Shown here: one piece after another, positions 1 to 16,608 of the stretch | Layout of the letters: each line of letters begins with the position of its first letter | How positions within the stretch are numbered: the stretch's first letter is position 1 | Virus record (IMG/VR): IMGVR_UViG_3300037473_000239 | Location: 1-16,608 of that record | DNA from: a virus | Length of the DNA: 16,608 nt | Reading direction: 5' to 3' (one strand) | Translations under genes and position numbers: made by a program | Notes under the pieces: model-generated | What the model was told of the DNA's origin: nothing | What the model saw: only the letters and a program-made list of their open reading frames with translations | Database searches by the model: none

Positions 1-774
1 GGCGGGCTGTGGTTCCGGGTCAGCTTCGCCGACGGCACGCAGCGGAAGCTCGACGCTACCGACTTCTGGTACGTGCCCGCCCTGGCGATGACGCCCGGGT
101 TCGGGCAGGGCCTGATGCAGCTTGCTCGCCGGTCGTTGTCGACGTCGATTGCCGGGGACAAGGCGGCGGCGAAGATGTTCTCCTCCGGCGCTCTGATTTC
201 CGGCCTGGTGTCGCCGATGGACGAGAGTCTTGACGAAACCGATGACATCCCGACACTCCGCCGGGAGCTGAACAACGCGGTCCTAGGTCACGAGAACGCG
301 GGCACGATCGCGCTGGTGAACCGGCGCTTGCAGTTCACGCCCTGGACGATGACCGCGCAGGCGGCCCAGTTCCTGGAGTCCAGGGCGTTCCAGATCGAGG
401 AGATCGCTCGCTGGACCGGCGTGCCGCCGCACCTGCTCATGCAGACCGACAAGCAAACCTCGTGGGGTACCGGCGTCGACGAGCAGAACCGGGGCCTGTC
501 GAAGTTCGTCCTCGGGCACTGGGCGCAGCGGGTCGAGCAGCGCGCCTCCCGGCTGCTGGTGCAGCCGCGCTGGTGTGAGTTCGACTTCGCCGCGCTGGAG
601 CGGCCGAACTTCCAGACGAACGTCGGCCTTGTCCTCCAGCAGATCGACAAGGGCCTCATCAGCGCCGACTACGGCCGCAAGCTGCTGAACATCCCGGCCG
701 ATGCGGCGCCGGCTGTAGGCCCACAGCCGACACCCGACACGAACGGGGGCGGCAATGATCCGGCAGCCCAGTAA
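1..774 (+). CDS. Phage portal protein, HK97 family: C-terminal part. It is 5'-partial in this window and continues from 16020-16608 across the circular junction.
   Basis: Frame 1 is open from nt 1 and is in phase with the ORF that starts at ATG 16020, since 1 corresponds to 16482. The joined product is 411 aa. Portal-like text is present (FWYVPALAMTPGFGQGLMQLARRS, QFLESRAFQIEEIARWTGVPPHLL), and the gene sits directly upstream of the protease and capsid genes. Confidence 0.9.
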   Translation, partial: GGLWFRVSFADGTQRKLDATDFWYVPALAMTPGFGQGLMQLARRSLSTSIAGDKAAAKMFSSGALISGLVSPMDESLDETDDIPTLRRELNNAVLGHENAGTIALVNRRLQFTPWTMTAQAAQFLESRAFQIEEIARWTGVPPHLLMQTDKQTSWGTGVDEQNRGLSKFVLGHWAQRVEQRASRLLVQPRWCEFDFAALERPNFQTNVGLVLQQIDKGLISADYGRKLLNIPADAAPAVGPQPTPDTNGGGNDPAAQ

Positions 775-1414
775 CCTCGCCGAACTGCGTGCCGCCTGGC
801 GTGCCGCCGAGGGCGTCACCGCATCGGCCCCGTGCTTCCGCCTGGTCAACGCCGCGACGCCGAAGCTGTACGTCAGCGGAATGATCGGCGGCTACGACCT
901 CGACGCGCAGGAGTTCGTCCAGGCCGTGCACGCGCTCGACGTCAAGGCGATCGACGTGCACATCAACAGCCCCGGCGGGTTCGTGTGGGACACGCTCTCC
1001 ATGTACGAGGCGCTGAAGTCCCACCCGGCGACGGTCACCGGATACGTGGACGGTCTGGCCGCGTCCGCCGCAAGCTTCCTGCTCCAGGCGGCCGACCACC
1101 GGGTCATGGCGACCGGCTCCCGCGTGATGGTCCACGACGCCCAACTGGTCGCCGTCGGATCACCGGCCGAAGTCCGGGAGGCCGCCGACATCGGCGACGC
1201 CGTGTCCAACGACATTGCCTCCATCTACGCCGAGCGGGCCGGAGGAAAGCCGACCGCCTGGCGCGGCGCGATGAAGGCCACGACCTGGTATTCGGCGAGC
1301 GAGGCGGTAGACGCCCGCCTGGCCGACCGGGTTTCCACCAAGCAGAACGGGCCGGACAACCGGTCTCGACTCATTCAGGCGCGGGTTCGCGCCCTGGCTA
1401 CCCAGGGAGGGTAG
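755..1414 (+). CDS. Prohead (capsid maturation) serine protease, ClpP-like S14 family
   Basis: ClpP-type motifs are present: DVHINSPGGFVWD, the GLAASAASFLL serine region and VMVHDA histidine. It lies between the portal and major capsid genes and overlaps the portal 3' end by 20 nt. Confidence 0.85.
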   Translation: MIRQPSNLAELRAAWRAAEGVTASAPCFRLVNAATPKLYVSGMIGGYDLDAQEFVQAVHALDVKAIDVHINSPGGFVWDTLSMYEALKSHPATVTGYVDGLAASAASFLLQAADHRVMATGSRVMVHDAQLVAVGSPAEVREAADIGDAVSNDIASIYAERAGGKPTAWRGAMKATTWYSASEAVDARLADRVSTKQNGPDNRSRLIQARVRALATQGG

Positions 1415-2611
1415 ATGCGCACCATCGAGGAGATCACTGCCGCGATGACCGCGCTCGTCGACGGGGCCGCGGACCGCAGCCTCACCGACGACGAGGTCAC
1501 GCAGTACGAGGGCATGGAAAAGGAGCTGAAGACCGTTCAGCGCTCCGACGCCATCCGCACCCGCAACGCGGCCTACAACACCGTGCGGACCCCGGCCGGT
1601 GTTCCGGCTCGCGGTGGCCGCCCGGACGACGGCCGCACCGACCTGGACCGGGCGTTCGAGAACTACCTGCGGACCGGCCGGGAGAACGCCGACATCACCG
1701 AGCTGTACAACGCGCAGGGCGAGGGCGGCTCGGCAGCGGGCGGCTACCTCGTCCCGACGACCATGCGGGACCGCATGATCGAGAAGATGAAGGCGTTCGG
1801 CGGGATCGCCCAGTTCGCCGAGACGATGACCACCACGACCGGCGAGCCGATCCAGTGGGCGACCCTCGACGACACCGGCAACCAGGGTGGCATCGCCGCA
1901 GAGTCCGCCGCCCCGGCGTCCGGTGCCGACCTCACGTTCGGCAAGGGCTCCATCGGCGCGTACCGGTACACCTCCGCCGGTGCCGGATCGAACACGCCGC
2001 TGCGGGTGCCGACCGCGCTGGTCCGGGACTCGGCGTTCGACATCGAGGGCCTGGTGGCGCGGAAGCTGGGCGAGCGGATCGGCCGGAAGATGGCCGTGCA
2101 CTGGGCGACCGGCACCGGCGTGGGCGAGCCTCAGGGCCTGGTCGCGGCCAGCCTGACGCAGGACTACGACCTGAACACGGCCGACACGGTGAAGTACACC
2201 GACGCGGTGAACGCGCAGGACAAGCTCGACGCCGCCTACGACGAGGGCTCGATCTGGCTGATGCGCAAGAACACCTGGTCGCAGTGGCGGCTGGTGGTCG
2301 ACAACAACGGCCGCCCCATCGTGCAGGACTACTCGCAGGGCATCACGGACCAGCCGGTCCGCCGCCTGGTCGGCAGCACCGTGGGGATCAGCGAGCAGAT
2401 GCCGCTCCTGTCGTCGGCCGGGATCACCTACCCGATGGTCTACGGCAACATCCAGCGGGCCTACCTGATCCGCTACGTCGGCGCTCCGACGATCCTCGTC
2501 AACCCGTACAGCCGGATGGCGAACGGGGAGATCGAGTACACCGGCGAGCAGTGGGCTGACGGCCTGGTCCAGGAACGCGCCGCGTACGTCATCGTCCGCA
2601 ACAACACCTGA
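1415..2611 (+). CDS. Major capsid protein, HK97 fold, with an N-terminal coiled-coil scaffold (delta)-like region
   Basis: 398 aa, with the ATG immediately after the protease stop and preceded by GGGAGGG. The N-terminal ~100 aa are helical and charged, followed by AAGGYLVPTTMRDRMIEKMKAFGGIAQFA, which is typical of HK97-family capsids. The gene follows the protease. Confidence 0.9.
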   Translation: MRTIEEITAAMTALVDGAADRSLTDDEVTQYEGMEKELKTVQRSDAIRTRNAAYNTVRTPAGVPARGGRPDDGRTDLDRAFENYLRTGRENADITELYNAQGEGGSAAGGYLVPTTMRDRMIEKMKAFGGIAQFAETMTTTTGEPIQWATLDDTGNQGGIAAESAAPASGADLTFGKGSIGAYRYTSAGAGSNTPLRVPTALVRDSAFDIEGLVARKLGERIGRKMAVHWATGTGVGEPQGLVAASLTQDYDLNTADTVKYTDAVNAQDKLDAAYDEGSIWLMRKNTWSQWRLVVDNNGRPIVQDYSQGITDQPVRRLVGSTVGISEQMPLLSSAGITYPMVYGNIQRAYLIRYVGAPTILVNPYSRMANGEIEYTGEQWADGLVQERAAYVIVRNNT

Positions 2612-2626
2612 GAGGACCGAGGCCCT

Positions 2627-3061
2627 GTGAGCACGTACATCCGTAAGGACCTGGCCGGGGCGAAGGTCCTCGGCGCGGCGAAGCTGACCCTGAACGCGGC
2701 CAGCACCAGCAACTTCGACTTCGGCACGCCGGACGACATCAACCTGGCGACGAACGCGAACTACCGGCCGGGCGATCGGGTCATGGCCGTGTTCACCGGC
2801 ACGACCGGCGGCACGACCAACACCCTGACCTGGTCGGTCCAGGACGCGGACGACTCGTCCGGGTCGATCGGCACCCCGGCCACCGCTGTGACCGACGTCG
2901 TCTACGGCGGCCTATCGGGCGGCACCGGCGACGACTTCACGGTCGTGGCGGTCGAGGTGCAGAACGGCCGTCCGTGGCTGCGGTTCCGGGCGACCGGTAA
3001 CGGCACCACGGACACGTTCGCCCTGGCGTGCGTCGTCCTGTCCATCCCGGTCGACCTGTAG
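2627..3061 (+). CDS. Hypothetical virion protein; possibly head decoration or an accessory capsid protein
   Basis: 144 aa, GTG start, high GC3. The composition is Thr/Gly/Ser-rich and beta-like, with no catalytic motifs. The function is inferred only from its position between the capsid and head-tail adaptor genes. Confidence 0.55.
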   Translation: MSTYIRKDLAGAKVLGAAKLTLNAASTSNFDFGTPDDINLATNANYRPGDRVMAVFTGTTGGTTNTLTWSVQDADDSSGSIGTPATAVTDVVYGGLSGGTGDDFTVVAVEVQNGRPWLRFRATGNGTTDTFALACVVLSIPVDL

Positions 3062-3092
3062 CCGGCCGAAACCGTAAAGAAGGGAGGCGGTC

Positions 3093-3677
3093 GTGACCTG
3101 GGCACCGGACTACGTCACGTTGACGGAGCTGAAGGACTACCTCCGTAACAACGCCCTGGGCGAAGACGTGGCCGACGACGCCTTCTTGGCGCTCTGGATC
3201 ACGACCGTTTCCCGCAACATCGATGACTTCTGCGGACGCCAGTTCGGGCAGGTCGCCACGCTGGAGACCCGCGAATACCGGGCGGCGTACGACCGGCACG
3301 AGGGCGGCTACTTCGCAGAGATCGACGACGTACAGGACGTCGATGACCTGACCGTCATCGACGAGAACGCGAACACCATCACCGACTACACCCTTCTGCC
3401 GCTGAATGCCTCGCAGAAGGGCAAGCCCTACACGCGCATTCGGGTGCCCGGCTGCGGCCCGTTCACCATCGACGCGCTCTGGGGCTGGACCGCCGTGCCC
3501 TCCTCGGTGAAGACCGGCCTCTTTCTCCAGGGCGCACGGCTGGACAACCGGCGTAGCTCGCCGTTCGGGATTGCCGGTTCGCCCTCGGAGGGCTCCGAGA
3601 TGCGCCTTCTGGCCCAGCTCGATCCGGACTTCCGGACCTCGCTGAAGCCATACGTGCGGGACTGGTGGGCGGCATGA
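3093..3677 (+). CDS. Head-tail adaptor (gp6-like head-tail connector family)
   Basis: GTG start preceded by AAGGGAGG. The N-terminal LTELKDYLR motif is typical of gp6-like connectors. The C-terminal WGWTAVPSSVK...DPDFRTSLKPYVRDW resembles actinophage head-to-tail adaptors. Confidence 0.7.
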   Translation: MTWAPDYVTLTELKDYLRNNALGEDVADDAFLALWITTVSRNIDDFCGRQFGQVATLETREYRAAYDRHEGGYFAEIDDVQDVDDLTVIDENANTITDYTLLPLNASQKGKPYTRIRVPGCGPFTIDALWGWTAVPSSVKTGLFLQGARLDNRRSSPFGIAGSPSEGSEMRLLAQLDPDFRTSLKPYVRDWWAA

Positions 3678-4087
3678 ACCTCGACGACGTGGCCGAGGAA
3701 ATGCGGAACGCTCTGGCCACCATCGACGGCCTACGGGTCGCGCAGTGGGGCGCAGGCAGCGTCTCGGCTCCCGCCGGGCTGGTCGGGCTTCCGGTGCGCA
3801 TCGACTACGACGACACCTACGTACGCGGCTCCGACCGGTACCCCGACCTGGAGGTCTACGTCCTGGTCGACAAGCCCCAGGACCGGTCGACGCGCAAGCG
3901 CCTCGCCCAGTACGCGGCGGGTGCCGGGGACAAGAGCGTCAAGCAGGCCATCGAGTCGTACGAGTTCACCAGCTGCGACAAGGACTCCGTGCGGGTCGTC
4001 TCGTGCGAGTTCGAAGAGGTCAAGTACGCCGGGATTCCTTACCTGGCAGCGATTTTCCACGTCGACCTGACCGGCGACGGCGAGTAG
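3674..4087 (+). CDS. Neck or tail-completion protein (head-tail stopper or tail-terminator position); function not recognised
   Basis: Coupled to the upstream gene by an ATGA start/stop overlap; the track's alternative start is GTG at 3665. 137 aa, located between the adaptor and major tail protein genes. Confidence 0.55.
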   Translation: MNLDDVAEEMRNALATIDGLRVAQWGAGSVSAPAGLVGLPVRIDYDDTYVRGSDRYPDLEVYVLVDKPQDRSTRKRLAQYAAGAGDKSVKQAIESYEFTSCDKDSVRVVSCEFEEVKYAGIPYLAAIFHVDLTGDGE

Positions 4088-4097
4088 GGAGGCAACC

Positions 4098-4502
4098 ATG
4101 TCCAAGCCGCACGGCAAGAACACGGTCATCACGGTGGCCACCAAGGACATCAGTCCGTACACGAAGACCTCGACGTACACCCGGTCGGCGAAGAGCCACG
4201 ACACCACCGGCTACGGCGTCGACGACGAGGACTACGAGGCTGGCCTCAAGGGCGGCAAGTTCTCCATGGGCGGCACCTACGACAACACCGCCTCGGTCGG
4301 CCCGCGCAACGCCCTGCACGGGCTCGTCGGCACGAAGGTCGCCGTGGTCCGCAAGACCGAGGGCACCGGCACCGGCAAGCCGCAGGACACCTTCTCGATG
4401 GTCCTGGAGAGCTACGTCGAGACCAACCCGCACGACGACATGATCTCGTGGACCGCCGAGGGCACCATCGCTGGCGGCGTCACCACGACGGCTCAGAGCT
4501 GA
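4098..4502 (+). CDS. Major tail (tube) protein
   Basis: 134 aa with a strong RBS (GGGAGGCAACC-ATG). It lies immediately upstream of the chaperone pair. The composition is beta-rich and Thr/Gly-rich, as in small siphovirus tube proteins. Confidence 0.7.
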   Translation: MSKPHGKNTVITVATKDISPYTKTSTYTRSAKSHDTTGYGVDDEDYEAGLKGGKFSMGGTYDNTASVGPRNALHGLVGTKVAVVRKTEGTGTGKPQDTFSMVLESYVETNPHDDMISWTAEGTIAGGVTTTAQS

Positions 4503-4509
4503 GTCGGCG

Positions 4510-4827
4510 ATGGCGAACCTGACGCGCGAGCAGATCCTGGCCCGCAAGACCGGCAAGGGGAAGGCGACGCTGCCCGACGGCACGACCGTGGCGATCCGGG
4601 CGCTGACCCGCGACGAGGTCCTAGAGAGCCAGGAAATGGACAGCCTGGCCGATCGGGACAACTTCATCATCGCGACCGGCGTGACCGACCCGAAGCTGAC
4701 CGTCGAAGACGTGGCCGCGTGGGCGGCCTCGGGCGACGCGGGCGACCTCACCACCGTTACCGACGCGATCGCCGAGCTGTCCCGGCTGAAGCAGGGTGCC
4801 GGGAAAAGCAGCGTGGCTGGAGCTTGA
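4510..4827 (+). CDS. Tail assembly chaperone (gpG-like, zero-frame product)
   Basis: 105 aa and acidic, immediately downstream of the major tail protein. Its 3' end overlaps a second ORF in another frame at a GGGAAAA run. Confidence 0.65.
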   Translation: MANLTREQILARKTGKGKATLPDGTTVAIRALTRDEVLESQEMDSLADRDNFIIATGVTDPKLTVEDVAAWAASGDAGDLTTVTDAIAELSRLKQGAGKSSVAGA

Positions 4828-5005
4828 CGACGATCCGGAACTGGAGTTCGAGTTCCGGCTGGCGAAGGACCTCGGCATGACCGTCCGCCGACTGCGGACG
4901 GAGATGGACAACAGCGAGTTCATCGTCTGGTCCCGCTACTACATGCGGCGAGACGCGGATAAGGAGCTGGCCGCGCAGCAGGCCGCGCAGAGGGCAGGAG
5001 GGTAG
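4802..5005 (+). CDS. gpT-like extension of the tail assembly chaperone. The predicted fusion product spans 4510..~4806 joined to ~4808..5005 through a net +1 frameshift.
   Basis: The frame-2 ORF overlaps the end of 4510-4827 and there is no convincing RBS for its GTG at 4796. The text LAKDLGMTVRRLRTEMDNSEFIVWSRYY resembles the T portions of actinophage chaperones. A slippery GGGAAAA lies at 4801-4807. Confidence 0.5.
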   Translation, partial: GKAAWLELDDDPELEFEFRLAKDLGMTVRRLRTEMDNSEFIVWSRYYMRRDADKELAAQQAAQRAGG

Positions 5006-5008
5006 TAG

Positions 5009-5434
5009 ATGGCCGAGATCGTGCAGATCACGGGCATTCGCGAGTTGAACGCTGCCCTGAAGCGGGTCGACGCCGAGCTTCCCAAGGGTGTGCGTGTCGC
5101 GCTGAACGAGGGCGTCGAGAAGTTGGCCGGCTATATCCGACCGCAGATCCCGACAGACACCGGCGCGGCCCGGCAGAGCGTCAAGCCCGGATCGACCCGT
5201 ACGGCCGCCAGGCTGCGCGTCGGCGGCGCGAAGGCCCGTTACTACCCCTGGCTCGACTTCGGTGGCCAGGGACGCCGCAAGGGCCGTCCCGCGCACCGCC
5301 CGTTCATCTCCGAAGGCCGCTACGTCTACCCGACGCTGCGCAAGCGGAAGCCCGAACTGATCGACGACCTAAACAACGCCATCGCGGGCGTGATCCGTGG
5401 TGCTGGGCTGGAGGTGACCACCGATGGCGGGTAA
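5009..5434 (+). CDS. HK97 gp10-family neck or tail-completion protein
   Basis: The pattern ITGIRELNAALKRV...IPTDTGAARQSV...YYPWLDFGG matches the gp10 family as I recall it (G..el...L, P.DTG, Y...efG). The ATG lies 4 nt after the stop of the T frame. Confidence 0.6.
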   Translation: MAEIVQITGIRELNAALKRVDAELPKGVRVALNEGVEKLAGYIRPQIPTDTGAARQSVKPGSTRTAARLRVGGAKARYYPWLDFGGQGRRKGRPAHRPFISEGRYVYPTLRKRKPELIDDLNNAIAGVIRGAGLEVTTDGG

Positions 5435-6389
5435 CAACACCCTCACCGTGACGATCGCCGGGGAGTCCAAGGGAGCCGAGGACGCGTTCGCCCGCGTCGG
5501 CACCAGCGCCAAGGACATGGACACGAAGGTCCGTGACACCCACGACAGCTTCGACAAGGTCGGCGAGAAGGCCGACGAGGTCGACACCAAGGCGATGGGG
5601 TTCCGCGACACCCTCACCGGTATCCAGGACTCCACCAAGGGCATCAAGGACATCGCCTCCGGCAACTTCGGGTTCGAGTCGCTGCTGACCCTGGGTGCCG
5701 GTATCGGCGACCTGGGCTCCGGCATGTTCAACTTCCTGGTGCCCGCGTTCGGGGCCGTCACCACGGCGGTCCAGGGCATGAACCTTGCGTTCCTGTCGTC
5801 GCCGATCTTCTGGATCATCGCCGCGATCGTGGTCCTCATCGGGATCATCGTGCTGATCGCCACCAAGACCGATTGGTTCCAACGGGCGTGGAAGGCGTCG
5901 TGGGGCTGGATCAAGGACGCCGCAGGCGCGGCCTGGGACTGGATCAAGACCAAGGCGGTCGCCGTCTGGGACTGGCTGAAGAGCATCCCCGGCATGCTGA
6001 AGACGGCCTTCGGGAAGGTCGCCGACATCCTCATCGCGCCGTACAAGTTCGCGTTCAACACGATCGCGAAGCTGTGGAACGCCACCATCGGCAGCCTGTC
6101 GTGGACCGTGCCCGGCTGGATCCCGGGCATCGGCGGCAACACGATCAGCGTGCCGAAGCTGCCCACCTTCCACTCCGGCGGCACCGTGCCCGGCTTTCCC
6201 GGGCAGGCCGTACCCATCATGGCCATGGCGGGCGAGCAGGTGTCGGCCAACGGGAGCGGCGGGCGCGGCGGCACGGTCTACGTGCGTGGTGATGGCCTGG
6301 TCGACTACCTGATTGAGGCGATTGCGGGTGAGGTTCGTCGTCGCGGCGGTGACCCTGGTGCTCTGGGTATCGGTGGTTCCGGTGCCTAA
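5424..6389 (+). CDS. Tape measure protein (unusually short, 321 aa)
   Basis: RBS GGAGGTG lies 8 nt upstream of the ATG. The N-terminus is helical and is followed by two hydrophobic segments (FNFLVPAFGAVTTAV, PIFWIIAAIVVLIGIIVLIA). Trp repeats recur every 11 aa (SWGWIK/AWDWIK/VWDWLK), and a Gly-rich C-terminus contains PTFHSGGTVPG. The gene sits upstream of the tail-tip genes. Confidence 0.8.
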   Translation: MAGNNTLTVTIAGESKGAEDAFARVGTSAKDMDTKVRDTHDSFDKVGEKADEVDTKAMGFRDTLTGIQDSTKGIKDIASGNFGFESLLTLGAGIGDLGSGMFNFLVPAFGAVTTAVQGMNLAFLSSPIFWIIAAIVVLIGIIVLIATKTDWFQRAWKASWGWIKDAAGAAWDWIKTKAVAVWDWLKSIPGMLKTAFGKVADILIAPYKFAFNTIAKLWNATIGSLSWTVPGWIPGIGGNTISVPKLPTFHSGGTVPGFPGQAVPIMAMAGEQVSANGSGGRGGTVYVRGDGLVDYLIEAIAGEVRRRGGDPGALGIGGSGA

Positions 6390-9000
6390 GCAGGATCTCG
6401 CCCTTGAGCTGTACTACTCCGGGTCGTGGCATGACGTCGCCACCGACGACAAGGTGTTCGCAGACGCCCCGGTGACGATCCGGCGCGGCCTGGGTGACGA
6501 GTCCGGCGGCTGGCCGCGACCCGCGACCATCACCGCCCGCCTCGACAACGCCAGCGACAAGTACCGCACCTCTAATCCCGAGTCGCCGCTGTACGGGCTG
6601 GCCGGGCGGAACACGCCGATGCGGGCCTCTGTCGGTGGCACCGTGCGGGGCATCGTCGAGGCGTCCAGTTGGTCGGCCGACCAGACCCCCGACTTCCGCG
6701 CCTCGCCTCGCCGGGGGAAGGCGTGGGTCGATGTGAACGGCGGCGGTGTGCTCCAGCGCATCGGCCAGTGGAACCAGCCGCTCCGGTCGGCGCTCTACCG
6801 GTACGTCGACAAGAGCGGCGTGACCCCGGCCGAGTGGTGGCCGATGGAGGACGCCTCCGGCTCGGCGACGGCCGCCTCCGCAGCGGGCGGCTCGCCGCTC
6901 ACCCCGGTCACGGCCGTGCGGTACACGCTGCCCGACGGAAACCCGCTGCCGCCGGGCGGAGCGCCGAAGTTCGCCGACGGCGCGGGCATCACCGGGTCGG
7001 ACAAGCTGCCGAGCTTCCAGGGCGGCGGCACGCTGTCCGCGCCCGTGCGCAGCGCCAGCTTCAACGGGTACGCCATCGATTGGGTAATGCAGTTCGCTGC
7101 GGGTACCGACGACGGCGGCACGAGTTCGGCGGACGTGCTCCGCTGGCGCGAGTCCGGCACCTACGTGATGTTCACCGTCAACGTGGTCAAGAACAACATC
7201 ACCGTGGTCCACTCCAACGCGGCCGACGCTGTGACCCTAACCGGGACCGGCTCGGCGTCAGCGACGTTCGACGTCTACGACGGTGCACCGCACCACTTCC
7301 GCTACCAGGTGCGCCAGAGCGGCGGCAACTACCTGGCCCAGCTGCTCATTGACAGCTCTGTGGTTGCCACCGCCGACAACTTCACCCCGGGCATGACCGG
7401 CACCGTCGGACGGCCCACACAGATCGAATGGAACCCGGGGGAGCAGCGCGGCGACTACATGCCGACGGCTGCCGGGCACCTGATCGTCTGGGCCTCCGGG
7501 CAGCTCGGCGGACAGCCGGCCGTTTTCTACGCCCTCAACGGGTACGCAGGCGAGCGCACCGCCTACCGGTTTTCCCGCCTCCTCACCGAGGAGGGCATCG
7601 CCTGCTACGTCAGTGCCAGTTTCGACGACTCGATGCCGATGGGACCGCAGCGGCCCGACTCCCTGCCCAACCTGGTCAAGGAGTGCCTCACCACCGAGGA
7701 CGGCCTGGTCTATGACCACGGCACCGATCTGCGCCCGCTCTTCCTGTGCCGGGCCGACCGGTACAACCAGACGCCGAAGCTCGACCTCGCCCCGACGGAC
7801 CTGACGGTCCTGCCGAAGGAGGTCAACGACGACAAGCTGGCCGGGAACGTGGTCACCGCCTCGCAGCGCGACGGCGGGGACTCGACGGCCCGGGATGACA
7901 CCGGCCCGCTCGGCACCCAGCCGCCCCCGGACGGGGCCGGTGAGGAGAAGCGGACCGTCAACGTCAACCTCAACGACCCGGACGACGACCTGCCGCAGGT
8001 GGCCAACTGGTGGCTCAAGAGGGGGACCGTCGACCTCCCCCGGTTCCCGCAACTCACGATCGACCTGAACGCCAACCCGGGTCTGGTCGCCGATGTGGAG
8101 GCGATCAAGCCAGGCGACGTGATCACGCTGACCGGGTTCCGGGAGAACGTCATCCGGCTGATCGTGCTCGGCTGGACCGAGACGATCGGCACCCATACCC
8201 GCACCATCGTCTTCACCTGCGTGCCCGACCAGCAGTTCCAGGTGGGCGTCTGGGACTCCACGTCGAGCCGGTGGGATTCCAGTTCCACGATGCTGGTGGG
8301 CTCGCTGACCACCAGCGGCACAGCGGTGAAGATCGGCACCACGTCCCCCAATGAGTCGTGGTCCACCGCCGGTGTGCCGTACGACGTGATGGTGTCCGGC
8401 GAGCGCATGACCGTGACGGCGATGGGCGCGACCACGACCGACGCGACGCTGAGCGCGAACGGATTCGAGAGTGGCGTCGGTGGCTGGCAGAGCAGCAACG
8501 GCACGCTGACGCAGTCCAGCACGTTCGCCAATTCCGGCAGCTTCAGCGGCCTGCTCACCGTTACCGGCTCTCCCGTCGAGGCCAACATCCGCAAGGCGTT
8601 CGCGAGTTGCCCGCGCGTGGTGCCCGGCCAGGAGTACACGCTGAGCACGTTCGTGCGTTCCGTCGCGACGATCACCGCAGCGTGTCACATCGACTGGCTG
8701 GACGAGAACGGCGTGTTCCTGTCGCGCAACGGCACCAGTGGCTCGCTGTCGTCCGGCGCGTGGGCTTCTCGGGTGGTCACCGCGACGGCACCGGCAGGGG
8801 CCGCCTACGCCCAGTACGGGGCGACGATCAGCGGCTCCCCGGTGGCCGGAACTCTGCTCTACGCCGACGACCTGGTATTGACGGCTACGACGATCCGCTA
8901 CCAGACAGCAACGCTCACGCGCAGCGTGAACGGCATCGTCAAGGCGCAGACCCCCGGCACCCCTGTCCACGTAGCTACCCCCGGGAGGTGGGCGCTGTGA
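6382..9000 (+). CDS. Minor tail / tail-tip protein: distal tail protein (Dit)-like N-terminus and a C-terminal CBM_4_9-like carbohydrate-binding domain. Probable receptor-binding protein.
   Basis: One continuous ORF. The start is uncertain: candidates are GTG 6328, 6373 and 6382, while the track's TTG 6313 would overlap the tape measure gene by 77 nt. N-terminal ATITARLDNASDKYRTSNPESPLYGLAGRNTPMR resembles Dit-type tail proteins. The C-terminal ~144 aa (nt ~8455-8886) reads NGFESGVGGWQSSNGTL...YADDLVL, typical of the CBM4/9 beta-sandwich. Confidence 0.8.
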   Translation: MPKQDLALELYYSGSWHDVATDDKVFADAPVTIRRGLGDESGGWPRPATITARLDNASDKYRTSNPESPLYGLAGRNTPMRASVGGTVRGIVEASSWSADQTPDFRASPRRGKAWVDVNGGGVLQRIGQWNQPLRSALYRYVDKSGVTPAEWWPMEDASGSATAASAAGGSPLTPVTAVRYTLPDGNPLPPGGAPKFADGAGITGSDKLPSFQGGGTLSAPVRSASFNGYAIDWVMQFAAGTDDGGTSSADVLRWRESGTYVMFTVNVVKNNITVVHSNAADAVTLTGTGSASATFDVYDGAPHHFRYQVRQSGGNYLAQLLIDSSVVATADNFTPGMTGTVGRPTQIEWNPGEQRGDYMPTAAGHLIVWASGQLGGQPAVFYALNGYAGERTAYRFSRLLTEEGIACYVSASFDDSMPMGPQRPDSLPNLVKECLTTEDGLVYDHGTDLRPLFLCRADRYNQTPKLDLAPTDLTVLPKEVNDDKLAGNVVTASQRDGGDSTARDDTGPLGTQPPPDGAGEEKRTVNVNLNDPDDDLPQVANWWLKRGTVDLPRFPQLTIDLNANPGLVADVEAIKPGDVITLTGFRENVIRLIVLGWTETIGTHTRTIVFTCVPDQQFQVGVWDSTSSRWDSSSTMLVGSLTTSGTAVKIGTTSPNESWSTAGVPYDVMVSGERMTVTAMGATTTDATLSANGFESGVGGWQSSNGTLTQSSTFANSGSFSGLLTVTGSPVEANIRKAFASCPRVVPGQEYTLSTFVRSVATITAACHIDWLDENGVFLSRNGTSGSLSSGAWASRVVTATAPAGAAYAQYGATISGSPVAGTLLYADDLVLTATTIRYQTATLTRSVNGIVKAQTPGTPVHVATPGRWAL

Positions 9001-9473
9001 CCGTCCTCGCTGGTAACCCGACGTACGCCTCGGACGTGAACGCCGACGTCGCCAAGGCATCGCTCGGCCGGATCGCCCAGACCGACGCCACCGCGAACGC
9101 GGCGGCCACCAGCGGTACCACTGAGCTGGCCGTGGACCAGGTGACGATCAGCGCGGTCAACGGCTACCGCTACAAGATCACGTGGAACATGTCGTTCACC
9201 GGAACCGTCGTCGCTGACACCTTCCTGTTCCGGATCCGGCTGGGTTCCGGCACCGGCGGTAGCCAGTTGGTCTACACGTGCCCGGCAATCCCGTTCAACT
9301 CCGGGAACCAGGCAACCGTGCGCCAGGTGATGGTTACCGAATGGACCGCCAGTTCCACCGCGTCGCAGACCTTCACCGCCACGGTGGTGCGCAACTCCGG
9401 CACGGGTACCGCCACGGTGACCGCCGCGAGTTCAGCCCTGCGCACGCTCTCCGTCGACTACGTCTCCGGCTGA
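8997..9473 (+). CDS. Minor tail protein (hypothetical)
   Basis: GTGA start/stop overlap with the upstream gene, with GGGAGGT 8 nt upstream. 158 aa, Thr/Ser/Ala-rich and beta-like. It is the last gene of the tail module. Confidence 0.6.
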   Translation: MTVLAGNPTYASDVNADVAKASLGRIAQTDATANAAATSGTTELAVDQVTISAVNGYRYKITWNMSFTGTVVADTFLFRIRLGSGTGGSQLVYTCPAIPFNSGNQATVRQVMVTEWTASSTASQTFTATVVRNSGTGTATVTAASSALRTLSVDYVSG

Positions 9474-9482
9474 GGGGCCACC

Positions 9483-9806
9483 ATGAACAAGCTCACCTGG
9501 CCCGCTGTGGGTCTCATCGCGGTCCTCGGCGGGATCGCGGTCCTGCTGGCCACCCTGGCGCACTGGGACGCCGGGGCGATCCTCGGCGTCCTCGGCATCC
9601 TCGGCGGCATCGGCGGCGGTGCGGCGGTGGCGGGGGGAGTGGCCGGGAAGGTGGAGGAGGTCCACGCCCAGACAGCGGCGCAGACCTCCCAGCTCGACAC
9701 CATCGAGCGGCAGACGAACGGCATGTCGACCGCCGAGAAGCAGGACATCGCCGAGCGGGCGGCAGCCGCCGCCATCGCCGCGATGCACCGCGAGGAAGGC
9801 CGCTAG
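9483..9806 (+). CDS. Holin-like small membrane protein (2 predicted TM helices, charged C-terminal tail)
   Basis: 107 aa. TM1 is WPAVGLIAVLGGIAVLLATLA and TM2 is AILGVLGILGGIGGGAAVAGGVAG, followed by a polar, charged coil. The RBS is GAGGGG and the gene sits after the tail genes. No similarity search was performed. Confidence 0.5.
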   Translation: MNKLTWPAVGLIAVLGGIAVLLATLAHWDAGAILGVLGILGGIGGGAAVAGGVAGKVEEVHAQTAAQTSQLDTIERQTNGMSTAEKQDIAERAAAAAIAAMHREEGR

Positions 9807-9991
9807 CGGTCGCCCTGCGGCGAGTACCGCACCCAGCCTGGACCCGAACCGCTGTCCACCCAGACGTCCGAGCCCTCGCCAGCCTCCACAAGCGCCCTCA
9901 TGTAGGCGAAGCCCAGGGACAGATCCTCGTCGTCCTCGCGTATGTCGAGCTGTGGTTCTCCGTCGTCCGGCTGCGTCAAGGTCCACTTCAT
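9803..9991 (-). CDS. Small, highly acidic hypothetical protein (62 aa) in a moron-like position
   Basis: Minus-strand ORF. The internal ATG at 9991 is preceded by GGAG-N6, whereas the upstream ATG at 10018 lacks an RBS. The sequence is MKWTLTQPDDGEPQLDIREDDEDLSL.... Its stop overlaps the holin-like gene's stop in the tetranucleotide CTAG (9803-9806). Confidence 0.5.
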   Translation of the reverse strand: MKWTLTQPDDGEPQLDIREDDEDLSLGFAYMRALVEAGEGSDVWVDSGSGPGWVRYSPQGDR

Positions 9992-10118
9992 GCCCGGCTC
10001 CAAACTGCAAATGTGCATCCTGTGTTGACATGGAGGTTAGTCCGTATCAACCCCTTAGCCCATACCCCTTAGACCGTTTGCGTCATATCAAGATCACAGG
10101 CTGTCTACGTTCTGGGGT

Positions 10119-10328
10119 ATGGCCAAGGCCGAGGAGCTGTACCCGATGGGCGCGGAGGAGATCCGCCAGCGCCTCGGCGTCAGCGTGCAGCGGGCGTACA
10201 TCATCGTGGGCCGCAAAGACTTCCCCGACCCGTGGCGGCAACTCGCACGCGGCAAGGTGTGGCGCTCCACCGACGTCGAAGCCTGGATCAAGGAGCACCG
10301 GCCCGAACTGGCCGAAGGCAACTCCTAA
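10119..10328 (+). CDS. Helix-turn-helix DNA-binding protein, excisionase/MerR-like family; possible recombination directionality factor or regulator
   Basis: 69 aa. The text GAEEIRQRLGVSVQRAYIIVGRKDFPDPWRQLARGKVWRSTDVEAWI fits the excisionase-type wHTH pattern (HTH, then a basic wing, then W...V..W). The gene is immediately upstream of the integrase. Confidence 0.7.
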   Translation: MAKAEELYPMGAEEIRQRLGVSVQRAYIIVGRKDFPDPWRQLARGKVWRSTDVEAWIKEHRPELAEGNS

Positions 10329-10386
10329 GGCTGTCTTGGCGCGACCTTTGTCAGCTCGAAAGTGACGCTGTGACATACTTACCGGC

Positions 10387-11772
10387 ATGACTGCGACGTG
10401 CGCGATCTACTGCCGCATCTCCAAGGACCGCACCGGTGCTGGCCTGGGCGTCGAACGCCAGGAGAACGAATGCCGCGAGCTGGCCGCCCGGCTCGGCCTG
10501 ACCGTGACTGCGGTCTACACGGACAACGACCTCTCGGCCTACTCCGGCAAGACCCGGCCCGGCTACCGCCTCCTGCTGGCCGAGATCCAGGCCGGGCGGG
10601 TCAGTGCCGTGCTCGCCTGGCACACCGACCGCATCCACCGCTCCCCGGCCGAGCTTGAGGAGTACATCGCGGCCTGCGAACAGCGAGGGGTCCCGACGCA
10701 CACCGTCAAGGGCGGAACGCTCGACCTGACCAGCGCCAGCGGCCGGATGACCGCCCGCATCGTCGGTGCGGTCGCCCGCCAGGAGGTCGAGCACCAGATC
10801 GAACGGCAGCAGTCCAAGAAGCGGGAGACCGCCGCCGCAGGCAAATGGGGAGGCGGGCGACGCCCGTACGGCTACGAGGCCGACGGCGTCACCGTCCGGC
10901 CCGACGAGGCCCGCATTGTAGCCGAGGCCACCGACAAGATCCTGCTCGGAACAAGCCTCCGGTCGTACACGGCCAAGCTGAAGGAGGCCGGACAGCTCAC
11001 GTCGACCGGACGGCAGTGGGTGCCGACCGAGCTGAAGAAGGTGCTCATCCGGCCCCGCAACGCCGGTCTGCGCGAACACCGGGGCCAGATCATCGGCAAG
11101 GCCGAGTGGGAACCCATCGTCGCCGAGGAGAAGTGGAGGGCGGTCCGGGCGATGATGGCCGACCCGGCCCGGCGCACCACGACCGGCTCAGCGCGCAAGT
11201 GGCTGCTCTCCGGGATCGCGACGTGCGGCATCTGCGGGTCGCCCGTGCGCGCGGTCACCATGCACACCACCCGGGCAGGCGTGGCCTCGTACGCCTGCGT
11301 GGCGTCGAAATGCGTGGTGCGCAACGCGGCCGAGATGGACCGGTACGTCGAGCTGGTGACCGTCGAGCGGCTGAAGCGGCCCGACACCCTCGACCTGATG
11401 CGTCCGGCGTCACCTGCGATCGACCTGCCCGCGCTGATCGCCGAGGAGAACAACCTGCGGGAACGCCTCGACACCCTGGCCGACGACCTCGACCTTGACG
11501 AGCGGACCCTTGCCCGGCGGTCTCAGCGGCTGCGTGAGCGCCTGGAGGAGATCGGTGTGCACAAGGCGGAGGCCGGGCGCGGATCGCCGCTCTCCGGCGT
11601 TGTGGACGCACCCGACGTGCAGGCCGCATGGAACCGCCTCGACCTCGACCGCAAACGCGCCATCATCAACCTCCTGATGACGATCCGGGTCATGCCCGCC
11701 CGGAAAGGCCGCCCGGCAGGCTGGCAGCCCGGTGCGTCGTACTTCGACCCGGCCACCATCGACATCACGTAG
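10387..11772 (+). CDS. int: Large serine recombinase (phage integrase)
   Basis: The N-terminal resolvase domain carries the catalytic serine context AIYCRISKDR and LAWHTDRIHRS. A recombinase domain follows (GGGRRPYGYE). A zinc ribbon (CGICGSPV...YACVASKC) and a C-terminal coiled coil (NNLRERLDTLADDLD...RLRERLEEI) complete the protein. 461 aa. Confidence 0.92.
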   Translation: MTATCAIYCRISKDRTGAGLGVERQENECRELAARLGLTVTAVYTDNDLSAYSGKTRPGYRLLLAEIQAGRVSAVLAWHTDRIHRSPAELEEYIAACEQRGVPTHTVKGGTLDLTSASGRMTARIVGAVARQEVEHQIERQQSKKRETAAAGKWGGGRRPYGYEADGVTVRPDEARIVAEATDKILLGTSLRSYTAKLKEAGQLTSTGRQWVPTELKKVLIRPRNAGLREHRGQIIGKAEWEPIVAEEKWRAVRAMMADPARRTTTGSARKWLLSGIATCGICGSPVRAVTMHTTRAGVASYACVASKCVVRNAAEMDRYVELVTVERLKRPDTLDLMRPASPAIDLPALIAEENNLRERLDTLADDLDLDERTLARRSQRLRERLEEIGVHKAEAGRGSPLSGVVDAPDVQAAWNRLDLDRKRAIINLLMTIRVMPARKGRPAGWQPGASYFDPATIDIT

Positions 11773-11800
11773 CCATTAGTCAGTTCGGAATAGACAAAGG

Positions 11801-11826
11801 GGCCCACATAGATGTGGGCCTTTTTG
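11801..11826 (+). terminator. Rho-independent terminator downstream of int
   Basis: The arm GGCCCACAT (11801-11809) pairs perfectly with ATGTGGGCC (11812-11820) and is followed by TTTTT (11821-11825). The terminator lies 29 nt after the int stop. Confidence 0.7.
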
Positions 11827-11849
11827 ATGTGCTTGTGGTGCACGTCACA

Positions 11850-11935
11850 GCGAATTGTCAATTGTTAGTTGACGGGCCGTATCACGTTGTCGGGTTAACG
11901 TTCTGGTGTTCGCGGAGGAGGATCCAGCGAACACC
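11850..11935. promoter_or_regulatory. Regulatory region between int and the early operon; candidate promoter/operator and/or attP
   Basis: The stretch is locally AT-richer. It holds an inverted repeat GTCAA-N7-TTGAC (11857-11873) and the pairing TTGTCA (11855-11860)-19 nt-TATCAC (11880-11885). There is also a perfect 9 bp inverted repeat, GGTGTTCGC (11905-11913) with GCGAACACC (11927-11935), around a GGAGGAGGATCCA spacer. Confidence 0.3.
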
Positions 11936-11970
11936 CACCACAAATCTCCGCCCGGAGAAATGGACGCACC

Positions 11971-12180
11971 GTGCGCACCAAAGTCGACCCTGACGTTGTC
12001 AAAGTCAGGGCCAAGCTCGGCACCGCTGTTCGAGAAAAGAACGCCGACCTTGAAGCTCAGTACCGCCAGGAATTGCACGACCTGAACATCATCGTTGCGG
12101 CCAAGCGGGTCGCAGCCCGACTCCCCGAACTGACTCCGGAGAAGCGCGAGCAGATCCGCGCGTTGCTCGGCGGTGCCTAA
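11971..12180 (+). CDS. Hypothetical small protein (69 aa), first gene of the early operon
   Basis: GTG start with GGAG 13 nt upstream. GC3 is moderately high. Its stop overlaps the next ATG as TAATG. No motif was recognised. Confidence 0.5.
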   Translation: MRTKVDPDVVKVRAKLGTAVREKNADLEAQYRQELHDLNIIVAAKRVAARLPELTPEKREQIRALLGGA

Positions 12181-12827
12181 TGGCGCGGGATGGGGGTTCC
12201 CGGCCTGCGGGTAACAGGCCGGGAACCGATCCCAGCGTAGACCGCTTCATCATGGTGCCGGTCGACGTCATGCACTACGTCGCCAAGGGACTCAGCCCAA
12301 CGGCCGCATGGCTCTACGTGGTGCTGCTCAGCCACCACAACCGCAAGCGCGAGGACAACGACGTGTGGCCGTCCCGCAAGTCGCTGGCCGAGGCTTTGGG
12401 GCTGAAGAAGGTCGACAACGTCGACAGGTACCTGCGCGAGCTGAGCGACTCGGGGCTTATCAAGTCTCGTCGCCGTGCGGGAGGCGTAAAAGGCGACGGC
12501 GTCGCGAATCAGACCAGCGTGTACACGCTCCTGCTAACCGTTAAGCCCGAAAGGCCCAAAGCGCAGGAGACGGCCCCCCCACCCCCTTCTGCGGGGGCAC
12601 CCCACCCCCATCAATGGGGTTACCCCCACCCCCATGAATCGGGTAACCCCACCCCCGCAGAAGGGACACGAACTAGAGGAAGTGAACTAGACGAATCTGA
12701 ACTAGATGAAATGAACAACAGTTGGCCCCCCCTCGCTTCGCTCGGCACCCCCCAAGGGGTGCACGACGACGAAACCGAAGTTGTCGAAGCCGAAATCGGC
12801 AATTGGGCTGACCCGTGGGCCAGCTAG
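12180..12827 (+). CDS. Winged-helix DNA-binding protein; putative replication initiator or replisome organiser
   Basis: The N-terminal text FIMVPVDVMHYV...LSPTAAWLYVVLLSHHN...WPSRKSLAEALGLKKVDNVDRYLRELSDSGLI is typical of phage and plasmid wHTH initiator N-domains. A Pro/His-rich linker and an acidic C-terminus follow. The linker coding DNA carries the iteron-like array. An alternative start is ATG 12252. Confidence 0.6.
   Translation: MARDGGSRPAGNRPGTDPSVDRFIMVPVDVMHYVAKGLSPTAAWLYVVLLSHHNRKREDNDVWPSRKSLAEALGLKKVDNVDRYLRELSDSGLIKSRRRAGGVKGDGVANQTSVYTLLLTVKPERPKAQETAPPPPSAGAPHPHQWGYPHPHESGNPTPAEGTRTRGSELDESELDEMNNSWPPLASLGTPQGVHDDETEVVEAEIGNWADPWAS
12574..12720. repeat. Putative origin of replication inside the initiator gene: four ~23-24 bp iteron-like units followed by an AT-rich block with three GAACTAGA repeats
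   Basis: CCCCACCCCC occurs at 12577, 12600, 12624 and 12647. Each copy is followed by N6-7 and a G-run, giving internal dyads (CCCCC-ttctgc-GGGGG, CCCCC-atcaat-GGGG, CCCCC-atgaatc-GGG, CCCCC-gcagaa-GGG). Units 2 and 3 are 21/24 identical, and units 1 and 4 form a 14 bp inverted repeat (CCCTTCTGCGGGGG / CCCCCGCAGAAGGG). GAACTAGA occurs at 12670, 12684 and 12699 in the most AT-rich coding stretch. Confidence 0.55.
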
Positions 12828-12884
12828 CTCCTCGGCGAGAACTTCAAAAGCGCACCGACAACGAGACCCGGAAGGGCACCAGCC

Positions 12885-13289
12885 ATGAGTAATCCGTTCA
12901 AGCCTGGCCACCAGGTGAACCTTCACCACGGTCATGCCATCACCGGCGACTTCTCGCCGACGTACCAGACCTGGCGGTCGATGCGCGCCCGCTGCCGCCC
13001 CACCGGCAAGTACGGGCTGCGAGGCATCACCGTCTGCGACAGGTGGGCCGACTTCGGGGCATTCCTGGCCGACATGGGCGAACGCCCGCCCGGAAAGACC
13101 ATCGACCGCATTAACAACGACGGCAACTACACGCCGGACAACTGCCGGTGGGCCACGCCGAAAGAGCAGGCAGCCAACCGTCGCCGCCCTGGCCCGCCTT
13201 CCGCAGAAACGCGGGCGCGTATCTCACTCAGGCTCCGCGCAAGGAACGCCCAGGCCCGACTCATCGCCGCCCTGACCGCAGCGGCATAA
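12885..13289 (+). CDS. HNH_3/AP2-like DNA-binding protein (degenerate HNH-related); function uncertain
   Basis: 134 aa. The pattern YQTWRSMRARC...GITVCDRWADFGAFLADMGERPPGKTIDRINNDGNYTPDNCRWATPKEQAAN recurs in phage proteins usually annotated as HNH-like. The first His position is Arg here, so the protein may be non-catalytic. Confidence 0.5.
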   Translation: MSNPFKPGHQVNLHHGHAITGDFSPTYQTWRSMRARCRPTGKYGLRGITVCDRWADFGAFLADMGERPPGKTIDRINNDGNYTPDNCRWATPKEQAANRRRPGPPSAETRARISLRLRARNAQARLIAALTAAA

Positions 13290-13325
13290 CCACCCACGCA
13301 ACAACCGAGAGAAGGAGCGCCAGCC

Positions 13326-13559
13326 GTGAAGCACATCAACTTCAACCTCCCCTTCGGCGCGCGGACCGACATGCGCGTCAAGCAGGACAGCGCCCTCAGC
13401 CGCGCCCACGACATCGCCGCAGCAGCCGAAAAGCTCAGCCTCGAAGTCGCCGACCTCGGAGACCGCGTCACCACCATCACCGCATCACTCAAGGCGCACC
13501 ACGTCGCCATCGCCGACCTGGTGCAAATGCTCACCGACGAAGCCGACGACCAGGAATAA
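13326..13559 (+). CDS. Hypothetical 77 aa helical protein, paralog A, with C-terminal LTDEADDQE
   Basis: GTG start preceded by GAAGGAG-N8. The sequence is predicted to be helical or coiled-coil. Its 3' 30 nt are identical to the 3' end of the next gene. Confidence 0.55.
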   Translation: MKHINFNLPFGARTDMRVKQDSALSRAHDIAAAAEKLSLEVADLGDRVTTITASLKAHHVAIADLVQMLTDEADDQE

Positions 13560-13569
13560 GGGAGAGATC

Positions 13570-13803
13570 ATGCGCACCGAAACCCGCACCGCTCTGGAGT
13601 TGCACAAGGAGCACCTGACTGGCTGCGTCGAACGGCTCCGGACCGAACTGGAGAAGGACACGGCGCAGTGGACTGATCGCCTCGCGAGGCGGACCGGAGA
13701 TTTGGCCGATGCTGAGGCTCAGTTGGCTGCAATCACCGCCGACCTCGATGAGCCTTCGACCGTCGTCACCACGCTCACCGACGAAGCCGACGACCAGGAA
13801 TAG
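13570..13803 (+). CDS. Hypothetical 77 aa helical protein, paralog B, with C-terminal LTDEADDQE
   Basis: ATG preceded by GGGAGAG. It is the same length as paralog A and has the same last 9 residues. The body is coiled-coil-like (LRTELEKDTAQWTDRLARRTGDLADAEAQLAAI). Confidence 0.55.
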   Translation: MRTETRTALELHKEHLTGCVERLRTELEKDTAQWTDRLARRTGDLADAEAQLAAITADLDEPSTVVTTLTDEADDQE

Positions 13804-13808
13804 CCGCC

Positions 13809-14075
13809 ATGAGCAAGGCATGGGCCGGAGGCAGCGACACACGCTGGCGTCGCTTCCGGCTCACCATCCTGGAGAGAGACCGATGGCTCTGCACACTCAA
13901 GCTGGACGTCTGCACCACAACAGCCCAGCACGTACACCACGTCATCCCGCTGGCCAGGGGCGGAGCCAAGTACGACCCGGGCAACTGCACCAGCGCATGC
14001 GCAGCGTGCAACCTCAAGCTCGGCGACAGAGCACCGACACCACAACCCGAACCACGACCCACATCCTCATGGTGA
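13809..14075 (+). CDS. HNH endonuclease (packaging-associated type)
   Basis: 88 aa. The beta-beta-alpha-metal motif has paired cysteines: WLCTLKLDVC...HVHHVIPLARGG...DPGNCTSACAACN. Confidence 0.85.
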   Translation: MSKAWAGGSDTRWRRFRLTILERDRWLCTLKLDVCTTTAQHVHHVIPLARGGAKYDPGNCTSACAACNLKLGDRAPTPQPEPRPTSSW

Positions 14076-14161
14076 TCGACTGGGCACCCACGTTCCTGCC
14101 CGCACTCATCCTCTGCGCCCTCGGATTCCGATGGGGCACGGAATTCGTCGTGACCTTCTGA
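14069..14161 (+). CDS. Possible 30 aa hydrophobic micro-ORF (very tentative)
   Basis: The ATG overlaps the HNH stop (ATGGTGA). It encodes MVIDWAPTFLPALILCALGFRWGTEFVVTF, which would form one TM-like helix. There is no independent support. Confidence 0.2.
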   Translation: MVIDWAPTFLPALILCALGFRWGTEFVVTF

Positions 14162-14228
14162 AAAGTTGACGGGCTGTGGCCCACCGAACACCCGCTGATC
14201 TGTTTTTTTGTGTGCGAGTTTCCCCAGC

Positions 14229-15743
14229 TCAGGCGGCCGGACCGAGCTTCTTGATTCCGCGGGCCAGGTGCACTGCGGCGGCCATGCCGTACACGGTGTC
14301 AATCGGGGCCTTGCCGCGCCGCGCGAATCGCCATCCATCGCCCTGTGGTAGCTGCTGGGCCTGCTTTACCTGCTCGTTCATGAGCGGGTCGTGGGCGTGG
14401 CGGAACTGCCCGGCGGCAACCTGCTCTTCTAGGCCCATGCAGGCGCGTACGACGTCCTCGGCGCGGATGGGTTCGAGGAGGACGTTGCGGATTCGCTTGG
14501 TGGCGAATTCGTCGGCTACGGACTGAGCCGGCCCACCGGCGATCCAGCCGACCTTGCGTGGCTTGATGCGCTCGACCCATCCGGGCAGGTCACGGCGCAG
14601 CTCCTTCCGGCATTCGTAGCCGTTCCACGCTGCCACGACCTCACCCCAGACGAGGTCGCCGACCTTGACGGCGGCCAGGAGGCTTGCGTGGGAGTAGTCC
14701 TGCGCAACCTCGAAGGTCAGCGCCACCTCGCGGCGGTGATTGGCCAGGTCGATGAAGTCGGCCCGCTGGACGCCGCAGGCGTTCCAGTCCTCCAGCCGGA
14801 TCGCCGCCTTCAGCAGATCGACGCGCTGGCACATGATTTCGATCTTGAACCGGGCCAGGGTCTCGCCCCCGGCGGCTATCGCGACCCTGGCTTGCCCGAG
14901 GAGCGCATCCAGTTCGATCCCGTCCCCCAGGCTCGGGTTGGCCTGTGCGAGCGCGTCCACGTCGTCAGGGTCGGTCCCGGTGGGCGCGCTCCACGCGGCC
15001 AGGAAGACTCGCTGATCCCCCTCGCCGGTGAGGATGGTTGCATGCGCCGCGTCGTATTCCTCGTGCAGCACAACGGATTCGGCGTCGCCCTCGTTCGAGA
15101 TGCACACCAGAAGGCCGTCGGGTACCGCGTTCTGGGCGGGCACGATCGCATCCCACGTGTCGCGGTTCCGGTGCTCGCGCAACTCGTCCAGGAGCGCCCG
15201 GTCCACCGTGTCACCGCGCCCGGCCCGGCGGGTCGGGGCCGAGAAGCGGTAGTGGGAGCCGTAGTCGTTCCAGAAGTCCTCTTCGCCGATCTGTAGCGCG
15301 GTGTGTCGGGACGGCAGGGCGGCGGCCAGCACCTCGGTCCGCTCGGCCATCTCGACGACCTTCTTCCATGACCGCTTGGCGGCGGCCCGGTCGGTGGAGG
15401 TCGCCACGATTTCCGTGACCCGCTCGACGAACATCCAGTAGAGGATCAGCAGCCGGGTAAAGAGGGTCTTCCCGTTCTGCCGGGCGATCAGGATGATCGC
15501 CTTCCGGTAGCGGGGGGACCCGTCTGGGAACAGCTCGCCCAGCCGGATGGCCAGGCGGTGCTGCCATTCGCGCAGCGGCCAGCCGATCAGCGTGCAGAAG
15601 TCGGAGAAGTGGTAGCCCCAGGAAGACTCAGGGTTGGTCCAGAGGTCGTCACGTAGCGGTGGCGTGACCGTCGTCGGCTCGACGCTGCCCAGCACGGGCG
15701 CGCCGGGCAGCAAGCTGGTCCAGAGGGTTTCCGGCTGGGACAT
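14229..15743 (-). CDS. terL: Terminase large subunit (Terminase_1 / HK97-like family)
   Basis: 504 aa on the minus strand. It has Walker A (IARQNGKT), Walker B (RALLDELRE) and a C-terminal nuclease-like region. A strong RBS (GGAGGTGAAGG) precedes the ATG at 15743. Confidence 0.92.
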   Translation of the reverse strand: MSQPETLWTSLLPGAPVLGSVEPTTVTPPLRDDLWTNPESSWGYHFSDFCTLIGWPLREWQHRLAIRLGELFPDGSPRYRKAIILIARQNGKTLFTRLLILYWMFVERVTEIVATSTDRAAAKRSWKKVVEMAERTEVLAAALPSRHTALQIGEEDFWNDYGSHYRFSAPTRRAGRGDTVDRALLDELREHRNRDTWDAIVPAQNAVPDGLLVCISNEGDAESVVLHEEYDAAHATILTGEGDQRVFLAAWSAPTGTDPDDVDALAQANPSLGDGIELDALLGQARVAIAAGGETLARFKIEIMCQRVDLLKAAIRLEDWNACGVQRADFIDLANHRREVALTFEVAQDYSHASLLAAVKVGDLVWGEVVAAWNGYECRKELRRDLPGWVERIKPRKVGWIAGGPAQSVADEFATKRIRNVLLEPIRAEDVVRACMGLEEQVAAGQFRHAHDPLMNEQVKQAQQLPQGDGWRFARRGKAPIDTVYGMAAAVHLARGIKKLGPAA

Positions 15744-15972
15744 CCTTCACCTCCCCGCGATGCGCGGCGGCCCGCGACCGGGGACTCATCTGCAACGCCT
15801 CCAGGGCGGCGAGGAGCGCTCCGGCGGTCCGGTAGTCCGCCTCGTCCTCGTCGATGCGCAGCGCGAGCGTCAGGGCAAGCTCAGCGGTCGCGACGTCGCT
15901 CGGAGCCGGTGGCTTCGCGGTTAGGGCAGCACGCACCGCCTTCTCCAGTGACCCCGCTCGCCGATACGTCAT
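15649..15972 (-). CDS. terS: Terminase small subunit (putative)
   Basis: 107 aa immediately upstream of terL on the minus strand. The text ELALTLALRIDEDE...LLAALEALQMSPRSR...NPLDQLAARRARAG resembles actinophage small terminases. The ATG at 15972 is preferred over 15999 because the 9 extra codons have poor GC3 and lie in the palindrome. The gene overlaps terL by 95 nt. Confidence 0.65.
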   Translation of the reverse strand: MTYRRAGSLEKAVRAALTAKPPAPSDVATAELALTLALRIDEDEADYRTAGALLAALEALQMSPRSRAAAHRGEVKDVPAGNPLDQLAARRARAGQRRADDGHATAT

Positions 15973-15985
15973 GAATGCAGCGTAC

Positions 15986-16001
15986 CTATGTACGTACATA
16001 G
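15986..16001. promoter_or_regulatory. Perfect 16 bp palindrome CTATGTACGTACATAG in the divergent terS/portal spacer; candidate operator
   Basis: The sequence equals its own reverse complement. It is flanked by TANNNT hexamers: AGCGTA at 15979-15984 (TACGCT on the minus strand, 6 nt before the terS ATG) and TAGCAT at 16007-16012 (7 nt before the portal ATG). Confidence 0.5.
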
Positions 16002-16019
16002 TGAGGTAGCATCGGCACT

Positions 16020-16608
16020 ATGAGGTGGCCGTGGTCGCGTCGGGCTGAGCAGCCCGCGAACACGTCGCTGTCCATCGCCGACCCCGCGCTGGCCGCCCTG
16101 TTCTCCCCTGGCTGCGTCGTAGACCTGGCCGGGGTAGAGGTGGGGGAGCAGTCCGCTCTCGGCCTCAGCGCCCTTTTCCGGGGCGTCTCGCTGATCTCCG
16201 GCACCCTCGCCTCGCTGCCGCTGCGGTCGCTGAACCTCGACGATTCCGGTGCGCCGCAACAGGTTCCGTCGGTTTTCGACGACCCGGACGGGCCGGACGG
16301 CCAGACGCCGTACGAGTGGAAAGAGACCCTGTTCGCGCACCTGGTGATTCACGGCCGGGCCGGAGCGCTGAGGGTCCGCAACGAGGCTGGCGGCATGGCC
16401 CGTCTGGCGCTGGTGCACCCGCTGTGCTTCTACCCGGAGCAGCCGACGCAGGAGGAGTACCGGACGGGCAGGCTGCCTGCGGGCGGGCTGTGGTTCCGGG
16501 TCAGCTTCGCCGACGGCACGCAGCGGAAGCTCGACGCTACCGACTTCTGGTACGTGCCCGCCCTGGCGATGACGCCCGGGTTCGGGCAGGGCCTGATGCA
16601 GCTTGCTC
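16020..16608 (+). CDS. Phage portal protein, N-terminal part. It is 3'-partial in the window and continues at nt 1 (128 in non-redundant numbering).
   Basis: ATG at 16020, with the frame open to the window end. The text EQSALGLSALFRGVSLISGTLASLPLRS is typical of portal N-termini. The last 127 nt duplicate the window start. Confidence 0.85.
   Translation, partial: MRWPWSRRAEQPANTSLSIADPALAALFSPGCVVDLAGVEVGEQSALGLSALFRGVSLISGTLASLPLRSLNLDDSGAPQQVPSVFDDPDGPDGQTPYEWKETLFAHLVIHGRAGALRVRNEAGGMARLALVHPLCFYPEQPTQEEYRTGRLPAGGLWFRVSFADGTQRKLDATDFWYVPALAMTPGFGQGLMQLA
16482..16608. repeat. 127 bp terminal overlap identical to 1-127 (circularisation signature of the contig)
   Basis: A base-by-base comparison of both ends shows they are identical. 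The repeat lies inside the portal reading frame and preserves the frame. Confidence 0.95.

Follow-up and report, generated by a model that had tools for sequence, protein, structure and literature searches.

Actinophages with genomes below 20 kb are already on record, 109 having been catalogued, including the temperate Gordonia phages of clusters CW and DM (bioRxiv 10.1101/2022.02.05.479200; PMC5559632); by convention, a prophage with no endolysin gene is classed as defective (e.g. PMC8637289). Our preferred reading, which we hold to be probable though far from certain, is that the window (the whole 16,608-nt stretch analysed here) represents a complete, small, temperate, cos-type siphovirus of a filamentous actinobacterium, belonging to a family of 16–19-kb phages and lacking an endolysin. 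The initial annotation had implied that a minimal temperate actinophage was novel as such, which the catalogued phages just cited, the two Gordonia clusters among them, do not support; what is new is membership of an uncultivated family, the inverted terS–terL pair, the cos site, the point at which the lysin is replaced and the recurrence of the lysin-less state.

The two ends of the window are identical over 127 bases, removal of which leaves 16,481 bp of unique sequence (67.5% GC). A final k-mer of 127 is common amongst assemblers and, as the window also ends inside the portal gene, we take the overlap to reflect a circular path in the assembly and not a terminal repeat of biological origin. 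The circle holds about 26 genes at a coding density of 95.7% (Table 1). Third-position GC favours a single coding frame almost everywhere, codon-position GC and ORF analysis find no pseudogenes or frame disruptions across the window, and just three gaps reach 100 bp or more (10019–10118, 11773–11970 and 14076–14228), leaving no space for an uncalled gene of lysin size. The initial annotation had described such a circle—with a full head, neck and tail set, terS/terL plus HNH, a large serine integrase and a single wHTH initiator-like gene with a putative ori; in sum, a near-minimal complete tailed-phage genome for an actinobacterial-type host—and this picture stands: the ends are identical, profile searches match HK97-type head, neck and siphovirus tail genes, the terminase genes (terS weakly) and two HNH genes, the integrase contains Resolvase, Recombinase and Zn-ribbon domains, and the wHTH gene combines an HTH_36 match of its product with an internal iteron-like repeat array. 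Its list of missing functions also holds, in that Pfam, PHROGs and NCBIfam (relaxed thresholds included) and PDB sequence searches return no peptidoglycan hydrolase, no CI/Cro pair and no polymerase, primase or helicase.

Table 1. Features of the window, with positions in window coordinates
Feature	Position	Strand	Evidence or remark
Assembly overlap	1–127 = 16482–16608		exact 127-nt terminal direct repeat, within portal gene
Portal gene, 3' part	1–774	+	bases 1–127 duplicate window end
ClpP-type prohead protease, 219 aa	755–1414	+	PF00574, 1.6e-22
HK97-fold major capsid protein, 398 aa	1415–2611	+	PF05065, 4e-40
144-aa protein	2627–3061	+	after capsid gene; phrog_5707 (unknown function)
Head-tail adaptor	3093–3677	+	phrog_442, 2e-15
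Tail terminator	3665–4087	+	phrog_17840, 3.7e-17
Major tail protein, 134 aa	4098–4502	+	phrog_9522, 3.7e-12
Tail assembly chaperone pair	4510–5005	+	G 4510–4827, T 4796–5005; phrog_344, phrog_337
Neck1 / tail-completion protein	5009–5434	+	phrog_5, 2.6e-14
Tape measure protein, 321 aa	5424–6389	+	15 tape-measure PHROGs; one hydrophobic segment (TM scan)
Predicted baseplate hub / tail tip protein, 872 aa	6382–9000	+	AF2 model + Foldseek
158-aa all-beta protein	8997–9473	+	after hub; positional homologues in all relatives
Holin-like protein, 107 aa	9483–9806	+	two TM helices, charged C-terminus (TM scan)
Acidic 71-aa ORF	9803–10018	-	in lysin gene's place; codon-position GC fits minus strand
Low-GC regulatory gap	10019–10118		ACCCCTTAG twice (10050, 10064); AGGCTGTCT at 10098, again at 10328
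HTH_17 / excisionase-type small DNA-binding protein, 69 aa	10119–10328	+	phrog_66, 7.7e-6; HTH_17, 0.026
Large serine integrase, 461 aa	10387–11772	+	PF00239 (2.9e-27), PF07508, PF13408
GC-rich hairpin, then TTTTT on + strand	11801–11820		terminator-like, after integrase
69-aa protein	11971–12180	+	head of early operon; 34% identical to L001_97
wHTH (HTH_36) replication-initiator-like protein, 215 aa	12180–12827	+	PF13730, 2.3e-7; phrog_270 'replication initiation protein', 1.8e-14
Ori-like repeat array inside initiator gene	12577–12706		CCCCACCCCC four times every 23–24 nt, then GAACTAGA three times every 14–15 nt
Free-standing HNH endonuclease, 134 aa	12885–13289	+	phrog_374, 4.8e-34
Two 77-aa paralogues	13326–13803	+	13326–13559 and 13570–13803; 30-nt 3' ends identical
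Terminase-associated HNH endonuclease, 88 aa	13809–14075	+	right genome end; PF01844, 2e-9
Probable extra gene, 54-aa single-TM protein	13997–14161	+	overlaps HNH 3' end, other frame
Predicted cos cohesive end, ~9 nt	14192–14200		CCGCTGATC; flanks ...GAACAC and TGTTTTTTTG
Terminase large subunit (terL), 504 aa	14229–15743	-	phrog_9, 2.6e-60
Terminase small subunit (terS), 116 aa	15649–15999	-	PF23931, 8e-5, under curated cut-off; positional homologues in relatives
16-bp perfect palindrome	15986–16001		CTATGTACGTACATAG; divergent terS/portal control region
Portal gene, 5' part	16020–16608	+	continues 128–774, 411 aa total; PF04860, 1.5e-51, joined ORF

Reading rightwards from the portal gene, we see that the virion genes, that of a fibre-like protein included, form a single 10-kb operon. 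The major capsid protein is at most 33% identical to that of any isolated phage; the 144-aa protein encoded behind it is conserved in the family (52–74% identity among relatives) and, from its position, may serve as a head accessory. Chaperone T lies in the +1 frame relative to G, with a slippery GGGAAAA read at 4801–4807, and the tape measure is shorter than those of family relatives (334–466 aa). A confident AF2 model of the 872-aa protein (32-sequence alignment, pLDDT 78) has its best Foldseek matches in the T5 tail tip (7zhj_b; 3e-11), the VgrG, gp27 and Mu gp44 hubs and BoNT Hc domains: as modelled, it is a baseplate hub into which lectin-like domains are inserted and whose C-terminus is extended by a carbohydrate-binding part, homologues with this extension carrying PF02018, and neither model nor Foldseek reveals a hydrolase domain. 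The all-beta protein that follows matches nothing in Pfam, PHROG, NCBIfam or PDB, contains no histidine or enzyme signature and gives a single-sequence structure model of low confidence; a fibre or receptor-binding role is suggested.

On the other side of the portal, terS and terL read leftward toward the genome end, from a control region shared with the rightward portal operon; the pair is inverted with respect to the portal, and has the same orientation at all family loci. Their minus-strand placement corrects the initial annotation, which mentioned neither the inverted block, nor the cos site, nor the replacement of the lysin as a module, a pattern seen again in relatives. TerL is at most 32% identical to its counterparts in isolated actinophages; the palindrome in the control region is not conserved among relatives. 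In several family members, contigs break off at ...GGACAC or begin at [C/G]TGTTT, a junction sequence that is internal in the window and in four relatives (L001, L002, L013 and L016). This phage is also represented by a second contig, which starts at window position 14201, exactly at the cut; its length, however, exceeds that of the circle by 38 bp, a point against our reading. The pattern of ends argues for a cos site with an overhang of roughly 9 nt, at which the DNA would close into a circle following entry. Across cos from the terminase—the usual HNH-terminase-cos arrangement—lies the 88-aa HNH gene, which adjoins cos and terL in relatives too; the frame overlapping its end is likely an additional small membrane-protein gene (outside the overlap its GC3 is 0.83, and L026 has a homologue called as a 53-aa ORF).

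We found 677 capsid homologues, of which the best 120 are 56–88% identical and all sit on contigs of 19.4 kb or less, the long ones being mostly 15–19 kb. This comparison places the element in a large family of uncultivated 16–19-kb phages, which have their gene order in common, the inverted terminase block included. Some members carry an endolysin candidate and a primase-helicase, and some are integrated with clean att sites, as in the 18.5-kb prophage in tRNA-Met of Phytohabitans aurantiacus, on either side of which 43 bp from the 3' end of the tRNA gene are repeated. The genome described here is the smallest full-length one among those examined; compared with relatives, its tape measure is partly missing, as is a tail accessory gene of ~170 aa. 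A satellite or phiRv1-style remnant, raised in the initial annotation, is not supported, given that the element brings its own terL, terS, portal and capsid, a complete tail and a cos site, that it has a family of similarly sized genomes and that integrated relatives have att sites. Proteins 58–61% identical to the integrase are encoded in chromosomes of Micromonospora (many), Actinoplanes and Krasilnikovia, homologues of the hub are found in genomes of Actinoplanes and in phages of Streptomyces, and the holin-like gene has a counterpart of 82% nucleotide identity in an Actinoplanes prophage; the host is probably a high-GC filamentous actinobacterium, Micromonosporaceae-like.

Integrase and relatives together point to a lysogenic lifestyle, although a search for an integrated copy of this element, attP and attB returned none. 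A conserved CATACT motif lies directly upstream of the integrase gene, and homologues of the HTH_17 protein, a candidate directionality factor or regulator, adjoin the integrase in L001, L023 and L026. These two proteins would integrate and excise the genome, with attP lying between the holin-like gene and the integrase; the low-GC gap is one of two candidate regions. In the early operon, homologues of the first, 69-aa protein sit before the helicase gene in relatives (similar proteins occur in L023 and L026), and the 77-aa paralogues have no family match. Some homologues of the wHTH protein match RP-C or DnaD_N, and in PDB the N-domain of DnaD comes closest (E = 0.06); that said, the protein also matches phrog_16198 'transcriptional repressor' (3e-8) and could be a repressor instead of an initiator. 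The repeats within its gene exceed expectation (four matches of CCCCACCCCC against 0.15 expected; three of GAACTAGA against 0.14) and, since there is no phage helicase, primase or polymerase, we propose that the protein binds these iterons and brings in the host replisome.

The holin-like protein is 67% identical to L012_105, and its gene shares 82% nucleotide identity with one in the Actinoplanes prophage L020; the similarity ends at the stop codon, just where L020 has a 210-aa lysin candidate. Here, that place is taken by the acidic ORF (9803–9991 in the initial annotation), which lies on the minus strand at 9803–10018, as codon-position GC fits, and has no family match; a tblastn search of the window for traces of the lysin candidates known from relatives came back empty. 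In lysin-bearing relatives the gene after the holin (~220 aa) is the unannotated phrog_32486, with invariant His/Asp residues, whilst at least four serine-integrase relatives (L001, L002, L023/24 and L026/27) carry no lysin candidate at all. The absence of an endolysin appears genuine; like that of a repressor, though, it is negative evidence, against which stand seven small or medium proteins with no assignable function (144, 158, 71, 69, 77, 77 and 54 aa). Recombination at the holin-like stop codon probably swapped out the candidate seen in L020. As a speculative best guess at release, the holin-like protein, maybe with the 54-aa TM protein, would depolarise the membrane and so free host cell-wall hydrolases; to our knowledge, where holins are known to trigger autolysis (pneumococcal LytA), this merely assists release, and the phages have a lysin gene as well.

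An unlikely competitor is a helper-dependent 'lysis satellite' that builds and fills its own particles and takes its endolysin, perhaps also helicase loading, from a co-resident prophage or superinfecting phage, an L020-type prophage being an example donor. The missing lysin candidate and helicase, the retained holin-like gene so close to one paired with a lysin candidate, and the small genome with its reduced tail genes all fit; yet the lysin-less relatives have different head or replication modules, so that the state looks like a lasting arrangement and less like the exploitation of a single helper, and hallmarks of known satellites (helper-sensing regulators, capsid-redirecting genes, missing structural genes) are absent. 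Since complete genomes are repeatedly lysin-less, some lysis route should exist, which leads to an autonomous phage whose lysis protein has escaped recognition: a novel wall hydrolase (the 144- or 158-aa protein) or a single-gene membrane lysis factor (the holin-like or 54-aa protein). Single-gene factors that block wall synthesis occur in small ssDNA and ssRNA phages, small TM ORFs occur in lysin-less members, and the unannotated phrog_32486 with its invariant residues indicates that unrecognised lysis enzymes exist in this group. Against this, the 158-aa protein, without histidine, resembles a fast-evolving receptor-binding protein, the 144-aa protein is located in the head module, nothing similar to lysis proteins appears in PHROGs, Pfam or NCBIfam, and we know of no demonstration of single-gene lysis for tailed phages; we rate this possibility as decidedly unlikely.

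Least probable of all is a defective, recently decayed variant that excises and circularises with no productive cycle, caught in the metagenome by chance. The scoring convention for endolysin-less prophages (e.g. PMC8637289) and the loss of lysin and helicase compared with relatives speak for it, but the dense and undisrupted coding, the lysin's clean exchange as a module, precisely at a stop codon, a layout common to independent lineages and the contig starting exactly at cos, a sign of cleavage by terminase, do not. Scarcely more probable is a phage-plasmid that an iteron-type Rep-like wHTH protein maintains as a circular episome of low copy number, with the serine recombinase acting mainly as a multimer resolvase. 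The plasmid-like initiator and internal iterons, the circular assembly and the uniformly short contigs of the best 120 capsid homologues suit this idea; against it, partition genes are absent, the recombinase contains the two domains, Recombinase and Zn ribbon, that large serine integrases have, its closest annotated relatives are chromosomal, and one family member is integrated with att sites.

The window closes exactly upon itself: its first 127 bases are identical to its last 127, which leaves 16,481 bp of unique sequence at 67.5% GC and bears out the complete circle of ~16.5 kb proposed in the initial annotation. We take the overlap to reflect a circular assembly path rather than a biological terminal repeat, since assemblers often use 127 as their last k-mer and both window ends fall within the portal ORF. 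A listing of ORFs of at least 50 aa yields 118, many of them spurious as is usual for high-GC DNA; real frames were chosen by codon-position GC, and the gene count stands at 25 plus one probable small extra gene. With a coding density of 95.7%, only three non-coding gaps of at least 100 bp and the codon-position signal, no space is left for a hidden gene.

Profile searches recover the full head, neck and tail set, both terminase subunits, HNH and large serine integrase that had been read from the sequence beforehand. For the head and neck these are the portal (PF04860, 1.5e-51), a ClpP-type protease, an HK97-fold capsid protein (PF05065, 4e-40), a head-tail adaptor and a Neck1 protein; for the tail, a tail terminator, a 134-aa tube protein, a chaperone pair, a 321-aa tape measure and a large tail protein. 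The remainder comprises terL (phrog_9, 2.6e-60), terS (a weak match), two HNH endonucleases, a large serine recombinase (Resolvase, Recombinase and Zn-ribbon domains), a small HTH_17 protein and an HTH_36 winged-helix (wHTH) protein. The gene identities given earlier therefore stand; the strands of three genes do not, as terL, terS and the short ORF at 9803–10018 lie on the minus strand. Capsid, portal and terminase matches place the element among the tailed dsDNA phages (Caudoviricetes), whilst PHROG tail families, frameshifted chaperones (slippery GGGAAAA, second ORF in the +1 frame) and the hub fold mark its tail module as non-contractile; no search of the window proteins matched a tail sheath, and a tRNA scan of the window returned none.

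The window's capsid has 677 homologues in public metagenomes, the best 120 of which share 56–88% identity; among those 120 the longest contig never exceeds 19.4 kb, and most long ones measure 15–19 kb. Compared by megablast with 50,697 phage records, the whole circle gave no match, and identity to isolated phages is at best 32% for terL, 33% for the capsid and 28% for the hub; judged by sequence identity only, the element thus falls outside the known small clusters CW, DM, AN, AX, EE, FD, FE, GE and RRH1, with which it shares a size below 20 kb and a siphoviral gene content. All fetched family loci have the same layout: terL and terS on the minus strand, which in the window diverge from the portal gene with 20 bp between them, then portal, protease, capsid, a 144-aa protein, neck, tube, chaperones, Neck1, tape measure, hub, a 147–195-aa protein and, finally, a variable right arm. 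This arm holds a two-TM protein, a 210–227-aa gene, HTH genes and a D5-type primase-helicase in ‘lytic-type’ members, and an integrase with an AAA_25 helicase in ‘temperate’ members. Both an invertible terS-terL segment (there are no flanking inverted repeats) and a misassembled terminase block were considered and rejected, because the orientation is the same in every family locus fetched.

One member is integrated in Phytohabitans aurantiacus RD004123, as an 18.5-kb prophage bounded by a 43-bp repeat of the tRNA-Met 3' end; it carries a tyrosine integrase, helicase, HNH, the inverted terminase block and a lysin candidate (see below). More distant capsid relatives occur in Haloactinopolyspora, Jiangella and Mycobacterium genomes (a 43% homologue in Mycobacterium aquaticum), the window's tail module is also found in Actinoplanes prophages, and its integrase has 58–61% homologues in many Micromonospora chromosomes; the capsid relatives, tail modules and integrase homologues all point to Micromonosporaceae-like hosts.

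Family contigs from different assemblies stop at ...GGACAC (loci L026, L023) or start at [C/G]TGTTT (L004, L006, L008), with that of L007 starting at CCGCAG-TGTTT; in the window the junction is internal and reads GAACAC/CCGCTGATC/TGTTTTTTTG. The conserved pattern, ...G[GA]ACAC / CCGC-N5-6 / TGTTT(T-rich) with a conserved GAAAAGTT ~25–30 nt upstream, is the signature of a cos site with a predicted cohesive end of ~9 nt. The overhang is present at neither contig end, which fits a 3' overhang lost in library preparation, and we infer this polarity. The cos site is flanked on one side by the conserved HNH gene and on the other by the 3' end of terL, so that these two genes converge on it, and its presence implies packaging by the phage's own terminase from a specific site. 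The same JGI sample (3300045391) yielded a second contig of this phage, which starts within this junction, and terminase-cleaved genomes were probably present in the sample. At 16,519 bp this contig is 38 bp longer than the circle though it starts at the cos border, an excess for which wrap-around, a small indel variant or a short terminal repeat are possible sources. As far as its sequence can tell, the window encodes its own virion assembly, packaging and cos.

The absences noted in the initial annotation also hold: no peptidoglycan hydrolase, CI/Cro pair, polymerase, primase or helicase was found among the window proteins in Pfam, PHROGs and NCBIfam searches, with E-value limits relaxed to 5 for Pfam and 0.1 for NCBIfam, and PDB sequence searches found no such enzymes either. 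Two PHROG labels were rejected; ‘endolysin’ on the tape measure, where the matches are core regions of composite families with no enzyme domain, and ‘phosphodiesterase’ on the hub, where the match lies in the hub core and the model has no enzyme domain. The holin-like protein (107 aa, two TM; a putative holin) has homologues that precede a lysin candidate or endolysin in L006, L012, L020 and L021. Its gene shares 82% nucleotide identity with that of the Actinoplanes sp. NPDC051861 prophage (L020), and the similarity stops exactly at the stop codon, beyond which the prophage has a 210-aa lysin candidate; in the window an acidic ORF of 71 aa on the minus strand comes next, and after it the HTH_17 gene and int. 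By tblastn, the window shows no trace of the relatives' post-holin genes (M15_4 or phrog_32486). Compared with its relatives, then, the window is missing the post-holin lysin candidate, any helicase/primase and a tail accessory gene of ~170 aa, and at 321 aa its tape measure falls short of their 334–466 aa.

Just upstream of cos lies a probable uncalled gene for a 54-aa single-TM protein, overlapping the HNH 3' end in another frame; it is kept in L026 (common VQPxARRQ...LPALxLxAL...FVVTF), and GC3 is 0.83 in the non-overlapping part.

Positions of the features discussed, in the window and in loci fetched for comparison (L numbers)
Sequence	Positions	Strand	Feature
Window	6382–9000	+	large tail protein (hub)
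Window	9483–9806	+	holin-like gene
Window	9803–10018	-	71-aa ORF
Window	10050–10072		ACCCCTTAG pair
Window	10098–10106; 10328–10336		AGGCTGTCT
Window	10119–10328	+	HTH_17 gene
Window	10366–10386		CATACT motif
L018	7276–7296		CATACT motif
L019	9980–10000		CATACT motif
L021	7196–7216		CATACT motif
L023	9980–10000		CATACT motif
Window	10387–11772	+	int
L019	9722–13221		insertion in comM/ChlI-type gene
Window	12180–12827	+	wHTH gene
Window	12500–14000		skewed composition
Window	13326–13559; 13570–13803		77-aa paralogues
Window	13809–14075	+	HNH
Window	13997–14161	+	54-aa ORF
L026	13970–14131		homologue of the 54-aa ORF
Window	14186–14210		cos junction
L001	6320–6350		cos junction
L002	4400–4440		cos junction
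L013 (prophage)	6195–6225		cos junction
L016	6250–6275		cos junction
Window	14201		start of second contig
Window	14229–15743	-	terL
Window	15649–15999	-	terS
Window	15986–16001		palindrome CTATGTACGTACATAG
L010	10951–11613		phrog_32486 gene
L012	12628–13311		phrog_32486 gene
L013	18218–18874		phrog_32486 gene
L020	13384–14016		phrog_32486 gene
L021	5112–5768		phrog_32486 gene
L021	13519–16530		fused portal-protease-capsid ORF
L023	1–1370		fused portal-protease-capsid ORF

A serine integrase with no lysin candidate is also found in L001, in L002 (a complete 19.0-kb circle with a GntR regulator), in L023/24 (with different, fused head genes) and in L026/27, the closest full-length relative (hub 73%, capsid 65% and integrase 64% identity to the window). 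L023 retains the holin-like gene; none was recognised in L001, L002 or L026, the last having a small single-TM ORF. These lysin-less genomes (the window and at least four related serine-integrase mini-phages) differ in their head or replication modules. Where a post-holin gene is present, that of L006 is a Peptidase_M15_4 endolysin, and those of L010, L012, L013, L020 and L021 form the unannotated phrog_32486 family (~220 aa), always after the holin-like gene and with invariant GDxAH, SxHNP, D and HTxHxH residues, His/Asp among them. We regard this family as a candidate for new metallo-endolysins; profile comparison found no link to the M15_4 endolysin of L006 or to the PDB, and for this reason we call it a ‘lysin candidate’ only.

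The best-supported reading takes the window for a temperate cos siphovirus, complete and streamlined, whose host is of Micromonosporaceae type and whose right arm was acquired by module exchange. For replication the phage would rely on the wHTH initiator to recruit the replisome of the host; integration would fall to the serine integrase, with the attP somewhere between the holin-like gene and int; and release, at a guess, could combine the holin-like protein with host wall hydrolases. A more far-reaching version, which we put forward tentatively and with low confidence, holds that the window represents a whole sub-lineage of tailed phages of filamentous actinobacteria, complete, packaged from cos and equipped with an integrase, that have no endolysin and escape by small membrane proteins only, either triggering host autolysins or blocking wall synthesis with a single gene. 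To our knowledge, single-gene lysis of the latter kind is so far known only from tiny ssDNA and ssRNA phages, and endolysins are treated as universal in tailed phages; were this version true, an endolysin would be optional for a tailed phage of a thick-walled Gram-positive host.

The alternatives concern mainly the missing lysin. A co-resident prophage might supply it, which we consider unlikely; the initial annotation had likewise entertained a satellite or phiRv1-style element, against which stand the full head, neck and tail, terS, terL, HNH and cos that the window encodes. That the window itself specifies a lysis protein which profile searches at relaxed limits did not recognise is, in our judgement, distinctly unlikely. 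In either event the finding would shrink to a new family of small actinophages. No integrated copy of the element was found in our searches and its attP was not located; it carries an integrase nevertheless, and a phage-plasmid lifestyle seems to us improbable. As for a defective variant, lysin-less prophages are conventionally scored as such (e.g. PMC8637289), and this convention is all that a literature search for phages truly without endolysin returned; simple decay is, however, at odds with a breakpoint this clean, with coding that is dense and intact, with a contig that starts at cos and with recurrence in independent lineages; a defective window seems very improbable. The lysin-less genomes accordingly challenge the ‘defective’ scoring, on negative evidence. 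If productive, they would point to an alternative release route in filamentous actinobacteria, would rank among the smallest self-sufficient temperate tailed phages (virion, integration and replication in ~26 genes), and could serve as minimal chassis or integration vectors for Micromonospora and Actinoplanes, important antibiotic producers.

In the window, the helicase position is taken by the 215-aa wHTH protein, whose family weakly resembles replication initiators: it matches phrog_270, some of its homologues match RP-C or DnaD_N, and the top PDB hit is the DnaD N-domain. Within its 3' portion the gene contains CCCCACCCCC four times, every 23–24 nt, then GAACTAGA three times, against chance expectations of 0.15 and 0.14; a classic layout for an initiator gene containing its own iteron origin. 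Weak affinities and repeat array together lend support to the single initiator-like gene with a putative ori suggested previously. Lambda O and the Rep proteins of iteron plasmids are likewise wHTH initiators whose own coding sequence holds an iteron array followed by an A+T-richer repeat block; the window gene would share this layout, but its similarity to the O, DnaD and RP-C families is weak and no P-like helicase loader is recognisable in the window. Scanning IMG/VR and a metagenome collection with the wHTH protein gave no match, a scan that also missed the source contig itself. Downstream lie two tandem 77-aa coiled-coil-like paralogues with their last 30 nt identical (LTDEADDQE*) and no homologue in any fetched relative. 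Across this region GC skew falls to -0.17, AT skew rises to +0.34 and GC is 63–65%, lower than in the structural arm; a composition consistent with a module of different origin.

An attB could not be carried over from related integrases. The closest chromosomal homologue looked at (61%, M. kangleipakensis) sits in a ~2-kb integrase-only insertion in a comM/ChlI-type gene, and the 68% homologue comes from an unrelated 42-kb phage, which has AAGTATGGCTC upstream of int, in common with the comM/ChlI-type gene; because the window is without AAGTATGGCTC, neither site is transferable. The M. kangleipakensis insertion (L019, SHLD01000001) consists of the serine integrase and one 183-aa minus-strand gene, splits the comM/ChlI-type gene between yraN-like and dprA genes, and represents a minimal integrative element, or else the remnant of a prophage. 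Of CI/Cro, LexA-like and GntR-type immunity repressors, none was recognised in the window, whose only HTH proteins are an HTH_17 and an HTH_36 of uncertain role. Its lysogeny control region contains two copies of ACCCCTTAG 14 nt apart (chance expectation 0.03), and AGGCTGTCT occurs just upstream of both the HTH_17 gene and int (0.07); these may be binding sites for a regulator or recombination factor. A further motif, (C)TATG[GA]CATACT, ~8–10 nt before the int start codon, is found in unrelated phages and a chromosomal remnant of the same integrase clade, which suggests a conserved promoter or short-leader arrangement.

HK97-like cos phages have a terminase-associated HNH (HK97 gp74) at the right end, terminase genes at the left, cos between them, and an HK97-fold capsid with a protease. 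The window has the same set in a genome less than half the size, but with terS-terL inverted so that HNH and terL converge on cos. cf-PICI and P4-type satellites (10–17 kb) carry an integrase and some structural genes of their own and have terL and/or tail genes supplied by a helper; the window lies within their size range and has an integrase, but encodes both terL and a tail. phiRv1 and phiRv2 of Mycobacterium tuberculosis (~10 kb) are likewise small actinobacterial elements with capsid, protease and terminase, phiRv1 also having a large serine integrase, yet they are not known to carry tail genes; the complete tail, cos and circular, apparently cos-cleaved form set the window apart from such cryptic mini-prophages. 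Gene transfer agents, chromosomal structural clusters that package random host DNA and have no replication or integration genes of their own, differ from this self-contained circle with its integrase, putative initiator and ori, and specific cos.

As a ‘minimal temperate actinophage’ the window is of a known kind, since small temperate actinophages are already documented, and the novelty first claimed on that ground falls away: in PhagesDB 109 of 3,222 genomes are below 20 kb, and the temperate Gordonia phages of clusters CW and DM measure 17.1–17.7 kb (bioRxiv 10.1101/2022.02.05.479200; PMC5559632). Like these phages (GMA5, GRU3, Jeanie, McGonagall), the window is siphoviral, probably temperate, below 20 kb, from a predicted actinobacterial host and composed mostly of virion genes. 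CW phages show integration-dependent immunity with a repressor and use tRNA-Lys as attB (PMC5559632); unlike them the window has a large serine integrase and no recognisable repressor or lysin, whilst the inversion of the terminase block is documented here within its own family. Rhodococcus RRH1 (14.3 kb), Arthrobacter AN/AX/FE and Microbacterium EE match it in size and minimal siphovirus gene set, but are lytic, have no integrase and are not close in sequence. What is new is an abundant family, large, with no cultured member and a conserved unusual layout in which the inverted terminase block converges on cos; within it, a sub-group without any recognisable endolysin; and, in the window genome, replication functions cut down further to one initiator gene.

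The large tail protein (872 aa), modelled from an alignment of 32 homologues (pLDDT 78), is on this model a baseplate hub, matching best the T5 tail tip, then VgrG, gp27 and Mu gp44. Lectin-like domains of the botulinum-toxin receptor-binding type are inserted into it, a hydrolase domain is absent, and the C-terminal extension corresponds to a CBM_4_9 carbohydrate-binding domain in homologues. The 158-aa protein that follows is all-beta, contains no histidine and evolves fast, features that fit a fibre or receptor-binding protein; its single-sequence AlphaFold model reached a pLDDT of 52 and was for this reason left out of the fold search. At the other end of the structural arm, a 16-bp perfect palindrome, unusually rich in AT by the standard of this genome, covers the start codon of terS and lies 19 bp before the portal gene begins; relatives do not share it, and it may be an operator of the divergent late promoters. 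In L023 and L021, portal, protease and capsid form one ~1,005-aa ORF, with Phage_portal and Peptidase_S78 matches in a single product.

Follow-up and report, generated by a model that had tools for sequence, protein, structure and literature searches.

In the textbook scheme, tailed phages need both a holin and an endolysin to lyse bacteria that have a wall. Host enzymes can contribute to the process: in pneumococcal phages, depolarisation of the membrane activates wall-bound host hydrolases (LytA); the phage lysin is retained, with the host enzyme as no more than a supplement. The locus described here shares much with canonical holin–endolysin cassettes (lambda S-R order; class II, S21), its membrane protein having the same two transmembrane (TM) helices, glycine-rich second helix and charged cytoplasmic tail, and its gene the same position, last in the late operon; the relatives' version of that gene also directly precedes a peptidoglycan hydrolase gene and overlaps with it. 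Unlike the canonical cassettes, the window—by which we mean the whole stretch of DNA analysed, 16,608 bases in length—carries no hydrolase gene at all, and its predicted holin bears no similarity to curated holin families; a complete holin–endolysin pair is not found here, a lysin adjacent to the holin being seen only in the loci of its homologues. The arrangement that we propose would differ from the pneumococcal case as well, in that all of the wall-cutting activity would come from the host or from a co-resident prophage.

A second comparison is with the Streptomyces satellites MulchRoom, MiniFlayer and Ando: elements of 13–17 kb that make their own capsids and use another phage for their missing late functions, lysis included (PMC10690885, PMC13587820), with MulchRoom and Ando also carrying an integrase (PMC10690885, PMC13587820). 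Like these, and like the capsid-forming PICIs, the window is a small actinobacterial element with its own capsid and without a lysis enzyme; it also has its own integrase, a serine integrase encoded at 10387–11772, accompanied by an excisionase-like gene. Unlike the satellites, it has a full tail (tube, chaperones, tape measure and tip), an initiator and likely origin of its own, and a holin. Where such satellites are marked by an absence of tail genes, their tails being provided by a helper, the terminator, major tail protein, chaperones, tape measure and tip are all present, and of the lysis genes it is the endolysin that is absent and the holin that is present. We saw no homology between the window and MulchRoom, MiniFlayer or Ando.

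A complete temperate phage of 16.5 kb

The two termini of the IMG/VR record share an identical 127 nt, such that the window closes to a circle of 16,481 bp, scored as 100% complete by CheckV. Its GC content is ~68%, and a megablast search of the whole circle against GenBank phages gave no match. A gene map, based on GC content by codon position combined with family searches (Pfam, PHROGs), contains the following features:

16020..774: portal protein, spanning the circle junction
755–1414: ClpP-type protease
1415–2611: major capsid protein
2627–3061: 144-aa head-region protein, with no family match
After the head genes: adaptor, tail terminator, major tail protein, tail chaperones and neck-like protein
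5424–6389, plus strand: short tape measure of 321 aa, matching several PHROG tape-measure families
6382–9000, plus strand: 872-aa tail-tip protein (reading frame open from 6313)
8997–9473, plus strand: 158-aa tail-tip protein
9483–9806, plus strand: 107-aa membrane protein with two TM helices, holin family
9804–10118: breakpoint and replacement segment, at the position of the relatives' endolysin
9803–9991, minus strand: small acidic convergent gene, 62 aa from its second ATG (the 71-aa reading frame reaches 10018)
10119–10328, plus strand: excisionase-like helix-turn-helix gene (phrog_66 at 7.7e-6)
10387–11772, plus strand: large serine integrase (Pfam Resolvase 2.9e-27, Recombinase 1.8e-10)
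12180–12827: O-like initiator
12885–13289 and 13809–14075: two separate HNH endonuclease genes
13326–13559 and 13570–13803: two tandem 77-aa helical paralogues
14229–15999, minus strand: terS-terL

The 16.5-kb element is a complete temperate phage. By Pfam and PHROGs, the window has, apart from the lysin, an intact complement of genes for the virion, packaging, integration and replication.

A holin-family gene at the end of the late operon

The open reading frame at 9483–9806 is a genuine gene, with an ATG start, the motif GAGGGG 6 nt upstream, and GC fractions at the three codon positions (0.75/0.53/0.94) typical of genes in the window. The initial annotation placed a protein with two TM helices and a charged tail here, where a lysis cassette would be expected, and that description is borne out both by hydropathy and by the cassettes of relatives. 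Kyte–Doolittle values peak at 2.33 (residues 7–25) and 1.87 (residues 31–49) on either side of a short AHWDAG segment, with the TM helices themselves corresponding to residues 7–25 and 31–54. The second helix is rich in glycine, containing a run of small-residue, GxxxG-like repeats, and is followed by a charged C-terminal tail of 52 aa (6 K+R, 9 D+E). We found 106 homologues, 94–119 aa in length, and the two-helix pattern is kept in the 25 that were aligned.

The gene sits directly 3′ of the tail genes, at the end of the late operon and not in the early/immunity region. Streptomyces phage Cumberbatch and closer relatives of the window have their lysis cassette in this same post-tail slot; gp18 of Cumberbatch is 28% identical to the 872-aa tail-tip protein, and an endolysin gene plus two small genes are found at the corresponding point. 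Against curated holin families, the 107-aa protein has no Pfam match at E<=0.01, and its sole PHROG match is to a family of unknown function (phrog_18885, E 0.003).

Genomic contexts for homologues were recovered from viral contigs, metagenomes and Actinoplanes genomes; a profile search of metagenomes with the holin alignment yielded at least four loci, and a second contig encodes a holin identical to that of the window. The dN/dS ratio is 0.30 for the window holin against its nearest homologue (in L008, an Actinoplanes sp. prophage), and 0.18 for another pair of family members (L012 against L009); on these values the holin is still under constraint.

Lysin genes coupled to the holin in relatives

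The gene after the holin has its start on, or only a few bases from, the holin stop codon in 13 distinct related loci, mostly through a TGATG overlap; in these relatives the holin family is normally coupled translationally to a gene for a zinc peptidoglycan peptidase. The partner takes one of two forms. In L014, L016, L019, L027 and L032 it belongs to Peptidase_M15_4 (Pfam to 1e-11; PHROG endolysin family phrog_1512 at 2e-29). In L008, L009/L013, L015/L022, L017, L018/L024, L020, L021, L023, L028, L029 and L030 it is instead a protein of 200–240 aa resembling the MT3 domain of VldE, which has no Pfam match even at E<=5 and matches just one PHROG, also of unknown function (phrog_32486). This second family is large, with 1,663 homologues at E<=0.001, every named one of which is ‘hypothetical’; it includes one fusion to PG_binding_1.

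A PDB sequence search with the partner-lysin profile returned nothing useful, and the relationship with VldE emerges at the level of predicted structure. The AlphaFold model (e.g. for L008:13384-14016; pLDDT 88.9) superposes on the MT3 catalytic domain of VldE with a VIA-align Z-score of 10.9 and an rmsd of 2.5 Å over 103/114 residues, as compared to 5.1 for the next unrelated match and 4.1 for the LAS enzyme MepA; Foldseek likewise pairs the two with a probability of 1.0, the catalytic domain alone being matched. LAS/MT3 zinc peptidases carry their ligands in an H-x(3-6)-D arrangement plus an H-x-H motif. Pneumococcal VldE is a zinc L,D-endopeptidase of the LAS fold, with zinc ligands H301, D308 and H375 and an H-x-H motif that includes the last of these (PMC11667670). 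Across 37 sequences of the phage-associated family H35, H42, D45, H111, H114 and H116 are invariant, and D41 nearly so; by alignment offsets, we infer that H35 would be equivalent to VldE H301, and H114/H116 to H373/H375. The relatives' partner protein thus has, by its model, the same fold as VldE (Spr1875) MT3 (PDB: 9fln, 9flm) at 20–22% sequence identity; unlike VldE, it is a phage or prophage protein with an added C-terminal helical domain, and it is not covered by a Pfam model. We consider that this family (L008:13384-14016, L006:12619-13287, L009:13164-13877) is probably a new catalytic family of endolysins. Its gene is found in the relatives and is absent from the window.

The slot after the tail genes, which in relatives is flanked by homologues of the excisionase gene, is strongly mosaic, holding three types of lysin and two unrelated holins: L006 has an MT3-type lysin 3′ of an unrelated 113-aa membrane protein, and L005 has an Amidase_2 lysin in the same place. 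The contents of the slot in these two genomes identify it as a mosaic lysis cassette, with the 107-aa family as its holin component. Since members of the family are paired with peptidoglycan peptidase genes in the relatives, they are best read as two-helix holins that serve small temperate siphoviruses, and prophages, in Actinoplanes and other Micromonosporaceae related to it; the 107-aa protein would be expected to form holes in the membrane.

Loss of the lysin gene in the window

When the window is compared to L008 by blastn, the two are 82% identical at the nucleotide level over 9484–9804, with the alignment ending at the holin stop codon. The junction in the window reads CGCTAGCGG and is without the overlapping ATG / TGATG of the relatives. 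From there, the 313 nt leading up to the excisionase gene hold a single convergent gene encoding an acidic protein of 62 aa. On this comparison, the peptidase gene has been lost from the window at a breakpoint lying exactly on the stop codon of the holin.

The convergent gene (9803–9991) shares a CTAG stop with the holin gene and has a GC3 of 0.83; its product is very acidic (14 D+E, 5 K+R), belongs to no Pfam or PHROG family, and has 14 homologues, mostly of ~62 aa, that start at residue 10 of the reading frame. Analogous small convergent genes follow the holin in L012 (7535–7819) and in the Actinoplanes chromosome G330 (L033:9271-9492). A scan of 9400–10450 for promoters and terminators found nothing.

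Searches for a peptidoglycan hydrolase elsewhere in the circle were uniformly negative. The called genes contain none according to Pfam, nor according to PHROGs, and nine to ten hydrolase families (Amidase_2, Amidase_3, Peptidase_M15_4, Glyco_hydro_25, CHAP, Peptidase_M23, NLPC_P60, SLT, Phage_lysozyme) found no match at E<=1 in six frames of the whole record. Searching the window by tblastn with the three lysin types found in the relatives gave noise only. Unfiltered MT3-like and M15_4 HMMs, together with phmmer using the Amidase_2 lysin, were also run against all six-frame segments, with a best E of 0.5; the positive controls for these lysin profiles (L005, L006 and L016) scored 1e-93 to 1e-206. 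The claim made from the sequence alone, that no endolysin exists anywhere in the circle, has therefore survived Pfam, PHROG, six-frame and relatives' lysin profile searches, and is strengthened by the finding that a lysin gene is joined directly to the holin stop in relatives and is missing from that point in the window. The accompanying expectation, that an actinobacterial phage should have at least a lysin A, proves too narrow: the enzymes of this phage group are either LAS-type zinc peptidases or Amidase_2.

One apparent exception was considered and set aside. The tape measure (5424–6389) matches an ‘endolysin’ PHROG, phrog_971; the match falls on the tape-measure-like part of a profile of 1338 positions, and the protein has neither a Pfam hydrolase domain nor a match to the MT3-type profile. 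Lacking support from any hydrolase family, this label was not counted.

Tail-tip and head-region proteins

Three proteins had been singled out by the initial annotation as places where a lytic domain might be concealed (6382–9000, 8997–9473 and 2627–3061). Profile searches of the hypothetical proteins, these three among them, detected no hydrolase, and each of the three has orthologues in relatives that also possess a separate lysin.

The AF2 model of the 158-aa protein (pLDDT 84) is all-beta, with a jelly roll like those of TNF and C1q, and its best Foldseek matches are a phage tail-fibre CBD, the TNF-like lectins PLTL and BC2L-C, and C1q heads. Orthologues are found in the lysin-bearing L008, L021 and L029, and an identical protein is encoded on a 12,730-nt contig; a search of viral contigs with the 158-aa protein produced no locus. 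By its predicted fold, this protein is probably a receptor-binding lectin and not a lysin.

The 872-aa protein matches phrog_5313 at 1e-120 and is 26–28% identical to tail-region proteins of Streptomyces phages. It has no Pfam match and no PDB sequence match, and no lytic domain was found in it; its neighbours in the protein atlas, both viral and actinobacterial, bear CBM_4_9 or Laminin_G_3 domains. To us it looks like a receptor-binding tail protein. A ‘phosphodiesterase’ label (phrog_24476) was discounted, being without support from Pfam.

Other genomes without the lysin

The lysin is missing from at least two further genomes as well. L011 and L012, which come from two separate IMG/VR datasets, are 100% identical over 8.5 kb, with the holin present and the lysin absent. 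Their holin of 103 aa is 77% identical to that of the window over the tblastn match and 74% over the full alignment; downstream lie ~780 nt with a small convergent gene, and then the excisionase and integrase. The L012 allele is closest to that of a lysin-bearing A. subtropicus prophage (L009; 83%), and the window's to that of L008 (82%). With two lysin-less holin alleles only 74% alike and having different nearest kin, it is suggested that the lysin-less state arose through separate losses or exchanges.

Two partial elements add to this picture. L003, the closest relative of the window in its tail genes (72–89% aa identity), lacks both holin and lysin ahead of the integrase gene: in L003:5020-6149, the ~470 nt from the analogue of the 158-aa protein to the serine integrase contain only tiny minus-strand reading frames with single hydrophobic stretches. 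In G330, a more distant homologue of the holin is followed by convergent small genes, and there is no lysin in the 20 kb examined around it.

Host and possible source of the enzyme

Holin homologues are present in 7/131 Actinoplanes species genomes, as against 2/301 sampled genomes of the host family, such that the host of the phage is probably a soil bacterium, either Actinoplanes or a close relative. Genomes of this genus can hold several lysins of the relevant type. G330 encodes two full-length MT3-type lysins (C1:3598480-3599148 and C2:4610-5155), the lysin-less holin lying 62 kb away from one of these; G001 also has two (including G001:C36:28218-28916), and a protein search found three MT3-type homologues in one 11.4-Mb chromosome. 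The presence of at least two full-length VldE-like lysins in single Actinoplanes genomes such as these points to polylysogeny with related prophages. By analogy with these genomes, co-resident lysins are a plausible source of a hydrolase acting in trans.

Discussion

The explanation towards which we lean, with modest conviction, is that the phage has kept its holin, has lost the peptidase coupled to it, has no other hydrolase in the circle, and is released by means of a hydrolase supplied in trans. With the peptidase lost and nothing else to replace it, complete virions would be made and the holin would permeabilise the membrane, with the peptidoglycan left uncut by the phage itself. The phage must then probably borrow the missing enzyme in order to leave its host, and holin-timed release with a hydrolase provided in trans would be the likeliest mechanism of exit. 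We infer two potential sources: the lysin of a related sibling prophage, co-induced in a polylysogen, or the host's own autolysins, turned on as the holin collapses the membrane potential—the latter an idea drawn from the pneumococcal LytA literature, in which depolarisation activates host enzymes of this kind. Reliance on a helper or the host was one of three accounts offered in the initial annotation; of these it has become the best supported, though still a putative one.

Rather more doubtful, and put forward only tentatively, is the broader proposition that the window belongs to a fully tailed, self-replicating and integrating lineage that is a natural ‘lysin-only’ parasite, using its holin as a timer and, routinely, a sibling prophage's or the host's hydrolase for exit, and that such lineages have had more than one origin among the phages of the Actinoplanes group. 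If helper-dependent, the element would borrow just one enzyme; were the proposition true, it would depend on a helper for less than any tailed phage so far described.

An alternative that we regard as unlikely holds that the window is a recently crippled, dead-end variant, its lysin removed by recombination or deletion, which excises, replicates and perhaps packages without release, and so will decay. A breakpoint placed exactly at a gene boundary, preceded by sequence with 82% nucleotide identity to a prophage that has its lysin, would fit such an event, and in a slot as strongly mosaic as this one (three lysin types, two unrelated holins) faulty exchanges are to be expected; the lysin-less forms could then be short-lived defective variants caught by metagenomics. 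This is difficult to square with a record that is a terminally redundant circle, complete by CheckV, in which no other gene for the virion, packaging, integration or replication is damaged, and in which the holin is intact with a dN/dS of about 0.3; moreover, absence of the lysin is seen more than once, together with different holin alleles (that of the window nearest to L008, that of L012 nearest to L009), and one such genotype was recovered identically from two datasets. We think it more improbable again that a hydrolase is present in unrecognisable form, either as a new fold in one of the small proteins or as a cryptic lytic activity of the virion that also serves exit. Several small reading frames do belong to no family (2627–3061, 9803–9991, 11971–12180, 13326–13559 and 13570–13803), and the lysin family of the relatives, which Pfam does not see and which is labelled no more than hypothetical, demonstrates that undetected lysin families exist in this phage group. 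The genome-specific frames, however, encode just 62–77 aa and are acidic or helical, and the six-frame search with hydrolase families gave nothing at E<=1; the notion of a cryptic domain in a virion protein is itself weakened by the orthologues of the three candidates that co-occur with a separate lysin, by the lectin-like jelly roll of the 158-aa protein, and by the grouping of the 872-aa protein with tail proteins that carry CBM_4_9/LamG domains.

Least probable, in our estimation, is that the 107-aa protein does not act here as a lysis holin, and has instead some other membrane role, such as superinfection exclusion or regulation of lysis, with exit needing no phage lysin. That it matches no curated holin family, just phrog_18885 at E 0.003, and that in three contexts its family is retained with no lysin gene beside it, would be compatible with such a role. 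The protein nevertheless conforms to the class II holins in its size, in having two helices with the second rich in glycine, and in its charged tail; its gene occupies the end of the late operon, outside the early and immunity regions, and at 13 loci members of the family overlap, stop to start, with one of two unrelated families of peptidoglycan peptidase. It is this conserved coupling to two unrelated types of lysin that makes a non-holin function, as had been suggested in the form of superinfection exclusion, the less likely.

A complete and otherwise intact phage genome that has a holin and is without any wall hydrolase is unusual, and this state recurs here in independent genomes. It offers a system in which to ask whether holin-driven depolarisation plus enzymes of the host or a neighbour can suffice for release from an actinomycete, and where the lower limit of helper dependence lies. 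Separately, a probable endolysin family with >1,600 homologues, a fold related to VldE/MT3 and no Pfam model is of consequence for both phage annotation and the mining of enzybiotics.

Additional features of the genome

The product of terS, in the 14229–15999 region, has a weak match to Terminase_6 (E 8e-5). In the window terS/terL are inverted relative to the portal gene; this inversion is shared with the 18.7-kb relative L006 (L006:1-1446; terL 61% identical), and is not seen in L008 or L010.

A 150-aa reading frame at 13709–14161 was examined as a possible gene; it has weak codon-position bias (GC3 0.68), overlaps the HNH gene at 13809–14075, which is supported by family matches and lies in another frame, and is probably not a gene. 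The two 77-aa paralogues (13326–13559 and 13570–13803) finish with the same LTDEADDQE, for which the coding DNA is a 30-nt exact repeat.

Replication modules differ between the small-phage relatives: L006 has a D5_N/DUF5906 primase-helicase (L006:16051-17457), L012 an AAA_25 protein (L012:11366-12493) and the window its O-like initiator, indicating that the early region is strongly mosaic. Inside the initiator gene, at 12576–12656 of the window, there are three CCCCCACCCCC-type repeats with a spacing of 23–24 nt, which likely represent a replication origin embedded within the gene for its own initiator.

Follow-up and report, generated by a model that had tools for sequence, protein, structure and literature searches.

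The segment at positions 12577-12720 of the window, by which we mean the whole 16,608-nucleotide stretch of viral DNA that was analyzed, is very probably a vegetative, theta-type replication origin located inside the gene for its own origin-binding protein. The placement of an origin within an initiator gene is a design already known from phage lambda, and the window provides a new example of it. The genome is circular, with a length of 16,481 bp and an overall GC content of 0.676, and its initiator gene, rep, extends over 12180..12827 on the plus strand, encoding a product of 215 aa with matches to Pfam HTH_36 and to PHROG profiles. The JGI gene call starts at Met25 (12252), giving a protein of 191 aa, and P0001 is an identical 191-aa Rep product. 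The sole replication gene found in the genome was rep; searches for helicase, primase, loader and polymerase genes returned none besides it. An HNH endonuclease gene lies next downstream, terminase and HNH genes occupy 12885-15743, and a serine integrase gene (10387-11772) ends about 800 bp upstream of the repeats. The original prediction had placed an iteron array and an AT-rich unwinding element in the stretch of the initiator gene that codes for the linker, and every computational test agrees with this core reading.

Rep matched HTH_36 over aa 37-94 (2.3e-7), and its only other Pfam matches at E up to 1 were HTH_Crp_2, RP-C and LexA_DNA_bind; a Pfam scan across 21 family members had the same outcome, with no Phage_rep_O. 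Among PHROGs, the match was to phrog_270, annotated as 'replication initiation protein' (1.8e-14), and also to the O-like PHROGs 391, 345 and 678. AlphaFold2 predicted a single winged-helix DNA-binding domain at aa 25-120 (12252..12539, plus strand), with pLDDT values of 85-95 over aa 30-100, helices at residues 28-35, 40-52, 66-73 and 80-90, strands at 94-99 and 112-117, and no nuclease-like domain. The stretch coding for the recognition helix and the wing spans approximately 12402-12539. Beyond aa 120 the protein is predicted to be disordered, so that the repeats fall in a linker tolerant of cis-acting constraints, as had been proposed. The last 35 residues (12721..12827, plus strand), which end in DDETEVVEAEIGNWADPWAS, form a disordered acidic tail with pLDDT below 55; its acidic run and D-P/Y-W motif recur in relatives, and it may contact a host factor. 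The top PDB folds found by Foldseek were the iteron-binding RepA N-terminal domains 4pql, 4pt7 and 5kbj (E from 3e-4 to 7e-3, TM 0.51-0.55 on the target), with CodY and ArsR-type winged helices scoring nearly as well. A profile search of PDB sequences with Rep gave nothing at E below 0.6, and an NCBIfam search gave nothing meaningful. At E up to 1e-10 the Rep family, which is uncurated, includes about 220 cluster representatives, and its members carry only the database labels 'helix-turn-helix protein', 'MocR regulator' or 'transcriptional repressor'.

Within the linker-coding part of rep, the 10-mer CCCCACCCCC occurs exactly four times, at 12577, 12600, 12624 and 12647, with spacings of 23, 24 and 23 bp, and nowhere else in the window when one mismatch is allowed. 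Tandem Repeats Finder ranked this array as the top-scoring repeat of the window (12577-12656, period 23/24, 3.4 copies, score 88), and every unit has an internal dyad of the form C5-N6-7-G3-5, in agreement with the units, spacing and dyads originally described. All four iterons are on the plus strand: CCCCACCCCC-TTCTGC-GGGGG at 12577..12597, in which the 10-mer is read in frame +1 as PPPP; CCCCACCCCC-ATCAAT-GGGG at 12600..12619 and CCCCACCCCC-ATGAATC-GGG at 12624..12643, both read in frame 0 as PHPH; and CCCCACCCCC-GCAGAA-GGG at 12647..12665, read in frame +2 as PTP. The near-identity claimed for units 2 and 3 is real as a similarity, with 20 of 24 positions identical in our register against the 21 of 24 first given. 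The center of iteron 4 is the reverse complement of that of iteron 1, and the predicted 14-bp inverted repeat between these two units proved to be perfect (12584-12597 and 12652-12665); a second inverted repeat of 11 nt joins 12615-12625 and 12641-12651. Iteron 4 abuts an ACAC sequence and the AT-rich block with no gap, and the junction GGGACACGAACTAGA is common to the window and the relatives L001, L006 and L007.

The same 10-mer is thus read in three frames (offsets 1, 0, 0 and 2), indicating that the array consists of repeats at the DNA level, not of peptide repeats. None of 300 first-order Markov genomes contained a 10-mer four times within 100 bp. In a recoding null, in which the protein was held fixed and the codons were redrawn according to their usage in this genome, 62 of 3000 draws contained a 10-mer four or more times, 12 of 3000 contained seven or more CCCC-N5-7-GGG dyads, and 1 of 1000 contained an inverted repeat of 14 nt or longer. 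Autocorrelation at lags of 22-25 was only marginal against recoding (223/5000), and was therefore replaced by the reading-frame argument together with the 10-mer, dyad and inverted-repeat statistics. The DnaA-box motif, which accompanies the iterons in many such origins but not in all, was found (TTSTCCACA, up to one mismatch) only at 7941 and 11556; this is below the chance expectation, and neither site is near the array. The complementary strand of the array does carry the eight G-tracts that had been reported. The suggested G-quadruplex did not hold up: there is no canonical motif with loops of up to 12 nt on the minus strand of the array, because the tract pairs are 13-14 nt apart. The array of L004 has 0-1 G-runs and most relatives are devoid of any such motif, and we dropped the G-quadruplex as a conserved feature or as part of the mechanism.

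Directly 3' of the array lies a purine-rich and AT-rich block (12666..12720, plus strand), a putative DNA-unwinding element, in which ACAC is followed by three copies of GAACTAGA. Its GC content is 0.38, and the genome-wide GC minimum (0.35-0.40 in 40-, 50- and 60-bp windows) falls at 12659-12730. The three copies of GAACTAGA (12670, 12684 and 12699) compare with 0.14 expected, and three were reached in none of 200 shuffles; the GC scan and the shuffles thus bear out the claim that the most AT-rich stretch, with its threefold repeat, immediately follows the array. The block encodes TRTRGSELDESELDEMNN, and its codons are rare in this genome: AGA is absent from 12 other genes, and CTA, ACT and ACA are used at 2%, 1.4% and 1.7%. 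In the recoding comparison the block had a GC content of 0.417, whereas 0.647 would be expected for DNA encoding that peptide, and 0 of 20,000 recodings were as low. In each of the eight sequences of the first alignment, consisting of the window and seven relatives, GC3 was 0.19-0.31 in the AT block, compared to 0.76-0.88 where the winged helix is encoded. Across the 12 rep genes of the window and its 11 relatives, Glu in the block was encoded by GAA in 51 of 51 cases, compared to 64 of 162 elsewhere in the same genes, and Leu by CTA in 20 of 20, compared to 18 of 231.

These codon data support the view that the AT block is constrained at the nucleotide level, by way of rare codons ending in A or T. 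The peptide ELDExELDE is itself conserved across relatives, so that constraints on the protein and on the DNA are not fully separable. Nucleotide identity of the block among the closest relatives could be due in part to recent shared ancestry of the flank rather than to selection, and compared to the more distant clade the entire block is only 0.62-0.67 identical, which is why the nucleotide-level argument rests on codon choice and not on identity. When the AT block was compared by blastn with cultured phages and plasmids, only chance-level matches were obtained, at E of at least 2. The DNA pattern GAACTAGAnnAAGn1-2GAACTAGACGAA was found at 25 loci in metagenomes, IMG/VR and genomes, most of which were low-GC or acidic-repeat coding sequences unrelated to the Rep family. 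Only L011, L016, L023 and L032 were relevant, and they were left out of the codon statistics because they had been picked by the pattern itself.

Eleven relatives with retrievable DNA, found by protein similarity alone (33-58% identity) and derived from phage-like and AICE-like elements, allowed us to ask what had become of the repeats in other lineages. All 11, like the window, contain three to four dyad units about 22-24 bp apart, in an array that ends directly at the AT block, and thus none is a relative that retains the protein with a freely diverged linker devoid of repeats, the observation that the original prediction had named as a refutation. The sequence of the repeat is lineage-specific: the unit is GTAGTCCCCAAACAGGGAC in L001 and L006, CTATGCGCCAGAGCGCACAGC in L004, GCTATCCCCCACAGCGGACA in L008, GGGGTAGTGCCCGCCAGCGCACCA in L037, GATACCCCCGCACCGGGGTATC in L040 and TACCCCCCACAGGGGG in L039, followed in each case by a GAACTAGA-type block. 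Many units are spaced 21, 22 or 23 bp apart, and the repeats are often out of frame; rather than forming one large hairpin, the units of most relatives are simple direct repeats that each contain a small dyad. Nucleotide identity to L001, L004, L006 and L007 is mostly 0.7-0.96 over 12058-12400, drops over 12402-12640 (mostly 0.28-0.55, range 0.28-0.66), and returns to 0.66-0.89 over the AT block. The most diverged segment between close relatives covers the recognition helix, the wing and the iterons, which thus diverge together in the manner of a specificity cassette, and this co-divergence lends indirect support to binding of the iterons by Rep. The module is located beside tyrosine integrases, serine integrases or, in Bolt007, no integrase. 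Protein-pattern scans of IMG/VR and GTDB genomes, based on the family alignment, gave no confirmed relatives.

Among the closest known parallels in layout is lambda, whose annotated iterons occupy the equivalent place in O, as expected under the proposed ori-in-O-like arrangement. The annotated lambda record shows four iterons of 18 bp with dyad symmetry, ATCCCTCAAAACGAGGGA and its variants, at intervals of 20, 24 and 23 bp, compared to 23, 24 and 23 bp in the window, and in both cases the iterons (approximately 18-20 bp) are imperfect inverted repeats with arms formed by a C-run and a G-run. In both initiator genes the origin occupies the middle, where the linker is encoded, and the array lies shortly after the DNA-binding domain at the N terminus, at aa 117-145 of the 299 residues of lambda O and at aa 133-163 of the 215 residues of Rep. 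In both, the last iteron is followed by ACAC and by a block that is rich in purines, and in A, on the coding strand. The iteron of L001, AGTCCCCAAACAGGGAC, also resembles the lambda iteron ATCCCTCAAAACAGGGGG. In lambdoid phages the iterons and the O N-domain are type-specific and the AT-rich part is shared, a pattern that agrees with the co-divergence of wing, helix and iterons observed here. At the protein level, Rep and lambda O align to the same N-terminal part of two profiles, phrog_345 and phrog_678 (E of 1e-6 and 2.2e-5 for Rep, 5e-17 and 1.7e-35 for lambda O). This suggests a weak sequence link that is transitive only, through these two profiles; Pfam Phage_rep_O (PF04492) had no match in Rep at E up to 1, and hhalign of Rep against the single lambda O sequence gave nothing (probability 0.09). 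Unlike lambda O, Rep ends in its 35-aa acidic tail and has no C-terminal P-binding domain, and the genome has no gene for a P-like loader. The AT block of the window consists of exact 8-mer repeats of GAACTAGA, whereas that of lambda is made of A-tracts, and the module, unlike lambda's, also occurs in AICE-like conjugative elements and in a host that is probably a high-GC actinobacterium. The lambda origin has been described in the same terms, as iterons and an A-rich block inside O (PMC7466680).

Other known systems share parts of this organization. RK2 TrfA, F RepE and pPS10 RepA combine a winged-helix Rep with direct iterons of approximately 22 bp and an adjacent AT-rich element, as in the window, whereas their origins are outside rep and usually have DnaA boxes, and their Reps have two winged-helix domains compared to the one in our model. 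In RK2 and F, Rep recognizes the short repeats of the AT element sequence-specifically in single-stranded form, and every one of them is required (PMC4081077). The features of the iteron-theta class (at least three direct repeats of approximately 20 bp spaced by approximately two helical turns, an adjacent AT element, and a cognate winged-helix Rep in cis) are all present in the window. RepA_N initiators, whose N-domain has a DnaD-like winged-helix fold, are known from plasmids of Firmicutes (pSK41, pTZ2162), with the PLE satellite as a further case; the predicted winged-helix domain of Rep gave its best structural matches, modest ones, to RepA N-terminal domains and the Rep-DNA complex. At E up to 1, Pfam RepA_N (PF06970) had no match in Rep, which also lacks the host-specific C-terminal domain of RepA_N initiators. 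In RepA_N plasmids the origin has reportedly been placed inside repA, by Weaver et al. in 2009. Related in sequence are Bolt007 gp44 and Bumble gp39 of cultured Arthrobacter phages, termed 'RepA-like replication initiator', with a winged helix that is 37-40% identical to that of Rep over approximately 80 aa, the same top PHROG (270) and the same in-gene layout, in which three CCCCCCCCCTCAAAACCGCGCA units at 22 and 24 bp are followed by CGAACTTAGATCTAGTTTTAACTTAGAAGAA. These initiators are longer (approximately 320 aa) and have a C-terminal domain, that of Bolt007 is followed by a helicase-loader gene, and their AT block, AACTTAGA, is related but not identical to GAACTAGA; their records annotate no origin. 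RepAM of pMEA300-type AICEs is, like Rep, an initiator of an actinobacterial mobile element with in-gene repeats, and it binds the repeats inside its own coding sequence, which can form a hairpin (PMC2440964). RepAM binds 8-bp repeats located where its gene ends, on the 3' side, and arranged as a hairpin with a putative nick site, and no layout of iterons and an AT block is described for them. RepAM corresponds to DUF3631/PF12307 (PMC3218068), a family without a match in Rep or the 21 family members at E up to 1, and we rejected membership of Rep in it.

From the sequence we infer a model in which Rep binding, melting and helicase recruitment together account for origin activity. The winged helix of Rep would bind the four dyad iterons, probably as dimers, and the iterons, 23-24 bp apart, would be separated by a little over two helical turns. 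The resulting complex would strain the 55-bp AT-rich block with its three GAACTAGA copies and lead to melting. No gene for a helicase, loader or primase was found in the genome, so the host helicase and primosome would be recruited, by the acidic tail of Rep, by the melted repeats, or by both. Placing the origin where the gene encodes a disordered linker would impose a cis constraint at little cost to the protein.

Several alternatives to an origin at 12577-12720 must be weighed. The array may bind Rep and serve as an operator or copy-control site, acting through incompatibility, handcuffing or autoregulation, while replication starts in another part of the genome, such as one of the AT-poorer intergenic regions near 9.9-10.1 kb, 11.7-12.0 kb or 15.96 kb, where other low-GC spots (0.43-0.47 in 40-100-bp windows) occur at about 11770-11830, 10000 and 15963. 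Plasmid iterons serve both initiation and control, and a regulatory role has also been proposed for the in-gene sites of RepAM (PMC2440964). We nevertheless consider this alternative unlikely: in every case the array passes directly into the genome's most AT-rich stretch, whose AT content is maintained against codon usage in 12 of 12 genes, as is characteristic of an origin combining a Rep site with an unwinding element and not of an operator, and there are no further iteron copies in the genome at up to three mismatches, apart from a likely chance match at 1633. A still less probable explanation is that the region is simply a low-complexity Pro/His/Gly linker, with repeats arising by slippage or duplication and rare codons that are incidental, reflecting for instance a translational pause. 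The region does encode a disordered linker, ELDExELDE is conserved as protein, and one recoding statistic was marginal. Selection on a peptide repeat, however, can neither produce nor maintain an array in which one 10-mer is read in three frames, and this frame argument largely refutes the linker explanation; the 22-23 bp spacings common in relatives, the internal dyad in every lineage's units despite their differing sequence, the uniform GAA and CTA codons, and the divergence of the repeats along with the recognition helix and wing are also against it.

The nested inverted repeats could conceivably extrude a hairpin or cruciform with a nick site and act as a rolling-circle double-strand origin, a role that has been proposed for the in-gene region bound by RepAM in pMEA300-type AICEs. 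As a single strand, 12570-12672 folds at -28.4 kcal/mol (z = -5.2), relatives of Rep occur in AICE-like elements, and the in-gene repeats bound by RepAM can form a hairpin (PMC2440964). We regard this as highly improbable, since Rep is a winged helix with a disordered tail and no nuclease-like domain, has no Pfam rolling-circle Rep or RepAM/DUF3631 match at E up to 1, and has relatives in most of which the units are plain direct repeats; the adjacent AT-rich block is, moreover, typical of theta origins. Least probable of all is another type of cis site, either an attP for the serine integrase or a cos/pac packaging site. The proximity of the integrase gene and the overall dyad character of the array would suit such a site, whereas four direct repeats with an AT block are unlike the anatomy of a serine-integrase attP or of cos, the layout travels with Rep irrespective of whether a tyrosine, a serine or no integrase is present, and the terminase and HNH genes are located elsewhere.

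A replication origin within rep would provide this small, uncultured actinobacterial phage-like genome, and by extension its Rep family, with a concrete and testable candidate. The layout also offers a signature for origin searches in actinobacteriophages, AICEs and Streptomyces-type plasmids, namely a winged-helix ORF leading into three to four dyad repeats (22-24 bp) and then a GAACTAGA-type block in rare codons. A self-contained replicon of approximately 650 bp with swappable specificity cassettes could serve in compatible vectors for Actinobacteria. The region is a clear case of an in-gene cis site overriding codon usage, which is relevant to gene prediction and to analyses of selection; conceptually, it extends the classic lambda and plasmid design and overturns nothing. 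We offer only tentatively the broader proposal that the GAACTAGA repeats are a sequence-specific single-strand Rep site, or a loading site for the helicase or primosome, common at the nucleotide level to the otherwise diverged initiators of actinobacterial phages, AICE-like conjugative elements and plasmids, and that, with the lambda-like iteron consensus TCCC-AAAC-GGGA and the ACAC junction, they belong to one ancient cassette of N-domain, iterons and A-rich block found across Proteobacteria and Actinobacteria. If so, the window would be the minimal form of that cassette, without a C-terminal domain or loader.

The search for related phages and additional signals yielded some further observations. 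Megablast of 11500-13500 against cultured phages gave no match, and tblastn with the capsid found no close cultured phage, so the assignment of the host remains inferential. GC skew was dropped as an origin indicator, since it is confounded by the location of nearly all genes on the same strand. A promoter and terminator scan of 11600-13000 revealed nothing inside the array, and Rfam and tRNA scans of the window gave no matches. At the 5' end of the rep ORF there is a conserved hairpin with a 13-bp stem (12196..12228, plus strand), GGTTCCCGGCCTG-cgggtaa-CAGGCCGGGAACC. Identical codons among pairs encoding the same residue reach 0.865 over aa 1-24, compared to 0.571 in the winged-helix part. 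The hairpin is kept in L001, L004, L006 and L007, with one U:A pair changed to G:C, and may function in the control of rep expression rather than as part of the origin.

The repeats within the initiator gene rep (12180-12827) are a feature of the DNA, not of the peptide that it encodes. The 10-mer CCCCACCCCC begins at 12577, 12600, 12624 and 12647, each copy being followed by N6-7 and a G-run, and has no other site in the window, even with one mismatch. This array is the best-scoring tandem repeat in the window; inverted repeats pair unit 1 with unit 4 (14 nt, perfect) and unit 2 with unit 3 (11 nt). In none of 300 simulated genomes did four copies of a 10-mer fall within 100 bp. The copies start 397, 420, 444 and 467 from the rep ATG, in three reading frames, and are translated as PPPP, PHPH, PHPH and PTP in copies 1-4; neither peptide-level selection nor the duplication of a peptide could therefore have produced them. 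When the peptide was kept and codons were redrawn from the genome's own usage, the 10-mer multiplicity was matched in 62 of 3000 recodings, the number of C-run/G-run dyads in 12 of 3000, and the 14-nt inverted repeat in 1 of 1000, each of which is unusual.

The block immediately downstream (12666-12720) coincides with the genome-wide GC minimum at the 40-60-bp scale (0.35-0.40, at 12659-12730), and contains GAACTAGA three times at 14-15-bp spacing, compared to 0.14 expected. Both the four-unit array of the original prediction, with its internal dyads and bracketing inverted repeat, and the AT-rich stretch with a triple 8-mer that it placed just downstream are thus real. The peptide EGTRTRGSELDESELDEMNN is encoded here at 0.417 GC compared to 0.647 expected, a value equally low in 0 of 20000 recodings, using the rare codons AGA (0 uses in 12 other genes), CTA (2%), ACT (1.4%) and ACA (1.7%), as well as CGA, TCT, AGT and GAA. 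In the window and 11 relatives, Glu in the block is GAA in 51/51 cases and Leu is CTA in 20/20, while outside the block the same genes use GAA for 64 of 162 Glu and CTA for 18 of 231 Leu; these counts are free of codon ascertainment because all of the relatives were found by protein similarity. In the first alignment, of the window and seven relatives, GC3 was 0.19-0.31 in the block and 0.76-0.88 in the winged-helix part. The high identity of the block among close relatives may partly reflect recent common ancestry, and identity to a distant clade is only 0.62-0.67 overall; the case for constraint at the nucleotide level therefore rests on codon choice.

Protein searches identified 21 homologues of Rep at 33-58% identity, and DNA was retrieved for 11 of them. 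We looked among these for a diverged linker free of repeats, a case that would contradict an embedded origin; all 11 instead carry 3-4 direct repeats at 22-24 bp in the same alignment position, each with an internal dyad, and the array runs directly into a GAACTAGA-type block. Relatives also frequently show unit spacings of 21-23 bp. The unit itself is GTAGTCCCCAAACAGGGAC in loci L001 and L006, CTATGCGCCAGAGCGCACAGC in L004, GCTATCCCCCACAGCGGACA in L008, L009 and L005, GGGGTAGTGCCCGCCAGCGCACCA in L037 and L038, TACCCCCCACAGGGGG in L039, and GATACCCCCGCACCGGGGTATC in L040. When the window was compared to its four closest relatives, nucleotide identity stayed mostly at 0.7-0.96 over the end of the upstream gene and on through the first domain helices, fell to mostly 0.28-0.55 across the recognition helix, wing and iterons (12402-12640), and was again 0.66-0.89 in the AT block. 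The repeats and the parts of the protein that read DNA thus act as a single specificity cassette between conserved flanks.

In a full-library profile search, the family numbers 2,561 cluster representatives at E ≤ 1e-3, of which 222 reach E ≤ 1e-10; among 158 long matches, at least 37 keep a repetitive linker with an ELEEVELEE-type motif after it. Arthrobacter phages Bumble and Bolt007 carry a homologous gene (tblastn), annotated 'RepA-like replication initiator' and followed in Bolt007 by a helicase-loader gene. They share the in-gene layout, with three CCCCCCCCCTCAAAACCGCGCA units at 22/24 bp and then CGAACTTAGATCTAGTTTTAACTTAGAAGAA, and no origin is annotated in either record.

The only Pfam domain in Rep is HTH_36 (aa 37-94), and among PHROGs it matches phrog_270 best (1.8e-14; 'replication initiation protein'), several 'O-like' families ranking next. 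AlphaFold2, given the 21-sequence alignment, predicted a confident winged helix at aa 25-120 (pLDDT 85-95), with all residues from aa 121 onward disordered, indicating that the iterons and AT block encode a disordered segment, in keeping with the proposal of a linker tolerant of constraints acting in cis. The best PDB fold matches were 4pql, 4pt7 and 5kbj (E 3e-4, TM 0.53), which are iteron-binding N-domains of staphylococcal RepA proteins, with ordinary winged-helix repressors close behind. Rep had no family match to Phage_rep_O, RepA_N or RepAM/DUF3631.

An origin in which iterons and an AT-rich block lie within the gene for the initiator is textbook for lambda, and in-gene origins are known for RepA_N plasmids. 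The lambda-like arrangement originally predicted is upheld by comparison with the annotated lambda record, in which the iterons ATCCCTCAAAACGAGGGA, ATCCCCTAAAACGAGGGA, ATCCCTCAAATTGGGGGA and ATCCCTCAAAACAGGGGG are spaced at 20/24/23 bp (23/24/23 bp in the window) and correspond to aa 117-145 of O, a protein of 299 aa (aa 133-163 of 215 in Rep). Directly after the array comes ACACAAAAGACAC… in lambda (26% GC, 67% purine) and ACACGAACTAGA… in the window (38% GC, 69% purine), and the iteron AGTCCCCAAACAGGGAC of L001 resembles those of lambda. The lambda origin lies in mid-O, its iterons are 19-bp imperfect inverted repeats with contacted G-tracts, and its AT-rich region is required for unwinding (PMC7466680). 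Rep and the lambda O N-domain share matches to phrog_345 and phrog_678, which cover one and the same N-terminal part of the profile; direct hhalign of the two proteins found nothing. We therefore file the candidate origin as one that would work like ori-lambda, and Rep as lying outside the Phage_rep_O family; a distant relationship between the two systems is plausible.

We postulate that Rep winged-helix dimers occupy the four dyads, that the complex would melt the adjoining purine-rich AT block, and that the acidic tail or the opened repeats may recruit the host helicase and primosome, the last step being proposed because the element encodes no such proteins; 12577-12720 would then act as the origin. 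The exact GAACTAGA repeats recall, as a lead, the 13-mers of plasmid unwinding elements, which winged-helix Reps bind sequence-specifically as single strands and all of which are required (PMC4081077).

Other explanations account less well for these observations. A pure peptide repeat or slippage product is excluded, since the same 10-mer is read in three frames, and a purely regulatory role for the Rep sites is less likely, fitting poorly with an array invariably fused to an AT block that defies codon usage. The window array folds well as a single strand (z = -5.2), which would be consistent with a hairpin origin of the rolling-circle kind proposed for RepAM (PMC2440964), but such an origin is unlikely given that Rep is without a nuclease-type domain and that most relatives have plain direct repeats. 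An attP, cos or pac site does not fit the anatomy of the array or its varied contexts. The in-gene origin is well supported as a further case of a known design, which takes another form in RepAM (PMC2440964), and is useful for annotation and vector design. The literature searched, with incomplete coverage, held no description of an in-gene origin in the Rep family or of the conserved GAACTAGA block. With respect to the suggested G-quadruplexes, the eight G-runs are present, but loops of 13-14 nt leave no canonical motif; several relatives' arrays have almost no G-runs, and we rejected a G-quadruplex as a conserved part of the system.

Bases 1-127 are identical to 16482-16608, so that the contig closes into a circular genome of 16,481 bp, with a GC content of 67.6%. 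Genes identified include the portal (~16010 to 774, across the circle junction), a ClpP-type head protease, an HK97-type capsid protein, a tape-measure-like protein, an 895-aa tail-region protein, an excisionase-like protein, a large serine integrase (10387-11772), two separate HNH endonucleases (12885-13289 and 13809-14075) and the large terminase (14229-15743, minus strand); no helicase, primase, loader or polymerase gene was found among them. Nothing in the cultured-phage collection was close to the window. We infer an actinobacterial host from the GC content, the AICE-like neighborhoods of relatives, and the nearest cultured rep homologues, which occur in Arthrobacter phages and in Streptomyces, Rhodococcus and Amycolatopsis plasmids.

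Several relatives have distinctive settings. L037 (1-15790) and L038 (1-11361) carry initiator homologues with in-gene iterons and AT block in AICE-like neighborhoods (integrase, HTH_17 excisionase-like gene, 687-aa FtsK/SpoIIIE-type transfer protein, DUF2637) without virion genes; their Rep type is absent from the AICE initiator classes RepSA, RepAM and Prim-Pol (PMC3218068). A more distant lineage is represented in two independent metagenomes by L016 (reverse strand, 406-1100) and L032 (reverse strand, 3-680). Its winged-helix ORF stops at or within an array of four GCCGCAnnGGTGCGGCCC units, and the GAACTAGAAGAAGCGGAACTAGACGAA block and '…PW…' tail carry on in another frame; gene splitting, a frameshift or a partly intergenic origin could explain this. 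A remote homologue on a 55%-GC contig (L011, 1430-2245) carries three CCCCTTCACnGnTTGAAGGGG units spaced 21 bp apart and, in frame, the same GAACTAGAAGAAGTTGAACTAGACGAA block, for which it is biased because it was found by DNA pattern; an excisionase-like gene and a terminase-like gene follow.

Elements flanking the origin candidate were also observed. A perfect hairpin with a 13-bp stem (12196-12228), 16 nt into the rep ORF, is kept in four relatives, with one U:A pair changed to G:C. Over aa 1-24 an unusually high share of codons is identical, and the JGI start, Met25, lies past the hairpin, which could serve the upstream 69-aa gene as a terminator or attenuator, or control rep translation. 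Just past the rep stop codon, the non-coding CAAAAGCGCACCGACAA (12845-12861) is conserved even in distant L005 and L008, and its core, AAAGCGCA, recurs just upstream of the iterons (12558-12565); possible roles are as a promoter or operator of the HNH/packaging genes that follow, or as a second site flanking the origin.

The terminase is divergent from the portal and opposite in strand to essentially all other genes, which is unusual for a small siphovirus-like genome, and an AT-poorer gap (~15744-16010) separates the two; L001 has a matching arrangement, with a 492-aa minus-strand gene after an HNH gene. Both HNH genes in these 16.5 kb lie between rep and the terminase. Upstream of the second, two small ORFs (13326-13559 and 13570-13803) each carry at the 3' end one copy of a perfect 30-bp direct repeat, GCTCACCGACGAAGCCGACGACCAGGAATA (13529-13558 and 13773-13802, 244 bp apart), and a third copy, 70% identical, is located at 13433.

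Follow-up and report, generated by a model that had tools for sequence, protein, structure and literature searches.

The 47-nt gap between the divergent terS-like and portal genes of the window (the whole stretch of 16,608 nucleotides analysed here) very probably carries two divergent leaderless promoters, judging from the conserved sequence patterns on both sides. The perfect 16-bp palindrome between their -10 hexamers may be a lineage-specific operator which blocks both promoters, and from the sequence comparisons we rate this second part slightly below an even chance. The architecture is tidy rather than revolutionary: an operator-like dyad in a very compact two-way leaderless late promoter. 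The phage belongs to a family of minimal temperate phages, none of them cultured, in which the terminase module is inverted.

Positions 1-127 of the window recur identically at 16482-16608, which shows it to be a circular assembly with a unit length of 16,481 bp. It is a complete small temperate HK97-type siphophage of Micromonosporaceae with 67.5% G+C. The virion genes encode portal, ClpP-like protease, major capsid, adaptor, tail terminator, major tail, chaperone and neck proteins, and further tail genes encode a short tape measure and an 895-aa tail protein. The non-virion genes encode an excisionase-type HTH protein, a large serine integrase, an HTH_36 replication initiator and two HNH endonucleases. 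The genes around the terS/portal gap are the following; since the contig is circular, the portal gene is divided between the two ends of the window:

13809 to 14075, plus strand: HNH endonuclease gene; it faces the cos region, an arrangement found in HK97-type HNH/terminase packaging modules
14229 to 15743, minus strand: terL, 504 aa, with a GGGGAGG Shine-Dalgarno (SD) sequence and a 95-nt overlap with the 3' end of terS
15649 to 15972, minus strand: terS-like gene, 107 aa, start ATG at 15972
16020 to 16608, plus strand: 5' part of the portal gene, with the rest at 128-774

Database matches bear out the gene labels: terL matched phrog_9 (2.6e-60) and the portal matched PF04860. The terS-like ORF matched Pfam Terminase_6 at E = 8e-5, which is below the gathering score, but 10 of its 25 homologues carry PF23931. 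No start codon precedes ATG 16020 in the portal ORF, and the N-terminus MRWPW that it opens is conserved; from ATG 15972 the terS product begins with M(T/A/G)(Y/F)RRAGS(L/M)EKAVR, conserved in the closest homologues.

Relatives were found as metagenomic viral contigs of 13-18 kb (a few of 37-40 kb) and as prophages in Actinoplanes and Rhizocola genomes. Among cultured phages no terL exceeded 32% identity and no similar DNA was matched. The usual order HNH-terS-terL-portal is kept, but with the terS-terL pair inverted onto the minus strand, and for this reason terS and portal diverge. The pair is inverted relative to HNH and portal in every relative found (~45 loci), and wherever both genes were found, the divergent layout is present with a gap of 28-62 bp. 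An invertible switch run by the serine recombinase was considered and rejected, because the orientation is fixed in all relatives and no inverted repeats were found flanking terS-terL. The inversion is thus a fixed family trait, not a switch.

Some other features of the genome were observed. Between a minus-strand 71-aa ORF and xis, 10019-10118 holds a perfect TTGACA and two copies of the direct repeat ACCCCTTAG, which may be attP or a regulatory region. Directly after the integrase gene, a G+C-rich hairpin followed by TTTTT (GGGGCCCACATAGATGTGGGCCTTTTT, 11790-11825) is likely a terminator, and beyond it, upstream of the 11971 gene, there is a GTCAA-N7-TTGAC dyad. The replication-initiator gene contains a 14-bp perfect palindrome (AGCGTGTACACGCT, 12516-12529), which may be an origin element. 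Two tandem paralogous ORFs of 77 aa with coiled coils (13326-13559 and 13570-13803) both end in LTDEADDQE and share a 30-nt perfect direct repeat (13529-13558 = 13773-13802); no homologues of them were found in the compared relatives.

The gap occupies 15973-16019, between the terS ATG at 15972 (minus strand) and the portal ATG at 16020. Read on the plus strand it is cat GAATGC AGCGTA CC TATGTACGTACATA GTGAGG TAGCAT CGGCACT ATG, including the start codons on both sides, and it has three elements:

15979 to 15984, minus strand: -10 hexamer TACGCT of P_terS, with GG in front (AGGTACGCT = 15987 to 15979)
15986 to 16001, no strand assigned: palindrome, arms CTATGTAC and GTACATAG, perfect over 8+8 bp, candidate operator
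16007 to 16012, plus strand: -10 hexamer TAGCAT of P_portal, with GG in front at 16005-16006

The palindrome CTATGTACGTACATAG is its own reverse complement. A preliminary description of this DNA had reported the perfect dyad at this place, with TACGCT and TAGCAT at 6 and 7 nt upstream of the terS and portal ATG, respectively, and on rechecking all these coordinates were correct: TACGCT runs from 15984 to 15979 and is followed by GCATTC and the ATG at 15972-15970, and TAGCAT is followed by CGGCACT and the ATG at 16020. It had also called the palindrome centred; the palindrome does lie inside the spacer, but the centring is approximate only, with the dyad centre at 15993.5 and the spacer centre at 15996. 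The palindrome is indeed the most A+T-rich feature of the spacer (10/16, 62%, against 6/13 and 8/18 on its two sides and 32.5% genome-wide). It takes up positions -14 to -29 of P_terS and -19 to -34 of P_portal, that is the spacer and -35 zone of both promoters as had been proposed, and it shares 2 nt with the GG of the terS extended -10 element.

The gene caller placed the terS start at ATG 15999, which is in frame and inside the palindrome (P0001, 116 aa), so that the palindrome would be coding. We consider this very improbable. The nine extra codons have G or C at the third position in 4/9, against about 0.9 in the genes of this genome, and no homologue has the extension, all of them beginning at the conserved M-x-Y-R-R-A-G-S; with this start the conserved -10 hexamer would moreover fall inside the gene. 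From the low GC3 and the lack of a counterpart elsewhere, the palindrome is taken as non-coding. On the plus strand an ATG at 15988 in the palindrome opens an 11-codon ORF (15988-16023) whose TGA overlaps the portal ATG (ATGA), and this is probably a coincidence, because no promoter was seen upstream of it.

The evidence for the two promoters comes from the relatives. In an automated count over 43 distinct portal upstream regions, TANNNT stood 6-7 nt before the start in 38 and 5-8 nt before it in 40. Before the terS start, TANNNT at 6-7 nt was counted in 14 of 20, several of the misses being start-codon mis-assignments. The background at all ATG and GTG codons of the same DNA is 0.84%. From 36 curated spacers the same consensus, GGTAyCCT, was obtained for either side; in it T-12, A-11 and T-7 are invariant or nearly so and G-13 and G-14 are enriched. 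There is no SD sequence before terS, and upstream of the portal only GAGG occurs, 13 nt before the start and itself upstream of the -10 hexamer, whereas the internal genes of the genome have GGAGG-type SD sequences at 5-10 nt. Scanning 13900-16300 with the sigma-70 -35/-10 consensus found nothing and no -35, and an intrinsic-terminator scan of the same region was also empty. Leaderless mRNAs with TANNNT about 7 nt before the start are a known actinobacterial feature. The conservation of TANNNT 6-7 nt before both starts, against a background of 0.8%, strongly supports two leaderless promoters, and the two earlier statements on them, -10-like hexamers at leaderless distance and no -35 in either promoter, hold in nearly every relative and in the consensus scan, respectively.

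Outside the gap, xis (TACGTT + 7 nt + ATG 10119; 10100-10121) and int (CATACT + 7 nt + ATG 10387; 10368-10389) also lack an SD sequence and look leaderless. These two genes share the pattern (T/C)ANNNT + 7 nt + ATG.

According to the model that we propose, the 47-bp spacer would be a compact two-way promoter, in which two -10-only promoters of the housekeeping-sigma type (GGTAnnnT, no -35) stand back to back. Transcription would start at or next to the A of each start codon and give leaderless mRNAs, with P_terS driving terS-terL leftward and P_portal driving the portal and the whole virion operon rightward. Such start points would be 48 bp apart, and hence the two polymerase binding sites would overlap. 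The palindrome fills the variable segment between the -10 hexamers, where in this lineage it has replaced a dyad of the relatives, and its likeliest role is that of an operator. A dimeric protein, from the phage or the host, that sits on the palindrome would occupy -14 to -34 of both promoters and silence packaging and virion genes at once, for instance in a lysogen.

Protein binding, and repression rather than activation, is what we infer from this geometry. A repressor is favoured over a classical late activator because the palindrome is inside both core promoters. One dimeric regulator at the palindrome, as the preliminary description proposed, is therefore plausible. In favour of an operator, the perfect dyad lies in both core promoters, and the same position in relatives holds dyads conserved across deep divergence, namely TGAGGnnnCCTCA and a CsoR box. 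The family-wide enrichment of dyads in this segment and the changes relative to the closest spacer, both described below, also count for it. Against it, the palindrome has a single copy in the genome and its sequence is not conserved in relatives, chance alone predicts a dyad of this size somewhere in such a genome, and a clustered, perhaps hairpin-templated mutation could produce one with no selection. No recognisable repressor gene was found: the small ORFs showed no repressor-like domain, the small ORFs unique to the window had no Pfam match, and no phage gene co-varied with spacer type, the early regions being mosaic. The two HTH proteins that had been put forward as candidates (10119-10328 and 12180-12827) look like an excisionase-type protein and a replication initiator, and nothing links either of them to the palindrome.

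The absence of a -35 in both promoters would also fit a palindrome that serves as the site of a MerR-like or late activator for both. MerR-type activators bind dyads in the promoter spacer, and 10119-10328 encodes a MerR-superfamily/excisionase-type HTH protein. But -10-only promoters are the actinobacterial norm and need no activator, the dyad centre at -21.5 and -26.5 relative to the two promoters is within both cores, where binding usually represses, and the same xis/int module is found in relatives with quite different spacers. It means that activation is improbable here.

Whether the palindrome is more than chance depends on where it is looked for. Perfect dyads with arms of at least 8 bp are expected 0.6 times per shuffled genome and were present in 45% of 500 shuffles, so the palindrome alone is not significant genome-wide. 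When restricted to the intergenic DNA (~650 nt) the expectation is about 0.02, and in the 22-nt segment between the hexamers 0 of 2000 shuffles matched its dyad. No second copy with up to 3 mismatches was found in this genome, and its half-sites were not enriched beyond chance. The exact palindrome had no match in IMG/VR and did not occur in any of about 45 relatives, even where terS is 72-84% identical, and a literature string search with its core returned nothing relevant. A hairpin or cruciform role was also considered and is unlikely, since shuffled sequences fold as well as the 47-nt strand does (z = -0.31); no known RNA family was matched in the window.

In the relatives the segment between the hexamers is strongly variable in sequence and bimodal in length, with 10-13 nt in 18 and 21-25 nt in 14 of the 36 curated spacers. 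The two length classes differ by about one helical turn. Across the family, dyads are enriched in this segment (the best arms sum to 119, compared with 92.9 +/- 4.2 for shuffles). The symmetric GG of both extended -10 elements accounts for a part of this, and in many short-class spacers there is no dyad between the hexamers at all. The closest spacer, that of L219, has the segment CCTCACTATGTGGCAACCTCGG, L218 has CCTCATTATGTGGTTACCTCGG and the window has CCTCACTATGTACGTACATAGG, all of 22 nt. A 12-nt insertion into a short-class spacer was thus dropped as the origin of the palindrome, because these closer relatives share its segment length. Compared with L219, the left 11 nt are identical and 6 of the 9 following positions differ. 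At the palindrome's positions 5 of 8 pairs are already complementary in L219, and every change in the window gives perfect pairing, including a double change from G.C to C.G.

Where the window has its palindrome, the closest relatives carry another conserved dyad, TGAGGnnnCCTCA, in one or two copies with a 16-nt period. It occurs in phages whose portals are only 40-63% identical, and had no further occurrence in a complete relative genome. Because it is conserved across such divergent relatives, it is probably functional. The palindrome took the place of the second copy, and the first one is left in the window as a degenerate copy:

16002 to 16014, plus strand: TGAGGTAGCATCG, a degenerate version of the family dyad TGAGGTAACCTCA; in relatives this dyad overlaps the portal -10

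These comparisons bear on the main rival explanation, in which the promoters are real but the palindrome has no protein partner and is the by-product of local, perhaps hairpin-templated mutation, with mainly the length of the segment being important (about 11-13 or about 21-25 nt between the hexamers). The hypervariability and bimodal length of the segment, the many short-class relatives without a dyad there, the confinement of the palindrome to this genome and the genome-wide chance expectation all agree with it, and the quasi-palindrome of L219 is of the kind that template switching perfects. On the other side, what was replaced is a probably functional dyad, and from the state of L219 more than one simple arm-copying event would be needed, because the central GGCC became ACGT. 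The phage was assembled complete on two contigs, which shows that the change was at least tolerated. On balance we regard mutation without a partner as rather unlikely, though a reading to be taken seriously.

Being the most A+T-rich 16 nt of the spacer, about twice as rich as the genome, the palindrome might instead act non-specifically, by helping promoter opening or upstream contacts or by nucleating an Lsr2-type silencer of foreign A+T-rich DNA. However, 16 nt is very short for nucleation of the Lsr2/CgpS type, the relatives manage with G+C-rich segments such as CCCTACGGGGG in the palindrome's place, and neither role needs perfect dyad symmetry, so that we give this explanation only a slim chance.

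The operator reading draws further on what other relatives carry at the same site. The type-2 operator consensus of CsoR in streptomycetes is ATATACCCCTNAGGGGTATAT, with the arrangement TAC-X9-GTA (PMC3902906). Several spacers of relatives carry such a box, located as follows:

CsoR-type boxes in relatives: L051 at 6441, L116 at 4548, L097 at 9449, L001 at 3733, L008 at 2725, L170 at 1235, and L061 in the spacer

The consensus ATACCC-N5-GGGTAT is matched 12/12 in L051, L116 and L097, which represent three lineages, and 10-11/12 in L001, L170, L061 and L008. These boxes sit exactly across both divergent -10 hexamers, as a single copy in each relative's locus examined. In L061 (contig IMGVR_UViG_2617270899_000001) both hexamers lie within a perfect palindrome of 25 bp, GATACCCCTACC-G-GGTAGGGGTATC. 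No phage-encoded CsoR was matched by tblastn with two CsoR sequences as queries. From the sequence of the boxes, this suggests repression of the relatives' late genes by the copper sensor of the host, and the presence of a CsoR box there means that the site accepts repressor operators. The window spacer contains no CsoR box: its palindrome has neither the C/G tracts nor the TAC-X9-GTA spacing. A wider possibility is that the spacer is a "socket" into which operators of host transcription factors are plugged lineage by lineage, and that the palindrome is the box of another host regulator, but we hold this to be unlikely.

The palindrome had been suggested alternatively as part of the cos or terminase recognition site, and its position directly upstream of terS is where cos sits in many HNH-associated cos phages. 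The genome ends of this family point elsewhere, to the following region:

14161 to 14214, no strand assigned: cos region, with AAAAGTT at 14161-14167, ACACCCGC at 14188-14195, the end at 14199/14200 and CTGTTTTTTTGTGTG at 14200-14214

Fourteen contigs from different samples (L003, L005, L008, L010, L015, L017, L018, L022, L024, L160, L162, L168, L170 and L177) stop at one homologous nucleotide, which corresponds to 14199/14200 of the window. This point faces the HNH gene and lies 29 nt beyond the stop codon of terL, at a distance of 1.77 kb from the palindrome. The motif at the end is conserved: CACACA(n)C(C)AN, the end point, N4-GCGGGTGT-N20-AACTTTT, then the HNH gene. Circular contigs and integrated prophages read through the end point, and the motif lies inside the chromosomal prophages of Actinoplanes, which excludes an attachment site. 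A single right-end contig was seen, L057, which begins 2 nt beyond the left-end cut; in one contig there is an imperfect terminal repeat of 21 nt. The cos abuts the 3' end of terL because the terS-terL pair is inverted. With the ends at 14199/14200 instead of 15986-16001, and with a conserved cos motif against a palindrome that is not conserved, the cos suggestion fails and a role of the palindrome in cos or terminase recognition is extremely improbable. Just before cos, a 29-codon hydrophobic ORF (VIDWAPTFLPALILCALGFRWGTEFVVTF, 14072-14161) overlaps the HNH stop (ATGGTGA).

If the operator reading is right, one 16-bp site would control all late functions of a 16.5-kb phage. It would be a very small and easily testable late-gene switch, acting through two overlapping leaderless promoters in a family without a cultured member. 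If boxes of host regulators are plugged into the spacer, host stress regulators would directly silence or release packaging and virion genes with no phage repressor cascade, and the CsoR boxes of the relatives suggest that copper sensing by the host may be linked to the late genes of prophages, which can be tested. For the annotation and engineering of high-G+C phages, the inverted terS-terL module, the two-way promoter of 28-62 bp and the mapped cos position are useful, and the family-level results correct the gene-caller error that put the terS start inside the palindrome.

Compared with known systems, the two promoters share with actinobacterial leaderless -10-only promoters the TANNNT 6-7 nt before the start and the lack of SD and -35, but here two of them stand back to back within 28-62 bp and head both late operons. 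The packaging genes are the same as in the HK97-type HNH-terS-terL-portal module, where cos lies between HNH and terS, and the HNH gene faces cos in both; the difference is that here terS-terL is inverted, terS diverges from the portal and cos is not where the palindrome lies. C-protein operators of restriction-modification systems are palindromic boxes in or near the promoters of leaderless transcripts, sometimes between divergent genes, and in the boxes and the predicted leaderless transcripts they resemble the window. They belong to unrelated genes, however, and the C protein is encoded beside its box and autoregulates; nothing comparable was seen here. A further precedent is the 33-34 region of mycobacteriophage BPs, with divergent P_R and P_rep and the 12-bp palindromic operator O_R, CGACATATGTCG (PMC4557955). 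It has in common with the window an actinobacteriophage origin, a short intergenic region, two divergent promoters and a short perfect palindrome in the promoter core. The BPs promoters have -35 elements while those of the window do not, and the BPs operator occurs at several genome sites with the repressor gene adjacent, whereas the window has one copy of another sequence. The BPs region also controls the repressor/early lytic switch and not packaging and virion genes. Its palindrome is bound by the repressor, and by analogy it gives a precedent for the candidate operator of the window.
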